Source: an uncultured Gammaproteobacteria bacterium
GTDB lineage: Bacteria; Patescibacteriota; Patescibacteriia; SG8-24; DYFX01
Direction of reading: 5' to 3'
NCBI GenBank assembly: GCA_964404275.1
Contig: CAYOJH010000003.1
Location: 16,879-72,510 of the forward strand
DNA: 55,632 nucleotides
Under the pieces are notes generated by a model. That model was not told the origin of the DNA, did no database searches, and saw only the letters and a list, made by a program, of their open reading frames with translations. The position numbers and the translations under genes are program-made. Positions within the stretch are counted from its first letter, which is position 1; every line of letters starts with the position of its first letter. Shown here piece after piece: positions 1-55,632 of this stretch.

Positions 1-1
1 T

Positions 2-37
2 TGACGCAAAAACTGACGGCCGTCAGTTTTTGCGTCA
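2..37. terminator. Perfect 36-bp palindrome overlapping the stop of the 35..2116 CDS; bidirectional terminator-like
   Basis: TGACGCAAAAACTGACGGCCGTCAGTTTTTGCGTCA is its own reverse complement. The CTGAC/GTCAG stem is flanked by A5 and T5 tracts. Confidence 0.8.
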
Positions 38-2116
38 CTTGAGCGGCACTTGGTAGATCGCGCCGGCGGAGGTCAGGAGCGAGAGGGCGTGGCCTTTGTC
101 GTCGATGGCGGAGGCGACGAGGTTTTTGAAGGCGGGGGAGGTCAATTGCGCGAGCAGGCGTCCGGTGTTGCGGTCGACTTCGTAGGCGTGGTCGCCGCCT
201 TTGTCGATGAAGACGATGCGGTCGGAATCGGCGGAGGCCCAGAGCGAGGACGCGTTCGTCGGCGCGGGATCGATCGGCGAAGCGGAATAATCCTGCACGG
301 CCGCGCCCTTCAGGTATTTCTGCGTCGAGCCGTCCTTATCGAGGAGATAGACGGCGCCGTCGGTTGCGATGCCGGACGGAGAAGCGGGCGCGGCGCGGAG
401 CACGTCGGATGGCGAGCCGAGATTCTTGGTCGCGACCGAGCGGCGCGTCACGCTGCCGTCTTGCGCGGCGGCATAGAGCCGGCCTTCATAGAAGAGGATC
501 GGGTTGTTTCCGATGCCGGCGGCGTCATACGCCGTCTCTTCGTTCGTGTCCGGATTCCAATAGACCAGCTTGCCTGAGACGCCTTGCAACAGGAAACCTG
601 TGCGCGCGGATGCGGCGGCGAGGATGCCTTCCGGCAGCGAGGCGACGGTCGGATCGGAAGCGGCCGCGCCTTCGCTCGAGAGGACGTGGACGCGGCCGGA
701 GGTGCCGGAGAAGACGTAGAGCTTGTCTCCGAACCAGGCCATGGTCGACGGAGAGAACGAGGCGTCATTCAGCGAGGCGAAGGCGGTCGGGTTGTCGATC
801 AGCGTCACGTGACGCAGCTTTTCGCGGGCCTGATCGATGCCTTGCTTCGCGTCCGCTTTGGTCTTTTTCTGGGCGTCGGTCGCTGTCGGCAGCGCGTCCC
901 AGACCGTGTCCATGCGCGAGAGGAGATCGCGGGAACGGCTTTCGTTGTCGTAGATCATGCCCGCGTCGAAATCGGTTTCGAGCTGCTGCAATTCCGCCAG
1001 CTGCGATTCATACGCTTTGGCCGTCTGCGCGTGGACCTCGTGGCGGATGGAGAAGAGCAGGCCGTGCGCGAAGATCGCGCCGAACGCCACGAGCGCGAAG
1101 AATTGCATGCGGCTCTGCGAGGGCAGGGCGTTCAGGCGATTGATGACGTTCGACATGCAGCGATCCGGCGCGGCTTTGCAGGCGGCGACAAGACGGTCGC
1201 GCTGTTCGCGGTCGGCGATCACGCCGATCAGGCGCGGCAGACGCATCGGCAAGAGCACCAGGCCTTTGATCAGGCGCCAGAGCGCGCGCGCGAGCGTCGA
1301 GAGGCCGCGGCCGATGAACAGGAAGGCGGCGCGCAGGCCTCTCGCGGCCATTTCGCCGACGTCCGGAGTGATCAGCGCGGCCGCGGCGCGCGCGGCTTTC
1401 GGAGCGGCGGCTTTTTTCGCGGCAAGGGGTTTGATCGGGGCGGTGGCGCCATCGGGCAGCGGCGAGCTGAGCGACAGGATCGAAACCGATTTCTGGGCGT
1501 TCCGCAAAGCGGCTTTCACCTCGCGCGAGGCTTTGGCGAAATCGTGCTGGCCGAGCAGGTCTCGGACGTAGGCGTCATCGAGCGACTGGAACAATTCCGA
1601 AGTGGCGATGACGAGCCGCGCGCCGTCGGGAAACGTTCCGACTTGGAGCGACGTGAAGAATTTCGGTTCGACGCTTTTTTCCGGCGTCTCTTCGAAGAGC
1701 GCGTACGACGCGAGGGCGCCCTCCTGCGGAATGTACAACAGGCCGCGCAGCATGCCGCGCGAAGAAACGAACAGCTTTCCTTGCGAGAGCGCCGCCGCCG
1801 CGCCGCGCAATTTGATGCCGGGCAGCGACAAGCCATGCTCGTACAGGAACGCCAGGATCGATTTGTTCGCTTGCTTCAAGGCTGCTTCGAAGCGCGCTTC
1901 CGGCTCGCCTTTCTGGAAAAAAACCGCGCGGAGCTCTTCGCTCAGGCGCTCGCAGAGCTTGTCGACGACGCGTTTGGGCGCATCCGCCGCGAGCATCGCG
2001 AAGAACAGCTCCAAACCGCCTTCCTGCTGGAGCGGCGAGGTCAGAGTCAGGCAGCGCGCGGCGGCTTGCCCCGTTCCTCCGGGCACGTGGATTTCTCCGA
2101 TGCTGATAGGCGCCAT
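35..2116 (-). CDS. Membrane protein: N-terminal degenerate PP2C-like domain, single TM, coiled region, C-terminal beta-propeller (NHL/YVTN-like)
   Basis: 693-aa ORF. PP2C-like pattern (FEAALKQANKSI; DGARLVIATSELFQSL) without the metal Asp residues. TM FFALVAFGAIFAHGLLFSI. C-terminal blades such as PSGIATDGAVYLLD. Confidence 0.7.
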   Translation of the reverse strand: MAPISIGEIHVPGGTGQAAARCLTLTSPLQQEGGLELFFAMLAADAPKRVVDKLCERLSEELRAVFFQKGEPEARFEAALKQANKSILAFLYEHGLSLPGIKLRGAAAALSQGKLFVSSRGMLRGLLYIPQEGALASYALFEETPEKSVEPKFFTSLQVGTFPDGARLVIATSELFQSLDDAYVRDLLGQHDFAKASREVKAALRNAQKSVSILSLSSPLPDGATAPIKPLAAKKAAAPKAARAAAALITPDVGEMAARGLRAAFLFIGRGLSTLARALWRLIKGLVLLPMRLPRLIGVIADREQRDRLVAACKAAPDRCMSNVINRLNALPSQSRMQFFALVAFGAIFAHGLLFSIRHEVHAQTAKAYESQLAELQQLETDFDAGMIYDNESRSRDLLSRMDTVWDALPTATDAQKKTKADAKQGIDQAREKLRHVTLIDNPTAFASLNDASFSPSTMAWFGDKLYVFSGTSGRVHVLSSEGAAASDPTVASLPEGILAAASARTGFLLQGVSGKLVYWNPDTNEETAYDAAGIGNNPILFYEGRLYAAAQDGSVTRRSVATKNLGSPSDVLRAAPASPSGIATDGAVYLLDKDGSTQKYLKGAAVQDYSASPIDPAPTNASSLWASADSDRIVFIDKGGDHAYEVDRNTGRLLAQLTSPAFKNLVASAIDDKGHALSLLTSAGAIYQVPLK

Positions 2117-2117
2117 T

Positions 2118-2146
2118 TTGACCTGTTTTCCACATCAGTATACAAT
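2118..2146 (+). promoter_or_regulatory. sigma70 promoter TTGACC-17-TACAAT for the 2169 operon; DnaA-box-like TTTTCCACA (2126-2134) in the spacer
   Basis: Hexamers and the 17-nt spacer read directly. The box matches TTWTNCACA. Confidence 0.7.
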
Positions 2147-2166
2147 ACCCCCTGTTCGGCGGCCAA
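2138..2166 (-). promoter_or_regulatory. sigma70 promoter TTGGCC-17-TATACT for the 35..2116 gene, overlapping the divergent promoter
   Basis: Reverse complement of 2161-2166 and 2138-2143, with a 17-nt spacer. Confidence 0.55.
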
Positions 2167-2168
2167 CT

Positions 2169-2765
2169 ATGCTTGAACAACTGTTTGGTTCAAAGACCAG
2201 AACGCAGCTTCTCCGGACATTCCTGCAGAATCCCGAAGCCGCTTTTTTCGTCCGCGAGCTGACGCGCCGCCTCGACGTCCAGATCAACGCCATCCGCCAC
2301 GAGCTCAAAAACCTCGAAGGCTTGGGCCTGATCGAGACGGTCAACGTCTCCGAGGGCAAAAAGATCCAGAAGAAGCATTACCGCCTCAAGCAAAACTCCC
2401 TGCTGATCCCGGAGCTGCGCGCGCTGTTCGTGAAGTCGCGCGTGCTGCTCGAGAAAGACATGGTCAAGCGCCTGCAGGCCGTCGGCCGCATCTCGTACTT
2501 CGCGCTGACCGGTCGCTTCGTCGACCGGGCTGAATCGCCGACGGACATCTTCATCGTCGGACGCGTCGATCGGAAAAAGCTTTCGGATCTCGTCCGCAAG
2601 TTCGAACTCGAATTCGGGCACGAGATCAATTTCACCGTTCTCGACGAAGAGGAGATGCGCTACCGCATGGACGTCATGGACCGCTTCCTCTTCAGCGTGC
2701 TCGACGCGCCCAAACTCGTCTTCGTCGACGAGTTTTTCCATTCCGCCCAGCCGGCCGGCGTATGA
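2169..2765 (+). CDS. Winged-helix (ArsR-like) DNA-binding domain fused to a degenerate minimal nucleotidyltransferase fold
   Basis: MLEQLFGSKTR...VRELTRRLDVQINAIRHELKNLEGLGLI (wHTH), then LTGRFVDRAESPTDIFIVG (MNT-like G...DxD with the first Asp lost). Start reassigned from 1602. Confidence 0.7.
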   Translation: MLEQLFGSKTRTQLLRTFLQNPEAAFFVRELTRRLDVQINAIRHELKNLEGLGLIETVNVSEGKKIQKKHYRLKQNSLLIPELRALFVKSRVLLEKDMVKRLQAVGRISYFALTGRFVDRAESPTDIFIVGRVDRKKLSDLVRKFELEFGHEINFTVLDEEEMRYRMDVMDRFLFSVLDAPKLVFVDEFFHSAQPAGV

Positions 2766-3163
2766 GGGCCTTCTTCGGCGCTTCGCGCGGAGGAGGCGTT
2801 CTCGTCTCGCTCTCGCGCGAAGGGAAAATTTTGGCAACGAGCGAAGGCGCGCTGACGGACGACCTGCTGGCGCTCCTCGACGCCGCGCTGAAAAAAGCCC
2901 GCCTCAAGAAAGGCGCGATCGATGAGATCGCGGTCGACCGCGGACCCGGCGGCTTCTCCGCCGTGCGCCGCCGCGTCGCCGTCGCGACGGCGCTCGGACG
3001 CGCCCTGCCGGCCGTCCTGGCCGCCACGGGCGAATGTTCGCCGGAGGAAGCCGCCGCGCTTCCGAAGTCCGCCTTTTCCGCGAAGGCGGCGGTTCATCCG
3101 CTCTATGCGGCCGAACCGAAGATCACCATCAGCAAAAAAAAGAAGACATGGACCGCGCGCTGA
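2762..3163 (+). CDS. tsaB: Short TsaB-like protein (tRNA t6A biosynthesis, N-terminal lobe)
   Basis: IDEIAVDRGPGGFSAVRRRVAVATAL resembles the TsaB GPGSFTGxR motif. Overlaps the upstream stop (ATGA). Confidence 0.65.
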   Translation: MRAFFGASRGGGVLVSLSREGKILATSEGALTDDLLALLDAALKKARLKKGAIDEIAVDRGPGGFSAVRRRVAVATALGRALPAVLAATGECSPEEAAALPKSAFSAKAAVHPLYAAEPKITISKKKKTWTAR

Positions 3164-4677
3164 CCTGGGAGCACTACACGCCCGAACAGAAAAAACGCCA
3201 TCGCCGTCTCGAATTCGTGCCGGCCACGCTCGTCTGGATCACGCTGATCGGCGCGGTGACGTTGTCGTTCGCGGATCCGATTTTGGCGGTCTATTTCATC
3301 ATCGCCTTCGACTTGTATTGGTTCTTCCGCGTGCTCTACTTCGTGATCTTCCTGACGATTTCCTGGCGGCGCCATCGCGGCGCGCTCGACGTCGATTGGG
3401 AAACGCGCTTGGCGGCGACGCCGGGTCATGAACGGCTTCGCCATCTCGTCTTCCTGCCCACCTACAAGGAAGAGCTTGAAATCCTGAGAAACACGTTCCG
3501 CAGCCTGATCGCCGCCAAGGTCGATCCGAAAACGATGATCGTGGTCCTGGCGGGCGAAGAGCGCGCCGGGCGCGAGGCTTTCCTGGCGCGCGCGGAAGCG
3601 ATCCGCGCCGAATTCGGCGAGCGCTTCCTGCGCTTCCTCGTGACCGTGCATCCTTCCGACGTCGTCGGCGAGATCGCCGGCAAGGGCTCGAACCTGCACT
3701 ACGCCGGACCGATTGCGCAGAAGACGATCGACGAATTGGGCATCCCGCATGAAGACGTCATCGTCTCGACCTTCGATGTCGACACGATCGCGCATCCGCA
3801 GTACTTCGCGCATCTCGCCAAGACCTATCTCGACACGCCCGATCGGACCCGCGCCTCGTATCAGCCCGTCGTGCTCTATTCGAACAACATCTGGGACGCG
3901 CCGGCGGTCGTGCGCATCGCCGCCTTCGGCACGACCTTCTGGCTCTTGTCGGAACTCGTGCGTCCCGACCGCCTGTTCACGTTCTCGTCGCACAGCATGC
4001 CGCTCAAGGCGCTGGTCGACGTCGGCTTCTGGCAGCGCGACGTCGTCTCTGAGGATTCGCGCATTTTCCTGCAATGCTTTCTGAAGTACGACGGCGACTA
4101 CCGCGTCGTGCCGCTCTACGTGCCGGTCTCGATGGACGCCGTCATGGCGCCGAAATGGATCGGCAGCCTCGTCAACCTCTACAAGCAGCAGCGCCGCTGG
4201 GCCTGGGGCGTCGAGCATTTTCCGTACTTGATGATCAACTTCAAAGCCAATCCCGCGATCCCGCGGAAGAAGCGCCTGGCGACGCTCTGGAACTTGTCGG
4301 AAGGCATGTACACCTGGGCGACGGCGCCGCTCTTGATCTTCCTGCTCGGCTGGCTGCCGCTCAACATCGCGAAATTCACCGGCCGCTCCGAAATCGTTTT
4401 CCAGAACGCGCCGACGACGCTCCAATGGATCATGACGTTCGCCATGCTCGGCGTCTTCGCCTCGGCGATTTTGTCCTTGCCGCTTCTGCCCAGCCGTCCG
4501 CGCCACAAGAATTTCTACGTCAACTTCGTGATGCTGCTCCAGTGGCTGCTCTTGCCGGTCACCTTCATCCTGTTCGGCGCGATTCCGGCCATCGACGCGC
4601 AGACGCGCCTGTTCCTGGGCCGGCGCCTCGGCTTCTGGGTGACGCCGAAGACGCTGGTCGAAAAGCAAGACGCCTAG
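3148..4677 (+). CDS. Multi-TM processive GT2 glycosyltransferase (cellulose-synthase-like)
   Basis: PTYKEE, FDVDT (DxD), SED and QQRRWAWG (QxxRW) motifs. 2 N-terminal and about 3 C-terminal TM helices. Confidence 0.85.
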   Translation: MDRALTWEHYTPEQKKRHRRLEFVPATLVWITLIGAVTLSFADPILAVYFIIAFDLYWFFRVLYFVIFLTISWRRHRGALDVDWETRLAATPGHERLRHLVFLPTYKEELEILRNTFRSLIAAKVDPKTMIVVLAGEERAGREAFLARAEAIRAEFGERFLRFLVTVHPSDVVGEIAGKGSNLHYAGPIAQKTIDELGIPHEDVIVSTFDVDTIAHPQYFAHLAKTYLDTPDRTRASYQPVVLYSNNIWDAPAVVRIAAFGTTFWLLSELVRPDRLFTFSSHSMPLKALVDVGFWQRDVVSEDSRIFLQCFLKYDGDYRVVPLYVPVSMDAVMAPKWIGSLVNLYKQQRRWAWGVEHFPYLMINFKANPAIPRKKRLATLWNLSEGMYTWATAPLLIFLLGWLPLNIAKFTGRSEIVFQNAPTTLQWIMTFAMLGVFASAILSLPLLPSRPRHKNFYVNFVMLLQWLLLPVTFILFGAIPAIDAQTRLFLGRRLGFWVTPKTLVEKQDA

Positions 4678-4679
4678 CT

Positions 4680-5735
4680 ATGGCCAGGATTTCCGTCCAC
4701 ATCGTCGCCTGGAATCACGCGCGCGTCCTGTCCGACGCGCTCGAATCGCTGCGCGCCCAGACCTTCAAGGATTTCACGCTGACGGTCGTCGACAACGCTT
4801 CGACGGACGGCTCGGTCGACGTCGTGCGCGGCGTCTTTCCCGACGCGACCGTGCTGCGCAATTTCAAGAACCTCGGTTTCAGCCGCGCGCACAACCAAGC
4901 GGTCGAGTTGGCGCGGAATCGCTGGGCCAGCGACGACAAGAAAGGGCTGAGCGCGATCGATCGCTACGTGCTGGTGATGAATCCGGATCTGATCCTGACG
5001 ACGCACTTCCTCGAATACCTGGTGAACGGCGTCGACGGGCGCGCCGAGATCGGCAGCGCGTGCGGCAAGCTGCTCAAGGTCTATCCGCGCGAAGACGAAG
5101 AAAGCGAGCCGAAATTTTCCAACCTGCTCGATTCGGCCGGGCTCAGCATGCGCAAGGATCGCCGCGCCGCCGATCGCGGGGCGGGGGAAACGGATGGGCC
5201 GGCCTACGCCGAACCGGCCGAAATTTTCGGCGCGTCCGGCGCGCTGGCGCTGTATCGCGCCGAAGCGATCGAAGCGCTGCGTGAAGCGGACGGCGAATTT
5301 TTCGACGAAGATTTCTTCGCTTACAAAGAAGACGTCGACGCGGCCTGGCGGCTGCGCTTGCTCGGCTGGAAAGCGGCCTATGTGCCGTCGGCCGTGGCCT
5401 ACCACTACCGCGGCACCGGCGGCTCCGAAAAAGCCGGCCTGTTCGCGCTCTTCCGCCGTCGCCTGGGCCGCTCGCGCCTGGTCAATCATCTTTCGACGCG
5501 CAACCATCTCCTCTTGCTCGCCAAGGACGACGACGCCGTCAATCAGCTGATCCACTTTCCCTGGATCCTCGTCCAGGAAATCGGAAAATTTTTGGCGACG
5601 CTGCTGCTCGCGCCTCGCGCACTCGCGGCCTACGTCGAAGCGTTGAGGCTGCTGCCGAAGATGTGGAAGAAGCGCGCGCTGCTGCGGAAGAAGCGCAAGA
5701 CGTCTCCCAAGGACATTCGGATCTGGTTCACATGA
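4680..5735 (+). CDS. GT2 glycosyltransferase (WbbL/rhamnosyltransferase-like)
   Basis: ISVHIVAWN, VVDNASTDGS, NLGFSRAHN, NPD and FFAYKEDVD motifs. Start 2 nt after the upstream stop. Confidence 0.9.
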   Translation: MARISVHIVAWNHARVLSDALESLRAQTFKDFTLTVVDNASTDGSVDVVRGVFPDATVLRNFKNLGFSRAHNQAVELARNRWASDDKKGLSAIDRYVLVMNPDLILTTHFLEYLVNGVDGRAEIGSACGKLLKVYPREDEESEPKFSNLLDSAGLSMRKDRRAADRGAGETDGPAYAEPAEIFGASGALALYRAEAIEALREADGEFFDEDFFAYKEDVDAAWRLRLLGWKAAYVPSAVAYHYRGTGGSEKAGLFALFRRRLGRSRLVNHLSTRNHLLLLAKDDDAVNQLIHFPWILVQEIGKFLATLLLAPRALAAYVEALRLLPKMWKKRALLRKKRKTSPKDIRIWFT

Positions 5736-6559
5736 GTATGGATGTCTCGATCATCATCGTGAATTACAAAACGCGCGGCATGGTCAAGCAGGGACTCAAG
5801 AGCCTGCGCCGCGCCGGAGTGCGTTTGAATTACGAAGTCTTCGTCGTCGACAACGCCTCGAACGACGGCTTACCGGAACTCGTGCGCGCGGAATTTCCCG
5901 AAGTCCGACTGATCGCGCTTCAAAAGAACGTCGGGTTCGCCGCCGGCAACAATGCAGCGATCAAGAAGGCGAAAGGAAAATACGTCTTCGTACTCAACCC
6001 CGACGCGCTGGTGAATCCCGGCGCGATCGAAGCGATGTTTTCGTACATGGAAGCGCACCCCGAGATCGGCGTGCTCGGTCCCAAGCTCGCGCATCCCGAC
6101 GGCAGCCGCCAGGAATCGGCGCACCGCTTCCCGACGCCCTGGATCCCGGTCTACCGCCGCACGCCACTCGGCACGCTGCCTTCCGCCAAAGAGGAAATGG
6201 ATCGCTATGCCATGCGCGACGTCGCCTTCGCCGCGCCGACGGACGTCGATTGGATCGAAGGCGCCGCCATGTTCGTGCGGCGCGCCGCGATCGACGAGGT
6301 CGGTCTGTTCGACGAGCGCTTCTTCGTGTATTTCGAAGATGCCGACTGGTGCCGCCGCTTCTGGCTGAAAGGCTGGAGAGTCGTCTATCATCCGGGCATC
6401 GAGATCATCCACTACCACCGCCGCGAATCGGCCGACACGCTCTGGTTCCTGGCCCCCTTCACCAACACCGTCGCGCGCATCCACATCATGAGCGCGATCA
6501 AATACTTCGCGAAGTGGAAAGGCCAAGCGCCGCCGGAAAAGAAAAAAGCCGCTCCCTGA
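5732..6559 (+). CDS. GT2 glycosyltransferase (WbbL-like)
   Basis: DVSIIIVNY, VVDNASND, NVGFAAGNN, LNPDA and FFVYFEDADWC motifs. Alternative start at 5738. Confidence 0.9.
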   Translation: MSMDVSIIIVNYKTRGMVKQGLKSLRRAGVRLNYEVFVVDNASNDGLPELVRAEFPEVRLIALQKNVGFAAGNNAAIKKAKGKYVFVLNPDALVNPGAIEAMFSYMEAHPEIGVLGPKLAHPDGSRQESAHRFPTPWIPVYRRTPLGTLPSAKEEMDRYAMRDVAFAAPTDVDWIEGAAMFVRRAAIDEVGLFDERFFVYFEDADWCRRFWLKGWRVVYHPGIEIIHYHRRESADTLWFLAPFTNTVARIHIMSAIKYFAKWKGQAPPEKKKAAP

Positions 6560-6572
6560 TCGGGGGCGGTTT
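6542..6572. terminator. Intrinsic terminator between convergent genes
   Basis: A6-GCCGCTCCC-TGATC-GGGGGCGGT-TT. Confidence 0.6.
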
Positions 6573-6576
6573 GCGT

Positions 6577-7074
6577 TCAGCGGTTCCAGTCTTCGTAGGC
6601 ATAGCGGCCGTCGGCGGATTGGCGCGTGAGGAATCGCTCGACGGGTGCGCAGGGCACGACCGTTTCCCCGCGTTCGTGGCGCGTGGTCAAGACCGCGTAG
6701 CACACGCCGGAAACGCCCGGTTGGATGTCATGGAAGTACCAGATGTGCTCGGTCATCCAGTCGAGCTTGCGATCCAGGTCGGCCGCGACGCTTTCGCACG
6801 GAGCGAGCGCAGCGTGCAGGCCATCGCGGCTGAACGCGACTTCATAGCAGAAGCCGGTGCGCGGTTCCCGGATGAAGTACGTGTCGTCCGTCACGTCATC
6901 CATGAAGTCCTGTTGGGTTGCGGTGAGCGATCTGTACAACATGTGGGCGACGCCGAACCCGCAAAGCGCGCAGGTCGCGATGATCAGGCCGGTGACGATC
7001 GTGCGGAGGCGCGGGCGGGCGGGCGTGACGGCCAGGGCGGGATCGAGAGCGAGACGGGAATCGGTGGGCAGCAC
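6577..7074 (-). CDS. Orphan single-TM protein with two tandem Cys-pair domains
   Basis: GTG start 6 nt after AAAGGA. TM IVTGLIIATCALCGFGVAHML. Repeats YFIREPRTGFCYEV...APCESV and YFHDIQPGVSGVCYAV...VPCAPV. Confidence 0.6.
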   Translation of the reverse strand: MLPTDSRLALDPALAVTPARPRLRTIVTGLIIATCALCGFGVAHMLYRSLTATQQDFMDDVTDDTYFIREPRTGFCYEVAFSRDGLHAALAPCESVAADLDRKLDWMTEHIWYFHDIQPGVSGVCYAVLTTRHERGETVVPCAPVERFLTRQSADGRYAYEDWNR

Positions 7075-7136
7075 GGCGGGTCCTTTCTGTGAGGGAACTT
7101 GGCCAAGTGAAGCATGCCGCGCCCGCTTCGTCAAGG

Positions 7137-7145
7137 TGGTATACT
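7137..7145 (+). promoter_or_regulatory. Extended -10 promoter (TGG-TATACT) 6 nt before GTG 7152; leaderless-type
   Basis: Read directly from the sequence. Confidence 0.6.
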
Positions 7146-7151
7146 GGCCTC

Positions 7152-9143
7152 GTGGAACCGCACGCGCATAATCTTTTAGGGGAGCATACGCCTCCGCGCA
7201 AAAAGAACGGGAAGCATGTCCTCTACGGCCTGCTCGGATTTTTGGGCGTCGTGATCATGATCGCCGCGGCGATCGCCGTGCCGGCCTTGGCGGCGGCGCG
7301 CGAAGTCTACGCGCAGGCGCTGGCCGGGCGCGACGCGATGTTCAGCGCCAAGACGGCGGCCGAACAGCTCGACTTCGCGACCGCCTCTGCGCGCCTCGAC
7401 GAAGCCGCGCAGCGTTTTCAGGCCGCCGAGAACGCAGATGCGAAACTGAAGACCGTCGAAGCACTGCCGTTTTTCCGGAAAGATCTCCAAGGCGTCTCGG
7501 ATCTTCTTGAAGGCGGACGCGAAGCCTCGCTGGCGCTCAAGCAGGCGATCGACGTCGGCGCCGATCTGGTCGGCGTCTTGAAGAGCGGAAACGCCGCGGT
7601 CGGAAGCGTGCCGGATCTTTCGACCGACGCGCGATCGGTCTCGTCGCTTTCGCGCGAAGAGAAGCGCGTGCTCCTCCAGAATCTTTCGGAAGCGCCGGAT
7701 CGGCTGGCCATCGCGCGCACCTCGCTTGAAAAAGCGATCGCGGCTTGGGATCGCGTGCCGAAAACGCCGCTGACCGAAGGCGTGCTGGCCTCGATCGCGC
7801 CGTACAAGGCGCAGCTCCAAACGCTGCACGATCTGATGAACAAGGATCTGTCGCCGCTCGCGATGCTGCCGTCGATCCTCGGCTACCCGGCGCCGAAGAC
7901 GTATCTCTTTTTGATGCTCAACAACACGGAGCTCAGGCCCGGCGGCGGCTTCATCGGCACCTACGGCATTTTGAAAATCCAGGACGGCGAGATCGCCTCG
8001 TTCTTCACGGATGATATTTACGCGATCGACGGCCCGTCCGAGTCGTACATGCACGAAACGCCGCCCGCGCCGCTCGCGAAATATCTGCGCGTGCCGAGTT
8101 GGTACATGCGCGACGCGAACTGGTCGCCGGATTTCGCCGTCTCCGCGCTGAACGTCGAGAAGTTCTATCACCTTGAAGGCGGCAAGGAGCAGATCGACGG
8201 CGTGATCGGCATGACGCCGACCGTCATCTCGAAGCTCTTGGCCATGACGGGACCGATCACGATCGACGGCTCGACCTTCACGGCGGACAATGTGGTCGAC
8301 GAGCTTGAGTATCGCGTTGAAGTCGCGTTCTGGAACAACGGCACGCCGGAAGCGCAGCGCAAGGACGTGGTCGGCAAGCTTGGACAGGAGCTGATCGGGC
8401 GGATGTTCAGCACGAAGCTCTCGAATCTTTCGCAGCTGGCCGACATCGCGCAGCAGTCGCTCGCCGAGAAGCAACTCATGGCCTCCTTTCATGACTCTTC
8501 GCTGGAAGCCTTCGCCGACGGCAGCGGCTGGTCCGGACGTTTCCGCACCGGGCCGGACGATCAGCTGGCCGTCATCGACGCGAACCTGGCCTCGCTCAAG
8601 ACCGACGCGGTCATGGACAAGAAAATTTCCTATACGCTGAAACCGGATGGCGATTCTTGGATCGCGCACGCCGCGATCACCTACAAGAACAACGGCCACT
8701 TCAATTGGAAGACGACGCGCTATCGCACCTACACGCGTTTTTACGTGCCGCTCGGCTCGACCTTCATCAAGGGCGACGGGATGATGGTCGATGATAAGCT
8801 CAACGATCCGAAGCGGCGGCCGGGCACGATCGACGTGGATACGGATCTCGGACACGCCGTTTTCGGCGGCTTCATTTCCGTCGAACCGGGGGAGACGCGC
8901 ACGCTTTCGGTCGAGTATCGCGTCTCGGACGCGGTCGCGCGGCTCATCCGAAGCAACGCCTACCAGCTTGACGTCCAGAAGCAGCTCGGCACCCTTGCCA
9001 ACGGTTTGACGCTCGATCTCGATTTTGGTAAGAACGTAGCGCGCGCGACGCCCTCGGAACCGCAAAGCCAATGGGGCGATTCGCACTACCGCTTGTCCAC
9101 GGATCTCCGCACCGATCGCCAGTTCTCGGTCGGCCTCCAGTAA
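7152..9143 (+). CDS. DUF4012-domain membrane-anchored protein
   Basis: N-terminal TM, helical region, then YLFLMLNNTELRPGGGFIGTYG, RDANWSPDF and IDGVIGMTP. GTG start inferred from the promoter position. Confidence 0.85.
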   Translation: MEPHAHNLLGEHTPPRKKNGKHVLYGLLGFLGVVIMIAAAIAVPALAAAREVYAQALAGRDAMFSAKTAAEQLDFATASARLDEAAQRFQAAENADAKLKTVEALPFFRKDLQGVSDLLEGGREASLALKQAIDVGADLVGVLKSGNAAVGSVPDLSTDARSVSSLSREEKRVLLQNLSEAPDRLAIARTSLEKAIAAWDRVPKTPLTEGVLASIAPYKAQLQTLHDLMNKDLSPLAMLPSILGYPAPKTYLFLMLNNTELRPGGGFIGTYGILKIQDGEIASFFTDDIYAIDGPSESYMHETPPAPLAKYLRVPSWYMRDANWSPDFAVSALNVEKFYHLEGGKEQIDGVIGMTPTVISKLLAMTGPITIDGSTFTADNVVDELEYRVEVAFWNNGTPEAQRKDVVGKLGQELIGRMFSTKLSNLSQLADIAQQSLAEKQLMASFHDSSLEAFADGSGWSGRFRTGPDDQLAVIDANLASLKTDAVMDKKISYTLKPDGDSWIAHAAITYKNNGHFNWKTTRYRTYTRFYVPLGSTFIKGDGMMVDDKLNDPKRRPGTIDVDTDLGHAVFGGFISVEPGETRTLSVEYRVSDAVARLIRSNAYQLDVQKQLGTLANGLTLDLDFGKNVARATPSEPQSQWGDSHYRLSTDLRTDRQFSVGLQ

Positions 9144-9153
9144 TTTCCCGCGA

Positions 9154-10161
9154 ATGTTCATCAAGAAGATCGGCATCGACCTCGGCACCACGACGGTCCT
9201 GGTCTACGCACCCAAGCGCGGCATCATCATGAACGAGCCGTCGGTCGTGGCCATCTCCACGATCGACAGGAAAATTTTGGCCGTCGGCAAAGAAGCGAAG
9301 GAAATGCTTGGCCGCACGCCCGACACGATCGTGGCCGTGCGCCCGCTCAAGGAAGGCGTGATCGCCGACTACAAGACGACCGAAGCCATGCTTCGGTATT
9401 TCATCAACAAAGCCGTCGGCGGCGTGCGTGTTTTCCGTCCCGAAGTCATGGTCGCCGTCCCGGGCGGCATCACCTCCGTCGAGCGCCGCGCCGTCATCGA
9501 CGCGACCATCGCCGCCGGCGCCCGCGCGGCCTACATCATCAAGGAACCCGTGGTGGCCGCGATCGGCGCGGACATCCCGATCGGCTCGCCTTCGGGCCAC
9601 ATGATCATCGACATCGGCGGCGGCACCGCCGAGATGGCCGTCATTTCTTTGGGCGGCATCGTCGCGTCGGATTCGGTGCGCATCGGCGGCAATAAATTGG
9701 ACGGCGCCATTACCGAGCACGTCCGCCGCAAGTACGGCATGACGATCGGCGAGCGCACGGCCGAAGACATCAAGATCCAGATCGGCTCCGCGCTCTATTT
9801 GGACGAAAAACTTTCGATGGAAGTCAAGGGCCGCGACATGATCACCGGCCTGCCGCGCACGATCACCGTCACTTCCGACGACGTGACCGACGCGATCCAG
9901 AACGAACTCGAAGAACTGATCGCCGCCACCAAAGAAGTCCTGCGCCGCACGCCGCCGGAACTCTCCGCCGACGTCATGGAAAAGGGGATGATCCTCTCGG
10001 GCGGCTCCTCGCAGCTCCGCAACTTGGATCGCCTCTTGGCAAAAGCCACGGGCGTTCCGGCCTACGTCGCCGACGAACCGCAGCTCTGCGTCGTCAAAGG
10101 CACCGGCATCGCGCTCGAAAACTTGGAAAGCTACAAGCGCTCGATCCTGGCGATGCGCTAA
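9154..10161 (+). CDS. mreB: Rod shape-determining actin MreB/Mbl
   Basis: IGIDLGTT, NEPSVVA, DIGGGTAE and LSGGSSQL motifs. Confidence 0.97.
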   Translation: MFIKKIGIDLGTTTVLVYAPKRGIIMNEPSVVAISTIDRKILAVGKEAKEMLGRTPDTIVAVRPLKEGVIADYKTTEAMLRYFINKAVGGVRVFRPEVMVAVPGGITSVERRAVIDATIAAGARAAYIIKEPVVAAIGADIPIGSPSGHMIIDIGGGTAEMAVISLGGIVASDSVRIGGNKLDGAITEHVRRKYGMTIGERTAEDIKIQIGSALYLDEKLSMEVKGRDMITGLPRTITVTSDDVTDAIQNELEELIAATKEVLRRTPPELSADVMEKGMILSGGSSQLRNLDRLLAKATGVPAYVADEPQLCVVKGTGIALENLESYKRSILAMR

Positions 10162-10168
10162 GTGGCGT

Positions 10169-10209
10169 GCCACGTCGTTCGCGAACGACGTGGCGGGTTC
10201 TTGTTTTTT
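10169..10209 (+). terminator. mreB terminator built on a perfect 26-bp palindrome
   Basis: GCCACGTCGTTCGCGAACGACGTGGC (10169-10194) is self-complementary and is followed by GGGTTCTTGTTTTTT. Confidence 0.7.
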
Positions 10210-10255
10210 CATACCGCCAGGTTTAAGGTGCGCCCAACGTTCTTTGGAGGTTCCC

Positions 10256-10654
10256 ATGTCGGAAAAAGCGCGCGCGGTGGCGATGATTGTCACGAATGGA
10301 GACGGTCGGTACTTGCTGCAGATGCGCGACAGCCAGGGAACCAGTCCGCTGCTCTGGTGCCTGTTCGCCGGCTCCATGGAAGCGGGAGAGTCGTATTTCG
10401 ACGCGGCCGTGCGCGAGTTCCATGAAGAGACGGGACTGCGCTTCGGTCCGGTGCGATTCGCGCTGGTCGGGACGATCGAAAACGCGACGCACGTGATTCA
10501 CGTGCTGCGCCTCGACGCCGCGGTCGGCTGGCCATTCGCTCTTTATGAAGGCGCCGGCTGCGGCTTCTTCACGCGCGACGAGGTCGAGGGCTTGCGACTG
10601 CGCGGCTGCCTCACCCGATGGATGTGGACGGTTCTGGAACGCGGTTGGATCTGA
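10256..10654 (+). CDS. NUDIX hydrolase
   Basis: Nudix box GSMEAGESYFDAAVREFHEETG. GGAGG SD 5 nt upstream. Putative promoter TTGTTT-17-TAAGGT (10201-10229). Confidence 0.85.
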   Translation: MSEKARAVAMIVTNGDGRYLLQMRDSQGTSPLLWCLFAGSMEAGESYFDAAVREFHEETGLRFGPVRFALVGTIENATHVIHVLRLDAAVGWPFALYEGAGCGFFTRDEVEGLRLRGCLTRWMWTVLERGWI

Positions 10655-10658
10655 CGCG

Positions 10659-10686
10659 GCCGAGCCTTGGCTCGGCTTTTCTTTTT
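10659..10686 (+). terminator. Intrinsic terminator
   Basis: GCCGAGCC-TT-GGCTCGGC-TTTTCTTTTT. Confidence 0.8.
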
Positions 10687-10715
10687 GTCGCCCCGGTCGT
10701 GTTACACTTGGACAT

Positions 10716-11690
10716 ATGCAATTCCGCTGGAGCTGGAACCGCTGGCCGCTCGCGCTGATCGTCTTTTTCCTGGCCGCGCCGGCCGCGCTGGCGCACGAAA
10801 AATGGTACGTCGATGAACACGCCATCCCGCCCGGACCGCCGATCTTCTTGCGCGTCTCTCTCGAGTTCGCGCTGATCGCCGTGGTCGTCGCCTTCGCGCT
10901 GTTCGTCGGCGCGGTCTGGCTCGACCGCCGCCTGGACAAGGGCAAGCTCATGCGCTGGTTCGACGAGCGCATGGCGCGCTCGCGCATCAATCCGCACGCG
11001 GTCCTGGGCGCGCTGCTCGGCGCCTCGCTGATGGGCGCGGGGCTCCAGCACACGCTGTTCGCTCCGAACCTCGAGCTGCCGGCGACCTTCGTGGGCGCGG
11101 CGGTCGCCGTCTGCGAGATCGGCCTCGGCACGCTGTTCCTGTTCATGGAGCCGTTCTATCCCGAGCTCGGCATCGCGCTGCTCGCGCTGTTCATGGTCGG
11201 CTTCCGGTTTTTCGAGGCGCATGATCTGCTCGAGGAACTGATGCTTCCCGGCATCGCGCTGTTCTTCATCGCCAATGAAACGGTCCGCGCGCCGTGGCGG
11301 AAATGGAACACGCCGGAGCGCCGCCGCCAAGGCTATCACGCCTTCCGCATCCTGACGGGCCTGAACTTCCTGATCCTGTCGACGGTCAAATGGCTGCGGC
11401 CCGAGCTCGCCCTGACGATCGTGCAGCAGTATCACATCAACTTCCTATGGTGGCTGCACGTCAGCGACCTGCAATTCATCTTCTTCGCCGCGATCGTCGA
11501 GACGGCCGTCGCGTTCTGCTTGCTGCTGCGCGTGGCCTTCCGTCCGGCGATTTTCGTCTCGTTCGTCTTCTTCACGCTTTCAATCTATTTCCTCGGTTTC
11601 CGGGAATTGCTCGGCCACCTGCCGATCAAAGCGACGCTGTTCTTGTTCTTCGTCTACGGCCACTGGCACAAAGGCGAGACGAAGCCGTAA
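10716..11690 (+). CDS. Polytopic membrane protein, DoxX-like
   Basis: Signal/TM then AHEKWYVD, about 9 hydrophobic helices, LFAPNL. TGT-TACACT lies 7 nt before the ATG. Confidence 0.6.
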   Translation: MQFRWSWNRWPLALIVFFLAAPAALAHEKWYVDEHAIPPGPPIFLRVSLEFALIAVVVAFALFVGAVWLDRRLDKGKLMRWFDERMARSRINPHAVLGALLGASLMGAGLQHTLFAPNLELPATFVGAAVAVCEIGLGTLFLFMEPFYPELGIALLALFMVGFRFFEAHDLLEELMLPGIALFFIANETVRAPWRKWNTPERRRQGYHAFRILTGLNFLILSTVKWLRPELALTIVQQYHINFLWWLHVSDLQFIFFAAIVETAVAFCLLLRVAFRPAIFVSFVFFTLSIYFLGFRELLGHLPIKATLFLFFVYGHWHKGETKP

Positions 11691-11702
11691 GATAGTCGGC
11701 CT

Positions 11703-12848
11703 ATGGCATTGATCGGCATCGACGCCTCGCGCGCCAACGCCCACGAGCGCACGGGCACCGAATGGTATTCCTACGAGTTGATCCAGGCCCTGAAGAAGAT
11801 CCAGGTGCCCGGCTTGGAATTCCTCCTGTATTCGAAGAAATTCCTGCGCGACGGTTTGGAAAATTTTCCGCCGGGCTGGGACGGAAAAATCCTGTATTGG
11901 CGCACGCAGCGGTTTTGGAACCAGTTTCGCCTCTCGTGGGAGCTCTGGCGGCATCCGGTCGATCTCTTCTTCCAGCCGACGCACACGCTGCCGCTCTTCA
12001 GGCCGAAGCGCGTCGTGGTCACGCTGCACGACATCGGCTTCGAGAAATTCCCGCAGCTCTACCGCGCCGCCGAGCTGCGCTATCACCGCTACTCCGCGCA
12101 GCTGGCCGTCCGCCGCGCCAATCGCTTGATCACCGTCTCGGAATTTTCTCGCCGTGAGATCCTTGAGCGCTACACGCTGCCGCCCGATCGCGTCGTCGCG
12201 ATCCCCCTGGCCGTCGATCCGAAACGCTATCATCCCGACGTCTCCGAAGCGGACAAAGAAGCCGTGCTCGCGAAGTACCGCCTCTCGCGCCCATTCTTCA
12301 TCTACGCGGGCCGTCTCGAGGAAAAAAAGAATCTCGCGAATCTCGTGCATGCCTTTTCGATCTTCAAGAGCGCGCGCGGCATCGGCGATCCGGTCAAGCT
12401 CTTGCTGGTCGGCACGCCCGGCTTCGGCTTCGCGCGCATCGCGCAGGAAATCGCCGCGCGCAAGCTGGAGCATGACGTTATTCTGCCGGGCTACGTGCCG
12501 GAAGCGGAAATGCCCGCCTTGATCGCGGCCGCCAAGCTGCTGCTGCTGCCTTCGTGGTACGAGGGCTTCGGCTTGCCGATTCTTCAAGCGCAGGCTTGCG
12601 GCACGCCGGTCATCGCCGCCCACGCCGCCTCGATGCCGGAAGTCGGCGGCGAGGCCGCGCGCTACGCCAAGCCGGACGAACCGGAAGATTTCGCGCGCGC
12701 CATGAAGATCTTGATGGACGAATCGTCCGCGTGGGAACGCTGCCGCGCGCTCGGCCTCGAGAATGTCAAGCGTTTTTCCTGGGACGAAACCGCGCGCCGC
12801 ACGATGAACGTCCTGCTTGAAGTGCTCGGCATCCAACATCAGGTATGA
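11703..12848 (+). CDS. GT4 (group 1) glycosyltransferase
   Basis: IGIDAS, TLHDIGFE, YAGRLEEKKN and LLPSWYEGFGLPILQAQACGTPVI motifs. Confidence 0.92.
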   Translation: MALIGIDASRANAHERTGTEWYSYELIQALKKIQVPGLEFLLYSKKFLRDGLENFPPGWDGKILYWRTQRFWNQFRLSWELWRHPVDLFFQPTHTLPLFRPKRVVVTLHDIGFEKFPQLYRAAELRYHRYSAQLAVRRANRLITVSEFSRREILERYTLPPDRVVAIPLAVDPKRYHPDVSEADKEAVLAKYRLSRPFFIYAGRLEEKKNLANLVHAFSIFKSARGIGDPVKLLLVGTPGFGFARIAQEIAARKLEHDVILPGYVPEAEMPALIAAAKLLLLPSWYEGFGLPILQAQACGTPVIAAHAASMPEVGGEAARYAKPDEPEDFARAMKILMDESSAWERCRALGLENVKRFSWDETARRTMNVLLEVLGIQHQV

Positions 12849-13774
12849 CCGACCCTTTCGCGACCATCATCGGACACGAGCGCCTCGTCCGCCGCCTGCG
12901 GACGATGCTTGAACGCGGCGCGTTTCCGCACGCGGCCGTCTTTCATGGTCCGCGCCACGCCGGGAAGACGACGCTGGCCCTCGCCGCCGCTTCCGCGCTG
13001 CTCGACCTGGCACCGGACGGTGCAGGTCTCGGCGCGGAGCGGCCGCAAGCGCATCCCGATTTCCGCCTGATCGAGCGCCCGCGCGACGAGAAAACCGGCA
13101 AGCTGAAGAAGCAGATCCCGATCCAGGCGATCCGCGAAATGCAGGAGCATCTGCGCCTGAGCGCGTTCTTGGGCGGCGCCAAAGTCGCGGTGATCGACGG
13201 CGCCGACGCGCTGAGCGAAGAGGCTGCCAATGCGCTTCTCAAGACGCTCGAAGAGCCGGCGGCGCGTTCCTACGTGCTCCTCTGCGCCGAAGACCTGAAC
13301 CGCCTGCCGAAAACGGTGCTGAGCCGATCGGCGCTGTTCGAGCTGCGCCATCTGCCGGACGCGGCGCTCTCCGAAGCGCTGGCCGCGCGCGGACTCGACG
13401 CCTACGAAGCGGCCCGCCTGGCCGCTCGGGCCGACGGGCGACCGGGGCTCGCGCTCGGCTTTCTGGAACGCGGCGATATGCTAAACTGGTACGAGACGGA
13501 GGAACGCCGCTGGCAGGCGCTTCGAGGCGCGCCGCCGCACCGCCGCCTGGCGGAATGCGCCGCGCTCGCGCCGGCCCGATCCGATCGCGAGGAAACGGTC
13601 GAGCGCCTGCGCGACGTGATCGATCTCTGGCAAGGCGCGCTCCGGCGCGAACTGAAAGCGGGGGAGCCGACCGCCGGCGGAAATCTCCGGCGTCTCCAAA
13701 CGCTGCGCGCCTCGCTCGACGCCAACGTGCAACCGCGCTTGCTTCTCGAAAAATTCGCTCTTACTTTGCAATGA
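12845..13774 (+). CDS. holB: DNA polymerase III subunit delta-prime
   Basis: IIGHE, GPRHAGKTT, HPDF, IPIQAIREM, KVAVIDGADALSEEAANALLKTLEEP and SRS motifs. Confidence 0.9.
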   Translation: MTDPFATIIGHERLVRRLRTMLERGAFPHAAVFHGPRHAGKTTLALAAASALLDLAPDGAGLGAERPQAHPDFRLIERPRDEKTGKLKKQIPIQAIREMQEHLRLSAFLGGAKVAVIDGADALSEEAANALLKTLEEPAARSYVLLCAEDLNRLPKTVLSRSALFELRHLPDAALSEALAARGLDAYEAARLAARADGRPGLALGFLERGDMLNWYETEERRWQALRGAPPHRRLAECAALAPARSDREETVERLRDVIDLWQGALRRELKAGEPTAGGNLRRLQTLRASLDANVQPRLLLEKFALTLQ

Positions 13775-13778
13775 CGGT

Positions 13779-14849
13779 ATGAGAACGTTTCCAAAAACGC
13801 TGGCCATCGCTTCGGTCCTGTTGTTGCTCGGCGCGGGCTGCATCCAAATCACCGGCACCGGCGGCGCGTCCGGCTCCGACGGCGGCGTCTTCCGTTCGAC
13901 GGATCGCGGCGCGACCTGGCAGCAGAAGTCCAGCATCGCCTCGGTCGGACAGGCCCGCAGTTTTTCCGGCTCGAACGTGACCGCGCTGGCCCAGGATCCG
14001 TCCGACCATAAAGCGATCTACGCCGGCACCGAAAGCGGGCTCTTCTATTCGTATGACGGCGCGGAATCGTGGCAAGGCGCGGCCGCGCTCGGCGCGGTCA
14101 ACGTCTTGTCGATCGCGGTCAGCCCGGCCGACAAATGCACGGTCTACGTCGCGTACGCCAACCGGGTGATGCGCACGACCGACTGCTCTCGGACCTGGTC
14201 GAACGTCTATTACGATTCGCGCGCCGACACGCTCATGCGCAGCGTGGCGATCGATCATTTCAACCCCTCGACGATCTACGCCGCCACCAGCCAAGGCGAC
14301 CTCTTGAAGAGCGGGGACGCCGGCGCCTCCTGGACGCCCGTCCATCGCTTCGAGAACGAAGTGCTGCAAGTGCTGATGGCCGCCGCCGATTCGCGCATGC
14401 TTTACGTCGCTACGCGCAACAAGGGCGTCTGGAAATCGAGCGACGGCGGCGCGACCTGGACCGATCTCAGTCCCGGCATGGGCGACTTCGCCGGCGCGCT
14501 CGACCATCTCGTCTTGGCCGAAGACGTCGCGCGCGGCAACAGCCTCCTGGCCGCTTCGAATTACGGCCTGCTGCGCTCGACCGACGGCGGCGCGACCTGG
14601 AAAGCGATCCCGCTCTTGACGCCGCCCGGCTCAACCGTTATCTATTCCCTAGCGGTCAGCCCCAAAGATTCGAACTTCATCGTTTACGGTACGATCAACA
14701 CGCTCTATCGCTCGGTTGACGGCGGCGGCAAGTGGACGACCTCCAAGCTGCCGACGACCCGCGCCGCGACGTCGCTCCTGATCGATCCCGCCAACGATTC
14801 GACGATCGACATGGGCACGACCGCCTTCAAACAAAACACCGGTTTCTGA
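13779..14849 (+). CDS. Lipoprotein with BNR/Asp-box beta-propeller (sortilin/YCF48-like)
   Basis: Lipobox LLGAGC. Repeated SxDGGxTW Asp-boxes (STDRGATW, SYDGAESW, SGDAGASW, SSDGGATW, STDGGATW, SVDGGGKW). Confidence 0.85.
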   Translation: MRTFPKTLAIASVLLLLGAGCIQITGTGGASGSDGGVFRSTDRGATWQQKSSIASVGQARSFSGSNVTALAQDPSDHKAIYAGTESGLFYSYDGAESWQGAAALGAVNVLSIAVSPADKCTVYVAYANRVMRTTDCSRTWSNVYYDSRADTLMRSVAIDHFNPSTIYAATSQGDLLKSGDAGASWTPVHRFENEVLQVLMAAADSRMLYVATRNKGVWKSSDGGATWTDLSPGMGDFAGALDHLVLAEDVARGNSLLAASNYGLLRSTDGGATWKAIPLLTPPGSTVIYSLAVSPKDSNFIVYGTINTLYRSVDGGGKWTTSKLPTTRAATSLLIDPANDSTIDMGTTAFKQNTGF

Positions 14850-14859
14850 ACCTGACCGT

Positions 14860-15414
14860 ATGAAAACCCTGATCGACGAGTTCCGTCCCGAGTTCGAGCA
14901 CGTCATCGAATTCTTCAAATCCGATCTGAGCAGCCTTCGGACCGGCCGCGCCAACGCCGCCTTGGTCGAAGATCTTCCCGTCGAAGCCTACGGCAGCATG
15001 ATGAACATCAAAGGTGTCGCCTCGGTGCTCGTGCCCGACGCCAAGACGATCATGATCGAGCCTTGGGACAAGGCGCTGACCAAGGAAATCGAGAAGGCGA
15101 TCCGCCAGGCGCCGATCGGCGTGAACCCCGTCGTCGACGGCAGCCGCGTCCGCGTGACGCTGCCGCCTCTCACCGAAGACGGCCGTCGCGAACTCACGAA
15201 AATCGTCGGTAAGAAGGCGGAAGAAGCCCATATCGGCCTGCGGTCCGTGCGCGAAACGATCAAGGACGAGCTCAACCGCCTGGAGAAGGCCAAAGACATC
15301 TCCGAAGACGACCGTTTCCGGCTTCAGGAAGCGCTCGAGGCGCAGGTCAAGCTCTGGAACGACAAAGTCCGCGACATGGCGGCCGAAAAAGAGCAGGAAA
15401 TCATGACGATCTAG
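14860..15414 (+). CDS. frr: Ribosome recycling factor
   Basis: LRTGRANAALV, IEPWDK, GVNPVVDG, PPLTEDGR and ISEDD motifs. Confidence 0.97.
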   Translation: MKTLIDEFRPEFEHVIEFFKSDLSSLRTGRANAALVEDLPVEAYGSMMNIKGVASVLVPDAKTIMIEPWDKALTKEIEKAIRQAPIGVNPVVDGSRVRVTLPPLTEDGRRELTKIVGKKAEEAHIGLRSVRETIKDELNRLEKAKDISEDDRFRLQEALEAQVKLWNDKVRDMAAEKEQEIMTI

Positions 15415-15417
15415 AAC

Positions 15418-15446
15418 AAAAAGCGCCTCTAACGGAGGCGCTTTTT
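15418..15446. terminator. Bidirectional intrinsic terminator; extended -10 TGT-TAAACT follows at 15448-15456
   Basis: AAAAA-GCGCCTC-TAACG-GAGGCGC-TTTTT. Confidence 0.85.
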
Positions 15447-15467
15447 GTGTTAAACTGAAAGCACGTT

Positions 15468-18400
15468 ATGTCAAAGCATCCACAGCTCAGCCGGCGCCAG
15501 CTGGCGCGGTTGTATTGGAAAGCGCGGTGGGAAGAAATCTTGCGCGAGCACGTGATTGCTCCCGTCGCGCTGGTTTTGGTGCTCGCCATCGTCTTTCAAG
15601 GCTTTTTCCACCATGTTTCGACCGGCATGGCGGCGACGCAGAACGCCTACCGCTGGCGGAATGATAATGGAACGGAAGCCTCCGCGACCTACGCGGCGGC
15701 GGAAAATGCCTCGCTGAGCGTGGCGACGGATACGCTCAAGCGCCTGCGCTTCGGGCTGGCCGGACCGGTCGGAGCCAGCGTGATCGCCAGCACCGCCAGC
15801 GTCGGCGTCGGCAGCGGTCCCGAACAGGTCGCCATCGCCCCGGGCGGCGCGCGCGCCTACGTCACCAACGATGATGGCACCGTCTCCGTCATCCAGACCT
15901 CGAACAACACCGTGGTCGATACGGTCACCGTCGGCAGCTATCCGGTCGGCGTGGACGTCACCCCGAACGGCGCCGACGTCTACGTCGCCAACTCCAGCGA
16001 CAACACCGTCTCCGTCATCCGGACGTCGGACGATTCCGTCATTGGCACGGTCAGCGTCGGCAGCTATCCCCTGGGCGTGGCCGTCGCTCCGGATGGCGCG
16101 CACGTGTACGTCACGAACGACGGCGGCACGACCGTCTCCGTCATTCAGACGTCGGACAACACCGTCAGCGGCGCGATCACCGTCGGCAGCGGACCCGAAC
16201 GCGTCGCCTTCGCCCCCGATGGCGCGCACGCCTACGTCACCAACGACGACAACACGGTCTCCGTCATCCGCACGTCGGACAATCATGTCGACACGGTCAA
16301 CGTCGGAAGCGCTCCGCTCGGCGTGGCCGTCACGCCCGACGGCACGCACGTCTACGTGACGAACTCCGGCGGCAATACCGTTTCCGTCATCCAAACGTCG
16401 AACAACACGGTCAGCGCGACGATCAACGTCGGCAGGTATCCCGATGCCGTAGCCGTGAGCCCCGACGGTTCTTTGGCCTACGTCACCAGCGGAAACTCGA
16501 ACAACGTCACCGAGATTCGAACGTCGGATAACGCCGTCGTCTATACGGCCACCCTCGGGTCTTACCTGACAGGCATCGCCGTCACCCCCGATGGGGCGCA
16601 CCCCTACGTCGTCAGCGACGGCGACAGTACCGTCCACGTCCTGTCGTTCACGGACGGGACCGACGACACGCCGACGTACGCCATCCATGCCACGATCCAT
16701 GACGCGGGCTTCAGCGGCACCGAAGGCATGGCCATCAGCCCCGACGGCACGCGCGCCTACGTCACCAACTATTACGACGACACCGTCTCCGTCATCCGGA
16801 CATCGGACGACGCCGTCATCGCGACGGTCACCGTCGGCTTCAGTCCGATCGGCATCGCCGTCACCCCCGATGGCGCCCATGTCTACGTTTCCAACCTGGG
16901 CAGCAACACCGTCTCCGTCATCCGGACATCGGATAATTTCGTCACCGCCACGATCGGCGTCGGACATGACCCTGAAGGCTTGGCCATCGCCCCCAACGGC
17001 GCCCGCGCCTACGTCGTCAACGAGAATGATGCCACCGTCTCCGTGATCACGATCCCGGGCAACAGCGTCATCGACACGGTCAGCGTCGGGGACGCCTGGT
17101 TCGACGACACCCAGACCCTCGCCGTCACGCCCGACAGCTCGGAAGTCTACGTCGCCAACGGCTCCGACAACACCGTCTCCGTCATCCGGACGTCGGACGA
17201 TTCCGTCACGCACACGATCAGCGTGAGCGACAGGCCTTTCAGCGTCGCCATCTCGCCAGATGGCGCCCGCGCGTACGTCACCAGCCACTTCTCGAATTAC
17301 GTCTCCGTCATCAGCACGTCGGGGCACAACGTCATCGACACGATCACCGTCGGCACGGGCTCCAATCCCTTCCCCACGGGCCTGGCCGTCACCCCTGACA
17401 GCGGCCACGTCTACGTCAACAACGAGAGCAACAATACCGTTTCCGTCATTCGCACGTCGGATGACACGATGACGGACACGATCGGCGTCGGCCAGAATCC
17501 TGAGGGGATCGCCATCAACGCCGACGGCACCCACGCGTACGTCGCCAATCGCGCCGGCACCTATACCGTCTCCGACATCTCGGTCACCGGCACCACGCAG
17601 CATGCGCGTCTCGAATACGGCGTGAAGACCACGACGTGCGACGTCATCGCCAGCTGGACGCAAGTCGGCGCTCCGGCCGGCGGCGAGGACTGGATTATGG
17701 CGGATTCGACGAACCTGACCGACGGCGCGGCCACGACCGACAGCGCGGGTTTGAGCAACGGCGCGGCGACTTTCAAGGCCGGCGTCGTGAAGGATACGTC
17801 TTCGGAAACGGTCGGCCTCGCGTTCGATTCCACGCACTTCACCGAGCTCGAATACAGCGTCAAAGCCAATACGTCCGATGTCGACGGCACGGCCTATTGT
17901 TTCCGCCTGACCGACGCGGGCGTTCCCACCAGCTATACCTACACCAACTACGCGGAGGCGACGATCGCCGCCGGCGGTGGCGGAGGAGGCGGCGGTGGCG
18001 GAGGCGGGGGCAATCCCACCCCGGCCATCACGCTCGCGACGCCGAACGGCGGCGAGCAGCTTGCGGCGAATGCGACGACGAATATTTTCTGGACGTCGCA
18101 AGGCACGCAAGTCCAGGCGATCCGTTTGTCGTATTCCATTGATGGCGGTTCGACTTGGAACGTCATCACTTCGTCCGGCAACCCTTCGACCGGCGTCTAC
18201 GCCTGGCAGGTTCCCGATCTTTCGGCGCCGTCCGTGCTGATGAAAGCTGAAGCCATGAACGGCGAGACCGTGCTGGCGTCCGACGTCAGCGATCAGGCCT
18301 TCGCGATCACCGGAGGCTCGAACGGCACGAATGGACAGCCTGTCTTGTCGACCGGGACTCCCTCGGGAGAGACGAGCAGCTCCGCGACGTCCACGGCGTC

Positions 18401-20204
18401 GGCAATGACGACGCCGTCCGGTCCGGCGATGCTGGACGTCACGGTGCATCTCGGCGTGAACGTGTCCACTTTGGAATTTCCGGATCAACAACCAACGCCG
18501 CGGCCAGGCGACGATGTGCTGTATCGCGTCGATGTCGTGAATGACGGAGGCGCGGACGCCGATCACGTGCGCGTGGCGGACACGCTCCCGCCCGGCACCG
18601 CCTACGTTCCCTCCTCGCTGTCCATCGACGGCGTGATCCTTTCGGACGCGGACGATGCCGACGACGCTTCGTTCGATCTTCCGACGCGCCAGGCGCGTTT
18701 CGCGCTCAGGATGATGCGCCCCGGCAGCCATCGGTATCTCGGATTCCGCGTCCACGTCTTGGCGGGCGCGAAGACCTTGAAAAATCAGATCACGCTGACG
18801 GCGGACGGCCTGACGACTTCGACGACGGAACAATCCGCGGATGTCGCGCCCGCGTCCTCCACGCCGACGCCGACCGCGCCCGCACCGCGTTCGACGACGC
18901 AGGCTCCGGTTTCGACGGTTCCGACCCAAGCCCCGAACACGCCGACGGAAAACACCACCAATGCGCCCGCACCTGCACCTGCGCCCGCTCCAGCTCCCGA
19001 AGCTGCGCCGCTTCCGCCTCCTGAAACCTCCGGCGGCGGGCCTTCCGGCGAAGCGCCTTCCAGTGAAACGAACGCGGGAGCGCCCGCAAGCGCGAACCCG
19101 GCTGAAACGGCGAGCGCTCCTGAAAACGCCTCGACGCTGACGCCCGGGCAGTGGATCGCCCGTCCGGCGGATCGCGTCGCGGAAACGCCGATCCTCGACG
19201 TCATCTCGGCCTCCTCGAAGAACGTCCCCATCCTCGGCTCCATCGCCGAGGCACTTCGCCACGGCTTGAAAGTCATCCGCGTGAGCCCGGCGGCGCAAAA
19301 GACGAACTTCGTCGTGACGCCGGCCGCTTTCGGCGTCGCCGCCGTCAACACGACGACGGCCGCGGGTTTCGCCGGCTTCGCGCAGTACGCGATGTTCCTG
19401 ATCACGCAACCGATCGCGCTGCTCGATCGGCGCAAGCGCAAAGCCTACGGCACGATCTACAATCTCGGCACCAAGCTGCCAGTCGATCTCGCCACGATCC
19501 GTTTGCTCGACGCGGCGGGGGAAAAGGCCGTGGCCACGCGCGTGACGGACCGCTTCGGCCGCTATCTATTCCTGACGCCCCCGGGCAGCTACACGGTCGA
19601 AATCAAGAAAGCCGGTTTCGCCTTCCCGCCCTACCGCGCCCTGACCGGCGTCGCCGACGGGCCCTACGCCGACCTGTTCGTGGGCGGCGCGATCACGACA
19701 ACGGAAGGTTTCGTCGCCAAGAACATCCCGCTCGAACCGACGGGGGATTTGCGGCCGAACGCGCAGATCTTGTCCGCGGCGAACCGCCTCAGTTTCCAGT
19801 GGGCCGTCGCTTCGATCGGACCCGGACTCGCGCTCGCGAGCTACGCCGTGACCCCGCGCTGGATGCAGCTCATCGCCCTCATGCTCCAAGTCGCGATGAC
19901 CCTCGTCTTCACGCGCCTCAAGGGACGCCGCCGTCCCAAGAGCTGGGGCGTCGTGCGCGACGCGAACGGGCAGCCGGTCAAGCAAGCGATCGTCCGCGTC
20001 GTCGAATCCGCTTACAACAAAGTCCTCGAAGCGCAGGTCACCGACGCCAAAGGCCGCTACGCCTTCTTGGCAGGACAGAACCGCTACTACCTGACGGCCG
20101 AGCGCGCGGGCTATGCGCCCGTGCGCACCGACGTCATCGATTTCACCCAAGCCAAAGAGCCGGCCTTCATCGCCAACGATATTGAACTGAAACCGGCCGC
20201 GTGA
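15468..20204 (+). CDS. Giant surface protein: N-terminal TM, two YVTN beta-propellers, Gly13 linker, Ig-like and DUF11-like domains, Pro/Thr/Ala linker, C-terminal CnaB/carboxypeptidase-regulatory-like domains around TM helices
   Basis: 1578 aa. 14 YVTN repeats. PRPGDDVLYRVDVVNDG (DUF11-like). TDRFGRYLFL and TDAKGRYAFL motifs. Confidence 0.85.
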   Translation: MSKHPQLSRRQLARLYWKARWEEILREHVIAPVALVLVLAIVFQGFFHHVSTGMAATQNAYRWRNDNGTEASATYAAAENASLSVATDTLKRLRFGLAGPVGASVIASTASVGVGSGPEQVAIAPGGARAYVTNDDGTVSVIQTSNNTVVDTVTVGSYPVGVDVTPNGADVYVANSSDNTVSVIRTSDDSVIGTVSVGSYPLGVAVAPDGAHVYVTNDGGTTVSVIQTSDNTVSGAITVGSGPERVAFAPDGAHAYVTNDDNTVSVIRTSDNHVDTVNVGSAPLGVAVTPDGTHVYVTNSGGNTVSVIQTSNNTVSATINVGRYPDAVAVSPDGSLAYVTSGNSNNVTEIRTSDNAVVYTATLGSYLTGIAVTPDGAHPYVVSDGDSTVHVLSFTDGTDDTPTYAIHATIHDAGFSGTEGMAISPDGTRAYVTNYYDDTVSVIRTSDDAVIATVTVGFSPIGIAVTPDGAHVYVSNLGSNTVSVIRTSDNFVTATIGVGHDPEGLAIAPNGARAYVVNENDATVSVITIPGNSVIDTVSVGDAWFDDTQTLAVTPDSSEVYVANGSDNTVSVIRTSDDSVTHTISVSDRPFSVAISPDGARAYVTSHFSNYVSVISTSGHNVIDTITVGTGSNPFPTGLAVTPDSGHVYVNNESNNTVSVIRTSDDTMTDTIGVGQNPEGIAINADGTHAYVANRAGTYTVSDISVTGTTQHARLEYGVKTTTCDVIASWTQVGAPAGGEDWIMADSTNLTDGAATTDSAGLSNGAATFKAGVVKDTSSETVGLAFDSTHFTELEYSVKANTSDVDGTAYCFRLTDAGVPTSYTYTNYAEATIAAGGGGGGGGGGGGGNPTPAITLATPNGGEQLAANATTNIFWTSQGTQVQAIRLSYSIDGGSTWNVITSSGNPSTGVYAWQVPDLSAPSVLMKAEAMNGETVLASDVSDQAFAITGGSNGTNGQPVLSTGTPSGETSSSATSTASAMTTPSGPAMLDVTVHLGVNVSTLEFPDQQPTPRPGDDVLYRVDVVNDGGADADHVRVADTLPPGTAYVPSSLSIDGVILSDADDADDASFDLPTRQARFALRMMRPGSHRYLGFRVHVLAGAKTLKNQITLTADGLTTSTTEQSADVAPASSTPTPTAPAPRSTTQAPVSTVPTQAPNTPTENTTNAPAPAPAPAPAPEAAPLPPPETSGGGPSGEAPSSETNAGAPASANPAETASAPENASTLTPGQWIARPADRVAETPILDVISASSKNVPILGSIAEALRHGLKVIRVSPAAQKTNFVVTPAAFGVAAVNTTTAAGFAGFAQYAMFLITQPIALLDRRKRKAYGTIYNLGTKLPVDLATIRLLDAAGEKAVATRVTDRFGRYLFLTPPGSYTVEIKKAGFAFPPYRALTGVADGPYADLFVGGAITTTEGFVAKNIPLEPTGDLRPNAQILSAANRLSFQWAVASIGPGLALASYAVTPRWMQLIALMLQVAMTLVFTRLKGRRRPKSWGVVRDANGQPVKQAIVRVVESAYNKVLEAQVTDAKGRYAFLAGQNRYYLTAERAGYAPVRTDVIDFTQAKEPAFIANDIELKPAA
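15798..17588 (+). repeat. 14 tandem ~42-aa YVTN repeats (2 x 7 blades)
   Basis: Recurrent VGxxPxGVAVTPDGxxxYVxNxxxNTVSVIRTSD, counted manually. Confidence 0.9.
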
Positions 20205-20210
20205 TAGGCT
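20182..20210 (+). promoter_or_regulatory. Promoter TTGAAC-17-TAGGCT, 7 nt before the glyQS ATG (leaderless-type)
   Basis: Read directly; a TG extension is present. Confidence 0.65.
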
Positions 20211-20217
20211 GCGCCAT

Positions 20218-21540
20218 ATGATCGAGATGGAAAAACTGGTTTCCCTGGCGAAACGGCGCGGCTTCATTTTCCCCGGTTCCGAGATCTACGGCGGCCTGGC
20301 CAACTCATGGGATTACGGTCCGCTCGGCGCCGAACTCAAGAAAAACATCAAGGACGCCTGGTGGAAGCGCTTCGTGACCTCGCGCGACGACATGGTCGGC
20401 ATCGACGCGGCGCTGATCATGAATCCCAAAGTCTGGGAGGCTTCGGGCCACCTCGCGCACTTCACCGATCCGCTGACCGAGTGCACCAGCTGCCACTCGC
20501 GTTTCCGCGCCGACCAGATCGACCTGAAGGCGGCCTGCCCGACCTGCGGCAAGAAAGGCACGTTCACCGAGCCGGCCCAGTTCAACATGATGCTCAAGAC
20601 CTTCCTCGGCGCCAAAGAAGACGCCGCGGCGGTCGTGTATTTCCGCCCCGAAACCGCGCAAGCGATGTTCGCCGACTTCAAGCAGGTCCAGGAAACCAGC
20701 CGCAAGCGCGTGCCCTTCGGCATCGCCCAGGTCGGCAAAGCCTTTCGCAACGAGATCACGCCCGGCAATTTCATCTTCCGCACGCGCGAGTTCGAGCAGA
20801 TGGAAGTCGAATATTTCGTGAACGCATCCGAATGGGAGAAACATTTCGAGTCATGGCTCTCCGAAATGAAAGCCTGGCTCGATTTCTGCGGCGTGAAAAA
20901 GGAACATCTCAATTTCCACGAGATCGAAGACGGCGGGCGCGCGCATTATTCGAAGCGCACCGTCGACGTCGAATACCAGTATCCGTTCGGCTTGAAGGAG
21001 CTTTACGGCCTGGCCTATCGCGGCGACTACGATTTGAAGCAGCATCAGGAAAAGAGCGGCGTCGACCTGCGCTACACCGATCCGGAATCCGGCGAGAAAT
21101 ATCTGCCGCATGTCATCGAGCCCTCGCTCGGCGTCGATCGTACGCTCTTGGTCGTCATGCTCGAGGCCTATCACGAAGAGCAGGCGCGTACCGCCGACGA
21201 AGGGGAGACGGATCTTCGCGTCGTCATGCGTTTCCCGAAAGCGCTGGCGCCCTTCAAGATCGCCATCTTGCCGCTTTCCAAGAAGGAAGAGCTTTCGGTT
21301 CCGGCCCGCGTCTTGGCCGCGCGCCTCCGGCAACGCTGGACGACCGACTACGACGAAACGCAATCGATCGGCAAGCGCTACCGCCGCCAGGACGAGATCG
21401 GCACGCCGTATTGCGTGACGTTCGATTTCGATACGCTGAACGATCACGCCGTCACGGTCCGCGACCGCGATACGATGCAGCAGGAGCGCGTGAAGATCGA
21501 AGAACTCGAAGACGTCCTCGCCGCCAAGCTCGGATTCTGA
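20218..21540 (+). CDS. glyQS: Glycine--tRNA ligase, alpha2 (eukaryote/archaea-like) type
   Basis: RRGFIFPGSEIYGG, YFRPETAQ, FRNEITPGNFIFRTREFEQME, VIEPSLGVDR and IGKRYRRQDEIGTP motifs. Confidence 0.97.
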   Translation: MIEMEKLVSLAKRRGFIFPGSEIYGGLANSWDYGPLGAELKKNIKDAWWKRFVTSRDDMVGIDAALIMNPKVWEASGHLAHFTDPLTECTSCHSRFRADQIDLKAACPTCGKKGTFTEPAQFNMMLKTFLGAKEDAAAVVYFRPETAQAMFADFKQVQETSRKRVPFGIAQVGKAFRNEITPGNFIFRTREFEQMEVEYFVNASEWEKHFESWLSEMKAWLDFCGVKKEHLNFHEIEDGGRAHYSKRTVDVEYQYPFGLKELYGLAYRGDYDLKQHQEKSGVDLRYTDPESGEKYLPHVIEPSLGVDRTLLVVMLEAYHEEQARTADEGETDLRVVMRFPKALAPFKIAILPLSKKEELSVPARVLAARLRQRWTTDYDETQSIGKRYRRQDEIGTPYCVTFDFDTLNDHAVTVRDRDTMQQERVKIEELEDVLAAKLGF

Positions 21541-21541
21541 C

Positions 21542-22822
21542 ATGCCGCTGTACCAGAAGACCACGCTCAAAAACGGCACGCGGGTGATTTTCGTGCCGTC
21601 GCACGACACGCAGGCCGCCACGGTCCTGGTGCTTTTCGAAATCGGCAGCCGCTACGAAACCGCCAAGCTCTCCGGCGCCTCGCATTTCGTCGAACACATG
21701 ATGTTCAAGGGCACCGCGCGGCGCCCGAACACGATGGACATCAGCCGCGATCTCGACGCCGTCGGCGCCGACTACAACGCCTTCACCGGCAAGGATTACA
21801 CCGGCTACTACGTCAAGCTGAACGCCGAGAAGGTCGAGCTGGCCGTCGACATGCTGCACGACATGCTTTTCCATTCGACCTACCGCGCCGACGAGATCGA
21901 GCGCGAGCGCGAGGTCATCAAGGAGGAGATCAACATGTACGAGGACAATCCGATCATGCTGGCCGAGGAGCTTTTGGAAAAACTGGTCTATGAAGGCACC
22001 CTCGCGCGCCCGATCGCCGGCACGCGCGAGACGATGGACGGCCTCGGCCGGGCCGAACTCGTCCGCTGGCGCGATCAGGCCTGCGTGCCTTCGCGCATGG
22101 TCGTGGCCGTGGCCGGCAAGATCGGGCCCCAGGTCGCGGGCCTGCTTGAAAAGACCTTCGGCGCCGTCAAAGAGCCGAAAAAACGGATCAAAACCTACCC
22201 CTCGTCGCGCCTGAGAAGCGGAGGGGCCCGACTTGCGCTACACTATAAGGAGACCGAGCAGGTGCAGTTCGCTCTCGGATTCCCGGGTTTTCCGTACGGC
22301 CACCCGTCGCTCGCGGCCCTCTCCGTGCTTTCAACCGTGCTGGGCGGCGGCATGTCGTCGCGCCTGTTCACCGAGGTGCGCGAACGTCGCGGTTTGGCCT
22401 ACTCGGTCCGCGCGAGCCTGAGCCCGTATCAGGACGTCGGCAACATCACGATCCAGGCCGGCCTGGCCAAGTCCAAGCTCGACGAAGGCCTTTCCGTCAT
22501 CATGAAAGAGCTCGGCAAGGCGGCCACGTCCGGCGTCACGGCCGAAGAGCTCTCGCGCGCCAAGGAATACATCAAGGGCAAGACGGTGCTCGGCCTCGAG
22601 GAGTCGAGCGCCTTGGCCGAATTCTTCGCCAAGCAGGAGCTGCTCCAGAAGAAGATCGATACGCCGGAAGAGCGGCTGGCCCGCATCTCCGCCGTCACGC
22701 GCGAAGGCGTGCGCGAGGTCGCCAATCGGATCTTCCGGACCTCCGCGCTTTCGGCCGCGCTGATCGGGCCGTTCAAGGACCAGGAACGATTTCTGAAGCT
22801 GCTCAAGCTGCCGTCAGCCTGA
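21542..22822 (+). CDS. M16 (pitrilysin-family) zinc peptidase
   Basis: HFVEHMMFKGT (HxxEH), YNAFT, EREVIKEE and SRLFTEVRERRGLAYSV motifs. Confidence 0.92.
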   Translation: MPLYQKTTLKNGTRVIFVPSHDTQAATVLVLFEIGSRYETAKLSGASHFVEHMMFKGTARRPNTMDISRDLDAVGADYNAFTGKDYTGYYVKLNAEKVELAVDMLHDMLFHSTYRADEIEREREVIKEEINMYEDNPIMLAEELLEKLVYEGTLARPIAGTRETMDGLGRAELVRWRDQACVPSRMVVAVAGKIGPQVAGLLEKTFGAVKEPKKRIKTYPSSRLRSGGARLALHYKETEQVQFALGFPGFPYGHPSLAALSVLSTVLGGGMSSRLFTEVRERRGLAYSVRASLSPYQDVGNITIQAGLAKSKLDEGLSVIMKELGKAATSGVTAEELSRAKEYIKGKTVLGLEESSALAEFFAKQELLQKKIDTPEERLARISAVTREGVREVANRIFRTSALSAALIGPFKDQERFLKLLKLPSA

Positions 22823-22827
22823 ACACC

Positions 22828-23556
22828 ATGCGCAAGCTTTTCTTCGCCAACTGGAAAATGTATGTGAGCGACGCGGAAGCGGAAGCGCTCGCGCGTCTCT
22901 ACGCGGAACGTTCTTCCCGCGCGTCAGCCGAAGCGGCCGTCGCTCCGAGTTTTACCGCTCTTGCGCGCGTGGCGGACGTTCTGAAAGGTTCATCCGTGGC
23001 GCTCGGCGCCCAAGACGCCTTTTGGAAGGATGATGGCGCCTTCACCGGAGAAATTTCTCCCAAAAACCTCGCCGCGCTCGGCGCGAAGTTCGTGATCGTC
23101 GGCCATTCGGAGCGCCGCGCGCTCGGAGAGACGGATGATCTCGTCGCGCGCAAAGCCGCCGCCGTCGCCGCGGACGGGATGACGCCCGTCGTGTGCGTCG
23201 GAGAAACGAAAGAAGAACGCGAAGCCGGAAAGCGCGAGGAGATCGTGCGGACGCAACTCGCTGCCGTGCTGGGCGGCTGGACGCCGGAGAAACCGCTCAT
23301 CGTCGCGTATGAACCGCGCTGGGCGATCGGCACCGGCGTGGCCTGCCGGCCCGAAGACGTCGTCGCGATGCACGTCATGATCCGCGCCGCGCTCGCCGAA
23401 CGCGGCCTTTCGGCGCGGCTGCTGTACGGCGGTTCGGTCGACCCCGCCAATCTCCTGTCGTATCTCGATCTTCCCGAGGTCGACGGCGTCTTGGTCGGCG
23501 GCGCCAGCGCGCGCGCGAAGGACGCGGCGGCGATTTTTGATCTCCTGACCCGCTGA
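22828..23556 (+). CDS. tpiA: Triosephosphate isomerase
   Basis: ANWKM, GAFTGEIS, VGHSERR, AYEPRWAIGTG and LYGGSV motifs. Confidence 0.96.
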   Translation: MRKLFFANWKMYVSDAEAEALARLYAERSSRASAEAAVAPSFTALARVADVLKGSSVALGAQDAFWKDDGAFTGEISPKNLAALGAKFVIVGHSERRALGETDDLVARKAAAVAADGMTPVVCVGETKEEREAGKREEIVRTQLAAVLGGWTPEKPLIVAYEPRWAIGTGVACRPEDVVAMHVMIRAALAERGLSARLLYGGSVDPANLLSYLDLPEVDGVLVGGASARAKDAAAIFDLLTR

Positions 23557-23558
23557 GT

Positions 23559-24455
23559 ATGTGGACCGTCATCGGCATCGCCCTGATCGCCGCCGGCATC
23601 GCGCTGATGTACGGCGTCCTCGTCAAGAAATTCCCGCAGCTCAAGCTGATCGATCTCACGACGCTGGCGAAAGAACGCCACGCGGCGGTCAAGCAGCGCA
23701 TCATGAAGGACCGCTTCGATCGTTCGCTCGGCAAGGTGCACGAGCGCACGACCGACGCCGTCGGCAAGGCCTCGGAGCATGTTCGGAACTGGTTCGAGCG
23801 CGCCTACGACGCGTTGAAAGGCATGGAAGCGCGCTTCGAAGGCAAGATCCGCCGTCCGTCGCCCGCGCGCCAAGCGCAGTTGGCGGAACGCGTGCCGGAG
23901 CTCTTGGCGCAGGCCGACGAAGCCGTCCGCGCCGAACGCTTCGACGAAGCCGAAAAGCTCTACATCGAGGCGCTCAAGACCGACGCCAAGAACGTCGAAG
24001 CCTATCGCGGCTTGGCGGAACTGTATCTCGCGCGAAAGCAGTCGGATCAAGCCGCCGAGATTCTGGAGTTCCTGTTGCGCCTCCGCGCCGACGACGACCG
24101 CGCGCTCGGGCGCCTCGGCCAGATCGAAGCCAGCCGCGGAAATTTTCAGGAAGCGGAAACGCGCTATCTGCGCTCGATCGAACTGGCTTCCAACGCCACG
24201 GCCTACCGGGCTGAGCTCGGGCGCGTCTACTTGGCGGAAGGGGAGAGCCTCAAGGCGGTCGAGCAATTCCGCACCGCCCTCCAAGCCGAGCCGCACAACC
24301 CCAAGTACCTTGATTATTTCCTGGAAGCCAGTATACTCGTAGGCGACGCGGATGCGGCGCGCGGCGCCTTGGGAGCCCTGGAAGAAGTCAATCCCGAGAA
24401 CGCAAAGCTCGAGGAATTCCGCGCGCGTATCGACGAGATGAACGGAAAAGCTTGA
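23559..24455 (+). CDS. Membrane-anchored TPR protein
   Basis: N-terminal TM followed by about 4 TPR motifs (AEKLYIEALKTDAKNVEAYRGLAELY). Confidence 0.8.
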   Translation: MWTVIGIALIAAGIALMYGVLVKKFPQLKLIDLTTLAKERHAAVKQRIMKDRFDRSLGKVHERTTDAVGKASEHVRNWFERAYDALKGMEARFEGKIRRPSPARQAQLAERVPELLAQADEAVRAERFDEAEKLYIEALKTDAKNVEAYRGLAELYLARKQSDQAAEILEFLLRLRADDDRALGRLGQIEASRGNFQEAETRYLRSIELASNATAYRAELGRVYLAEGESLKAVEQFRTALQAEPHNPKYLDYFLEASILVGDADAARGALGALEEVNPENAKLEEFRARIDEMNGKA

Positions 24456-24463
24456 AAATCAGC

Positions 24464-24539
24464 GCCGATGTAGCTCAGTTGGCAGAGCGTGTCCTTGGTA
24501 AGGACAAGGTCACCGGTTCAATCCCGGTCATCGGCTCCA
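24464..24539 (+). tRNA. tRNA-Thr(GGT)
   Basis: GCCGATG acceptor stem, TGTCC-TTGGTAA-GGACA anticodon arm, GGTTCAATCC T-arm, encoded CCA. Confidence 0.97.
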
Positions 24540-24540
24540 T

Positions 24541-24627
24541 GGGCAGTTACTCAAGCGGTCAACGAGGGCAGACTGTAAATCTGCTGGCCTTGTGCCTTCC
24601 AAGGTTCGAATCCTTGACTGCCCACCA
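24541..24627 (+). tRNA. tRNA-Tyr(GTA)
   Basis: GGGCAGT acceptor stem, GCAGA-CTGTAAA-TCTGC anticodon arm, long variable arm, encoded CCA. Confidence 0.97.
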
Positions 24628-24702
24628 GGGCCTAGCGCTCCATCTCGCATGGAGCGCTGCGTCCTGAAACCAAAACCCGGCGAGACGAGCGTCAGAGGCC
24701 GG

Positions 24703-24778
24703 GCCACCTTAGCTCAGCTGGTAGAGCACCAGTTTTGTAAACTGGCGGTCCTGGGTTCGATCCCCAGAGGTGGCTCCA
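24703..24778 (+). tRNA. tRNA-Thr(TGT)
   Basis: GCCACCT acceptor stem, CCAGT-TTTGTAA-ACTGG anticodon arm, GGTTCGATCC T-arm, encoded CCA. Confidence 0.97.
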
Positions 24779-24781
24779 CCC

Positions 24782-24810
24782 TTGACGCCGAAACGGTTTC
24801 CGCGTATCCT
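24782..24810 (+). promoter_or_regulatory. rpmG promoter TTGACG-17-TATCCT
   Basis: Read directly from the sequence. Confidence 0.7.
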
Positions 24811-24835
24811 TTCCCCATCATTCACGGCAGTCGCT

Positions 24836-24991
24836 ATGTCTCAGGACAACCTCATCAAGCTCGAGTGCACCGAGTGCAAGCGGGTCAATTACCACTCCCA
24901 CAAGAACAAGAAGAAGCTGAAGGCTCGCATCGAGCTCAGCAAGTTCTGCGATTGGTGCAAGAAGCACACGCCGCACAAGGAGACCAAATAA
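24836..24991 (+). CDS. rpmG: 50S ribosomal protein L33 (Zn-binding C+ form)
   Basis: [13 protein letters not shown]...[20 protein letters not shown]. Confidence 0.95.
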
Positions 24992-25023
24992 AAATCGCCC
25001 CGGAAGGGGCGGTTTTTGTTTTT
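24991..25023. terminator. Bidirectional terminator between rpmG and the oxidoreductase
   Basis: AAA-ATCGCCCC-GGAA-GGGGCGGT-TTTTGTTTTT. Confidence 0.8.
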
Positions 25024-26520
25024 CTAGGCGGGATCGAGCGGCGTGATGGCCGGGCCGTTCAGGACTTTGCCGTCCGGACCGAAGCGGCTGCCGTGGCACG
25101 GGCAGTCCCAGCTCCGTTCGGCGTCGTTCCAGCGAACGGTGCAATGCATATGCGTGCAGGCGCCGGAGCGGCGGGTCAGCCCGCCGTGTTCGTCTTTGTA
25201 GACCGCGATCGGCTTGCCGTGTTCGACCAGGATCGCGCCGTGACCGGGAACGATCTGTTCGGCGGAGATGGCGTCGGGACGGAGGCGTCCCTGCAGCATT
25301 TCGCGCGCGAAGTCGGCGCCGAGCTCGGCCATCGGGCCGGCTCCATGCGGGCGGGCCGTGCGGTAGAGATCGGCCAGAGGATCTTGGCCGGTCAGGATCA
25401 GGTTCGAAATGACGCGAGCCGCGATCGTGCCGAAGGTCATGCCGTTGCCGTTGTAGCCGGTCGCGACATATTCGTTCGAGCGTCCGATCGGCCGGCCGAT
25501 GTACGGGAGCCCGTCGATCGATTCGTAGATCTGGCCGCTCCAATGCGCGAAGAATTTCATCGGCACCTTCGGCAGCAAGGCGCGGAAATAGTTCTTGAGC
25601 GCCTCGAAACGCGCTTCTTCCGAGATCGCGCTCTGTCCCGTCAGATGATCTTCGCCGCCCATGGTCAAACGGTCCTCGCCGTCGCCGCGGTCGACGCGGA
25701 AATAATGATACGGATTCTCCGTGTTCCAATAGAGCCCCTCGGGCAGCATGCGGACGGGAATGGCGGCTTGAAGGACGTAGGTGCGCTCCGCTTTGAGTCG
25801 CGAAGGCAGCTGCAGCGGATGCGTGATCGGCCCGTGCGTCGCGATCACCACGTCGTCGGCTCGGACGCGTCCGCCGGAGGTGACCAGCGTGACGCGTCCG
25901 CCGTTTTCGATCGCGTGGACGTGCGTCCGTTCGCGGATATCCGCGCCGGCGGCTTCGGCGCGCGCGGCCAGGGCTTGCAGGTATTTCATGGGATGCAGCT
26001 TGGCCTGATCCGGCGCCAGCAGGAAACCGTGAGCGGCGAAGCCGAGCGCGGCGTCGCTGTCCGTGAAGGCGACGGGGAAGCCCAGCGTCTTTCCAAGCAT
26101 GGCGGTTTCGCGCAAGTCGGCGCGGCCTTTTTCGTCGTGCGCGTAGACGATCGCCGAGCAGCGCATGAAATCGCAGTCGATGCCTTCCTCGCGCACGATC
26201 TTTTCGACCGCGTCGATCGCGTCGCGATTGGAAGCCCAGACGTGTTTTGCCGCTTCTTCCCCGAAGGTCCGCTTCAGATGCGCGAGCGGCGCATCGACGA
26301 CGTAGGTGAAAAACGCCGTCGTGCGCCCCGAGTCGCCCGAGACGATCTTGTCCTGCTCCAAAAGCGTCACCCGCTTTCCGGCTTTGGCCAGGTGATAGGC
26401 CGTCGTGAGACCCGTGATGCCGCCGCCGACGATGGCGACATCCGTCTCAAGATCGCCCGTGACGGGCGGGTAGACGCTGCGGGGATCTTTTTCTTCCGAC
26501 CAGGCGGGATGGGTGGACAT
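25024..26520 (-). CDS. FAD-dependent oxidoreductase (DAO family) with C-terminal Rieske [2Fe-2S] domain (YhfW/PuuB-like)
   Basis: DVAIVGGGITG, DGLPYIG and GYNGNGMTFG motifs. Rieske boxes ACTHMHC and WDCPCHGSRF. Confidence 0.92.
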   Translation of the reverse strand: MSTHPAWSEEKDPRSVYPPVTGDLETDVAIVGGGITGLTTAYHLAKAGKRVTLLEQDKIVSGDSGRTTAFFTYVVDAPLAHLKRTFGEEAAKHVWASNRDAIDAVEKIVREEGIDCDFMRCSAIVYAHDEKGRADLRETAMLGKTLGFPVAFTDSDAALGFAAHGFLLAPDQAKLHPMKYLQALAARAEAAGADIRERTHVHAIENGGRVTLVTSGGRVRADDVVIATHGPITHPLQLPSRLKAERTYVLQAAIPVRMLPEGLYWNTENPYHYFRVDRGDGEDRLTMGGEDHLTGQSAISEEARFEALKNYFRALLPKVPMKFFAHWSGQIYESIDGLPYIGRPIGRSNEYVATGYNGNGMTFGTIAARVISNLILTGQDPLADLYRTARPHGAGPMAELGADFAREMLQGRLRPDAISAEQIVPGHGAILVEHGKPIAVYKDEHGGLTRRSGACTHMHCTVRWNDAERSWDCPCHGSRFGPDGKVLNGPAITPLDPA

Positions 26521-26560
26521 AGGTTCTTTTCGGGAGACGACCGAGACGCGCTTTTCTTGC

Positions 26561-26590
26561 AAAAGAAAAAACCCGCCGTTCAGGGGCGGG
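26561..26590 (-). terminator. Terminator of the 26580..27359 gene
   Basis: Minus strand: CCCGCC-CCTGAAC-GGCGGG-TTTTTTCTTTT. Confidence 0.7.
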
Positions 26591-27359
26591 CCGTTTTGGC
26601 CTTTCGAGATCGTTCGGCCAGGACGAGGCCGGCGGCCTCCCGGACGGCCGGGTTGCGCGCCTTCTCCTTGATCTTCATGAGCAGTTCGACGTTCTTGAAG
26701 GCGCGCAGGAGCGGCAGGACCGTCTTCGGCTCGGAGGCGTCATGGTACTTCTCGAGGTTCGGCTTGGAACCGCGCACGTACGGAGGACGTTCCTGTCCTC
26801 GGGATTCGTCGCACATGGGACCTTCGCCGTCGTTGAAGCCGCGAGACATGTGGGGCGCGCCGTACTCCGTGTGCCCCGGTTCGGTGTACTCTTCCCATTC
26901 GGCGTCATAGTGGCCGCCGAGCGTCTCGAGCCCGATGAAGAACGTGGCGACGAAGGCGTCGCCCCACATCTCGCGCAGCGCGCGGATCGTGGCACCCGTG
27001 GCGCGCAGCGTCTTGCGGAAGGTTTCCTGCGTCGTCACGACGCTAGAATCCACCGACCACGCCCCCGACATATCGTTATCGTGGATGGCGCCGTGCTCCG
27101 AGCCCGCTTCGGTCTCGAAGCAGCGTTCGTAGAGCGCCTCGAGCACGTCTTCGTGCACGTCGCGCTCTCGGAGGATCGTGCAGGCAAAATTCGCCGGTAC
27201 GTTGCGCGGTTCTCCGAGCGCGCCGAGGCACACGTTGCGGATCGTCCAGCGCGTTTCGAGCGCCTCGAGGCGCCAGACGTTGCCGTCGTCCGTCTCGAAG
27301 AACGTGCCCGGCGTCATCTGGAGCGGCTTGCGCGGGAAGTCGAGCTGTCGTTTGGCCAT
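26580..27359 (-). CDS. Orphan hypothetical protein (259 aa)
   Basis: AAAGGAG SD before the ATG. Own promoter and terminator. No family recognised. Confidence 0.65.
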   Translation of the reverse strand: MAKRQLDFPRKPLQMTPGTFFETDDGNVWRLEALETRWTIRNVCLGALGEPRNVPANFACTILRERDVHEDVLEALYERCFETEAGSEHGAIHDNDMSGAWSVDSSVVTTQETFRKTLRATGATIRALREMWGDAFVATFFIGLETLGGHYDAEWEEYTEPGHTEYGAPHMSRGFNDGEGPMCDESRGQERPPYVRGSKPNLEKYHDASEPKTVLPLLRAFKNVELLMKIKEKARNPAVREAAGLVLAERSRKAKTARP

Positions 27360-27390
27360 TGGATGCTCCTTTGCGAAAGATCGTGGGCGG

Positions 27391-27419
27391 AACATAGCAG
27401 CGCGAGACGGAAATGTCAA
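27391..27419 (-). promoter_or_regulatory. Promoter TTGACA-17-TATGTT
   Basis: Reverse complement of 27414-27419 and 27391-27396. Confidence 0.75.
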
Positions 27420-27432
27420 TCGCCCTTCCGAA

Positions 27433-27470
27433 ATGAAAGATCGACGGCGATGACACCGTCGATCGTTCAT
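27433..27470 (-). terminator. Hairpin immediately 3-prime of tRNA-Trp
   Basis: ATGAA-A-GATCGACGG-CGATGACA-CCGTCGATC-G-TTCAT. Confidence 0.65.
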
Positions 27471-27543
27471 GGCAGGGGCGGCTGGAATCGAACCAACGAC
27501 AAGGGTTTTGGAGACCCTTGTGATACCATTTCACCACGCCCCC
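27470..27543 (-). tRNA. tRNA-Trp(CCA)
   Basis: Minus strand GGGGGCG acceptor stem, AGGGT-CTCCAAA-ACCCT anticodon arm, GGTTCGATTCC T-arm, encoded CCA. Confidence 0.96.
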
Positions 27544-27562
27544 GCGAGCGGGGAACACGGGG

Positions 27563-27591
27563 AGAATAGCATGAATCGGCGCTCCTGGCAA
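27563..27591 (-). promoter_or_regulatory. tRNA-Trp promoter TTGCCA-17-TATTCT
   Basis: Read directly on the minus strand. Confidence 0.7.
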
Positions 27592-27617
27592 TGGTCCGAG
27601 GGCGTTTTTACGATCGC

Positions 27618-27642
27618 AAAAAAATCGACCTTGCGGTCGATT
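27618..27642 (-). terminator. Terminator of the PNP gene
   Basis: Minus strand AATCGACC-GCAA-GGTCGATT-TTTTT. Confidence 0.85.
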
Positions 27643-28495
27643 ACGCGCGGCGAGCGATCAGCGAGACGATCTGCTCGAGCAGATCGCCCAAGTGCGGCGA
27701 CTTCTCCTTCGCGCGGCGCTGGTTCTCCTCGTGCGAGTGTTCTTCGGAATCCGTGTTGGTCACGAAGGCGAGCGGCAGCGTTTTTACTCCGTCATAGAGG
27801 GAGGCGATGCTGGCCTCCGGGAGCACGCTCATGCCGACGACCGCGATGCCGGGGTGGAGATTCCGCATGATCGGCTTGTCGTATTTGCGCCCTTCGAAGA
27901 ACGGGCCCGGTACCATGACGTGTCCGCCGCGTCCGAGCCGCAGCGATCCTCGGTAGGCGGCGCAGAACGTCGTTTGCAGCTCGGTATCGATCGTGTCTTC
28001 AGGCGAACGGAACTCGCCGGCGAATCCCGGCATGATCGGCGCGTAGATCGTGGCGAATCCGTCGATCAGGACCACGTTCCCCACGTCGATGTCCGCGCGC
28101 AGGCTTCCGGCGGCGCAGGTCAGGATCAGTGTCTTCACGCCGAGCTGCAGGAGCATTTCGATCTGCAGCCGCACCATGCCGTAGAGATCCGGATCGGCCG
28201 GCCGTTCGTTCACGTGCACGCGGCCGCGCAGCGCGATGACGGGATGCGTGTCCCAGTCGCCGTTCTGCGCTTTCAGGAAGCCGAAGACGACTTCGCGCGC
28301 ATGGCCTTCGAGCGGATCGAGCGAGCCGAATCCGGGAATCTCTTGGAAGAAGACGCCGCGGCGATCGTGAAACTCCAACGCTTCGCCCCAGCCGGTGCCG
28401 AGGACGATACCCACGGGCGCGTGATCGATCTTCAGCTTCTCGCGGAGAAAATTCGCGGCGCGCTTGGCGGCTTCTTCGCTTTTCGCATGTCTCAT
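27641..28495 (-). CDS. punA: Purine-nucleoside phosphorylase (trimeric PNP/MTAP family)
   Basis: GIVLGTGWG, LRGRVHVNE, LTCAAGSL, GPFFE, VVGMSVLPE and HSHEE motifs. AGAGGT SD. Promoter TTGAGT-17-TACGCT at 28556-28528. Confidence 0.88.
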   Translation of the reverse strand: MRHAKSEEAAKRAANFLREKLKIDHAPVGIVLGTGWGEALEFHDRRGVFFQEIPGFGSLDPLEGHAREVVFGFLKAQNGDWDTHPVIALRGRVHVNERPADPDLYGMVRLQIEMLLQLGVKTLILTCAAGSLRADIDVGNVVLIDGFATIYAPIMPGFAGEFRSPEDTIDTELQTTFCAAYRGSLRLGRGGHVMVPGPFFEGRKYDKPIMRNLHPGIAVVGMSVLPEASIASLYDGVKTLPLAFVTNTDSEEHSHEENQRRAKEKSPHLGDLLEQIVSLIARRA

Positions 28496-28625
28496 GGAAA
28501 GACCTCTTATCGATGTTGAGCAGGCGAAGCGTAGCGTGCTTCCTTCAAAAACTCAAGGTTGTTGACAGCGGAGAGCGGGATATGGGCAGGCTCCATTGCC
28601 TTCTGATTCATTTGACCTGACGCCC

Positions 28626-29738
28626 ATGCGCTCCGCCTCTTTCATCGCCGCGGTCATGCTCGTGTTCCTGCCCGTCGCCGTTCCGTCCGCTCAAGCCGCC
28701 TATCGTTTTTCCGATTTTCGCGCACACCCGCCGATCCATGTCCATGGCATGGCCGTCGCGGCTCCGACGGGCCTGACGCCCGCGCAGATCAAGGCGGCCT
28801 ATCACCTGCCCGAGAGCGGCGGCCAGGGCACGATCGCGATCGTCGGCGCGTACGACGACGCACGGATCGAAAGCGATCTCAACGTCTTCAGCCGGCAATT
28901 TGGCTTGCCGGAATGCACGACGAAAAACGGCTGCTTCGAAAAGATCAAGCTCGGACGGCATCTCTCCGCAAACGCGGGCTGGGCGCTTGAGACCTCGCTC
29001 GACGTCGAATGGGCGCACGCGATCGCGCCGCAGGCCAAGATTCTTTTGATCGAAGCAAAGACGCCGAGCGGCGCGAATCTCCTGGCGGCCGTCGACGCGG
29101 CCAGGACCGCGCCGGACGTGACCGCGATCTCGATGAGCTGGGGCGGACCGGAGTTCTCCGACGAAACGTCGCTCGACGCGCACTTCGCGAGCCTGACGGG
29201 CGCGACGTTTTTCGCGTCCTCGGGCGACGACGGCGCGGGCGCGAGCTGGCCGGCCGTTTCGCCGAACGTCGTGGCGGTCGGCGGCACGACGTTGCGTTTC
29301 ACCGCGGCCGGATCGTTGGCTTCCGAAACCGCCTGGGGCGGGAGCGGGGGAGGCGTGAGCGCGTATGAAAAAGCGCCTGCGTATCAAGTCGCCTACGGCC
29401 TGACGCGCGCCAAAGGCATGCGCGCGGTGCCTGACGTCTCGTACGACGCGGATCCGTCCTCGGGCGTTTCGGTCTACCGTTCATCCGCGACGTCGAGGAA
29501 AAATTGGTACGTGCTCGGCGGCACGAGCGCCGGGGCGCCGCAGTGGGCGGCGATCAAGGCGCTCGGGAATTCCGCCGACAACGAAAAATTTTACGCCGAC
29601 AAGGCCGGAGCTGCGGGCGGTTCCTACTTCCGCGACATCGTGAGCGGGAAAAACGGCGACTGCGCGTATTTCTGCGACGCGCGCCGGCGTTATGATTTCG
29701 TGACCGGCCTCGGCAGTCCGCTGCGGGCGGCGTTTTGA
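28626..29738 (+). CDS. Secreted S53 (sedolisin/kumamolisin-like) serine peptidase
   Basis: Signal peptide. ETSLDVE (Glu/Asp), SSGDDG, RAVPDVS, GGTSAGAP (Ser) and FRDIVSGKNG...YDFVTGLGSP motifs. Confidence 0.92.
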   Translation: MRSASFIAAVMLVFLPVAVPSAQAAYRFSDFRAHPPIHVHGMAVAAPTGLTPAQIKAAYHLPESGGQGTIAIVGAYDDARIESDLNVFSRQFGLPECTTKNGCFEKIKLGRHLSANAGWALETSLDVEWAHAIAPQAKILLIEAKTPSGANLLAAVDAARTAPDVTAISMSWGGPEFSDETSLDAHFASLTGATFFASSGDDGAGASWPAVSPNVVAVGGTTLRFTAAGSLASETAWGGSGGGVSAYEKAPAYQVAYGLTRAKGMRAVPDVSYDADPSSGVSVYRSSATSRKNWYVLGGTSAGAPQWAAIKALGNSADNEKFYADKAGAAGGSYFRDIVSGKNGDCAYFCDARRRYDFVTGLGSPLRAAF

Positions 29739-29786
29739 TCTTGACCCGGGCGTTTTCGTGTGGTACCACGGACGCGGAGGTGTCGC

Positions 29787-30587
29787 ATGACACTGCTGCC
29801 CAACGATCATTCCATCGCCGTCTGCTGGAACCCTCACCATCACGGCGATCCGTTCAAGCCCGAGTCCGCCGAGATCTTCCGCGCTTGGTATCTCGAGACG
29901 TATCCGCACTGCGGCGCGCCGCCGGATCGATTCGCCGCCGCGCCGCTCTGCGCCTTCTCCGGCAGCGTCCACTCGCCGTACACCTGCACCGAGCGAAGCC
30001 TCGGCGGCACGTACGCGGTCTGCCCGGCCTGCGCGAAAGCGATGATGTGCGGATACGGCGAGAAGGGCTTGGAACCTCGCCGCTGCGCTTGCGGCTGCGT
30101 GCTGAAGTTCAACGATTACTTCCAGCCCGCGCTGACCGGCATCAAGGCCTCGCCTTCCGAACAACGGGCGCTCGTCGATCCCGCCAAGGATCCCGCCGTG
30201 CCCGCGGCCGAAGTCTGCGCGCTGCGTCAAGCGGGCGTGCCCTACGGTCGGCTGGCGGGCGCGATCCTGATCCTCACCGCCGCGCGCCTCATCCGCACCG
30301 GAGGCCAGATCGATCCGAAGGGATACGTCGTGAGCTTTCCGGTGCTCTTCCACCGGGGAATCGAAGACGTCTTCATGCGCGATCGCTGGCTCGGGATCGA
30401 TCCGCGGCCGCAAACGTCGCCGGCCGTGCTGACCAAGGCCGGTCGCATCATGCTGGCGGCGCGCAAGATCGCGTCCGACCCGTCCGCCGCTTCGTGGCTC
30501 GAAGACCTGCTGGCGCTCGACGACGAGCGTTTCCACCGGCAAGCTGCGCTCGCGCTCGGAACCCTGCTCAACGCGCCTAACGACTGA
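29787..30587 (+). CDS. Orphan Cys-rich (Zn-finger-like) protein with possible C-terminal winged helix
   Basis: HCG, PLC...H, YTC, VCPAC, MMC and RRCACGC clusters. C-terminal AVLTKAGRIML. GGAGGTG SD. TTGACC at 29741. Confidence 0.6.
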   Translation: MTLLPNDHSIAVCWNPHHHGDPFKPESAEIFRAWYLETYPHCGAPPDRFAAAPLCAFSGSVHSPYTCTERSLGGTYAVCPACAKAMMCGYGEKGLEPRRCACGCVLKFNDYFQPALTGIKASPSEQRALVDPAKDPAVPAAEVCALRQAGVPYGRLAGAILILTAARLIRTGGQIDPKGYVVSFPVLFHRGIEDVFMRDRWLGIDPRPQTSPAVLTKAGRIMLAARKIASDPSAASWLEDLLALDDERFHRQAALALGTLLNAPND

Positions 30588-30589
30588 CT

Positions 30590-30614
30590 CGCGCTTTCCA
30601 AAAAGCGCGTTTTT
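30590..30614 (+). terminator. Intrinsic terminator
   Basis: CGCGCTTT-CCAA-AAAGCGCG-TTTTT. Confidence 0.75.
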
Positions 30615-30698
30615 GTTAGCTGAAAGCAATACCCAGGGCATACGTCCTCGGTTCCTTGGCTTGACGCGAGGCCGCTTCTTCCTCTGTAATGGAAGCGT

Positions 30699-31406
30699 AT
30701 GGACGTCCGGCTCGAACCCTCTTGGAAGGCACAGTTGAAGGAGGAATTCGAGAAGCCGTACTTCACGCGCCTGGCGGAGTTCGTGCGCCAGGAGTATGCG
30801 GCGAGGATCGTCTATCCGCCGCCGAAGCGCATTTTCGCCGCGCTTGAGGCGACGCCGTTCGACAAGGTTCGCGTCGTGATCCTCGGCCAGGATCCGTATC
30901 ACGGTCCGGGTCAGGCCCACGGCCTGTGCTTCTCGGTGCCCGACGGCGTGCCAAAACCGCCCTCGCTGCAGAACATCTTCAAAGAGATCCGCGACGATCT
31001 CGGCTTGCCGATTCCCGAGAGCGGCAATCTCCAGCACTGGGCCGATCAAGGCGTGCTCTTGCTCAACGTGACCTTGACGGTCGCGGCCGGACAGGCCGGT
31101 TCGCATCAAGGGCACGGCTGGGAAGAGTTCACCGATGCGGTCGTGAAGAAGCTGAACGCGCATCGCGAAGGCCTGGTCTTCTTGCTCTGGGGCGCGTATG
31201 CGCAGAAAAAAGGCGCGCACATCGATCGGAACACACACCTGGTGCTGCAAGCGCCGCATCCGTCTCCGCTTTCCGCGCACAATGGATTCTTCGGCTGCCG
31301 CCACTTTAGCCAAACCAATGCGTATCTTGAGGCAAAAAAGGAACAACCGATCGACTGGACCCGGGACGCGCCGAAAGAAGTCGACGTCCGCGACGTCCAA
31401 TGGTAA
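30699..31406 (+). CDS. ung: Uracil-DNA glycosylase, family 1
   Basis: VVILGQDPYHG, HGLCFSV, PPSLQNIFKE, GVLLLN and HPSPLSA motifs. Confidence 0.97.
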   Translation: MDVRLEPSWKAQLKEEFEKPYFTRLAEFVRQEYAARIVYPPPKRIFAALEATPFDKVRVVILGQDPYHGPGQAHGLCFSVPDGVPKPPSLQNIFKEIRDDLGLPIPESGNLQHWADQGVLLLNVTLTVAAGQAGSHQGHGWEEFTDAVVKKLNAHREGLVFLLWGAYAQKKGAHIDRNTHLVLQAPHPSPLSAHNGFFGCRHFSQTNAYLEAKKEQPIDWTRDAPKEVDVRDVQW

Positions 31407-31410
31407 TGCT

Positions 31411-31926
31411 ATGGCTTTTGCCTTGACCAAAACCGAACTCGAACGGCTGCTGGAACTCGCCACGCTGGGCGATTGGCTTGTGAACGGCCATCGTCCGGAC
31501 GAAGAGCGCCTTGAGAGCCACGAAGGCGTGCTGCAGAAGCTCTACGCGCTTTCGGAAGAAGAGGGGCTCGGCTATCTGGTGGATGTCGACGAAGAAACCG
31601 GCCGGCTGAAAGCTTCCGACGCGCTGGTCGCGCGCTTGGGCTTGGCGGGGTACGTCGCCGAATATGACGAGTGCGTCTTTTGGGACGAGCTGGCGATCCG
31701 CCTGGCCGAACGCGACCTGCGGGCCGAGATCGGCATCGTCGCCTTCGACGCCCTGCCGCCGCTCGAGCGCCAGGAACGCGTCGACGCGATCGCCGAAACG
31801 TACGACCGCGAATTCGACCGGCGCGGCATCGAGCATTTCCGTCTCGACCACGCCCTGGATCGCCGGACGCGCGACGCGCTGACCGAACGTTTGCTCAAGC
31901 TTTTTAACGACAGCGACGCTTCATGA
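31411..31926 (+). CDS. Acidic helical hypothetical protein (171 aa)
   Basis: Sits in an operon between ung and the tmk-like gene. LLELATLGDWLVN and EYDECVFWDELAIRLAERD segments. Confidence 0.7.
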   Translation: MAFALTKTELERLLELATLGDWLVNGHRPDEERLESHEGVLQKLYALSEEEGLGYLVDVDEETGRLKASDALVARLGLAGYVAEYDECVFWDELAIRLAERDLRAEIGIVAFDALPPLERQERVDAIAETYDREFDRRGIEHFRLDHALDRRTRDALTERLLKLFNDSDAS

Positions 31927-32510
31927 AACTGATCGAGTTTGTCGGCATGCCGAGAAGCGGCAAGACGACGCAGGCGGAACTTTTGAAGAAAGCGCTTGAA
32001 GCGCGCGGGAGGAACGTTTTTTTATTGACCGACCGCGAGCGCATGGCCCAGTTGTCCGTGCCTCCGCAAGAGTCGCTGGCCTTCGCCCTGTCCTTTTACG
32101 GCCAGCTGCTCGACGCGTATTACAAATACAAGGATCAGGCCGAAGTGCTGATCGTCGACCGCGGCTGGAGCGACGCGGCCGTCTGGGCCGAGGTCTATCG
32201 CGCGATGAAAGTCGTGACCGACGAGGAAGCCTCCGCGCTCGCGGAATGTTTCGCCCGATTCGCGCGACTTTCGACGGCCGTGATCTGCATGAACGTCCCG
32301 GCGGAAACGTCTCTCGAGCGCCATCGCGCCACGCTGCACGAGCAAGTCGACGACGTAGCCATGAATCCGGAGTGGCTCTCCGCCTTGGTCGCCGCCTACG
32401 ACGCGAAAAAAACGGCCTTCACGAATCCGCTCGACGTCGACGGCGCGGCCGATACCGAAGAAGCCCACGCGCGCATCATGGCGTTTCTGGAAGCGACGGG
32501 TTCGATTTGA
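31923..32510 (+). CDS. Thymidylate/deoxynucleotide kinase-like P-loop kinase
   Basis: IEFVGMPRSGKTTQ P-loop, LIVDRGWSD and VPAETSLERH motifs. Confidence 0.75.
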   Translation: MKLIEFVGMPRSGKTTQAELLKKALEARGRNVFLLTDRERMAQLSVPPQESLAFALSFYGQLLDAYYKYKDQAEVLIVDRGWSDAAVWAEVYRAMKVVTDEEASALAECFARFARLSTAVICMNVPAETSLERHRATLHEQVDDVAMNPEWLSALVAAYDAKKTAFTNPLDVDGAADTEEAHARIMAFLEATGSI

Positions 32511-32536
32511 AAAGAAAAAAGCCGCTCAGGCGGCTT
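32511..32536. terminator. Terminator between convergent genes
   Basis: AAAGAAAAAA-GCCGC-TCAG-GCGGC-TT. Confidence 0.7.
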
Positions 32537-32903
32537 CGTAGAACCAGGGGAGCGCCGTGCCGGGAAAATCGGCATGGATCGCGTTGATGAGCGGCAGGAA
32601 CTGCCGCTCTTTGAAATCGCTCCAATTGAACGCGCTCAGCGCCTTCCAGCCGTCCTCCGCGTCTTGCCGCGCCGCGAATTCCCAGATGCGCGAGCCGACG
32701 TCATGCCGCAACATGTGAATGACGAAGGCGGCGCGGCCGGGCGGCGGATCGCGGATCTCGAGCAGTTCCTGGAACGCCTGGACGTCGTCTTCGCAATCCG
32801 TGCAGCCGTAGCGATGCTGCGCGATGTCGAAGCGCGTGCGATACCCGTAACCGCCGTGCCAGACCGTCTTGGTTCCGTCATCGTTCGCGGTGACAGCTTG
32901 CAA
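32526..32903 (-). CDS. Orphan hypothetical protein (125 aa, CxxC)
   Basis: TTG start after GGAGGTG. YGCTDCED motif. Own promoter and terminator. Confidence 0.6.
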   Translation of the reverse strand: MQAVTANDDGTKTVWHGGYGYRTRFDIAQHRYGCTDCEDDVQAFQELLEIRDPPPGRAAFVIHMLRHDVGSRIWEFAARQDAEDGWKALSAFNWSDFKERQFLPLINAIHADFPGTALPWFYEAA

Positions 32904-32950
32904 AGGACACCTCCGGGCGTTAGGCTACAGGCCGCGAGGCATTTTGCCAA
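32898..32950. promoter_or_regulatory. Overlapping divergent promoters: + TTGCAA-17-TAGGCT and - TTGGCA-17-TAGCCT
   Basis: Plus 32898-32903 / 32921-32926. Minus 32950-32945 / 32927-32922. Confidence 0.65.
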
Positions 32951-32959
32951 GGAGGACGC

Positions 32960-33649
32960 ATGACCTTTCGAACCCTTTCCGGCCCGCTCTCTTCCGAGAT
33001 TCGGCGGACCTGGTGGATCAGCAAGACCGTCGAAGTGGAGCATACCGGCAGCTACGACAACACCTGGACGGAAGATCAGGAACGGCGCGAACGCGTCGGA
33101 ACCGAAGCGGAAGCGATGCTGATCGCCTCGCTGACCGAGAACGGCTATCATGCGCCGGCGCTGGATCTCGACTTTCCGGTCGAAGTTGCGCCGGCGGGGG
33201 AAGGCATCACGCGCTTGCGGTTCCCAAGCCTGTCCGTACGGCCGCGCGCTTGGAGCGCACTGATCGCCTTCCTGGCAAAGGCCGGCATCACGCCTCGGGC
33301 CTTCGCCGAAGAGCCGTCTGCCTGGGGACGTCTCAGCCATGGTTTATTCGCGTGCTTCGCGCGGTTGCGTGAACCGCAGATCGACGTGCAGGTGCCGATT
33401 CGCCTCGCGCCTTCATGCACGCCGGGTCATCACCATCTCTTCGTTGAAATGGAAATGCCCTGGGCAGGCTATCTGGATCTTTGTCGAGTCTTGCACGGAG
33501 CCGGATTGATCGAAGAAGCGTTCTTCAACCTTGCGCAACGCTGGAAAAAAACGATGCTCTGGAAACCGGGCATCAAGGAAGAACTGCTGCGCAAGAAAAC
33601 GGAGTCTCCGAAGTCCGACGACGGGTATCTATACAGCAGCGAATACTGA
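32960..33649 (+). CDS. Orphan with internal ~50-aa duplication carrying DxD and S-x-T-P-G-H-x-H motifs (primase/AEP-like motifs)
   Basis: AAGGAGG SD. HAPALDLDFP and LAPSCTPGHHHLF segments. Confidence 0.65.
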   Translation: MTFRTLSGPLSSEIRRTWWISKTVEVEHTGSYDNTWTEDQERRERVGTEAEAMLIASLTENGYHAPALDLDFPVEVAPAGEGITRLRFPSLSVRPRAWSALIAFLAKAGITPRAFAEEPSAWGRLSHGLFACFARLREPQIDVQVPIRLAPSCTPGHHHLFVEMEMPWAGYLDLCRVLHGAGLIEEAFFNLAQRWKKTMLWKPGIKEELLRKKTESPKSDDGYLYSSEY

Positions 33650-33678
33650 AGGCGACCCGCGGCGGGGCGCTTTTTTCA
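33649..33678. terminator. Terminator between convergent genes
   Basis: AAGGCGACCCGCGGCGGGGCGCTTTTTT (imperfect stem plus T tract). Confidence 0.5.
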
Positions 33679-34443
33679 TTTCTTGACGGCCACGAGCGCC
33701 AGGAACATCGGGATCTCGAGACGCGCGGCGTTTTCGGCTTTGGCTTTCGGTCCCGAGTCGCTCGTCTTGTGCGAGGTCCATTCTTCCAAGTTTTCGATCG
33801 CGAAGCCGTGCTTGGCCAGCGCTTGGACGTAGGTTTGGAGCGGCCGGTGGTACGAATGCGTGATGACGTCCGGCCGCGCGCCGGGATGCGCTTGGACCGG
33901 CACGTCATACGCGCCGAGGTATTTGTCGACGCGGCGGTATTGCAGTTTGCGGTTTTCGTCCCAGCCCCAGCCGCTTTGGCGCAACTGGCGGAAGGCGGGG
34001 TGATTCATGACGATCACGAAGGGCGAGCGCGGCTTCAGGACGCGGGCAGCCTCGCGGAAGACGGGTTCGATCTCATCAATGTTCTGGATCGCCAAGAGGC
34101 AGGCCGCGCCGTCGAAGGCGTCGGCGGGATAGCGGGAAGAAAACGCGCGCGCGTCGGCCACGAGATAGTCCGCGTTTTTCGGCGCCCGCTTCTTGGCGCG
34201 CTCGATGAGCGAGGGCGCGGCGTCGAATCCCGAAACGCGCACGCCCGGACGGCGGGCGATCACGCGCGAAAACGCGCCCTCGCCGCAGGCGATGTCGAGA
34301 TAGCGCTTGCCGGCGACGGGGGAGAGCAGCCGTTCCGCGCCCGGAAAGACCACGGCCTCTTGCACGGTGTCTTCTTTGTCGAGATACGAGCCATACCAGC
34401 GCGCGACGCCTTCCCAGCTTGTCTTCGGGCCCTTTCTTTTCAT
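33676..34443 (-). CDS. Class I SAM-dependent methyltransferase
   Basis: YLDIACGEG (motif I), GFDAA, VADAR, DAFDGAAC and EAARVLKP motifs. Confidence 0.9.
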   Translation of the reverse strand: MKRKGPKTSWEGVARWYGSYLDKEDTVQEAVVFPGAERLLSPVAGKRYLDIACGEGAFSRVIARRPGVRVSGFDAAPSLIERAKKRAPKNADYLVADARAFSSRYPADAFDGAACLLAIQNIDEIEPVFREAARVLKPRSPFVIVMNHPAFRQLRQSGWGWDENRKLQYRRVDKYLGAYDVPVQAHPGARPDVITHSYHRPLQTYVQALAKHGFAIENLEEWTSHKTSDSGPKAKAENAARLEIPMFLALVAVKK

Positions 34444-34526
34444 ATTGACCGGCGCGACGGACGCGCACTACAGTGGAGTATCGCTCATTTATCGCACGTC
34501 CAACCGCCTTTCGCAAGGAGTGCCGC

Positions 34527-35270
34527 ATGTCCATCAACTATCCGGGCGTCGTTCTCGCGGGCTTTCATCTGCTGATCGATCCGCCCGCGCGCTACGCGGC
34601 CAAGATCGATCGCGAGCGGAAGCCGAACGGGCGTATTCGGACCTTTCATCTGCGCATCGTCGCGGGCGAACAGGAGTCCTCGGCGCAGCTTTCCGTCAAC
34701 CTCGGAAAAAAGCGCGTCGATTGGAATCGCACGACGGGCTGGCTGCTCGGTCAACAGGATTATGGTTCGGGCAGCCTCGGCGTCTTGCTGCTCTCGTCGC
34801 CGTTCCTGCTGCTCGGCTCGCCGTACATCATCGCGCGCCGGAAGCTCTATCATTGGAGCGAAAAGGGGCAGGCCATGTCGCGTCACGCGACGGCGCTGCT
34901 CGAAGCGCTCGAGGGCCAGCTGACCGACGACGAAAACGATCTTCTGGTCGAAGTCTTCCGAAACGAATACGCGCATGCCGTGAAGATGCGAAGCCAAGTC
35001 GACCTGTTCCAGGCCAAGGCGGTGCTGTCTGCCGCCGCGCTCGATGTCTACGTCGCCCCGCTTTCGGGAGGCGGAACGCACGAGCAATGGACCTGGAGGG
35101 ATCGCGACGACGAGGTCGTCGGCGAGGCCCGGTTCGAACGGACCGATGACGCTGCGCCCGTCGTGCGCGTGCGCGGTTCGCGTTTTCGCGGCGGCAAGGC
35201 GGCGATCTTGATGGAGTGCTTCGCCAGCCGCGAGATCTCCCGCTTCGGCGACAACCTGGATCCGGAATGA
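34527..35270 (+). CDS. Orphan hypothetical protein with central hydrophobic segment
   Basis: AAGGAG SD. Promoter TTGACC-18-TACAGT (34445-34474). LGVLLLSSPFLLLGSPYII segment. Confidence 0.6.
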   Translation: MSINYPGVVLAGFHLLIDPPARYAAKIDRERKPNGRIRTFHLRIVAGEQESSAQLSVNLGKKRVDWNRTTGWLLGQQDYGSGSLGVLLLSSPFLLLGSPYIIARRKLYHWSEKGQAMSRHATALLEALEGQLTDDENDLLVEVFRNEYAHAVKMRSQVDLFQAKAVLSAAALDVYVAPLSGGGTHEQWTWRDRDDEVVGEARFERTDDAAPVVRVRGSRFRGGKAAILMECFASREISRFGDNLDPE

Positions 35271-35276
35271 GCGTCG

Positions 35277-35332
35277 AACGGCCGCCCTGCGGCCGTTTTT
35301 TCATTGACAAACGGCGGATTTTTCGGTAGACC
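35277..35332 (+). promoter_or_regulatory. Terminator fused to the next promoter (TTGACA-17-TAGACC)
   Basis: AACGGCCGC-CCT-GCGGCCGTT-TTTT-CA-TTGACA(35304)...TAGACC(35327). Confidence 0.75.
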
Positions 35333-35350
35333 TTGGGCGGGGAGGAATCG

Positions 35351-37516
35351 ATGAGAACGCTCTTTTTGGTCCTGATGTCCTGGGTCGCGCTGGCGGGCTG
35401 TGGCTCGAAAGACGCCAAGACGCCTGCGAAGCAGGCCGCGCCGGTCAGCCAAACGCCTGCGCCGGTCAAGACGACGCGGGCCGTGCGCCTGTTCGTCGCT
35501 CCGTTTTCCGACGACGGCAAGAACGGCCTGGACTATTTCTCGATCGGCCTCGCGCTCGCCGCGAATGCCCGTTTCGAAGAAGCGTCCTACGACCGCGCCT
35601 TCATCAAGGCGATGGCCGACGCCGGATTCGCGTTCGAAGTCGTGACGGGTCCGCAGGTCTTGCCGGAAGATTCCGCCAAGCTCGCGGCGACGCGCTCCGA
35701 CGACGGCGCGCTCGCCGATCTCCACGCGGCGGCCAAGCGCGCCGGCGCGACGCACGTGCTGACCGGCGCCTACGGAGGCCGCGTCGAAAAGTGGCGGCTC
35801 GAAGTCGCGCTCTACGAAGTCGGTCCCGACGGATTGAAGGAAATCGCCAAGGCCGAGGATACGCGCAAGATCTACGCCGGGAAGAAGGACACGCCGAAAC
35901 CCGAGCGTCCGGGCATCCAGATCGGAACCGTGCACGAGATGCTCGGCGCGCTGATCGGCCAGGTCTTCGTCTCGGCGAAGCTCCCGCTGCCGGCGGATGT
36001 CGTCGCGGCGCTTTCGACGCCGGCCACGCCCGACATCGTCTCCTTCATCAACCTGTCGCGCGCTTACCGCGCGCTGCTCGCGGACGAAGAGGACGACGAG
36101 ACGAAGATGGACAACGCGCTTGGCTTCGCGCAGAACGCGGTCCGCATCTGGCCCGACTACCAGATCGCCCGACGCCTGTACGCCTGGCTGCTCTGGCAGA
36201 CCGGAAGCCCGGAAAAAGCGCGGCTGCATTTCCAGGAAGCCCTGAAGTGCGAAGCCGACAAGGCCAAGAAAGGGCAGTGCGTTCCCGACGACATCCGCTC
36301 GTTCGTCGCGCTCGGCCGCATCGATCTCGCGACCGATCAGGCCGACAGCGCGCGTCAGGAACTCGAAGTCGCCGCCAAGCTGCGGCCCGGCGACGCGAAC
36401 GTCCAGTACTGGCTCGGCGCCGCGTTCGCCAAGCTCGGTCAGATCGGCCAGGCCGTCAAAGGCTACGAGCTGAGCCGTTCGCTCGATCCGAACAACCTCG
36501 AAACGCGGCGCGCGCTGGCCAGCCTCTATGCCGGACAGAAGCGTTACGCGGAAGCGGTCGTCGAGCTCAAGGTGGTGGTCGATCGCGATCCGAAAGATCC
36601 GACCGCCGTCTACCTGCTCGCGGCTTGCGCTCGCGCCGCGGGTGACATGCCGGCCGCGCTCGCGGCCTACGATCTCGGAGCAAAGCGCTTTCCCGACGAC
36701 CAGAAATTCCGCGCGCTGCGGAAAGACGCGGTCGACGGCGTCGGCGCCGAGCTGGCCGGACGGATCGCCCAGGCGGGGGATCTGAGAAAAACGCTCGAAA
36801 ACCTCCGCGCGGAATTCCAGGACGCCGTCAACGACGGCACCTGGCAGCTCCTCAATCGGAAAAAGGAAGACGCCTGCGCCGACGGCAACGCCGGATCGGA
36901 CGAGCTCCTCGCGAAAGCGAAAGGCAAAGCGTACGAAAACGGCGGCCTCGCGTTCCAGGAACGCATCGCCTTGATCCGCGCGGCGCTCAAGGACGGCAAA
37001 GGCCTCGCGCTCACGCCGGACGAAAACGCTTCCGCGGAAGACCTGCTCCTGTATGAACAGAGCGCGCTGCGCGACGATCGCGAGATGCGCACGGCCTTTG
37101 AAGGGACGTTCAAGCCGCAGCTCGAAAGGCTCTGCGGCGCGATCGATCCCGACAAGATCGCCGTCGCGAAGATCGAAGACGTCCGCGCTCGGAACGGCCA
37201 GCGCGTCGTCTCGATGCCGGAACCGCCCAAGCGCGACGCGTCCGGCATCTCGCCGGTCGTGCCGCCGGACGTGGTCGACAACAAGACCTGGTACGTCGAG
37301 AACGACACGAAACAGGAGATCATCCTGATCCTCGACGGCAAGCCGCTCGAACCTTCCGTGCCGCCGCGGCATGAAGGCGGCAAGCCGATGCCGTTCTCGG
37401 CCCAAGTCGGCAACCACGAGCTCTGCCACGTGCCGAAAGGGGTCGATCCCAAATGCCTCGGCTTCAACGTCAGGACCGTGCAGATCGACGAAGGCTTGAT
37501 CTATCACGTCCAATAG
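35351..37516 (+). CDS. Lipoprotein: Pro/Ala linker, TolB_N/CsgG-like alpha/beta domain, TPR array, C-terminal beta domain
   Basis: Lipobox VALAGC. VRLFVAPF...AAKRAGATHVLTGAY...RLEVALYEV. About 7 TPRs. GGAGG SD. Confidence 0.75.
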   Translation: MRTLFLVLMSWVALAGCGSKDAKTPAKQAAPVSQTPAPVKTTRAVRLFVAPFSDDGKNGLDYFSIGLALAANARFEEASYDRAFIKAMADAGFAFEVVTGPQVLPEDSAKLAATRSDDGALADLHAAAKRAGATHVLTGAYGGRVEKWRLEVALYEVGPDGLKEIAKAEDTRKIYAGKKDTPKPERPGIQIGTVHEMLGALIGQVFVSAKLPLPADVVAALSTPATPDIVSFINLSRAYRALLADEEDDETKMDNALGFAQNAVRIWPDYQIARRLYAWLLWQTGSPEKARLHFQEALKCEADKAKKGQCVPDDIRSFVALGRIDLATDQADSARQELEVAAKLRPGDANVQYWLGAAFAKLGQIGQAVKGYELSRSLDPNNLETRRALASLYAGQKRYAEAVVELKVVVDRDPKDPTAVYLLAACARAAGDMPAALAAYDLGAKRFPDDQKFRALRKDAVDGVGAELAGRIAQAGDLRKTLENLRAEFQDAVNDGTWQLLNRKKEDACADGNAGSDELLAKAKGKAYENGGLAFQERIALIRAALKDGKGLALTPDENASAEDLLLYEQSALRDDREMRTAFEGTFKPQLERLCGAIDPDKIAVAKIEDVRARNGQRVVSMPEPPKRDASGISPVVPPDVVDNKTWYVENDTKQEIILILDGKPLEPSVPPRHEGGKPMPFSAQVGNHELCHVPKGVDPKCLGFNVRTVQIDEGLIYHVQ

Positions 37517-37571
37517 CTCCCGCTTCCCGGGGGCTTTTTTCATTGACAAAATGGCTCGCCGGATGTAGAGA
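37515..37571 (+). promoter_or_regulatory. Terminator fused to the next promoter (TTGACA-17-TAGAGA)
   Basis: AGCTCCCG-CTTCC-CGGGGGCT-TTTTT-CA-TTGACA(37543). Confidence 0.7.
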
Positions 37572-37643
37572 ATGAGGATGTTCCGGGGCGGAAAACCCCG
37601 GAAAAAACGCACGTTCACATCCTTCGATCGGAGTTCAAACGTC

Positions 37644-40600
37644 ATGCTGCAATGGCTGAAACGCCTGCCTGAACGCGTTCTGTTCGCGGTCTTGGTCGCG
37701 GTCGCCTACCTGTCGATTGCGGCGGCGCTTCTCCTCGTCCACTACGCCCTGCTGCGCTTCGGCGTGCCGCACTGGCTGGCCTTCTTGGCCGCCATCGGCG
37801 TCTTCCCGGTGACCTACGTCGCCTGGAAGGTCGTAAAGGGCTTGGTCTGGATCTTGACCCGCTTTGCGGCCTGGCTCTGGAAATTCCGCGCGTGCCGCCG
37901 GACGACCTATGTCGGTTTGGTGGCTGCCGCCGCTCTGGTGGCGGGCTGGAATCTCCACGCCGCCGGCGATAACGCCTGGCTCGGCCTCGGCTGCGAAGCG
38001 ATCGGCGTCTTCGCGATCTTGGTCGCGGCCTTGCTCGCCAATCCGCCCGAGCGCTGGCTCGTCCGGCTGCGTCGCTTTCGCGTGTCCGCCGGATACGCCG
38101 GGCTGTTCAACGCGATCCGCGTGGCGGCCTGGCTGCTCGCGATCCTCTTGATCGACGTCTGGCTGCGCGCCACGGTGCGCGGCCTGATCGGCGACAATTG
38201 GATCGCGATTCCCTTGAGCTGGCTCGAGCGGATCCGCATCCCGCTCGCGCTCCTGCCGCCGCTCGTCTTCACGATCGCGGCCCTGCTCGCGCGCCCGCCG
38301 TATCTCCGGCGCGCCGCGCCGCGCTGGGTCTACGTCGTGAAGCGCACGCGCGTGCCGGTCCGCGAACGCTTCCATCACATCTTCGGACGGATCCCGCTGT
38401 ATCGGCTGGACCTCATGCCGAAGATGGTGGAGTTCACCGCGCCGGACGGACGCGTCGGCCATGCCGGCGAGCGCTTCGTCTTCGCGCGCATGATCTGGAC
38501 CGGCCTGGCCCTCACGACGTTCGCGTCGATGATCGGTCTCGCCTTCGCGGCCGATTGGTTCCTGCCGAGCGTGCCGAAAGATCTCTCGAGCGTCGAGCAG
38601 TATCAGCCGCCCGTCGCGACGGTCGTCTACGACCGGAACGGCGCGGAGATGTGCCGCTTCACGGTCGAGAACCGCACCTACGTCGATCTTTCGCAGATCC
38701 CGGTGGAAGTCCAGGAGGCGTTCATCGCCGCCGAGGACCAGCACTTCTGGGAGCACGATGGCATCGATCCGAACGGCATCGTCCGCGCGGGCGTCGCGAA
38801 CTTCCAAAGCGGGGAGACTCGCCAAGGCGCTTCGACGATCACTCAGCAGGTCATCAAGCAGGTCGTGCTCAAGGATTCATCCAAGAGCATGAAACGCAAG
38901 CTGACCGAGCTCGTCCTGGCGCCTCGCTTCGAGACGCAGATGACGGACATGCTGGGCAGCCGCCACGCGGCCAAGGAAAAGATCCTCGAGATCTACCTGA
39001 ACCACGTCTATCTCGGCGACGGCAACTACGGCGTCGAAGCGGCCGCCCTCGGCTACTTCGGCAAGCACGCCAAGGACCTGACGCGGGCGGAAGCGGCGAT
39101 GCTCGCCGCCATGCCCAAAGCGCCGGCCCTCGACGCGCCCGACAAGCACTTCGCGCGCGCCAAGGAACGCCAGCGCTACGTGCTCGACCGCGAGGTCGAG
39201 CTCGGGATGCTGACGTCCTCCGAACGCGACGCGGCTTGGAAAGAGCCGATCGTCACGATCCGCCGGACGCATTCTTCCAACGTGGCGAACGCGCCCTACG
39301 CCTGCGAAGAGGTCCGCAAGTTCGCCGAACGCCAGTTCGGCTACGAAGCGGTCTACAAGCAGGGACTCGTCATCCGCACGACGTTCGATCTCCCGCTTCT
39401 GCGGAAGGCGCAAGCCTCGATCCGCTACGGCCTGCTTGATCTCGAGCGACGCCTCGGCTTCGCCGGTCCGGAAGGGCACGACAAGAACGCCAGCGATCGC
39501 TGCGAGGAACCCGAATGGGTCGACGACGAAGCGATCGAAGCGAACGCCCGCGTTATCGCGCGCGACCGCTCTTCGATCGCGCTGTGCGTGCGCGGCAACC
39601 GCGTCCGGCTCGATCCGGACGACGTCGCTCGCGTGCAGCAATGGGAACGCGCCAAGCCCGGCCGCGTGCTCCGGCTTGGCGATCTCATGACCGTCCGGCT
39701 CGAAACGCGCGATCTCGGCAAAGGCAAGACCGAGCGCGTCGCGCTGACCGCCCGCCGCACCGGCGGCAAAGGTCATCCCGAAGCGCTGCAAGCCGCGCTG
39801 GTGGCGATCGACCCGAACGACGGGGAGATCCGCGCGATCGTCGGCGGCTACGACTGGAACGAAAGCCAGTACGACGCCGCCACGCAGGCGCACCGGCAGA
39901 CCGGCTCGTCGATCAAGCCCTACGTCTATCTGACGGCGCTCATGAACGGCGAGACGGTCGTCTCGACCGTGGAAGACGCGCCGATCTGCGTGCCGACCGC
40001 TTCGGGCGAATGGTGCCCGAGGAATTACGACGGGCCGCACGTGACGCAAGTCTATTACGGCCTCGTCGACCTGATGACCGCGCTGGCGAAGTCGCTCAAC
40101 TCGGTCTCGGTCCGCCTGACCCTCGAAGTCGGCCTCGACAAGGTGCTCGGCACGATCCGCGCGCTCGGCGTGAGGTCGCCGATCGAACGGGTCTATCCGG
40201 TCGCCGTCGGCACGCCGGAGCTCACGCTTCGCGAGCATGCGGCCGGATACGCCACGCTCCTTTCGGAAGGACGAGAAATGGCCGTTCAGCACGACGGCGA
40301 TCCGCCCGGCATCTTCGTGAAGAGCGTCTCGGCTTGGGTCCGCGGCCTCGACGGCCGCGTCCAGTTCAAGACGCTGTACGAAGCGCCGAAACGTCCCGAC
40401 GCGCAAGCGGTGCCGAGCGGCGACGCCTACGCCATGATTCATCTCATGCGCGGCGTCGTGCAATTCGGCACCGGCACCAGGGCCAAGAAGCTGCGCAGGC
40501 CGATCGCCGGCAAGACCGGCACGACCAACAGCTTCCATGACGTCTGGTTCATGGGCGGCAGCGCCGATCTCACGGTCGGCGTCTGGGTGGGACGCATGAC

Positions 40601-40871
40601 GCCGACCCCGATCGCCAAAGAGGCGACGGGCGGCGGCGTGGCCCTGCCGATCTGGGAAGCCTTCATGGAATTGGCCTTTCCGGTGCCGAAGAAGGAAGGC
40701 GATCCGTTCGAGACGCCGCCTCGGGATTTCCCGATCCCGAACGACGTCACCTTGATCCTTAACGGCGAAACCGAGGACGGCCGTCCGTCACTCCTGCCGT
40801 TCCAGCGCGGTAAGATGCCCGACGCCTACCTGAAAGCGTCTTCCGGCTTCGGCCACGACGCCTTCGAATGA
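37644..40871 (+). CDS. Class A penicillin-binding protein (PBP1A family) with a multi-TM N-terminal extension
   Basis: GT51 motifs AEDQHF, GASTITQQ, RKLTE and EIYLN. OB-like insert (LRLGDLMTV). Transpeptidase motifs GSSIK, SLN and GKTGT. Confidence 0.93.
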   Translation: MLQWLKRLPERVLFAVLVAVAYLSIAAALLLVHYALLRFGVPHWLAFLAAIGVFPVTYVAWKVVKGLVWILTRFAAWLWKFRACRRTTYVGLVAAAALVAGWNLHAAGDNAWLGLGCEAIGVFAILVAALLANPPERWLVRLRRFRVSAGYAGLFNAIRVAAWLLAILLIDVWLRATVRGLIGDNWIAIPLSWLERIRIPLALLPPLVFTIAALLARPPYLRRAAPRWVYVVKRTRVPVRERFHHIFGRIPLYRLDLMPKMVEFTAPDGRVGHAGERFVFARMIWTGLALTTFASMIGLAFAADWFLPSVPKDLSSVEQYQPPVATVVYDRNGAEMCRFTVENRTYVDLSQIPVEVQEAFIAAEDQHFWEHDGIDPNGIVRAGVANFQSGETRQGASTITQQVIKQVVLKDSSKSMKRKLTELVLAPRFETQMTDMLGSRHAAKEKILEIYLNHVYLGDGNYGVEAAALGYFGKHAKDLTRAEAAMLAAMPKAPALDAPDKHFARAKERQRYVLDREVELGMLTSSERDAAWKEPIVTIRRTHSSNVANAPYACEEVRKFAERQFGYEAVYKQGLVIRTTFDLPLLRKAQASIRYGLLDLERRLGFAGPEGHDKNASDRCEEPEWVDDEAIEANARVIARDRSSIALCVRGNRVRLDPDDVARVQQWERAKPGRVLRLGDLMTVRLETRDLGKGKTERVALTARRTGGKGHPEALQAALVAIDPNDGEIRAIVGGYDWNESQYDAATQAHRQTGSSIKPYVYLTALMNGETVVSTVEDAPICVPTASGEWCPRNYDGPHVTQVYYGLVDLMTALAKSLNSVSVRLTLEVGLDKVLGTIRALGVRSPIERVYPVAVGTPELTLREHAAGYATLLSEGREMAVQHDGDPPGIFVKSVSAWVRGLDGRVQFKTLYEAPKRPDAQAVPSGDAYAMIHLMRGVVQFGTGTRAKKLRRPIAGKTGTTNSFHDVWFMGGSADLTVGVWVGRMTPTPIAKEATGGGVALPIWEAFMELAFPVPKKEGDPFETPPRDFPIPNDVTLILNGETEDGRPSLLPFQRGKMPDAYLKASSGFGHDAFE

Positions 40872-40872
40872 C

Positions 40873-40944
40873 CCCTTCGGCCCTTGCCGGAGGGTTTTTC
40901 TTTGGCCCTACAGGGTTGACAAAACCGCCTTTTTCGTGTATGCT
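40873..40944 (+). promoter_or_regulatory. Terminator followed by promoter TTGACA-17-TATGCT
   Basis: CCCTTCGG-CCCTTG-CCGGAGGG-TTTTTCTTT. TTGACA at 40916, TATGCT at 40939. Confidence 0.8.
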
Positions 40945-41006
40945 TCCTCCCTTCGGCGAACGTTTGCCGAAGCGCTCCTACCACCCCTTTCCCGTTCGGA
41001 GGCCCC

Positions 41007-42113
41007 ATGTCCCAGGAACAGGAACGCACGCCCGTCACGCCGTATCTTCTCGCCATCGTGGGGATCTGCGTCTACGCTTTCCACTACCTCGGAAAGGAAG
41101 AATCGATCGTGCGCGCCGCGCCGGTCGACGACGTGGCCGTTTCCGAACGCGCCGCGCCCGTCGCGACGCCTCCGCTTTCGACGCCCCTGGCCGGCCCGCG
41201 ACGCGTGGTGCTGGTCAGCGTCGACGGCATGTCCTCGGCGCTGGTCGATCGCATGCCGCATCTCAAGCAGATGTTCGTCGATGGCGCCGGCACGCTGAAG
41301 ACCGAGGTGCCGCGCGGGCACACGACCGCGATCTCGCACGCCGTGCTCTTCACGGGCGCAGATCCGTCGGTGAACGGCGTCACGTGCGAACCCGACGAAC
41401 GTCCTTGCAACGGTTTCACGATGCGGAAAGGCCGAGGCTATCACTCCCCGGACTTCCGCTGGACGCCGCTCAAGGTCACGGATACGCTCTTCACCGCCGT
41501 CGAAGCGTCGGGCCACAAAGCCGTCGCCGCCGTGCAGAAGGGCAAACTCGTCGGCTTCTTCCGTCCGAACGGCGATGAGACCGGCATCATCAGCACGAAC
41601 AACACCGCCAGAGTGGTCGAAACCGGCTGCGAGGCGGTCAAGGATGATGACGTGCGCTTGGTCGTCTTGCACTTCAAGATGATCGACGATGCCGGGCACC
41701 ATGCGGGCTGGCTCTCCGATCGGCAGTACCGCGAAGCGGATACGATCGACGGACAGCTCCAGCAAGTGCGCGATTGCGTCGACCGAGCCAATGCCGCGAG
41801 CGGCAAAGTCTCGACGGTCTTGATCGTCACCTCCGACCACGGCGGCACGCCCGGCGGCGAACATTGCGGACGCAAGTTCGACAATGACGACACTGAACTG
41901 GTGCCCTGGGTCGCTCTCGGCCCCGGCCTCAAGCGAGGCTACGAGATCACGGCGCGTTCCGACGCGCCGACGACCTCGCAAGGCACGCATCCGACGATGC
42001 TGCTCGTCGACACGGTTCCCACGATCCTTGCCCTGCTCGGCCTGCCCGAAACGTCGATTCCGACGCTCTCGAAACAGGCCAAACCCGTCGAAGGGATTTA
42101 CGCGTCGCAATGA
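41007..42113 (+). CDS. Membrane-anchored alkaline-phosphatase-superfamily (NPP/phosphodiesterase-like) enzyme
   Basis: TM, VVLVSVDG, Thr nucleophile region HTTAISH...TG, DDAGH, TSDHGG and GEH motifs. GGAGG SD. Confidence 0.85.
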   Translation: MSQEQERTPVTPYLLAIVGICVYAFHYLGKEESIVRAAPVDDVAVSERAAPVATPPLSTPLAGPRRVVLVSVDGMSSALVDRMPHLKQMFVDGAGTLKTEVPRGHTTAISHAVLFTGADPSVNGVTCEPDERPCNGFTMRKGRGYHSPDFRWTPLKVTDTLFTAVEASGHKAVAAVQKGKLVGFFRPNGDETGIISTNNTARVVETGCEAVKDDDVRLVVLHFKMIDDAGHHAGWLSDRQYREADTIDGQLQQVRDCVDRANAASGKVSTVLIVTSDHGGTPGGEHCGRKFDNDDTELVPWVALGPGLKRGYEITARSDAPTTSQGTHPTMLLVDTVPTILALLGLPETSIPTLSKQAKPVEGIYASQ

Positions 42114-42134
42114 CGCGTCACCCCGTTCCGGGCC

Positions 42135-42172
42135 GCGCCGCACTCACCCTGCGGCGCGTTTTTTGTTATACT
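42135..42172 (+). promoter_or_regulatory. Terminator fused to an extended -10 (TGT-TATACT) 6 nt before ATG 42179
   Basis: GCGCCGCA-CTCACCC-TGCGGCGC-GTTTTTTG-TTATACT. Confidence 0.75.
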
Positions 42173-42178
42173 GGAAGC

Positions 42179-43516
42179 ATGTCTGAACAACATCGCAAAG
42201 CTTGGGTCGTGACCGTCGACATGGGCTACGGCCATGAACGCGCCTCGCACGCGATCAAGGATTTGGCGTACGGCGACGTGATCGTCGCCAACAACTACCA
42301 CGGCATTCCGGAGCGCGATAAAAAGCTATGGCTCGGCACCCGCACGATCTACGAAGCCTTCTCGCGTTTCAAGCGCGTGCCGTTCATCGGCGAATTGGCC
42401 TGGCACGCCTTCGACACGCTCCAGGAAATCAAGCCGTTCTATCCGCGCCGCGACTTGTCGGCGCCGAGCCTGCAGATCCTCGAGATTTATCATTTGATCG
42501 AAAAGAAGGGCCTGGGCCGCCACCTGATCGAGCTCATGCGGAACAAGCGGCGCATTCCGCTGATCTGCACCTTTCCGTTGCCGGCCTTCGCCGCCGACGT
42601 CTTCGAATATCCGGAAGACATTTATCTCGTCACGACCGACTCGGACGTCAGCCGCGCCTGGGTCGCCAAGGATCCGAAGCGCAGCCGCATCAAGTACTTC
42701 GCCTCGAACGGCCGCGTCGTCGAGCGTCTCAAGCTCTACGGCGTGCCGCCGGAAAATATTTTCCTGACCGGCTTTCCGCTCTCGAAGGAACTGGTCGGCG
42801 GCCCGCATGTCGACACGATCCGCAAGGACCTGGGAGAACGCATCTGCCATCTCGATCCGCAGGGCATTTTCTATTCGCGGTACGAGGAAATCCTGAAGTC
42901 GGCGCTCGGAGTGGCGAACTGCACCCGGGTCCCGACGCATCCGCTCACGCTGACCTTCAGCGTCGGCGGCGCGGGCGCGCAAGGCGAGCTCGGCATCACG
43001 ATCGCCAAGAGCCTGCGCGAGAAAATCCGCAGCGGCAAGATCTTGCTCAACCTGGTGGCCGGCACCAAGAAAGACGTCGCGCATTCTTTCAAGAAAGAAC
43101 TGCTGGCGCTCGGCATGGGTAGCGATCTCGGTCACGGCGTGCGCGTCCTCTGGTACCACGACCGCCCCACCTATTTCAGCCGCTTCGATCAAGTCCTTCG
43201 CCACACCGACGTCCTCTGGACCAAGCCGAGCGAGCTCTCCTTCTATACCGGCGTGGGAATGCCGATCATCATCTCGCCGCCGATCGGCTCCCAGGAAATC
43301 TTCAACGAACTCTGGCTGCGCACCGTCGGCGGCGGCACCCCGCAGGCGGACCCGCGCTACGTGAACGAATGGCTGTTCGACTGGGTCGAATCCGGCGGTC
43401 TGGCCCGCATGGCCTGGAACGGTTTCATCGAAGCGCCCACGCACGGTACCTATCGCATCGAGGAGATTCTGACCGGCGCCCAAGTCGAGCTCGCCAAATT
43501 GCCGCTCATCGTCTGA
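42179..43516 (+). CDS. GT-B fold glycosyltransferase-like protein (UgtP/MGDG-synthase-like motifs)
   Basis: VDMGYGHERA (compare GxGH), YLVTTDSD, IFLTGFP, SVGGAG and LWTKPSE (compare TKPGG) motifs. Confidence 0.65.
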   Translation: MSEQHRKAWVVTVDMGYGHERASHAIKDLAYGDVIVANNYHGIPERDKKLWLGTRTIYEAFSRFKRVPFIGELAWHAFDTLQEIKPFYPRRDLSAPSLQILEIYHLIEKKGLGRHLIELMRNKRRIPLICTFPLPAFAADVFEYPEDIYLVTTDSDVSRAWVAKDPKRSRIKYFASNGRVVERLKLYGVPPENIFLTGFPLSKELVGGPHVDTIRKDLGERICHLDPQGIFYSRYEEILKSALGVANCTRVPTHPLTLTFSVGGAGAQGELGITIAKSLREKIRSGKILLNLVAGTKKDVAHSFKKELLALGMGSDLGHGVRVLWYHDRPTYFSRFDQVLRHTDVLWTKPSELSFYTGVGMPIIISPPIGSQEIFNELWLRTVGGGTPQADPRYVNEWLFDWVESGGLARMAWNGFIEAPTHGTYRIEEILTGAQVELAKLPLIV

Positions 43517-43517
43517 C

Positions 43518-44498
43518 ATGCGCCCGCGCACGCGCCTTTTCCTGATGGGCTTGATCGGCCTCGCGGCCAGCGCGGGGCTATTCTTCTGGTACAAGGCCTC
43601 GTTGCCGCGCGTGATGCCGAAGTACGGCGTGACGTTCTCGACGCAGTACGCGAAAGAGCTCGGGCTCGATTGGAAGAAGGCCTTCACGACGACGCTCGAC
43701 GACCTCAAGGTTCGGAAGTTCCGGATTCCCGTGTACTGGGACGAAGTCGAAACGAAAAAAGGCGTCTACGACTGGTCCGATGTCGACTGGATGCTTTCCC
43801 AGGCGCAAGCGGCGCGCGCCGACGTGATCTTGGCGATCGGGCGCAAGACCCCGCGCTGGCCCGAATGCCATGTGCCCGCTTGGGCCGCGAAGCTCGGCGC
43901 CCCGGCGCAGGATCAGCAGGTGCTGCGCTTCCTGGCCGAAGAGGTCAAGCATTTCAAGAACGCGCCGGCCGTAAAGATCTGGCAGGTTGAAAACGAGCCG
44001 CTCTTCCAATTCGGCAAATGCCCGCCGCCTGACCGCGAATTTTTGAAGCAGGAAATCAGCCTCGTGCGCGAGGCCGATCCGCGTCCGATCATGGTGACCG
44101 ACAGCGGAGAATTGTCGACCTGGATCCGGACCGGCACTTTGGCCGACGTGCTCGGCATCAGCATGTACCGCCTGGTTTGGAATCAGGACGTCGGCGCGCT
44201 CTACTGGCCCGTCTCGCCGCTGTACTACACGGACCGCATGCGGCTGCTCAGTCCCATCGTCAAAAACGTGATCGTCAGCGAGCTCCAAGCCGAGCCGTGG
44301 TTCCGCTCGCCGGTCGAGGACACGCCGATCGACGAGCAGCTCGATCAGATGAACGCCGCGCGCCTCCGCGAAAACGCCCGGTTCGCCGCTTCGACCGGCG
44401 CTTCCGAAATCGATTTCTGGGGCGTCGAATGGTGGTACTGGATGACGCTGCACGGCCATCCCGAACTTTGGGAAGCGGCCAAACCCTTCTTCCGCTGA
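43518..44498 (+). CDS. Membrane-anchored clan GH-A glycoside hydrolase (GH42/GH5-like TIM barrel)
   Basis: N-terminal TM. RIPVYWDEVE...YDWSDVDW, WQVENEP (acid/base) and VSELQAEPW (nucleophile) motifs. Confidence 0.8.
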   Translation: MRPRTRLFLMGLIGLAASAGLFFWYKASLPRVMPKYGVTFSTQYAKELGLDWKKAFTTTLDDLKVRKFRIPVYWDEVETKKGVYDWSDVDWMLSQAQAARADVILAIGRKTPRWPECHVPAWAAKLGAPAQDQQVLRFLAEEVKHFKNAPAVKIWQVENEPLFQFGKCPPPDREFLKQEISLVREADPRPIMVTDSGELSTWIRTGTLADVLGISMYRLVWNQDVGALYWPVSPLYYTDRMRLLSPIVKNVIVSELQAEPWFRSPVEDTPIDEQLDQMNAARLRENARFAASTGASEIDFWGVEWWYWMTLHGHPELWEAAKPFFR

Positions 44499-44499
44499 T

Positions 44500-45639
44500 A
44501 TGGCATCCCAAGCCCCCGTTTCACAACTGCGCTGCGATCCGTCCATCCTGGCGGCGATTTGGGATGCGGCGCCCAACGCCTGGCTGTTCGTGGCGGCGGA
44601 CGGCCGCATCTGCCTCGTCAACCGCGCGTTCCAGGATTTTTTCGGCCTGTTCCCGTCCGAGATCGCCGGCAAAATGCTGCCGGACATCGAGAAGGCCATG
44701 ACCGTCACCTTCGCGGAACCGCTCTCGTATCATGAGACGATCGCGCATCCGTTCGAAGACCGCGAGGCTCATTTTTTCCGCGACGTCGAGGTGACGACGC
44801 CGCAGCACCGCTACCTGGAGATCGTCAGCGAACCCGTGCGTCAGCAAGACCACTACCTTGGGCGCTTGTGGATCATCCGCGACGTGACGAGCGAGCGCGA
44901 AATCACGGAGCTCAAAATCCAGTACGGCGGCCTGCGCAACGCCGACGAGATCAAATCGAAATTCCTGACGGTCGCCTCGCACCAGATGCGCACGCCGATG
45001 AACGCGATGCGCTGGAACCTCGACTTGCTGCTCTCGGGCGACGCCGGCGCGATCCCGAAGGAGGCGATGGAACTGCTGCGCGACGTCTACAAGAGCCTGA
45101 TGACCAGCCTCTCGATCATCGACGACATGCTGCTCGCGGTCGATATCGAGCAGCGCGCGCTGCGCCTCGAAAAGACGTCGGTCGACCTGGCCGAAGTCGT
45201 CGGCAAGGTCGTCCACGATTTCGCCCGCAGCGCCATCGTGCGCAAGCAGACGATCGCCTTCGCGCCGCCCAAGAACCTGCCGCGCATGTTCATCGACTCC
45301 GCGCGGATGGAAAAAGTCTTCAATCGCCTGATCGACAACGCCATCCGATACACGCCGGACGGAGGACGCATCGACGTGGAGATCCGTCCGGACAAGGACG
45401 TGATCGCGGTCATCGTGCGCGACAGCGGCGTCGGCGTGCCGGTCCCGGATCGGGCGCGCCTGTTCGAACGCTTCTACCGCTCGAAACAGGCCATCGATCT
45501 CAACCCGAACGCCTCGGGCCTCGGCCTCTATATCGCCAAGTTCATCGTGGCGGCGCACGACGGCTGGATCGCCTACGAGCAGGCGCCGGGCGGCGGCTCC
45601 GTTTTCACCGTCAACTTGCCCCGGCGCGCCGCGATGTAA
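44500..45639 (+). CDS. Soluble PAS-domain sensor histidine kinase
   Basis: PAS (DGRICLVNRAF), H-box SHQMRTP, N-box LIDNAIRY, G1 DSGVG, G2 GLGLYI. No TM. Confidence 0.93.
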   Translation: MASQAPVSQLRCDPSILAAIWDAAPNAWLFVAADGRICLVNRAFQDFFGLFPSEIAGKMLPDIEKAMTVTFAEPLSYHETIAHPFEDREAHFFRDVEVTTPQHRYLEIVSEPVRQQDHYLGRLWIIRDVTSEREITELKIQYGGLRNADEIKSKFLTVASHQMRTPMNAMRWNLDLLLSGDAGAIPKEAMELLRDVYKSLMTSLSIIDDMLLAVDIEQRALRLEKTSVDLAEVVGKVVHDFARSAIVRKQTIAFAPPKNLPRMFIDSARMEKVFNRLIDNAIRYTPDGGRIDVEIRPDKDVIAVIVRDSGVGVPVPDRARLFERFYRSKQAIDLNPNASGLGLYIAKFIVAAHDGWIAYEQAPGGGSVFTVNLPRRAAM

Positions 45640-45669
45640 TACACTCCTCCTATAAGCCTTCGTTTTTCT

Positions 45670-46044
45670 ATGGCCAAAACCGTACTGATCGTCGAGGATG
45701 AACAGAGCATGCAGCGGGCTTTGAAGAGCAAGCTGGAACACGCAGGCTACACCGTCCAGGCCGCTTCCGACGGCGAAGAGGCCATGAAGTTTCTCAAAGT
45801 CGGCGAGCCCGCGCTCGTGCTGCTCGACTTGATCATGCCCAAGATCGACGGCATCTCCGTGCTGCGTCAGATGAAAGGCGACGACCGCCTCCGGCCGATC
45901 CCGGTCATCATTCTCACGAACTTGAGTTCCGGCGACAAGGTCGCCGAAGCCATGCAACTCGGCACCTTCGACTTCCTCGTCAAGGCGAACTACTCGCTCG
46001 ACGACGTCTTGAAAAAAGTCTCCGACAGGATCGGAAGCCCGTAA
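45670..46044 (+). CDS. Single-domain response regulator (CheY-like)
   Basis: LIVEDE, LLDLIMPKIDG, ILTN and FLVKA motifs. Confidence 0.92.
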   Translation: MAKTVLIVEDEQSMQRALKSKLEHAGYTVQAASDGEEAMKFLKVGEPALVLLDLIMPKIDGISVLRQMKGDDRLRPIPVIILTNLSSGDKVAEAMQLGTFDFLVKANYSLDDVLKKVSDRIGSP

Positions 46045-46048
46045 GACC

Positions 46049-46438
46049 ATGCCCGCGCCGCGCGCCAGAATTTTGGTGGTGGAGGACGAGACCTTTCTCG
46101 TCAAGATTTACGACGTCAAACTGAAAAAAGAAGGTTTCGACGTCGGCATAGCGACCGATGGCGAAGCGGCGCTCGCGATGGCCGTGTCGTTCCGTCCGGA
46201 TCTGATCCTGCTGGACCTGCTCTTGCCGAAGCTCGACGGATTCGAGGTGCTGAGGCGCCTGCGCGCCGAGCCGAAAACCAAACACATCCAAGTCATCGTG
46301 CTTTCCAATCTCGGACAAGAAGAAGACATGAAGCGCGCCCGGGCGCTCGGCGCCGAGGACTATCTCATCAAGGCGGATCACACGCTGCAGGAGATCATCG
46401 CGAAAATCCGCCAGCAGCTTGAACGGCGTTCCGCCTGA
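46049..46438 (+). CDS. Single-domain response regulator (CheY-like)
   Basis: LVVEDE, LLDLLLPKLDG, VLSN and YLIKA motifs. Confidence 0.92.
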   Translation: MPAPRARILVVEDETFLVKIYDVKLKKEGFDVGIATDGEAALAMAVSFRPDLILLDLLLPKLDGFEVLRRLRAEPKTKHIQVIVLSNLGQEEDMKRARALGAEDYLIKADHTLQEIIAKIRQQLERRSA

Positions 46439-46439
46439 T

Positions 46440-47564
46440 GTGACCATTCCACGCCACATTTTACGGGAATCTTCGGCGGAGCGCGCCGTCGATTTGCTGT
46501 TGTCCGAAGCCGTTCGCGCTTCGGCCACCGACCTGGTTCTCGAGCCTCAGGCAGGATTCGCGACCGTGCGGATGCGGATCGGAGGTCTCGCGCACGAGAT
46601 GTTCCGGCAGCCGAAGGACACGCACGCGAAATTCGTCGCGCGCCTCAAAGCGCTGGCGCGCCTTCGGGACGTCGCGCCGCTTGCCGCGCAGGAGGGCGAG
46701 GTGCGCCGCATCGTCGGCGGCCGATCTGTCGAAGCGCGGGCCAGGATCGTGCCGGTCATGGAGGGGGAAAAAGCCGTCGTGCATTTTCGCGCGCCGAGGC
46801 CCGCCCTCGACGCGCTCGGCTTGTCCGAAACGCAAATGGAGCGGCTGCGCGCGGCTTTGAAGAAAAAATCCGGCTTGATCGCGGTCGTCGGTCCGCGCGC
46901 GTCCGGCCTCACGACCACGCTTTTGGCTTGCGTGAAAGAGGCGCGTGCCGCCGGCCAGGCCGCCGTCACGATCGAAGATCCGATCGAAGAAGATCTTCCG
47001 GGCGTCGCGCAGGCGGAAGTCGACGCCGCTTCCGGCCGTACCTTTGCCGCACTTGCGCGCGCCGCGGCGGTCGAAGGCTCCGGCTTGCTTATGATCGGCG
47101 ACCTGCGCGATGAAGCGACGGCCGCGATCGCCGTCGCCGCCGCCAAGCGCCGGCCGGTGCTGATCGGTCTCCGCGGCTCCGGCGCGTTGGATGCGATCCC
47201 GCGGCTTTCCGAACTCGGCATCGACCCCACCATCGCGCGCGCCACCCTCGCGCTTTCCGTCGGCCAGCGTCTCGCGCGGATCATCTGCCCGCGCTGCCGC
47301 CGCGCCGAAAAAACCACGAAAGCGCAGGCGCTTTCTTCCGGCTGGCCGCGCCCGCTCGTCGCGCGCCTCTTCGCCGCCAAGGAGGCGATCGCGCTCGCTC
47401 GCGGCGCCAAATGCGAAGCTTGCCGATACACCGGCTTCCGGGGCGCGATCGGGATCTTCGAGCTGTTCGATCCGAAAGATCCCGGCAGCCTGACCCCGTT
47501 CTTCGAAGACGGCCTTCGCAAAGCCTTGACGGGCCTCACGACGATCGAAGAGCTGCTCCGCTGA
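46440..47564 (+). CDS. PilB/GspE-family ATPase homolog with degenerate Walker A/B and His boxes
   Basis: ATDLVLEP, GPRASGLTTT, TIEDPIE, IGDLRD, QRLARIICPRC...CEAC and GLTTIEE motifs. In-frame GTG start 1 nt after the upstream stop. Confidence 0.8.
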   Translation: MTIPRHILRESSAERAVDLLLSEAVRASATDLVLEPQAGFATVRMRIGGLAHEMFRQPKDTHAKFVARLKALARLRDVAPLAAQEGEVRRIVGGRSVEARARIVPVMEGEKAVVHFRAPRPALDALGLSETQMERLRAALKKKSGLIAVVGPRASGLTTTLLACVKEARAAGQAAVTIEDPIEEDLPGVAQAEVDAASGRTFAALARAAAVEGSGLLMIGDLRDEATAAIAVAAAKRRPVLIGLRGSGALDAIPRLSELGIDPTIARATLALSVGQRLARIICPRCRRAEKTTKAQALSSGWPRPLVARLFAAKEAIALARGAKCEACRYTGFRGAIGIFELFDPKDPGSLTPFFEDGLRKALTGLTTIEELLR

Positions 47565-47567
47565 TTT

Positions 47568-47601
47568 TGCTATACTGTCGGCACCTTTCGATTTATCCAC
47601 A
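47568..47601 (+). promoter_or_regulatory. Extended -10 (TGC-TATACT) followed by a consensus DnaA box TTATCCACA (47593-47601)
   Basis: Read directly from the sequence. Confidence 0.55.
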
Positions 47602-47618
47602 CCGCACCGCCGCGCCGT

Positions 47619-48185
47619 ATGTCCAAGGAAGTCGTGCTCGACATCGAGACGGATGGCTTGATCGGCCCCAACAATGCCATGCCGAAGATCACGCTCGTCG
47701 GCGTCTACTATTACGAGACGGACGAGTACGTCAGCTACCTTGAACACGAGTTGCCGAACCTCTGGCCGCGCTTGGAGCGCGCCGACCGCATCATCGGCTA
47801 CAACACCAAGGGCTTCGATCTTCCGGTCATGAACAGCTATTACGCAGGCGACTTGCTGACGTTCCAGAATCTTGACCTGCTGGAAGTCATTGCCGCCAGC
47901 CTCGGCTTCCGCCTGAAACTCGACTCGGTCGCGCAGGCCACGCTCGGGATCGGCAAGACGGGGCACGGCCTCCAGGCCCTCGAGTATTTCAAGAAAGGGG
48001 AGCTCGACAAGCTTCGCGATTACTGCCTGATGGACGTGAAGATCACCAAAGAAGTCTACGAATACGGGCGCGAGCGCGGCGAGGTCCTCTTTGAGGATCG
48101 GACCGGCGCGAAGAAGGCCGTCAAAGTCAACTTCAAGATGCCGAACGCCAAAGCGAATCCGATCAACCTGACGATGCCGTTTTAG
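47619..48185 (+). CDS. DEDD 3-prime-5-prime exonuclease / RNase H-like (YprB/RNase_H_2-like)
   Basis: VVLDIET (ExoI), IGYNTKGFD (ExoII), LKLDSVA and YCLMDV (ExoIII) motifs. Confidence 0.85.
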   Translation: MSKEVVLDIETDGLIGPNNAMPKITLVGVYYYETDEYVSYLEHELPNLWPRLERADRIIGYNTKGFDLPVMNSYYAGDLLTFQNLDLLEVIAASLGFRLKLDSVAQATLGIGKTGHGLQALEYFKKGELDKLRDYCLMDVKITKEVYEYGRERGEVLFEDRTGAKKAVKVNFKMPNAKANPINLTMPF

Positions 48186-48213
48186 AAAAAAGCCCTCCGT
48201 TGGAGGGTCTTTG
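48186..48213. terminator. Terminator between convergent genes
   Basis: AAAAAAG-CCCTCC-GTT-GGAGGG-TCTTTG. Confidence 0.7.
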
Positions 48214-48600
48214 TTATCCGAGATATCCGAGGCCGTAGGCGACGCCGAGGGCGCCAAGGGCCATGAGCAGCAGGCCGAGCTTGCGGCGTTCGGGCGAGCG
48301 CCGGACGATCTGGAAGCCGACGACGAGCAGCGCGGCGCCCGCATAGAGCGCGATCTGCCGCGTGGTCATCGCCATGGCGGAACGCGCCAGGAAGCCGAGC
48401 ACGAGCAGCAGGATGTATCCGCCGATCAGCACGTTGGCCGCGCCGGCCAGCCGATTGCGATTGGGCGGCTTGGCCAAGAGCATGATCAGGCCGTTCAGGA
48501 CGCCGATCGCGCCGGCCAGCAGGTACCAGCCCGAGCGCATCGCGAAGAACATGAACAGGGACAGGGCGATCGTGACGACTCGTAGGTTGACTCGCGGCAA
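48214..48600 (-). CDS. Orphan small 4-5 TM membrane protein
   Basis: TTG start after GGAGGTG. Promoter TTGACG-17-TAGAGT (48648-48620). Hydrophobic throughout. Confidence 0.6.
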   Translation of the reverse strand: MPRVNLRVVTIALSLFMFFAMRSGWYLLAGAIGVLNGLIMLLAKPPNRNRLAGAANVLIGGYILLLVLGFLARSAMAMTTRQIALYAGAALLVVGFQIVRRSPERRKLGLLLMALGALGVAYGLGYLG

Positions 48601-48691
48601 AGGGCACCTCCGTGGCCGCACTCTACGGCTTCGCGTCCAAGCCGTCAAAATCCGGCAAAGAAAAAACCCCGCGATGAACGGAGCTTTTCCA

Positions 48692-48766
48692 TGGTCGGAA
48701 TGACAGGGATTGAACCTGCGGCCTCTCGCACCCGAAGCGAGCGCTCTACCGCTGAGCTACATTCCG
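48692..48766 (-). tRNA. tRNA-Pro(CGG)
   Basis: Minus strand CGGAATG acceptor stem, CTCGC-TTCGGGT-GCGAG anticodon arm, GGTTCAATCC T-arm, CCA. Promoter TTGCCA-17-TAGGAT (48815-48787). Confidence 0.97.
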
Positions 48767-48863
48767 ACGGTCCGATGAACGTGGGTATCCTACCTGATCC
48801 GCCGCGCCTTGGCAAGACTCGACGGGTCGCGGATGTGCTAAAATGCCGCCGAGGAGGTTCCCG

Positions 48864-49178
48864 ATGCGCCTGCTGCTCTCCACGCTCATTCTGTCCGCGC
48901 TGGTTTCCTGCGCGACGTCCGCGTACGTCGAGCCGGCCTATCCCGTCACGCCGGTCTACGTCTACGCCTACGAAGGCGGCGCCTGCTGGGCCGATGACGT
49001 CTGGTACGGCGCCTGTCCCTGGGCCATGCCCGGCTACGGCTACTACGCCTGGTACGGCGGACGCTGGACGCCGCGCCCGCACTACGTCTGGCGGGATCAT
49101 CGCTCTCCGCCGCCCATGCATTGGCATGGCCCGATCGCGCACCCCGTCTATCCTGGCGGCCGCGGCTGGCATCGCTAA
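48864..49178 (+). CDS. Small Trp/Tyr/Pro/Gly-rich lipoprotein
   Basis: GAGGAGG SD. TGC-TAAAAT -10 at 48836-48844. Lipobox ALVSC. WYGGRWTPRPHYVW segment. Confidence 0.7.
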   Translation: MRLLLSTLILSALVSCATSAYVEPAYPVTPVYVYAYEGGACWADDVWYGACPWAMPGYGYYAWYGGRWTPRPHYVWRDHRSPPPMHWHGPIAHPVYPGGRGWHR

Positions 49179-49239
49179 CCCCGCTCCTCGCAGCGGGTTT
49201 TTCTTTGCTTGACCCGTTCGCCTTTCGTTCGTGTAGAAT
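49177..49239 (+). promoter_or_regulatory. Terminator fused to the rarA promoter (TTGACC...TAGAAT, 6 nt before ATG)
   Basis: CCCGCT-CCTCGC-AGCGGG-TTTTTCTTTGC-TTGACC(49209). TAGAAT at 49234; the spacer is a long 19 nt. Confidence 0.6.
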
Positions 49240-49245
49240 GCGATC

Positions 49246-50511
49246 ATGAACCTCTTTGACCTCAAAGATCAAAAAGAAAAGGAGAAGCAAGCGCCGCTGG
49301 CGGAACTGATGCGTCCGCGCGCGCTCGAGGATTTCGTGGGCCAGGATGAGCTGGTCGGCGAAGGTTCGGCGCTCAGGACACTTTTGGAATTGGACGCGAT
49401 CCCGTCCATGATTTTCTGGGGACCGCCCGGCGTCGGCAAAACGACGCTCGCGCGCATCATCGCGGGCCGCACCAAATCGCGCTTCGTCGCGCTGTCGGCC
49501 ACGACCTCCGGCATCGCCGATCTCAAGCGCGCGGTTGAGGAAGCGCGCGAGCGGCGCGCCTTGCACGGCGAGCGCACGATCGTCTTCATCGACGAAATCC
49601 ACCGTTGGAACAAAGCGCAGCAGGACGCGTTTTTGCCGCACGTCGAGGACGGCACGGTCACGCTGATCGGCGCGACCACGGAAAACCCTTCCTTCGAAGT
49701 GAACAGCGCGCTCTTGTCGCGTTCGCGCGTCTTCGTGCTCAAGGCGCTGTCCGTCGAGGCGATTGAAGCGATGCTGAAGCGCGCGCTCGCGCTGGTCAAA
49801 GAACGCGGCGTGTATCCGCACAAGATCAAGGTCGACAAGGAAGCGCTGAAATACCTGGCGACGATCGCGAACGGCGACGGACGCTCGGCCTTGAACGGCC
49901 TGGAACTCGGGCTGCGCAGCGTCCGGCCGGACGCGAAAGGCGTGGTATACTTGAAGAAGGAAGCGCTGGCCAAAACGCTTCAAAAAAACCATCTTTTGTA
50001 CGACCGGCAGGGCGAGGAGCACTACAACATCATCTCCGCCTTGCACAAGTCGATGCGCGGTTCGGACACCGACGCGGCGCTCTACTGGCTCGGGCGCATG
50101 CTTGAGGCGGGGGAGGATCCGCTCTACGTCGCGCGGCGCATCGTGCGCTTCGCTTCGGAAGATGTCGGCTTGGCGGATCCGAACGCGCTCGTCCAAGCAG
50201 TCGCCGCCTATCAAGCCTGTCATCAGATCGGCATGCCGGAATGCAACGTCATCCTGGCGCAAGCCGTGGCGTATCTCGCCCGCGCGCCGAAATCGAACGC
50301 GCTCTACGTCGCCTACGGCCGCGTCCAGCGCGACATCGCGGAGCATCCGAACGAAGGCGTTCCGCTGCATCTTCGCAACGCGCCGACCAAGCTCATGAAG
50401 AACCTCGGCTACGGCCAGGATTACAAGTACAACCCCGTCTTCAAGGAACCGGTCGATCAGGACTATCTCCCCGAATCCCTCAAGGGACGCCATTACCTCG
50501 ATGATGTCTAA
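49246..50511 (+). CDS. rarA: Replication-associated recombination protein A (MgsA/RarA AAA+ ATPase)
   Basis: PLAELMRP, WGPPGVGKTT, FIDEIHRWNKAQQD, GATTENPSF, SALHKSMRGSD and FASEDVG motifs. Confidence 0.97.
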   Translation: MNLFDLKDQKEKEKQAPLAELMRPRALEDFVGQDELVGEGSALRTLLELDAIPSMIFWGPPGVGKTTLARIIAGRTKSRFVALSATTSGIADLKRAVEEARERRALHGERTIVFIDEIHRWNKAQQDAFLPHVEDGTVTLIGATTENPSFEVNSALLSRSRVFVLKALSVEAIEAMLKRALALVKERGVYPHKIKVDKEALKYLATIANGDGRSALNGLELGLRSVRPDAKGVVYLKKEALAKTLQKNHLLYDRQGEEHYNIISALHKSMRGSDTDAALYWLGRMLEAGEDPLYVARRIVRFASEDVGLADPNALVQAVAAYQACHQIGMPECNVILAQAVAYLARAPKSNALYVAYGRVQRDIAEHPNEGVPLHLRNAPTKLMKNLGYGQDYKYNPVFKEPVDQDYLPESLKGRHYLDDV

Positions 50512-51685
50512 GCGCGCACTGTTACTCGGCGCCTTCGGCCTCGCCGCGCTTGCGGCGGGGGTGTTCTGGCTCCAGGAACCGGATCCGCAGGCCGTGCTGC
50601 GCCAGGCCACCAAGAATTTGCTGGCCGAAAAAACCTTTCATGCCGATCTGCAAGCGAGCTTCGCCGGCTTGCCGGTGGGAATGAGCGGCGGAAATCTCGC
50701 CGCGAGCGCCACGGGCATCGACATCGCGCTTCGTTCGGACATCGACCGCACCCAGCCCGCGACGCCCGCTTCGGTCTCCACGTTCGAATTCGTCCAGCAT
50801 CTGGCTTCGGGCGGTCGGGCGCTGCTCTCCGGCGAAGCGCGGCGGAAAGACGGCGTCTACTACGCGCGCCTGCAAGCGATCGAGGGCGTGGAGGGCATCG
50901 ACGCCGCGCGGGTCGTCGGCCGCTGGATGAAATCGGATCGCTCCTTCCTGGAACTGCTGTTCGCCGAGGCCGCGCCCGCGCCTTTGTTCGATGAAGCCAG
51001 CGCGGAAAGCATGAAATCGGCGATCATGAACGTGGATCTCTTCAGCGTGCAGAAAAAACTTTCCAAGGAAACGGTCGCGGGAGAATCCTCGTATCATTAT
51101 GCCGTCGCCTTGAATATGGAAGCGGTCTCCGCGCTGCTCTTGAAGCAGCGCGAGCTCGAAACCGGCAAGCCGATCGCGGCGGAGGACGTCCTCGCGGTCA
51201 CGAACGAACTCGTGCCGTGGGGCAAGCCGGCCGGCGAGATCTGGATCGGAGCGCATTCCCGCCGTCTCAAAAAGATGACGCTGACGACGACCTTCGGCCA
51301 GGACGGCAAGGGCGGAACCGGACACGCCACGCTGATGCTCTCAAAGGAAGGCACGTCGCTCGCGAGCGACGCGCCGCAAGCGGAAGACGTCGACAAGGTG
51401 CTCGGCCCGCTCTTCGACAAGCGCCTGAATTTGGCGGGCGGACGTTCTTTGGCGCAAGCTTCGCCCGAAGCTCCGCAGCCGCACCAGCCTTTGGCCGCGC
51501 CGCCGGCGATCGCGGCGCAGGAGACCGACACCGACAGCGACGGGCTCAGCGATTCGCAAGAATTCTTTTACGGCACGGATGCCTGGAGTCCCGACACCGA
51601 CGGCGATGGCTATCCCGACGGCTTGGAAGTCGATAAGGGGATGAATCCGCTCGGTCCCGGCGCCTTGTTCGGTTTCGGCTTATGA
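50501..51685 (+). CDS. Membrane-anchored beta-rich protein (LolA/LppX-like fold possible) with C-terminal Ca-binding TSP3-like repeats
   Basis: N-terminal TM. DTDSDGLSD...GTD...DTDGDGYPDGLEV...NP (51527-51649). Overlaps the rarA stop and the ftsI start. Confidence 0.65.
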   Translation: MMSKRALLLGAFGLAALAAGVFWLQEPDPQAVLRQATKNLLAEKTFHADLQASFAGLPVGMSGGNLAASATGIDIALRSDIDRTQPATPASVSTFEFVQHLASGGRALLSGEARRKDGVYYARLQAIEGVEGIDAARVVGRWMKSDRSFLELLFAEAAPAPLFDEASAESMKSAIMNVDLFSVQKKLSKETVAGESSYHYAVALNMEAVSALLLKQRELETGKPIAAEDVLAVTNELVPWGKPAGEIWIGAHSRRLKKMTLTTTFGQDGKGGTGHATLMLSKEGTSLASDAPQAEDVDKVLGPLFDKRLNLAGGRSLAQASPEAPQPHQPLAAPPAIAAQETDTDSDGLSDSQEFFYGTDAWSPDTDGDGYPDGLEVDKGMNPLGPGALFGFGL

Positions 51686-53385
51686 ACCGCCTTCGGCTGT
51701 TGCGACTCGGCTTTTTCGCCGTCGGTCTCGTGATCATCGGGCAACTTTTCCGCATCGAAGTGCTGGCGCATGATTTTTATTCCGCCTTGGCCGAGGGTCA
51801 GCACGATTTGTTCCAGCAGCTGTTTCCCGAGCGCGGAAAAATTTACGCGCGCGATCATCAATCCGGCGATCAGACGTTTCTTTTGGCGACCAATCGCACG
51901 CTCAACTTGCTGTACGCCGAGCCGTTCCGCATCAAGAACCCGGTGATGGAGGCGAAAGCGCTGGCGCCGCTGATCAACGCGGATCCGACCGAGCTGGCCG
52001 CCAAGCTGTCCAGCCCGACCGATCGCTACCGCGTCCTGGCGCACAAGGTCGACGACGACACGCGCGCCAAGATCGAGGCGCTCACGCTGGAAGGCATCGG
52101 CTTCTCGGACGAGGATTTCCGTTTTTATCCCGAGAGCGACGCCGGCGCGCAGATGCTCGGCTTCGTCGCCCAGGACGCCAAGGGCATGATCGGCCACTAC
52201 GGCATCGAAGGCTGGTTCAATCAGGAGCTCTCCGGCACGCAGGGCTACCTGCAGTCTGAAAAGGATTCGAGCGGTCGCTTGATCGGCGTCGGCAATCGCA
52301 CGCTTCAGCCGGCCAAAGATGGCGACGATCTCGTCTTGACGATCGACCGCACCGTGCAGTACGTCGCCTGCAAGAAACTGAACGAGTGGGTCGCGAAATT
52401 CAGCGCGGAAAAGGGGAGCCTGGTGATCCTCGATCCCAAGACCGGTGCCGTGATCGCGATGTGCAACGCGCCGACCTTCGATCCCAACGCCTACAGCAAG
52501 ATCGACGCCGTCGACGTCTACAACAACACCGCCATCTTCACGCCGTACGAACCGGGTTCCGTCTTCAAGACGATCACGATGGCGGCCGGCATCGACACCG
52601 GCAAGATCACGCCGGACAGCACGTTCGACGATCCGGGCGAAGTCAAAATCGGTCCCTTCACGATCCGCAACGCCGACTTGAAAGCGCACGGCGTCGTCAG
52701 CATGACCTACGTGCTCGCGCAGTCGCTCAACACCGGCATCGATTTCGTCGTCGGCAAAATCGGCGCGCCGACCTTCCTTTCGTACGCGCGCGATTTCGGC
52801 TTCGGCCAGAAGACGGGCATCACACTCGAGTCGGAAAGTCCCGGCGACATTTCGCAGCTCGAACGCAAAGGCGACATTTGGTCGGCGACCGCCGCCTTCG
52901 GCCAGGGCGTCAGCGCGACCGTGCTGCAGCTCGCTTCGGCCTACGGCGCGATCGCCAACGGCGGCATCTTGATGAAGCCCTACATCGTCGACGAAATCCG
53001 TCCGGCCCTCGGCGCGCCGCAGGTCATGACGCCGAAGATCGTCCGGCGCGTGATCACCGAGAAGACGGCGCGCCTCCTGACCGGCATGCTGGTCGCGGTC
53101 GTCGAAAGCGGCGAAGGCCATCGCGCGAACGTGCCGGGCTACTGGATCGGCGGCAAGACCGGCACGGCCCAGATCCCGCGCACCGACGGCGGCGGCTACG
53201 AAGTCGGGCCGACCATCGGTTCCTTCGTCGGTTTCGGTCCGGTCGACGATCCGAGGTTCGTGATGGTCGTGCGCATCGACCGCCCGCAAGGCGTGCAGTA
53301 TGCTGAATCCTCCGCCGCCCCGCTCTGGGGCGACGTCGCCAAGTTCCTGATGGATTATTACCAGATCCCGCCGACCCGCAAGTGA
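51682..53385 (+). CDS. ftsI: Class B PBP (FtsI/PBP2B-like transpeptidase)
   Basis: PERGKIY, RFYP, GIEG, LTID, YEPGSVFK (SxxK), SLN and GKTGTAQ motifs. Confidence 0.9.
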   Translation: MNRLRLLRLGFFAVGLVIIGQLFRIEVLAHDFYSALAEGQHDLFQQLFPERGKIYARDHQSGDQTFLLATNRTLNLLYAEPFRIKNPVMEAKALAPLINADPTELAAKLSSPTDRYRVLAHKVDDDTRAKIEALTLEGIGFSDEDFRFYPESDAGAQMLGFVAQDAKGMIGHYGIEGWFNQELSGTQGYLQSEKDSSGRLIGVGNRTLQPAKDGDDLVLTIDRTVQYVACKKLNEWVAKFSAEKGSLVILDPKTGAVIAMCNAPTFDPNAYSKIDAVDVYNNTAIFTPYEPGSVFKTITMAAGIDTGKITPDSTFDDPGEVKIGPFTIRNADLKAHGVVSMTYVLAQSLNTGIDFVVGKIGAPTFLSYARDFGFGQKTGITLESESPGDISQLERKGDIWSATAAFGQGVSATVLQLASAYGAIANGGILMKPYIVDEIRPALGAPQVMTPKIVRRVITEKTARLLTGMLVAVVESGEGHRANVPGYWIGGKTGTAQIPRTDGGGYEVGPTIGSFVGFGPVDDPRFVMVVRIDRPQGVQYAESSAAPLWGDVAKFLMDYYQIPPTRK

Positions 53386-53386
53386 T

Positions 53387-54649
53387 ATGCTGCGCCATCT
53401 CCAATCCCTCCTGGCCTTCCTCGCCCGCGCGACGCTCGCGCGTTATACGCCGAAAATCGTGGCGGTCGCCGGCTCCGTCGGCAAGACCTCGACGACCCGT
53501 GCGATCGCGGCGGTCTTGGCGCGCTCATTCCCGACGCGAGGCAGCGCCAAGAATCACAACAATGAAATCGGCGTGCCGCTTACGATTTTGGGCGAAGCGA
53601 AATCCGGCGGACGTTCGCCCTTCGCCTGGCTCGCCATTCTCTGGCGCGGCTTCCGTTTGGCCTTCGGTCCCGCGCGGAACTATCCCAAAGTGCTCGTGCT
53701 CGAGATGGCGACCGACCATCCCGGCGATTTGACGCACCTCGTTTCGATCGCGCCGCCGGACGTCGCCGTGCTGACGGCCGTTTCGGAAGAGCATACCGAA
53801 TATCTCGGCGATCTCGATGGCGTGGCCAAAGAAGAGGGGACGATCGTACGCGCGCTCCCGCCGCATGGAACCGCAGTCTTGAACGCGGATGACGCGCGCG
53901 TGGCCGCGATGAAAGCGGATGCGCTGCATGCGATGTCGTTCGGGTTTTCCGCATCCGCCGATGTCCGCGCCGAACGCGTCCAGCCAGAGCTCGCGCTCGG
54001 CACGGTTTTCACCCGCTTCGATTTGCAAATCGGCGGAAAAAGCTACCCGGTCAACCTCCCGAACGCGCTCGGCGACGGCAACGTCTACGCCGCGCTCGCG
54101 GCCGCATCGGTCGCGTTGGCGTTCGGCATCGATCCCGCGCTGATCCCGTACGGTTTGGCGGAATACGAACCGCCGCCGGGACGCCTGCGCGTTTTGCCCG
54201 GCATCAAGAACGTCACGATCGTCGACGACACCTACAACGCCTCGCCCCGCGCTTCGGAATTGGCGCTCGCGACGCTCCAGCATCTGCCGATCGCCTCGGG
54301 TGGACGCCGCATCGCCGCGCTCGGCGACATGCTCGAGCTCGGCGCGCTGACGGAAGAAACGCATCGGCGCATCGGCGAGATCGCCGCGCGTTCGGGCCTC
54401 GAGCTTTTGATCGGCGTCGGTCAGGCTTCCTTCCAACTTTGTGACGCGGCCAAGGCCGCCGGGATGCCCGAAGAGCGCGTCTTCCATTTTTCCGAGGCGG
54501 TTTCGGCCGGAAAATTCCTTCAAGAGCGCTTGCATTCCGGCGATCTTTTGCTGGTCAAAGGCTCCCGCGGCATGCGCATGGAACGCATCGTCAAAGAACT
54601 GATGTCTGAGCCCGAACGGGCCTCGGAATTGCTGGTCGGTCAGGATTGA
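53387..54649 (+). CDS. murF: UDP-MurNAc-tripeptide:D-Ala-D-Ala ligase
   Basis: AGSVGKTST, NHNNEIGVP, VLEMA, DDTYNASP, LGDMLELG and LVKGSRG motifs. Confidence 0.95.
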   Translation: MLRHLQSLLAFLARATLARYTPKIVAVAGSVGKTSTTRAIAAVLARSFPTRGSAKNHNNEIGVPLTILGEAKSGGRSPFAWLAILWRGFRLAFGPARNYPKVLVLEMATDHPGDLTHLVSIAPPDVAVLTAVSEEHTEYLGDLDGVAKEEGTIVRALPPHGTAVLNADDARVAAMKADALHAMSFGFSASADVRAERVQPELALGTVFTRFDLQIGGKSYPVNLPNALGDGNVYAALAAASVALAFGIDPALIPYGLAEYEPPPGRLRVLPGIKNVTIVDDTYNASPRASELALATLQHLPIASGGRRIAALGDMLELGALTEETHRRIGEIAARSGLELLIGVGQASFQLCDAAKAAGMPEERVFHFSEAVSAGKFLQERLHSGDLLLVKGSRGMRMERIVKELMSEPERASELLVGQD

Positions 54650-54708
54650 CAAAAGCCGGCGAAGCGCTATCGTATCGAAGGATTGGATGCCAATCCGAGG
54701 AGGCCGAC

Positions 54709-55596
54709 ATGTGCGAGGAACGAGACGCATGGCTTGGCCGGACGTTGTCCGGACGTTATCTCCTGAGGAGGAAATTCGAGAGCGGCGGCATGAGCCGCGC
54801 GTATGAAGGCTGGGACCAAAAAGCGCGCCGCCGCGTGGCCGTCAAGCTCATCGAACATGAGCGCGACGGCGACGAAACCGTCAAACGGCTGCAGATCGAA
54901 GCTTTGGCGCTTCGGTGCGTGCGGCATCGCAACGTGGTTGGATTGCTTGATTGGCAGGTCGCGGACGGGCACGAGTTCTTCGTCATGGAATACGCCGAAG
55001 GCTTCAGCCTCGAAGACCTGCTCATCCGCCAGACGCGCTTTCGGACGGAAGAGTCCGTGATGATCGTCGCGCGGCTGCTCGAGGCGCTCGAGGCGGTTCA
55101 CGCCGCCGGGCTCCTGCATCGCGACGTGAAGCCCGGACACATGATCCTGATGCCCGGCGATCTCAAGCTGATCGACTTCGGCTTGGTCATCCCGCTTTCC
55201 GCCGGCTGGCCGAACGCGCGCTGGCAGCGGCTGACGCGCTCGGAACATTGCATGGGCACGCCCGCCTACATGTCGCCCGAGCGCATCCATCGTCGCGATG
55301 ACGTCGACGTGCGCGCGGATCTCTACTCCGCCGGGCTGATCCTTTACGAGATGCTGTCCGCCCGACTTCCGTTCGCGGAACGCGGGACCCCGACGCGGCC
55401 GGTCGAACGCCGGACCGGCTCGCTGGGCCGGATGGTTCGGCGGCTGGCTATCCCTCCCAGCCCGATCGGACGCTGGCGGCCTGACCTGCCGATCCTGCTT
55501 CAGCTCCAGATCATGCGGGCCTTGGAGCCGAAGGCCGCGAATCGGTTCCAATCCGCCGCGGAGATGCGTACCGCCCTTTTGGCCGTTTTGCCCTGA
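54709..55596 (+). CDS. Hanks-type Ser/Thr protein kinase, kinase domain only
   Basis: SGGMS loop, VAVK, VMEY, HRDVKPGH, DFG, GTPAYMSPE and DLYSAG motifs. GAGGAGG SD. TTGACA overlapping the murF stop (54646). Confidence 0.92.
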   Translation: MCEERDAWLGRTLSGRYLLRRKFESGGMSRAYEGWDQKARRRVAVKLIEHERDGDETVKRLQIEALALRCVRHRNVVGLLDWQVADGHEFFVMEYAEGFSLEDLLIRQTRFRTEESVMIVARLLEALEAVHAAGLLHRDVKPGHMILMPGDLKLIDFGLVIPLSAGWPNARWQRLTRSEHCMGTPAYMSPERIHRRDDVDVRADLYSAGLILYEMLSARLPFAERGTPTRPVERRTGSLGRMVRRLAIPPSPIGRWRPDLPILLQLQIMRALEPKAANRFQSAAEMRTALLAVLP

Positions 55597-55623
55597 AAAA
55601 CAGGGCTTTTTCTTTGCTTGACA
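55590..55623 (+). terminator. Kinase terminator fused to the -35 (TTGACA) of the next gene beyond the window
   Basis: GCCCTG-AAAAA-CAGGGC-TTTTTCTTTGC-TTGACA. Confidence 0.8.
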
Positions 55624-55632
55624 AAAACGCCT

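Follow-up and report, generated by a model that had tools for sequence, protein, structure and literature searches.

The window analysed here is a 55,632-nt stretch of DNA from the GC-rich (63%) genome of an Uhrbacteria-like member of the Patescibacteria from groundwater, and it poses the question of why a minority of its genes carry a strong Shine-Dalgarno (SD) sequence while core genes carry none. A sequence-only reading had proposed that the SD-led genes are self-contained units inserted singly between core operons. Approximately 50 genes were called from codon statistics and named with Pfam, and the 20 nt upstream of each candidate start were scored for duplex formation (dG) with the 16S tail CACCUCCUUU. 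The comparison set comprised the window and 10 related loci (L numbers below), giving 184 starts when pooled; as these loci are orthologous, pooled counts do not represent independent events. Start codons are uncertain in a GC-rich genome, and some were picked by the preceding signal, which biases the assignments toward the pattern. The sequence was matched in groundwater DNA metagenome runs only, RNA runs containing 5% of the sampled words.

Strong GGAGG-type SDs with a spacer of 4-6 nt precede 11 of the ~50 genes. Thirteen SDs of GGAGG/AAGGAG type had been listed by the sequence-only reading; eleven stand as strong, while that at 28495 is only moderate and that at 7074 only weak. All remaining genes of the window lack an SD. 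All 13 genes are monocistronic with promoter-like hexamers and a T-run terminator hairpin, and the promoter-SD-ORF-terminator anatomy earlier ascribed to them is correct. A scan identified TTGACx-16/18-TAnnnT promoters at five of the genes and the terminators of ten; the hairpins of hyp165 and hyp229 were recognised by visual inspection, and that of the purine-nucleoside-phosphorylase-like gene (PNP_UDP) was identified separately. The units are as follows:

6553..7100, minus strand: hyp165 unit, TM protein; CDS 6577-7074, GTG start; weak SD AAGGA (AAAGGA), dG -5.6; bidirectional terminator hairpin 6553-6576
10200..10687, plus strand: NUDIX unit; -10 TAAGGT 10224-10229; CDS 10256-10654; strong SD GGAGGT; terminator 10658-10677
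26565..27419, minus strand: hyp259 unit; scanned promoter 27419-27391, TTGACA-17-TATGTT; CDS 26580-27359; strong SD AAGGAG; terminator 26592-26570
27612..28540, minus strand: PNP_UDP unit; CDS 27641-28495; moderate SD GAGGT, -7.0 kcal/mol; terminator 27642-27623
29740..30619, plus strand: hyp266 unit; TTGACC-17-TACCAC; CDS 29787-30587; strong SD GGAGGTG; terminator 30590-30609
32508..33685: divergent SD-led pair hyp125/hyp229, with a common 56-nt promoter region around TAGGCTA (32921-32927)
32526-32903, minus strand: hyp125 of this pair; TTG start at 32903; strong SD GGAGGTG; own terminator
32960-33649, plus strand: hyp229 of this pair; start at 32960; strong SD AAGGAGG; own terminator
34445..35308, plus strand: hyp247 unit; scanned promoter 34445-34474, TTGACC-18-TACAGT; CDS 34527-35270; strong SD AAGGAG; terminator 35276-35298
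35300..37545, plus strand: TPR lipoprotein unit; CDS 35351-37516; strong SD GGAGG; terminator 37515-37535
40916..42168, plus strand: phosphodiesterase/nucleotide pyrophosphatase unit; scanned promoter 40916-40944, TTGACA-17-TATGCT; CDS 41007-42113; strong SD GGAGG; terminator 42134-42158
48185..48648, minus strand: hyp128 unit; scanned promoter 48648-48620, TTGACG-17-TAGAGT; CDS 48214-48600, TTG start; strong SD GGAGGTG; terminator 48207-48193
48810..49207, plus strand: hyp104 unit (lipoprotein-like); -10 TAAAAT at -25; CDS 48864-49178; strong SD AGGAGGT; terminator 49180-49197
54646..55616, plus strand: Ser/Thr kinase unit; scanned promoter 54646-54673, TTGACA-16-TATCGT; CDS 54709-55596; strong SD AGGAGG; terminator 55590-55606

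The SD signal is well above chance level. Nine of 50 starts score dG <= -9.5, against 1.97% of 3662 background ATG/GTG/TTG triplets (binomial p = 5e-7), and 12 of 50 score dG <= -7.8, against 4.75% of the background (p = 3e-6). One of these 12, the DUF4012 start at 7152, was rejected as having no working SD, its AGGTGG lying 12 nt from the start and a -10 box at -12. Across the window and its relatives, the SD signal is bimodal and the spacer measures 4-6 nt in 32/35 SD-led starts. Several SDs run on to GGAGGTG(A), the complement of ..UCACCUCC, and from this extension we infer that the host 16S very probably retains CACCUCC. No 16S, rpsU, rpsR or rpsF gene lies in the window.

That mreB, frr, glyS, tpiA, rpmG, holB, rarA, ftsI and murF show no SD, as noted earlier from the sequence, was confirmed by dG values between -2.9 and +0.4. 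The SD-less genes are not signal-free, being either stop-start coupled or preceded by a -10 box that abuts the start codon. In the window and 10 loci together, a TANNNT hexamer begins at -16 to -11 in 25/64 SD-less first genes, with a peak at -12 to -14, compared with 1.9% expected (p = 1e-26); a box occupies this place in just 2/34 SD-led genes. Position -1 is a pyrimidine in 27/27 of these boxed starts, the pattern predicted for RNA polymerase initiating on the A of the ATG. Leaderless geometry is seen in 7-8 of the 26 first genes of the window, and 25/98 non-coupled starts of the pooled set, a 55-kb sample plus orthologous loci, are boxed. The SD-less features considered below are:

7140..7154, plus strand: -10 box of DUF4012, TATACT at -12 of GTG start 7152
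10703..10718, plus strand: -10 box of hyp324, TACACT at -13 of ATG 10716
20205..24455, plus strand: core operon of glyS, M16 peptidase, tpiA and TPR genes
37543..37580, plus strand: PBP1A promoter, TTGACA-17-TAGAGA
42167..42181, plus strand: -10 box of the six-gene DUF6938 to PilT-like operon, TATACT at -12 of ATG 42179
46049..46442, plus strand: RR2 response-regulator gene, coupled on both sides with gaps of 4 and 1 nt
49209..50511, plus strand: rarA with its promoter, TTGACC 49209-49214 and TAGAAT 49234-49239

The rarA TAGAAT ends 6 nt before ATG 49246, and L015, L016 and L017 have the whole promoter with unchanged spacing. Upstream of glyS, TGATAGGCT is conserved, with its -10 hexamer at -13 in the window and at -13 or -14 across six genomes; these include L010, where the called start was shifted three codons upstream to an ATG that restores both the -10 spacing and the 440-residue length. 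The DUF4012 box recurs in L010 as the same TATACT at -12, and the hyp324 box is conserved as TGCTACACT in L012 and L010. As the -10 hexamer of PBP1A ends 6 nt before its second ATG (37578), this is the likely leaderless start.

The internal genes of the glyS operon start 1-5 nt past the previous stop and have no SD. In all, 22 SD-less genes of the window begin within 15 nt of an upstream stop; SDs are found at 0/22 coupled starts compared with 12/28 others (Fisher p = 4e-4). In the pooled 184 starts, a correctly spaced SD precedes 1/86 coupled starts and 32/98 others (p = 2e-9). Two loci resemble natural experiments in which position predicts the start signal. The RR2 gene is found in the window and in none of the relatives, and following its insertion the PilT-like GTG start at 46440 lies 1 nt past a stop and has no SD; in L015-L017 the PilT-like start lies ~30 nt after RR1 and carries AAGGAGG. 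Similarly, in the window and L010 minus-strand genes part DUF4012 from GT2b and DUF4012 has its box, while in L012, with no minus-strand gene inserted upstream, the box is missing and DUF4012 and GT2b share 4 nt. U at -1 is favoured by both SD-less groups, coupled and leaderless-type (60% of SD-less starts vs 17% of SD-led, p = 4e-6), which fits the reported pairing of U(-1) with A37 of initiator tRNA (PMC10018350). About 8 of the 50 genes fall outside the coupled, leaderless-type and SD-led classes (hyp693, HTH198, rpmG, the FAD-Rieske gene, hyp370, a methyltransferase, RR1 and an RNase-H-like exonuclease), some with predicted leaders of 13-20 nt and no SD.

These signals are best accommodated, with a probability that we put at roughly 0.7, by a leaderless-rich genome like those of GeneMarkS-2 group C, in which the SD is confined to short-leadered accessory-type genes. 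Most genes apparently start translation without a ribosome-binding site, either on an mRNA that begins at the start codon or by coupling. The start class would be set by where the start codon falls on the mRNA, in three ways. In first genes of core operons, a sigma-70-type promoter with TANNNT beginning 12-14 nt before the ATG would put the first transcribed base at the A of the start codon, so that no SD could fit upstream. Operon-internal genes, whose starts lie no more than ~15 nt from the preceding stop (ATGA overlaps, TGAnATG) and carry no SD, would be translated by terminating ribosomes that re-initiate, as their lack of an SD implies. In the remaining genes the start would lie inside a leader, with a strong SD 4-6 nt before it; predicted leaders measure between ~12 and ~60 nt, and in the shortest of them the SD would form the 5' end of the mRNA. 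In the TPR lipoprotein gene, a conserved TAGACC at -24 is followed after 7-8 nt by GGAGG, a geometry from which the mRNA would begin at or adjoining the SD, and which is unchanged in L007, L012, L018 and L019. This SD-led minority consists of monocistronic promoter-SD-ORF-terminator units that encode mostly orphan, envelope or nucleotide-salvage proteins and evolve fast, with gains and losses more frequent than among core genes.

The SD-led genes are a distinct class, patchily present and much faster diverging. In relatives covering the site, they are present in 44% of cases compared with 90% for SD-less genes (p = 8e-5), and their orthologues share 49% identity compared with 72% (p = 4e-4; 47% vs 77.5% among first genes only, p = 4e-4). 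The link between SD and accessory status drawn by the sequence-only reading is thus upheld. Nine of the 13 are nevertheless shared, site and SD alike, with one or more relatives: PNP_UDP, hyp266, hyp125, hyp229, hyp247, the TPR lipoprotein, the phosphodiesterase, hyp128 and the Ser/Thr kinase. Syntenic fixation, named beforehand as the finding that would count against insertion, is therefore largely what was seen. The L018 orthologue of PNP_UDP is 66% identical and has AGGAG, and hyp266 orthologues adjoin UDG in L011, L018 and L019, all three with an SD. Both members of the divergent pair are syntenic and SD-bearing in L018; hyp125 is further found in L007 and L012, and hyp229 in L019. SD-bearing orthologues of hyp247 occur in L007 and L018, and the same site in L010 holds an SD-led gene, hyp295, with a weak match only (29% identity over 70 residues). 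The phosphodiesterase orthologue in L017 has an SD-like AAGGGAG (dG -8.1). GGAGGTG and the TTG start of hyp128 are kept in L015 and L016, while L017 has there a shorter SD-led gene, hyp81, without protein match. Orthologues of the Ser/Thr kinase in L015-L017 have an SD and a TTG start. The next gene downstream of this kinase in the same genome (L020) is also SD-led.

The other four genes, hyp165, NUDIX, hyp259 and hyp104, have no same-site counterpart in any sampled relative. No relative has an orthologue at the hyp165 site, which in L010 is taken up by four different small genes, SD-led and on the minus strand. The NUDIX unit follows the mreB terminator (10168-10195) and precedes a leaderless promoter that belongs to the gene downstream; in L010 and L012, which lack the unit, this interval is only about 60 nt. 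In L015-L017, from which hyp104 is absent, the neighbouring tRNA-Pro unit runs the opposite way. Composition does not set the SD-led genes apart from core genes, either in GC3 (0.818 vs 0.821, p = 0.88) or in codon adaptation (0.69 vs 0.72, p = 0.23), and hyp229 alone among them is mildly atypical.

The idea that SD-led units were captured one at a time between core operons, from SD-using donors or by an unrecognised site-specific mechanism, draws on these four genes, on the exact fit of NUDIX into the gap behind the mreB terminator, on the coincidence of the hyp104 insertion with the inverted tRNA-Pro unit, and on the rpmG-UDG interval, where gene content differs in every relative. The lowest codon adaptation in the window also belongs to hyp229 (0.55) and NUDIX (0.61). 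Selection alone, however, would leave insertions between a terminator and the next promoter, and the nine syntenic units have kept their SD while their proteins diverged to 30-66% identity, which argues that those units are old. As a group, the units match the core in GC3 and codon adaptation, which speaks against their origin in a foreign, SD-using donor pool. Pfam searches of the window ORFs turned up no integrase or transposase domain, and there was no attC-like site, target duplication, direct repeat or repeated motif >=16 nt at the unit junctions; the absence of integrase, transposase and attC had been correctly noted. Variability is also not peculiar to SD-led genes: the window has variable SD-less genes (the giant surface protein, the FAD-Rieske gene, hyp370), and variable genes of the relatives show leaderless geometry (YecM, DUF218, polysaccharide deacetylase, hyp407). 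Insertion one at a time is not supported by a set that is syntenic in nine of 13 cases and has the composition of the core, and we regard it as distinctly unlikely; the SD-led units appear to be old residents of the chromosome rather than freshly captured cassettes.

It is rather unlikely, though compatible with the leaderless-rich reading, as both may hold at once, that the SD-led mRNAs form a translational regulon, translated only when the anti-SD is available. The same orthologues keep their SD across relatives while the proteins diverge, SDs are near-absent elsewhere, operon-internal genes included, and envelope, orphan and nucleotide-salvage proteins are over-represented in the set. A precedent exists in Flavobacterium, whose ribosomes are SD-blind and where one SD-bearing gene is read by ribosomes lacking bS21 (PMC7797042, PMC9976891, PMC13000453). 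However, SD-led genes have no common leader motif beyond the SD, and gain or loss of the SD by position alone, as in the PilT-like gene, is not expected of a regulon. A further concern is that both classes were produced by picked or mis-picked starts. Several SD-led genes do have alternative upstream starts (10190/10244, 29760, 34473, 35333, 48648, 54646), and public gene calls of the relatives were wrong at four starts. Yet the enrichment was computed against all start triplets (p = 5e-7), the spacer is constant at 4-6 nt, orthologous N-termini align at SD-led starts, rarA (421 residues, 5 genomes) and glyS (440 residues) each begin at one conserved, SD-less start codon, and correcting the four miscalls moved them toward the pattern, not away from it. 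Such an artefact is extremely improbable.

Leaderless-rich bacteria are represented by group C, comprising Actinobacteria and Deinococcus-Thermus (Lomsadze et al. 2018, PMC6028130), and by the signature of 'TA-led' genes (Zheng et al. 2011, PMC3160421). The present genome resembles these in the TANNNT Pribnow box ~12 nt before first-in-operon starts, in leaderless and SD-led first genes side by side, and in a GC-rich genome with little information in the middle of the -10 hexamer; the share of window first genes with leaderless geometry likewise compares with the 25-50% of leaderless transcription units in group C. Operon-internal genes of leaderless-rich Actinobacteria, however, normally carry an SD, and group C models them so (PMC6028130). 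Here coupled internal genes are nearly SD-free while leadered first genes do use SDs, these SDs are limited to a fast-evolving monocistronic minority, and the lineage is Patescibacteria, for which our literature search found no paper describing leaderless gene organisation.

In Bacteroidia, bS21, bS18 and bS6 sequester the anti-SD, and rpsU alone keeps a strong SD (PMC7797042, PMC9976891, PMC13000453). Those genomes, too, are nearly SD-free, with a few genes carrying strong extended SDs conserved across relatives. Their mRNAs are leadered with upstream adenines, whereas SD-less genes here are leaderless-type or coupled, and the SD-led set amounts to about a quarter of the window genes with no ribosomal-protein gene among the 13. 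A subgroup of Parcubacteria, of the same superphylum and likewise with reduced reliance on SD pairing, lacks the anti-SD (Tsurumaki et al. 2022, PMC9297842); in contrast, working-looking SDs up to GGAGGTG are kept here.

The units recall phage morons in having a promoter, ORF and terminator lodged between genes that are conserved, but there is no prophage context. Integron cassettes lack promoters of their own and depend on a shared Pc promoter for transcription. In contrast, each SD-led unit has its own promoter-like hexamers, several units lie on the strand opposite their neighbours, their ends are ordinary terminators, and the window has no IntI integrase domain in any ORF, no attC/attI and no repeated junction element. 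Unlike morons and integron cassettes, most units are syntenic across relatives, and unlike the recent islets of the Lawrence-Ochman amelioration model, they match the host in composition and codon usage; by site absence, 4/13 are missing from all sampled relatives and 9/13 are present in at least one, patchily (mean presence 0.44).

Position on the mRNA leaves unexplained why the fast-evolving genes are those with leaders. It is tempting, if unlikely, to suppose that the clade, and perhaps much of the phylum, keeps two selected initiation regimes. The default would be SD-free, serving core genes by leaderless initiation and re-initiation aided by U(-1); the second would be SD-dependent, serving fast-evolving envelope, orphan and nucleotide-salvage genes, with many SD-led mRNAs beginning at the SD itself. 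Access to the 16S anti-SD tail, or the supply of a ribosomal protein, might turn the whole second regime on or off together, and Bacteroidia show that a two-regime cell is physically possible. If true, an organism that has very few transcription factors would possess a translational regulon.

The window has a GC content of 63%. About 50 genes were called by a codon model whose training set was the window's long ORFs of high GC3, and were named with Pfam; some start-codon choices are uncertain. An Rfam scan of the window identified five tRNA genes and no other families. GlyRS and RarA homologues that bear names belong to the Patescibacteria group, Candidatus Uhrbacteria and Parcubacteria. The window sequence is present in four groundwater metagenome DNA runs, and matches in RNA runs are conserved fragments from relatives only. 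Relatives were gathered via homologues of GlyRS, RarA and the unnamed protein hyp229, together with the contigs encoding them, yielding ten loci (L007, L009-L012, L015-L019), of which L015 comes from a complete relative, CP129476.1; a further 530 bases were obtained beyond the right edge of the window. Searches of genome and metagenome contigs with PBP1A returned distant or fragmentary loci only. A 1.7-kb contig labelled 'uncultured Gammaproteobacteria' (L001, CAYYII010000183.1) encodes a PBP1A fragment 69% identical to that of the window, and is probably a mis-binned Patescibacteria contig.

Shine-Dalgarno (SD) strength was scored at every candidate start as the energy of the duplex that CACCUCCUUU forms with positions -22 to -3. 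A sequence-only reading had listed 13 SD-led genes (starts 7074 to 54709) among core genes lacking the site. Strong SDs fall exactly where listed at 11 of these starts, while that at 28495 is moderate (GAGGT, -7.0) and that at 7074 weak (AAGGA, -5.6). Energies of -9.5 kcal/mol or below occur at 9/50 starts, compared with 1.97% of 3662 background ATG/GTG/TTG triplets (p = 5e-7). The distribution is bimodal, with all other genes, including every core gene named as SD-less, scoring from -6 to +1.9. Spacers measure 4-6 nt in 32/35 SD-led starts of the window and relatives, and several sites lengthen to GGAGGTG or AAGGAGGTGA, complementary to the canonical 16S tail. Two apparent SDs of coupled genes (those starting within 15 nt of an upstream stop) have 13-nt spacers and were discarded as false hits. 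DUF4012 was also rejected as SD-led; its AGGTGG (dG -8.2) sits 12 nt from a start that has a -10 box at -12.

Each of the 13 SD-led genes is monocistronic, and a hairpin plus T run lies downstream of every one. The proposed promoter-SD-ORF-terminator anatomy holds; for 5 of the 13, a scan tool detected a canonical TTGACx-16/18-TAnnnT promoter. In several units (hyp125, hyp128, hyp104 and the TPR gene, the last with a conserved TAGACC) the -10 hexamer has its first base at -24 or -25, so that the transcript would begin at or a few bases from the SD, with a leader of SD and spacer only.

Coupled starts, at most 15 nt past a same-strand upstream stop (ATGA overlap or TGAnATG), make up 22/50 of the window's starts, and none has an SD. 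A number of the other SD-less genes have a -10 hexamer directly 5' of the start codon, the geometry of predicted leaderless mRNAs, which begin at the start codon.

SD-less genes of the window with a -10 hexamer directly 5' of the start codon (seven examples)
rarA: TTGACC...TAGAAT, 6 nt, ATG
DUF4012: TATACT at -12
Gene at 42179: TATACT at -12
hyp324: TACACT at -13
glyS: TGATAGGCT, hexamer at -13
PBP1A: TTGACA-17-TAGAGA, 6 nt, second ATG
UDG: TGTAAT at -14

Starts of the window and the ten related loci were pooled (184 starts), covering one 55-kb window and about 170 kb of relatives that are orthologous loci rather than independent samples. TANNNT begins at -16 to -11 in 25/64 SD-less first genes against 1.9% expected (p = 1e-26), peaking sharply at -12 to -14, and in only 2/34 SD-led genes. 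A pyrimidine occupies -1 in all 27 starts bearing the box, the context favoured by RNA polymerase starting at the next purine. The rarA promoter is kept at the same distance in four genomes, and the glyS box in six. Judged by position, and with predicted transcription starts throughout, the boxes of SD-less first genes are the leaderless, TA-led signature of Zheng et al. 2011 (PMC3160421), for which group C is the GeneMarkS-2 model (PMC6028130). A correctly spaced SD precedes just 1/86 pooled coupled starts (Fisher p = 2e-9). U is found at -1 in 60% of all SD-less starts and 17% of SD-led starts (p = 4e-6); this base is able to pair with initiator-tRNA A37 (PMC10018350).

SD presence is predicted by the position of the start on its presumed mRNA, as two natural experiments illustrate. 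The PilT-like gene uses the same GTG start in all genomes. In L015-L017 this GTG lies about 30 nt past the response regulator RR1, with AAGGAGG in front; in the window a second regulator, RR2, has been inserted in tight coupling with both neighbours, and no SD is left. DUF4012 lacks a -10 box in L012, where it overlaps its neighbour GT2b by 4 nt; in the window and L010, minus-strand genes part the two, and TATACT is found at -12.

A leaderless-rich genome, with SDs limited to a leadered minority, is the best-supported reading of these data, given the predicted transcription starts. SD pairing would be needed only where a start lies neither at the mRNA 5' end nor beside a stop codon, and the genes needing it would be a conserved minority of fast-evolving, monocistronic units with short leaders. 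Leaderless-rich genomes are of an already known kind, of which the window is a clear GC-rich instance, although, unlike in classical group C genomes, internal operon genes here lack an SD. Full-text literature searches found no paper linking leaderless organisation and Patescibacteria. Part of the Parcubacteria is reported to have no anti-SD (Tsurumaki et al. 2022, PMC9297842); the extended SD sites argue that the window's lineage probably keeps it.

The SD-led genes are a distinct class, as their description as orphan or accessory had anticipated. They are present in 44% of relatives covering the site, compared with 90% for other genes (p = 8e-5), and their orthologues are 49% rather than 72% identical (p = 4e-4), or 47% against 77.5% when only first-in-operon genes are considered (p = 4e-4). 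Pfam, PHROGs and NCBIfam offer no family for seven of the 13, and for hyp229 just two weak PHROG matches; those with names are a NUDIX hydrolase, a purine-nucleoside-phosphorylase-like enzyme (PNP_UDP), a membrane phosphodiesterase, a TPR lipoprotein and a Ser/Thr kinase. The association between SD and accessory status is strong but not absolute, because variable genes also occur without an SD in the window (giant surface protein, FAD-Rieske gene, hyp370) and with leaderless geometry in relatives (YecM, DUF218, a deacetylase, hyp407). Secretion or membrane location was rejected as the common property, since SD-less hyp324, BNR, hyp370, GH-like and TSP3 have signal peptides too.

The sequence-only reading had explained SD-led units as cassettes inserted between core operons, which is mostly contradicted by synteny, as 9/13 have syntenic SD-bearing orthologues. 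L018 contains six of them (PNP_UDP, hyp266, hyp125, hyp229, hyp247 and TPR lipoprotein), all SD-bearing and with order and orientation unchanged. hyp128 and the Ser/Thr kinase are kept with SDs in L015 and L016, the kinase also in L017, where the phosphodiesterase has a weaker SD-like site, AAGGGAG. The remaining four (hyp165, NUDIX, hyp259, hyp104) have no counterpart at the site in sampled relatives, and the NUDIX unit, flanked by the mreB terminator and the promoter that follows, is the one cleanly resolved insertion; no target duplication is visible there. GC3 and codon adaptation of SD-led genes do not differ from those of core genes, while overall GC is slightly higher (0.651 vs 0.629, p = 0.014). 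A Pfam scan of the window's ORFs found no integrase or transposase, in agreement with the sequence-only reading. When 10 SD-led proteins were scanned against PHROGs and NCBIfam, seven had no match and no phage or mobile-element signatures emerged, the PHROGs matches being a generic one to NUDIX and, for hyp229, ones of unknown function. A repeat search of the window revealed no repeated junction motif, only repeats within the giant surface protein and GC-rich matches due to chance. The SD-led set might constitute a translational regulon, on the model of Bacteroidia, where the anti-SD is hidden (PMC7797042, PMC9976891, PMC13000453).

Approximately eight genes fit none of the three start classes (SD-led, coupled, leaderless). 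The divergent promoters of hyp693 and an HTH gene (2118-2166) share a palindromic TGTATACA/TATACT region, and the predicted leaders, of only 13-16 nt and without SD, place both genes outside all classes. rpmG (bL33; 24310-24991) lies downstream of a three-tRNA-gene cluster; its own promoter, TTGACG-17-TATCCT, overlaps the tRNA-Thr end, predicting a leader of about 19 nt without SD. The TTG start called for the FAD/Rieske oxidoreductase (26562-26592) directly follows the hyp259 terminator hairpin with no visible promoter or SD; translation may really begin from the ATG at 26520. An RNase-H-like 3'-5' exonuclease gene (start 47619) lacks both an SD and a -10 box at leaderless distance. About 20 nt upstream of it is a perfect DnaA-box consensus, TTATCCACA (47593-47601), conserved in position in L015, L016 and L017; the window contains no origin-like GC-skew switch.

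A promoter/tRNA-Pro/terminator unit occupies the minus strand of the window (48692-48815) and the plus strand in L015/L016/L017 (~9790-9960). The inversion adjoins the window-only gene hyp104, and the tRNA-Pro and hyp104 promoters have overlapping -35 elements, on a near-palindrome, CTTGGCAAG. The giant beta-propeller surface protein, whose gene has no SD and only TAAACT at -17, occupies differing sites in a conserved backbone (window 15468-20204; L009 1-9987): in the window it lies between frr and glyS, and in L009 and L007 it immediately precedes glyS. It is missing from L010 and L012, and a giant ORF that L011 has between its holB and BNR genes (3446-8239) has no detectable similarity to it. 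The rpmG-UDG interval (24991-30699), compared with L007, L010, L011, L012, L018 and L019, is a gene-turnover hot spot. Each relative has a different set there (e.g., Zincin_1, YecM, DUF218, GIY-YIG, SMR, PDDEXK_5, Bestrophin-like, ASCH, polysaccharide deacetylase, M23), in which SD-led and leaderless-type starts are mixed.

Four public start calls in relatives are misplaced, and each corrected start regains a -10 box at -13 or a GGAGG-type SD.

Misplaced public start calls in related loci
L010, 10001 and 5247: glyS three codons short, hyp330 six codons long
L015, 3612: PilT-like, ~34 codons short
L011, 18476: hyp274, nine codons long

SD-assuming gene callers misplace starts in such genomes, and these four miscalls are just this error; a dual leaderless-plus-SD start model would better the annotation of Patescibacteria. 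The near-total absence of SDs in coupled genes and the U(-1) bias provide testable predictions on SD-independent initiation. Overall, the data point to a lineage of reduced genome where SD pairing may have become the exception, and where the SD marks a recognisable, conserved but fast-turning-over gene set, offering a sequence handle on accessory or host-interaction genes in uncultured bacteria.

Follow-up and report, generated by a model that had tools for sequence, protein, structure and literature searches.

Most known proteins dedicated to activating class A PBPs (aPBPs) come from Proteobacteria (LpoA, LpoB, and LpoP), and their existence is accounted for by the synthase having to be reached from the outer membrane. 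One Patescibacteria genome from groundwater, of a lineage with no outer membrane known to us, has a gene for a lipoprotein (gene A, encoding protein A) directly upstream of a gene for a PBP1A-type synthase (gene B, the PBP gene). Is protein A a partner of this synthase, and if so, of what kind? We examined the pair within the window, the whole stretch of 55,632 nucleotides of DNA that was analyzed, and in homologous loci elsewhere.

Conservation of the gene pair and its putative transcription signals

The two genes and the signals that surround them are located in the window as follows.

35276 to 35298, + strand: intrinsic-terminator-like hairpin (10 pairs, 7 of them G-C) and T-run closing the upstream gene
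35304 to 35345, + strand: promoter-like unit and ribosome binding site (RBS) of gene A, by pattern match
35351 to 37516, + strand: gene A, encoding a 721-aa lipoprotein (P0001), in this analysis the first member of a ~700-aa family, by ORF translation
37515 to 37535, + strand: intrinsic-terminator-like hairpin and T-run overlapping the gene A stop codon, from the sequence
37543 to 37571, + strand: promoter-like unit of the PBP gene (TTGACA, 17-nt spacer, TAGAGA), by pattern match
37581 to 37603, + strand: stem-loop where the PBP mRNA leader begins, UUCCGGGG..CCCCGGAA, by folding energy
37644 to 40871, + strand: gene B, class A PBP of PBP1A type, 1,075 aa from the probable start, by Pfam and phmmer
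40873 to 40894, + strand: intrinsic-terminator-like hairpin 3′ of the PBP gene, by hairpin search

The unit ahead of gene A consists of TTGACA (35304 to 35309), a 17-nt spacer, TAGACC (35327 to 35332), and GGAGG (35341 to 35345). The TTTCATTGACA unit precedes both gene A and the PBP gene, and this motif occurs two to three times in the window versus 0.45 times expected. Gene B probably starts at ATG 37644, with the RBS GGAG at 37630 to 37633; an alternative ATG, at 37572, immediately adjoins the −10 box. In all 16 homologous A-PBP intergenic regions examined, a terminator hairpin is followed by a promoter-like unit, and across 11 loci the −35 box of the PBP unit is invariant and the −10 box conserved. 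The leader stem-loop folds at −14.3 kcal/mol, compared with −5.1 ± 2.2 for shuffled sequences, and its position is kept in 10 other loci with different stem sequences. A search for transcript evidence at the locus returned matching runs of groundwater DNA only. The separate promoters proposed in the initial annotation were upheld at the level of pattern, each gene having its own terminator and promoter-like unit, and from these signals the two genes do not appear to be cotranscribed.

The gene order lasts without an operon, separate terminators and promoters being kept across deep divergence and changing neighborhoods. In every locus whose downstream DNA could be read (21 distinct loci), a gene A homologue directly precedes the PBP gene; these loci include members 35 to 36% identical to P0001 and four different flanking contexts. 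The neighbors in the window-type context (Phosphodiest and a gene matching DUF6938 weakly or faintly) are gone in L030, L033, L035, and L036, where the PBP gene is still directly adjacent. In L030 and L035 a PUA-methyltransferase lies upstream and NUDIX farther downstream; the upstream position is taken by TrmB in L033 and by GreA in L036, where DUF5698 follows downstream. Within the close clade the whole 10-kb neighborhood is syntenic (>10 kb), which leaves only about four contexts that are truly independent. The P0078/L024 subgroup lies outside the count, its loci being uninformative because three independent assemblies end 42 nt past the stop codon. A reverse search from PBPs of the next identity tier (P0143 and P0156) recovered a full-length family member upstream in two of two cases (hhalign E = 7e-84 and 4e-81). 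Pairwise distances of gene A and the PBP gene were strongly correlated (r = 0.96), and the two trees had 8 of 13 splits in common, with no conflict well supported in both. Adjacency, named beforehand as a point on which the proposed pairing could fail, is thus kept beyond local synteny, and the phylogenies, put forward as a further check, are congruent.

Outside Patescibacteria, the closest labelled PBPs belong to Myxococcales and Polyangia (40 to 42% identity). At the one Myxococcales PBP1A locus inspected, a related N-domain-plus-TPR gene is divergently adjacent (N-domain hhalign probability, 83%). Because only two relatives were found, the Myxococcota link is that of a single locus; for the earlier suggestion that the genes were acquired as a pair, the closeness of these PBPs and the related neighbor at that locus amount to one hint.

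The adjacency might be no more than inherited gene order without function, protein A being an unrelated secreted TPR protein, as the separate terminators and promoters and the high synteny of clade genomes over >10 kb would allow. We regard this as very unlikely, since the pair survives four flanking contexts and divergence to ~35% identity, is also recovered from the PBP side, and has a related counterpart on a Myxococcales contig. Together, the constant gene order, the reverse recovery, the congruent trees, and the Myxococcales neighbor support a functional pairing of protein A with the PBP, in which we have moderate confidence.

Modular architecture of protein A

The N-terminus of protein A reads MRTLFLVLMSWVALAGC (translation of the ORF at 35351 to 37516), and the following modules were delimited along the chain.

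35351 to 35401, + strand: signal peptide with lipobox LAGC and Cys17, from the sequence (pattern [LVI][ASTVI][GAS]C satisfied)
35402 to 35476, + strand: Pro/Ala/Thr/Lys-rich linker, residues 18 to 42 (25 residues), by composition
35477 to 36016, + strand: N-terminal alpha/beta domain of predicted TolB_N/LpoB/PelC fold, residues 43 to 222, by model and Foldseek
36017 to 36733, + strand: TPR array, residues 223 to 461, the most conserved part of the family, by Pfam/NCBIfam and alignment
36734 to 37150, + strand: predicted bundle of three long helices, residues 462 to 600, with conserved Cys509, Cys596, and motif ALTPDE, by model (pLDDT above 90)
37208 to 37276, + strand: conserved Pro-rich motif MPEPPKRDxSGISPVVP, predicted disordered, residues 620 to 642, by model and alignment
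37280 to 37513, + strand: predicted small C-terminal beta-sandwich, residues 644 to 720, with conserved G-x-H-x-x-C, Cys692, and Cys702, by model

Both the lipobox (L-A-G-C with Cys17 in the 721-aa translation) and the linker rich in Pro, Ala, Thr, and Lys had been recognized in the initial annotation and were confirmed; the linker is poorly conserved (mean column conservation, 0.28). The lipobox is retained across the close clade and is missing from most of the distant family members, which carry a plain signal peptide or signal anchor instead, so the predicted lipid anchor is not a family-wide feature. Because it would be exported and carries a lipobox, protein A of the close clade is predicted to be lipid anchored at the outer face of the cytoplasmic membrane, which would place it in the same membrane that holds the PBP.

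An AlphaFold2 model of the N-domain (residues 43 to 222, 12 sequences; pLDDT 78, pTM 0.79) gave 25 PDB matches at E ≤ 0.001 in Foldseek, nearly all of the TolB_N/LpoB/PelC/CsgG superfamily. The TolB N-domain was among the top matches (E = 1.3e-5), and LpoB (4q6l, 4q6z, and 2mii) matched with E = 6e-5 to 5e-4, probability 1.00, TM by target 0.52, and identity 18 to 20%. PelC (TM by target 0.54), GNA1162 (0.55), CT253, FlgT, and a ring structure also matched, and CsgG did so weakly. TM scores were modest (0.36 by query, ~0.5 by target), and the model is no closer to LpoB than to TolB or PelC. Candidate sequence links to LpoB, TolB, or CsgG were rejected, as Pfam, NCBIfam, and N-domain profile searches all lacked a match outside the family: the N-domain belongs to no Pfam family, the LpoB family PF13036 did not match protein A in Pfam or NCBIfam at E ≤ 1 or E ≤ 0.1, the profile ranked LpoB first in the PDB at a nonsignificant E of 0.076 to 0.18, and against 1.84 billion proteins it retrieved its own ~700-aa family only. 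It is therefore through comparison of predicted folds only that the domain is tied to LpoB, TolB, and CsgG, and the model places it in the TolB_N/LpoB/PelC/CsgG structural superfamily (alpha/beta, central sheet flanked by helices). Of the TolB_N/CsgG-like domain first proposed, the likeness to TolB-N, extending to LpoB and PelC, stands and that to CsgG is weak; the suggested Foldseek comparison with LpoB and TolB_N matched both (E about 1e-5, TM about 0.5).

Residues 250 to 460 match TPR families with E down to 5e-18; in Pfam, TPR_19 reaches 65.7 bits (cut-off, 25), and TPR_2, TPR_14, and TPR_11 also exceed their cut-offs. Across 51 sequences, 35 positions of the array are at least 90% conserved. 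With several TPR families above the Pfam cut-offs, the TPR array noted at the outset holds, and so does the description of protein A as a hybrid joining a predicted LpoB/TolB_N-fold domain to TPRs. NCBIfam matches were weak (PilW, Tgl, GltE, PgaA, and YbgF/CpoB), all far below cut-offs and confined to the TPRs. The TPR protein PA4667, found among the PDB matches, was not taken as LpoP, because its deposited chains have ~540 aa versus about 259 aa for LpoP (PMC7267771); its similarity is that of TPRs in general.

The C-terminal module (helix bundle, Pro-rich motif, and beta-sandwich) had gone unmentioned in the initial annotation. Its Pro-rich motif has a pLDDT below 50, yet its columns are invariant or nearly so. 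The beta-sandwich model gave no PDB match at E ≤ 0.001 in a fold search, and neither by fold nor by sequence did the module give anything significant against the PDB; a match to the VHL beta-domain (E = 8e-3) was set aside as generic sandwich similarity. The family is narrow and of a single architecture, with 33 clusters among 1.84 billion representatives and nearly all members 660 to 810 aa long, and by its sequences it corresponds as a family to no Pfam entry and falls outside the LpoB, LpoA, and LpoP families.

These modules would also suit a scaffold for a different envelope task (pilus assembly, for example, or the export of exopolysaccharide or a surface layer), comparable to the PilF/PilW/Tgl TPR lipoproteins or to PelC working with the TPRs of PelB; adjacency to the PBP gene would then reflect clustering of envelope genes. 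PelC (TM by target 0.54), GNA1162, FlgT, and the ring structure match the N-domain as well as LpoB does, PilW, Tgl, GltE, and PgaA appear among the weak NCBIfam matches, and the window-type neighbors (Phosphodiest and the gene with weak or faint DUF6938 matches) are envelope genes. However, these neighbors are lost in L030, L033, L035, and L036 while adjacency to the PBP gene is kept, the NCBIfam matches are far below cut-offs and limited to the TPRs, and gene A has no conserved neighbor that is a secretin, porin, or polysaccharide synthase. We consider the scaffold explanation unlikely.

The synthase encoded by gene B

The product of gene B, to which the 1,075-aa P0090 of the protein collection is 100% identical, is divided as follows.

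37644 to 38558, + strand: polytopic N-terminal extension, about six hydrophobic segments ahead of the usual membrane anchor, by hydropathy
38655 to 39191, + strand: glycosyltransferase (GT51) domain (PF00912, 2.8e-57)
39477 to 39785, + strand: insert of ~100 residues at the position of the PBP1a ODD (OB) domain, residues 636 to 738 of P0002, by phmmer alignment
39795 to 40667, + strand: transpeptidase (TP) domain (PF00905, 1.5e-15)
40692 to 40868, + strand: conserved C-terminal tail ending ..LPFQRGKMP..GFGHDAFE-COOH, by alignment

The motifs of the glycosyltransferase (EDQHFWEHDG, GASTITQQ, and RKLTE) and of the transpeptidase (SSIK, SLN, and KTG) are intact in the translation. The best solved relatives are PBP1a 4oon (1e-94) and 3udf. 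The product scores highest as PBP_1a_fam (493 bits; for PBP_1b, 306 bits versus a cut-off of 718), its TIGR02074 score of 493.4 bits being slightly below the cut-off of 508.75. UB2H, the target domain of LpoB, is absent. Judged from these features, gene B encodes an intact class A PBP nearest to PBP1a. The length of the N-terminal extension differs by clade: Transgly starts at residues 142 to 154 in L030 and L033, compared with residue 288 for L029.

Homologous motifs border the insert on its two sides (R-x-G-[FY]-x-G-P-E and Q-x-A-L-[VI]-x-x-D), the phmmer alignment to 4oon and 3udf runs through it uninterrupted, and its mean column identity within the clade is 72%. PCB_OB (PF17092) gave no Pfam match to the product at E ≤ 1, hhalign of the insert against the two solved ODD sequences (4oon and 3udf) aligned a 20-residue flank only, and insert-only profiles against the PDB gave the OB protein S17 at a nonsignificant E of 0.32 and lipoyl domains at per-domain E values of about 1 to 5. 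The initial reading of a PBP1A with an OB-like insert thus stands for the class A PBP and the insert at the ODD position; the OB fold, with PF17092 unmatched, is putative. At its C-terminus, most of the close clade ends in DFGxGAF[DE] (GFGHDAFE in the window), and more distant Patescibacteria and Myxococcota PBP1As end in [DE]x[VS]F or SPF.

Proposed role and comparison with known aPBP regulators

On balance, we lean toward gene A encoding the cognate extracytoplasmic partner, a regulator or scaffold, of the adjacent PBP1A-type synthase, as the sequence and model evidence suggests; protein A is probably a class A synthase partner of a new type. Protein A would bind the PBP, with two preferred contacts: the TPR groove would hold the conserved C-terminal tail of the PBP (..DFGxGAF[DE]-COOH), and contact with the noncatalytic GT-TP insert would be made by either the LpoB-like domain or the Pro-rich motif. 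Binding might then stimulate or position glycan polymerization and cross-linking, analogous to LpoA, LpoB, and LpoP. Lpo proteins are proposed to sense wall pores from the outer membrane. Because both proteins would sit on one membrane, protein A could not do so and would work as a cofactor either anchored alongside the PBP or retained in the wall.

Binding might instead serve as a brake or coordinator in the manner of CpoB and TolB, timing the synthase or linking it to division or a wall hydrolase. To our knowledge, neither Tol-Pal genes nor an outer membrane is to be expected in this lineage, which speaks against such a role, and sequence does not tell activation from inhibition. The TolB N-domain fold (top in Foldseek) and CpoB/LpoP-type TPRs do recall Tol-associated regulators (PMC7267771), YbgF/CpoB is among the weak NCBIfam matches, and separate promoters would let the A:PBP ratio be tuned. 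A brake seems to us quite improbable.

Returning to the cognate partner, we tentatively entertain a broader proposal: an undescribed family of aPBP cofactors (LpoB/TolB_N fold, TPRs, helix bundle, Pro-rich docking motif, and beta-sandwich) may serve Patescibacteria PBP1A-type synthases from the same membrane or in a wall-retained form, with a shorter relative in Myxococcota. If this is true, Lpo-like control of aPBPs extends beyond the outer-membrane lipoproteins of Proteobacteria, through a system that either arose separately by combining the same kinds of domain or was acquired by transfer along with the PBP. A conserved partner in reduced, probably outer-membrane-less Patescibacteria would point to a wider distribution of aPBP cofactors, one untied to the outer membrane. 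The proposal would also give a function to a conserved 700-residue family annotated merely as "TPR repeat protein," and the pair would offer a defined two-protein system for in vitro expression and assay despite the organisms being uncultured.

The correspondence to known Lpo proteins is loose, because the PBP is without UB2H and protein A is without the LpoA C-terminal domain. The TolB_N/PelC/CsgG fold serves many unrelated functions. PelC, the TolB N-domain, CsgG, FlgT, and GNA1162 have the N-domain fold in common with protein A, and many are envelope lipoproteins; they act, however, in export rings or in the Tol-Pal system of diderm bacteria, and none is fused to TPRs and this C-terminal module or linked to a PBP gene. 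LpoB, which docks on UB2H of PBP1B, resembles protein A in being a lipoprotein whose flexible linker leads into a TolB_N-like alpha/beta domain and in having a class A PBP as its partner. In contrast to protein A, it has about 200 aa and is anchored in the outer membrane, whereas protein A has 721 aa, TPRs and extra modules, and a linker of only about 25 aa; the gene B PBP, unlike the partner of LpoB, is PBP1A-like.

LpoA docks through its C-terminal domain, and its TPR-like domain is a spacer; that C-terminal domain has no counterpart in protein A, where Pfam matched nothing but the TPRs and so gave no LppC domain (PF04348). Like protein A, LpoA is a TPR lipoprotein paired with a PBP1A-type synthase that has a GT-TP insert (PMC8536351, PMC7267771), and it acts via the ODD of PBP1a (PMC8536351), to whose solved examples the gene B insert has no sequence similarity detectable by hhalign. 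LpoP and CpoB have, as protein A does, a TPR module, which is an interaction surface in aPBP regulation, and LpoP is likewise a lipoprotein, with a disordered linker (PMC7267771); unlike protein A, both are short, consist of tandem TPRs only, partner PBP1B, and belong to Proteobacteria, the similarity being generic to TPRs. The individual pieces of protein A thus recur among known aPBP regulators: LpoB has a TolB_N-like fold, and LpoP, CpoB, and LpoA have TPRs (PMC7267771).

Conserved adjacency of the lipoprotein and PBP genes

The lipoprotein gene (gene A) and the adjacent class A PBP gene (gene B) lie in high-GC DNA (62 to 67% G+C), the sequence of which was found in groundwater metagenome DNA runs only. 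Close relatives of both genes come from Patescibacteria, Minisyncoccota, and Candidatus Paceibacter, including a complete 1.17-Mb genome.

Features of the locus
35351-37516, plus strand: gene A, 721-aa ORF (P0001, hereafter protein A)
37572-40871, plus strand: gene B as listed, ORF (P0002)
37515-37535, plus strand: G+C-rich hairpin with T-run, overlapping the gene A stop codon
35276-35332, 37515-37571, and 40873-40944: terminator-then-promoter units, each a hairpin with T-run abutting TTTCATTGACA, a 17-nt spacer, and a TAGA/TATA-type −10

Full-length relatives of protein A numbered about 24 (40 to 59% identity), and a profile of its N-terminal domain retrieved 33 clusters among 1.84 billion representatives, nearly all 660 to 810 aa long with the same architecture. 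In the close clade, the PBP gene is always found 3′ of the family gene, but the entire 10-kb neighborhood is syntenic, so adjacency there proves little alone. More distant family members are also followed by a class A PBP gene.

Distant loci with a family gene
L029: P0064, 36% identity to P0001; downstream class A PBP gene; downstream flank resembling that of the window
L030/L031: P0072, 35% identity to P0001; downstream class A PBP gene; PUA-methyltransferase upstream; two unknown genes, then NUDIX and isochorismatase, on the 3′ side
L033: P0083, AT-rich, distant; downstream class A PBP gene, cut at the contig end; TrmB upstream

In a reverse test, we inspected the gene upstream of two PBPs one identity tier further out (46 to 49%); both (2/2) were preceded by a full-length family member (hhalign E values of 7e-84 and 4e-81), and these loci have new flanks, with SNase in one and GreA and DUF5698 in the other. 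The initial annotation had named conserved adjacency and congruent phylogenies as checks on the pair. Adjacency was present in every one of the 21 distinct loci where the downstream DNA could be read, across four flanking contexts and with no counterexample among them; in the other loci, the contig breaks off. The family protein and the PBP were strongly correlated in pairwise distance (r = 0.96), 8 of 13 splits were common to both trees, and no conflict was well supported in both. The lipoprotein evolves ~1.5 to 2 times faster than the PBP. Together, these results show that the pairing of gene A with the PBP is real in the comparative-genomic sense.

Neighboring genes were also recorded. A 265-aa ORF without family assignment (34473 to 35270) lies between a methyltransferase gene and gene A; its counterparts (286 to 295 aa) occur in L001 and L004 and none occur in L002 or the distant loci, placing it outside the conserved pair. 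A Phosphodiest (alkaline-phosphatase superfamily) gene lies 3′ of the PBP gene (41007 to 42113), is present after the PBP in window-type and L029 contexts, and is missing in L030, L035, and L036 contexts. Four contigs from three independent assemblies (L024, L026, L027, and L028) end 42 nt past the stop codon of a gene for a distant 720-aa family member with a plain signal peptide. Upstream of it are genes for a giant protein of 3515 aa and for a protein with an LTD domain. The shared contig end suggests a repeat or strain-variable region downstream.

Transcription signals and the PBP start codon

Immediately 3′ of the hairpin at the gene A stop codon lie TTGACA, a 17-nt spacer, and TAGAGA. 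The TTTCATTGACA unit, which contains the −35 box, precedes both gene A and the PBP gene, and a third terminator lies 3′ of the PBP gene; such compact units would insulate neighboring genes from one another inside ~60 nt. A hairpin and T-run followed by the TTGACA box was found in all homologous intergenic regions examined (16/16), and an alignment of 11 close loci showed a conserved TTGACA box and spacing and a conserved TATA-like −10. This pattern matches the separate promoters initially proposed, and on its conservation genes A and B are predicted to be separate transcription units in all loci.

Since the −10 box directly adjoins the ATG at 37572, the true PBP start is most likely the ATG at 37644, which has GGAG 10 nt upstream and gives 1075 aa, the length of P0090, a recorded product 100% identical to the gene B PBP. 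At the 5′ end predicted for the PBP mRNA, a few bases past the −10, lies a stable stem-loop (37581 to 37603), which scored −14.3 kcal/mol versus −5.1 ± 2.2 for shuffles. It is also found at the same position in L001, L002, L004, L007-L011, L014, and L020, where stem sequences vary by locus with pairing maintained (UUCCGGGG/CCCCGGAA, UUCCGAGGGG/CCCCUCGGAA, and UUUUCAGGG/CCCUGAAAA). The stem-loop may be a leader element that affects mRNA stability or regulation.

Domain architecture of the two proteins

The N terminus of protein A, MRTLFLVLMSWVALAGC, is a signal peptide closing in a lipobox (Cys17), followed by a Pro-, Ala-, Thr-, and Lys-rich segment (residues 18 to 42) and, at residues 250 to 460, TPRs matched by Pfam and NCBIfam; the lipobox, Pro/Ala/Thr linker, and TPR array had all been read correctly in the initial annotation. 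Besides the TPRs, Pfam and NCBIfam recognized no family. The anchor type varies, with a lipobox in the close clade and a plain signal peptide or signal anchor, and few lipoboxes, among distant members, which argues that protein A functions independently of lipidation.

Residues 38 to 236 were excised and modeled with 11 orthologues (pLDDT 78, pTM 0.79). Almost all of the 25 PDB matches that Foldseek gave for this model at E ≤ 0.001 belong to a single structural superfamily, among them the TolB N-domain (1.3e-5), PelC, GNA1162, CT253, FlgT, and a ring structure. LpoB matched at E values of 6e-5 to 5e-4 (TM by target 0.52, 18 to 20% identity), and the CsgG match was weak. LpoB also ranked first, nonsignificantly (E = 0.076), when the domain's sequence profile was compared with the PDB. 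The TolB_N-type domain initially proposed thus held at fold level: as modeled, the domain has the TolB_N/LpoB fold, an assignment that does not single out LpoB.

Conservation within the family peaks in the TPR array, where at least 90% conservation across 51 sequences is reached at 35 positions; this argues for a single fixed ligand. The C-terminal third, absent from the initial annotation, was modeled on 16 sequences (pLDDT 87) as three helices of ~35 to 40 residues each (residues 464 to 595), a Pro-rich stretch (MPEPPKRDxSGISPVVP) that is disordered yet nearly invariant, and a small terminal beta-sandwich. This module had no significant match in the PDB by sequence or fold. Four cysteines (C509, C596, C692, and C702) are conserved across the whole family, which fits an extracytoplasmic location.

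The gene B PBP has intact GT51 and transpeptidase domains with catalytic motifs readable in translation. Among solved structures, it is closest to PBP1a of P. aeruginosa (1e-94) and of A. baumannii (4e-89), in agreement with its description as a PBP1A. An insert of ~100 residues (P0002 residues 636 to 738), well conserved across the clade with a mean column identity of 72%, separates the motifs R-x-G-F-x-G-P-E and Q-A-A-L-V-A-I-D, matching the site at which PBP1a bears its OB-fold docking domain (ODD) (PMC8536351). The insert previously described as OB-like is at the ODD position, but the OB fold gave weak or no sequence matches: PF17092 did not match the PBP, hhalign alignment of the insert to the two solved ODDs of 4oon and 3udf covered the flank only, and insert-only profiles gave weak matches to S17, an OB protein (E = 0.32), and to lipoyl domains.

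About six additional hydrophobic segments (37644 to 38558) stand ahead of the usual membrane anchor of the PBP. The N-terminal extension that they form is a clade-specific addition of variable length: ~300 aa in the window clade and ~290 aa in L029, against ~150 aa in L030 and L033. The C-terminal tail (40692 to 40868) is conserved in PBPs of all three tiers (L001-L037), with LPFQRGKMP.. (consensus ..[FY][QK]RG.[LMV]P..), a short spacer, and an acidic or aromatic end. Most close-clade PBPs terminate in DFGxGAF[DE], with GFGHDAFE as the version in the window; distant Patescibacteria PBPs and Myxococcota PBP1As terminate in [DE]x[VS]F or SPF.

Possible origin, contacts, and comparison with known systems

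Past the Patescibacteria tiers, the nearest labeled PBPs are Myxococcales and Polyangia PBP1As (40 to 42% identity). One Myxococcales contig (L037), which carries purH and is thus not a Patescibacteria contig, has a PBP1A gene (6001 to 8355) whose product is 41% identical to the window PBP and, divergently adjacent on the minus strand (4120 to 5907), a gene for a secreted protein of 595 aa. This protein aligns with the family over its N-domain and TPRs at an hhalign probability of 99.2% over 398 columns (82.8% for the N-domain alone), and it is without the family's C-terminal module. Given one inspected contig and two relatives found for this protein, the Myxococcales link is a lead, not a result; acquisition as a pair, as initially suggested, is weakly hinted.

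TPR domains often bind C-terminal peptides, and the conserved PBP tail is therefore proposed as the TPR ligand. The TPR array of protein A would hold this tail, and the LpoB-like domain or the Pro-rich motif may touch the PBP insert. Activation of the PBP by protein A and docking on the insert are unproven, and use of the pair at the host-contact site is unsupported.

Protein A matched none of LpoB, LpoP, CpoB, or LpoA in sequence, and our literature search found no paper describing such a protein in Patescibacteria. In LpoB, which docks on UB2H of PBP1B, a disordered linker leads to a TolB_N-like globular domain; LpoP and CpoB rely on TPRs; and LpoA, in which TPR-like repeats act as a spacer, works via the ODD of PBP1a (PMC7267771, PMC8536351). 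In contrast, the gene B PBP has no UB2H, and protein A lacks the C-terminal domain peculiar to LpoA. Lpo proteins are proposed to sense the wall from the outer membrane, which cannot apply here because protein A and the PBP share one membrane. Structurally, PelC with the TPRs of PelB is as good an analogy, but it is the PBP that always accompanies the protein A family, and no export genes do so. Protein A reuses building blocks of the Lpo proteins yet falls in none of their families.

Follow-up and report, generated by a model that had tools for sequence, protein, structure and literature searches.

Why would an ultra-small groundwater bacterium of the Patescibacteria keep the gene of a type IV pilus ATPase whose catalytic motifs have been lost, and keep it beside a histidine kinase, two receivers and two glycan enzymes? 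The question is raised by a six-gene string on the plus strand of a 55,632-nucleotide stretch of DNA (the window, analysed as a whole), in which a DUF6938 GT-B transferase is followed, 5' to 3', by a membrane-anchored clan GH-A hydrolase, a soluble PAS kinase, two bare receivers and a PilB/GspE homologue (Table 1). A preliminary description had read the string as a circuit in which phosphorylated receivers act through a non-catalytic PilB paralogue to gate a pilus motor, in step with the making and breaking of a surface glycoconjugate. The six ORFs lie where that description placed them, and its intergenic gaps of 1, 1, 30, 4 and 1 nt agree with the coordinates and the sequence. The unit's sequence is identical among contigs assembled from four groundwater runs. 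The DNA is 64% G+C, a composition in which a long ORF survives by chance more easily.

Table 1. Features of the six-gene string and its borders (window coordinates).
Feature	Position	Strand	Basis or remark
Intrinsic terminator, hairpin (9-bp stem, 8 G-C pairs) and T-run	42134..42158	+	strong
Extended -10 element TGTTATACT	42164..42172	+	ATG 6 nt downstream
GT-B glycosyltransferase (GT), DUF6938, GT28-like	42179..43516	+	PF22053 (DUF6938) 1.4e-13
Clan GH-A (beta/alpha)8 glycoside hydrolase (GH), N-terminal membrane anchor	43518..44498	+	weak GH42/GH5/GH2 TIM-barrel matches
Soluble PAS-HisKA-HATPase_c histidine kinase (HK1)	44500..45639	+	Pfam PAS, HisKA and HATPase_c
Candidate weak internal promoter, TTGCCC-18 nt-TACACT, or TATAAG at 45651-45656	45616..45656	+	ahead of RR1, read from sequence
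Stand-alone receiver RR1	45670..46044	+	Response_reg only
Stand-alone receiver RR2, SNLGQ type	46049..46438	+	Response_reg only
PilB-derived pseudo-ATPase, 374 aa, GTG start	46440..47564	+	T2SSE 2.6e-50
Next extended -10 element TGCTATACT, a further TGNTATACT copy	47568..47576	+	directly past pseudo-ATPase stop codon

The six genes form one co-directional string, for which the leaderless promoter at 42164-42172 is the probable start of transcription; only DNA runs contain the region, and co-transcription is read from consensus motifs. Because the ATG stands 6 nt past the extended -10 element, a leaderless mRNA is implied for the GT gene. The relatives support the promoter proposed there, since the layout of terminator, -10 element, 6 nt and ATG is kept among them, where it drives a 96-aa Smr gene. 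The same -10/ATG geometry is also found at 7137-7152 of the window, and the motif TGNTATACT has four copies in the window against 0.04 expected. Throughout the family one TGTTATACT element lies before the Smr or GT gene and the next only past the last pilus-related gene; as had been supposed, the promoter is common to GT-GH and the signalling and pilus genes.

The upstream terminator ends a phosphodiesterase gene and forms the 5' border of the unit; in four loci from relatives (L001, L003, L004, L006) this promoter likewise stands behind a comparable hairpin. In these four loci the element TGCTATACT is likewise conserved; it is the promoter of an RNase H-fold/DEDDy exonuclease gene (47619-48185), and the first real terminator on the 3' side is at 48192-48208. 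The claim that no terminator separates the genes stands to the extent that the unit holds only two weak terminator-like sites, both inside coding sequence; the total of 12 such sites is not above shuffles (7.9 +/- 2.5). An internal promoter near 45640 is possible by eye, but a consensus scan did not call one. Elsewhere in the window plainly unrelated genes are also joined by gaps of 14 nt or less, so the tight spacing is not above the background for this genome.

The signalling genes have the sequence features of a two-component system, namely a HisKA/HATPase_c kinase and receivers with putative acidic pocket, Asp, T/S and K residues. HK1 has no room for a transmembrane segment, and its H-box reads SHQMRTP in translation. 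Its orthologues are found at the same position in relatives (57-78% identity), with kinase dN/dS values of 0.10-0.27. In RR1 the ED pair, the phospho-acceptor Asp in LLD, the T and the K are all there, with a TNLSS segment and K-A in place of K-P, and the protein is 79-86% identical in all relatives (dN/dS 0.03-0.15). The RR2 translation has ED, LLD, S and K. In sister genomes, orthologues of the two receivers (80-84% and 65-84% identity) immediately precede a canonical PilB-PilC pair, which places them, as the preliminary description had it, in a pilus-linked signalling module; the receivers adjoining PilB in three distant Patescibacteria (L015, L062, L068) best match RR2. Of the six pseudo-ATPase clade members seen as loci, five have lost RR2, which indicates that the module is still shrinking, a pattern that also fits slow decay.

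Judged by its sequence, the last protein of the string is a pseudo-enzyme and not a working T2SSE member. It resembles PilB/GspE (T2SSE, PF00437) in its N2 and C-terminal domain homology (171.6 bits against PF00437, residues 18-352), in a tetracysteine zinc motif (CxxC...CxxC) that is kept throughout the pseudo-ATPase clade, and in its pilB position behind pilus-linked receivers. It matches TIGR02533 at 6e-63, far under the equivalog cut-off, and TIGR02538 also matches. The earlier label of a dead ATPase is justified by the loss of the Walker A Lys, the catalytic Glu, the His box and the N1 domain. Walker A (GxxGxGK[ST]) has become GPRASGLTT at 46890-46916 with the Lys gone, and clade members carry L, V, R or C at this position. 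The Walker B/catalytic Glu motif VGEIRD reads IGDLRD (GE to GD), and the His box TGHLVLSTLHTN reads KRRPVLIGLRGS. An Asp box (TIEDPIE) is present as TIEDPIEE, within the clade in the window copy only. The pseudo-ATPase gave no PF05157 match for an N1/GSPII/MshEN domain and begins at the N2 domain; it is also short of about 20 C-terminal residues. A new N-terminal motif, V-P-I-P-H-H-I-L-K-E (PxPHHIL), is conserved in the clade and supports the GTG start.

The origin of this protein can be followed through its relatives. The full sister operon runs Smr, DUF6938 GT, GH-A, HK1 (PAS), a GAF protein, a polytopic kinase (HK2), RR1, RR2, PilB and PilC, and continues with four minor pilin/tip genes, PilM and then pilin genes, so that the receivers and the canonical PilB-PilC-minor pilins-PilM-pilin cluster stand behind the same GT-GH pair and leaderless promoter. 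The full cluster is found in L009/L082 and, with HK1, in L005 and L007. Other loci contain less of it: in L086 PilM remains but PilC and the minor pilins are gone, in L087 PilB is truncated and PilM a fragment, L084 reads HK1-RR1-RR2-eroded PilB-PilM-RNH, and L085 reads RR1-RR2-eroded PilB-pilin. Past the GT-GH-HK1-RR1-pseudoATPase series, L004/L081 and L040 carry a giant prepilin cassette, and L001, L003 and L006 an RNH gene. Canonical Walker A, Walker B and His box motifs are found in all eight PilC-bearing loci and are eroded in all five PilC-less locus types. A tblastn search of the whole window with the PilC, PilM, pilins and minor pilins of L082 gave no match, and the PilC, PilM and prepilin genes that stand beside the ATPase in L009/L082 do not do so in the 55.6-kb window.

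The tree agrees with the synteny. The pseudo-ATPase clade (SH-aLRT 100) is sister to the L084 intermediate (97) and nested in the family's PilB clade (100), on a stem branch of 1.36, with the window copy the longest terminal branch (1.01). From the canonical sister clusters, the stepwise loss and the motif erosion, it follows that the dead ATPase is the positional and phylogenetic descendant of the operon's own PilB. Tree and synteny do not support a separate gating PilB paralogue; the gene is what was left when PilC, PilM, the pilins and the minor pilins were lost from the locus. The circuit interpretation is therefore supported as to the pilus-linked receivers, the conserved dead ATPase and the common promoter, and not supported as to the separate paralogue and the motor to gate; the window encodes no such motor.

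As the preliminary description also held, the non-catalytic homologue is conserved under selection. Its 374-378-codon ORF is intact in six loci, with P0121 adding one more, and intact ORFs of equal length are found in at least eight genomes although the proteins are 39-61% identical to one another. The dN/dS values of 0.17-0.43 are about twice those of the neighbours and are rough because dS is saturated (dS > 1). A motor gene that persists in non-catalytic form, under selection, beside a kinase and receivers probably has a second, non-motor job.

The two glycan enzymes at the head of the string are most likely a housekeeping pair for an envelope glycolipid or glycan that shares the promoter with the pilus module and may not depend on it. 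Homology of the GT in 80 loci begins at residues 1-7, which supports its start at 42179. It is probably a lipid-acceptor glycosyltransferase resembling MGDG synthase, UgtP and MurG. Its predicted model (pLDDT 90.2) has the GT-B two-Rossmann fold closest to GT28 members, with Arabidopsis MGD1 as top Foldseek match (4wyi, E 8e-8; also 4x1t) and MurG (3s2u) tenth. At the sequence level it shares patches with the UgtP model (a partial match, 28.5 bits against a cut-off of 500), its best PDB match (9wde, 1.4e-5) spans 48 residues, and it lies above no curated family threshold besides DUF6938. The GH can be assigned to clan GH-A but to no CAZy family. Its predicted model (pLDDT 93.3) has a helix at residues 3-28 and fold matches to GH10, PslG, GH42 and GH35, several GH-A families scoring equally by fold. 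In the (beta/alpha)8 barrel the NEP acid/base Glu follows strand 4 and the nucleophile Glu (SELQ) strand 7, and both are conserved: E158-N159-E160-P161 is invariant and E255 nearly so among 22 homologues (dN/dS of the GH 0.06-0.22). The GH is thus like the PslG-type anchored hydrolases of exopolysaccharide operons in its anchor, barrel and catalytic pair. The sequence identity of both enzymes to PslG and the GT28 enzymes, however, is 12-18%, and neither scores above a curated family cut-off other than that of DUF6938.

Linkage of the glycan genes to the signalling and ATPase genes had been named in advance as a check on the circuit. It is kept in the family and also in a few lineages further off: in nine of 57 more distant loci pilus genes are found within 10 kb of the GT, and in L032 receivers are. 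In the other 48, however, it has no pilus neighbour. The common promoter and the recurrence of the GT near pilus genes hint weakly at a coupling of GT-GH to the pilus module; close packing is the default of this genome.

Receiver-only regulators that bind PilB include the PATAN-CheY regulators of Synechocystis and PilG/PilH of Pseudomonas. In Xanthomonas oryzae (EmvR/ColS) the single-domain receiver EmvR binds and represses PilB, and its overexpression leads to more exopolysaccharide (PMC11973254), and DrdR of X. campestris binds both PilB and PilT (PMC13507683). The receivers of the window are like all of these in being output-less, histidine-kinase-fed and tied to the pilus ATPase. For receivers of the window type this tie is direct adjacency to PilB in many Patescibacteria, and physical binding is presumed. 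They differ from these regulators in that their presumed target is no longer catalytic and stands without the other parts of the machine, and in having K-A for K-P and, in RR2, SNLGQ.

We thus favor, at a probability of roughly 60%, the reading that a larger type IV pilus operon under signal control was reduced to the six-gene string, in which the pseudo-PilB was kept as the likely partner of the receivers. The descent of the pseudo-ATPase, the loss of its catalytic motifs and the selection on it are established parts of this account. The lineage no longer has Smr, GAF-HK2, PilC, PilM, the pilins or the minor pilins. PilB, once an assembly ATPase, has shed its N1 domain and all nucleotide-handling motifs and has since been retained, shorter, fast-evolving and under purifying selection, alongside HK1 and the receivers. 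By analogy with intact PilB and single-domain receivers in other bacteria, the pseudo-ATPase is most likely a non-catalytic partner of the phospho-receivers, their docking partner or output. Through protein contacts the signal may then reach either the envelope glycan enzymes of the same transcript or a second pilus machine encoded elsewhere.

The stepwise loss of neighbours in every related lineage could instead mean that a pilus operon is being dismantled and that the ATPase gene is a non-functional piece still undeleted, with the kinase and receivers kept for other reasons or also going. The absence of RR2 from five clade members, the accelerated rate on the stem branch, the raised dN/dS and the varied replacement of the Walker A Lys, which shows the site to be unconstrained, would all fit. 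We nevertheless consider such a relic quite improbable, as the ORFs have stayed intact and equal in length despite dS > 1, dN/dS is well under 1, and the four Cys are invariant and the new N-terminal motif conserved. Dead DNA is quickly deleted by patescibacterial genomes, and here the losses of PilC, PilM and the pilins were clean, whereas the pseudo-ATPase gene stayed. It is unlikely, too, that the phospho-receivers use the dead PilB to gate an active motor encoded elsewhere, by mixed-hexamer poisoning or competition for PilC/PilM, in an attach/detach switch coordinated with glycoconjugate synthesis and hydrolysis. The window holds no PilB, PilC, PilM or pilin, the protein descends by decay from the PilB of this very locus and is no added regulator, and with the N1 domain and C-terminal residues gone, hexamer contacts may not survive. 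The many distant GT-GH loci without pilus neighbours count against the glycan half of the switch, and since the operon of relatives begins with an unrelated Smr gene, a common transcript does not mean a common function. The gating idea draws on the pilus linkage of the receivers across the phylum class sampled, on the nine distant loci with a GT near pilus genes, on the pseudo-ATPase of L004 and L040, which is translationally coupled to a prepilin/tip cassette that needs some working machine, and on the precedent of Saccharibacteria, which use two distinct pili (PMC11623550).

Signalling by PilB to glycan production has a precedent in M. xanthus, where a PilB Walker A mutant signals exopolysaccharide production without pili and the nucleotide-free protein is the signalling form (PMC5544727, PMC11656802). 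A PilB locked nucleotide-free in the window could by analogy signal to a glycan or glycolipid output of the co-transcribed GT and GH, which would suit the EmvR effect on exopolysaccharide, the promoter common to GT-GH and the module in all family members, and the GH's best PDB sequence match, PslG, which belongs to an exopolysaccharide operon and is itself an anchored hydrolase. We regard this as very improbable: it is argued purely by analogy, GT and GH occur widely in the module's absence, nothing like a Dif pathway was seen, and the PslG match is weak (E 0.004), with several GH-A families equal by fold.

The comparison with M. xanthus PilB (PMC5544727) nevertheless bears on what the remnant operon may mean. 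There, a PilB unable to bind or hydrolyze ATP still has an output outside pilus assembly, one that concerns surface glycans. The window offers a natural PilB without Walker A, whose gene appears to share a transcript with those of a glycosyltransferase and a glycosidase. In M. xanthus the protein is a mutant engineered from a functioning motor and acts via the Dif chemosensory pathway, whereas nothing of that pathway was seen in the window and the link of the pseudo-PilB to GT and GH is positional only. We suggest only tentatively, as a doubtful prospect, that the kinase, receivers and nucleotide-free PilB shell were kept, once the pilus machine of the locus had gone, as a self-standing signalling module with output to GT/GH production of an envelope glycan or glycolipid or to a second pilus machine. 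If true, the pseudo-PilB would be the natural equivalent of the engineered Walker A mutant, and the 'moonlighting' signalling role of PilB could outlive its role as a motor.

The six plus-strand genes sit tightly together (see the feature table), and the spacing in the preliminary description of 1, 1, 30, 4, and 1 nt was confirmed from coordinates and sequence. GC3 is 0.76-0.88 across the six ORFs (42179-47564), as in coding DNA. A search of sequencing runs for the region found it in four DNA runs, all from a single groundwater study, and in no RNA run. Contigs from the four are identical in sequence here, so the unit is not an assembly accident; as the four runs carry an identical strain, they offered no strain polymorphism for a within-population test of selection. 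The kinase, HK1, lacks a membrane segment because its PAS, HisKA, and HATPase_c domains fill the protein, and the ATPase homologue matches the NCBIfam GspE and PilB models at one third of the equivalog cut-off scores. A longer ORF for the glycosyltransferase (GT), beginning at the ATGA overlap at 42110, was ruled out because it would cross the terminator hairpin; the homology in 80 loci, which sets in at residues 1-7 counted from 42179, also speaks against it. In the start region of the ATPase homologue (46419-46572), the public annotation (P0001, 330 aa) begins at Met52, which leaves the protein too short and without its conserved N-terminus. Because homologues share the N-terminus V-P-I-P-H-H-I-L-K-E, we placed the start at GTG 46440 and dropped both TTG 46419 and Met52.

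Features of the unit, its borders, and related loci (window positions unless a locus is named)
Feature	Position	Strand	Comment
Strong hairpin with T-run	42134-42158		Closes upstream phosphodiesterase (PDE) gene
TGTTATACT	42164-42172		After hairpin; GT ATG six bases further on
GT	42179-43516	+	DUF6938
GH	43518-44498	+	Weak matches, clan GH-A TIM-barrel
HK1	44500-45639	+	PAS-HisKA-HATPase_c
RR1	45670-46044	+	Response_reg only
RR2	46049-46438	+	Response_reg only
ATPase homologue	46440-47564	+	T2SSE, 2.6e-50
Next copy of promoter element	47568-47576		Right after ATPase homologue stop codon; serves RNase H-fold exonuclease gene
DnaA-box 9-mer TTATCCACA	47593-47601		Perfect match; 17 nt 3' of exonuclease-gene -10
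First convincing terminator 3' of unit	48192-48208
TGGTATACT	7137-7154		Followed by 6 nt and GTG 7152 in DUF4012 frame
Fourth TGNTATACT match	49943-49951		Inside mgsA coding sequence; same coding context at L087:14976
Smr gene of relatives (96 aa)	L001:565-896; L003/L004/L006:9692-10000		Between promoter and GT; compared with window 42114-42178
PilM of relatives	L082:18503-20578; L084:4025-6091; L086:11717-13774
Prepilin cassette of relatives	L081:11128-14955 (= L004:15067-18891); L040:4617-5390

The leaderless promoter proposed ahead of GT appears well supported by conservation, since four relatives (L001, L003, L004, L006) keep the hairpin, TGTTATACT, and an ATG in the +7 position. In these loci the promoter heads a 96-codon Smr gene directly 5' of GT; the Smr gene has been cleanly lost in the window, and the GT start codon now lies at +7 behind the -10. 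The window contains four copies of TGNTATACT, where 0.04 would be expected. At the 7137 copy, six bases again separate the element from a GTG in frame with the DUF4012 gene. That gene probably begins there (7152), on a leaderless mRNA, rather than at 7089, and this geometry of -10, 6 nt, and start codon seems to mark a regular class of leaderless promoters in the organism. The match inside mgsA is probably conserved as protein-coding sequence and not as a promoter. In line with the previous description of no terminator between the genes, we found just two weak terminator-like sites inside the unit, both in coding sequence, and the total count of such sites was not above that of shuffles. Because the first convincing terminator comes only at 48192-48208, transcription could possibly run on from the unit into the exonuclease gene. 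The DnaA box behind the exonuclease promoter is the single copy in the window (0.03 expected). At the matching site in L001, L003, L004, and L006 the sequence AATTATCCACA is kept, and it also lies behind the major pilin gene promoter in L082 (about 20610); it may be a shared operator.

The PilB/GspE homologue had been called dead, and alignment with canonical relatives bears that description out. Walker A reads GPRASGLTT in place of GPTGSGKTT, Walker B IGDLRD in place of VGEIRD, and the His box KRRPVLIGLRGS in place of TGHLVLSTLHTN. The N1/MshEN domain is absent and about 20 residues near the C-terminus are deleted, while the Asp box and the four zinc-site cysteines are kept.

With GT as the anchor, a scan of Patescibacteria MAGs (labelled Uhr-, Kerfeld-, Veblen-, Falkow-, Buchanan-, and Jacksonbacteria) yielded 80 loci, which we mapped by tblastn and supplemented with four further look-ups; the ten close-family loci that came from the scan, together with the looked-up ones, form a deletion series. 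The motif states track gene content along this series: Walker A, Walker B, and the His box are canonical in all eight loci that carry PilC (L005, L007, L009, L015, L018, L058, L060, L062) and eroded, by degrees, in all five PilC-less locus types. A 379-410-aa ORF after HK1 in L005, L007, and L009 was considered as a very diverged pseudo-ATPase and proved to be the GAF protein. At 685-691 aa, PilM in the family is about double its usual length and has a weakly Baseplate_J-like C-terminal part; L087 keeps just that part (330 aa).

Gene order and motif erosion in the close family
Locus	Gene order	Eroded
L009/L082	PDE, Smr, GT, GH, GAF, HK2 (831 aa), RR1, RR2, PilB (566 aa, with MshEN), PilC, four minor-pilin/tip genes, PilM (691 aa), pilins
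L005, L007	As L009/L082, but HK1 after GH
L086	GT-GH-HK1-GAF-HK2-RR1-RR2-PilB-PilM-exonuclease; PilC and minor pilins lost	His box only
L087	Like L086; PilB 431 aa without N1; PilM a fragment	His box and N1
L084	GH-HK1-RR1-RR2-PilB (437 aa)-PilM-exonuclease	K to R and His box
L085	RR1-RR2-PilB (503 aa)-pilin	K to T and E to D
Window	GT-GH-HK1-RR1-RR2-374-aa protein-exonuclease	Everything (window's clade)
L004/L081, L040	GT-GH-HK1-RR1-376-aa protein-giant prepilin (G/STLLE)-two pilin-like genes-exonuclease	As window
L001, L003, L006	GT-GH-HK1-RR1-376-378-aa protein-exonuclease	As window

The preliminary description took the ATPase homologue for a PilB paralog, a gene separate from the motor. 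Synteny and a maximum-likelihood tree of 56 sequences gave a different outcome. Eight pseudo-ATPases form one clade (SH-aLRT 100) on a long stem branch (1.36), sister to the L084 intermediate (97) and then to the L086 PilB, and all of these fall inside the family's receiver-linked PilB clade (100), a nesting that rules out an old regulatory paralogue. A word-index protein search returned no pseudo-ATPase relative above 36% identity, and only P0121, P0140, and the intermediate P0133 exceeded 40% in an exhaustive HMMER search covering 1.84 billion representatives. Given this nesting and the restricted set of matches, the dead ATPase is the positional and phylogenetic descendant of the operon's own PilB, found in a narrow lineage only. 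Other high-scoring records (P0122-P0136, about 1000 aa) each contain two T2SSE-type stretches, as tandem double secretion ATPases.

Whether such a descendant is a relic or still serves a function was judged from its pattern of change. The pseudo-ATPases may be in slow decay, and RR2 speaks for this: it is the receiver type that adjoins PilB in distant lineages (L015, L062, L068), and it is already gone in five members of the pseudo-ATPase clade. Among six loci, pairwise amino acid identity of the pseudo-ATPases is 42-61%, with dN of 0.31-0.61, dS of 1.2-3.2, and dN/dS of 0.17-0.43; these ratios, like those of the neighbours RR1 (0.03-0.15), GH (0.06-0.22), and HK1 (0.10-0.27), are rough because dS is saturated, and dN is far below dS despite that saturation. 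The ORFs are of near-equal length and free of frameshifts in at least eight genomes, with the four cysteines invariant and a new N-terminal motif kept. The Walker lysine is replaced variously by L, V, R, or C, which fits a site that no longer matters. We read these patterns as loss of catalysis with another function probably retained under relaxed constraint.

The glycan genes are less firmly tied to this module. The GT model (pLDDT 90) has a GT-B fold. Its closest match is MGD1, a galactolipid synthase, and MurG is also among the matches; in sequence, GT shares short patches with UgtP, the processive diacylglycerol glucosyltransferase. The hydrolase GH is modelled (pLDDT 93) as a (beta/alpha)8 barrel with an N-terminal anchor; the Glu of its NEP motif is invariant and a second Glu nearly invariant among homologues. 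Its fold matches GH10, PslG, GH42, and GH35 about equally, and PslG is the best sequence match (E 0.004). The linkage of GT and GH to the kinase, receiver, and ATPase genes stood up within the family, where a promoter motif stands ahead of Smr/GT and the next one comes only after the last pilus-related gene. Of the more distant loci, 57 have a flank of 6 kb or more around GT. Nine of these carry pilus genes in that flank (up to 10 kb), including L062, which repeats GT-GH-RR-PilB-PilC, and the linkage fails in the other 48, where GT has no pilus neighbour. In L032, GT is surrounded by receivers and a kinase. The relatives' operon opens with the unrelated Smr gene, and gaps of 14 nt or less in the window also join mreB, a GT4 gene, holB, a BNR protein, and frr, as well as a giant surface protein, a tRNA synthetase, an M16 peptidase, and tpiA. 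For these three reasons co-transcription in the window is weak evidence of shared function, and caution is needed before tight gene strings in genomes of this type are called functional units.

Patescibacteria depend on type IV pili for host attachment and DNA uptake, and receiver-only control of pilus motors is known in proteobacteria and cyanobacteria. In full-text searches we found no account of how Patescibacteria control their pili, nor any description of their kinase-receiver-PilB arrangement or of selection maintaining a naturally dead PilB. A tblastn search located no PilB, PilC, PilM, or pilin within the window, and the prepilin cassette of L004/L081 and L040 is absent from its pseudo-ATPase locus. 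In those two relatives, translational coupling joins the pseudo-ATPase to a 593-aa giant prepilin (MKARQG/STLLE; CarboxypepD_reg-like domain) and to two pilin-like genes. The persistence of this prepilin/tip cassette implies that the L004 and L040 genomes would contain a working pilus machine somewhere. There are precedents for binding of single-domain receivers to PilB: one is EmvR, which also represses the PilB ATPase (PMC11973254), and another, DrdR, has PilB and PilT as binding partners (PMC13507683). The simplest inference is that RR1 and RR2 would still dock on the PilB shell. Another kind of precedent comes from M. xanthus, where a Walker A mutant of PilB, thought to be nucleotide-free, switches on exopolysaccharide production without pili (PMC5544727; PMC11656802).

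The genome family thus offers a natural deletion series, from a complete kinase/two-receiver pilus operon to a stump of kinase, receivers, and dead motor, and this series singles out which proteins to examine. Because the motor gene appears to have been kept under selection after its machine was gone, the series argues that PilB may serve a second function, one apart from the motor and linked to the receivers.
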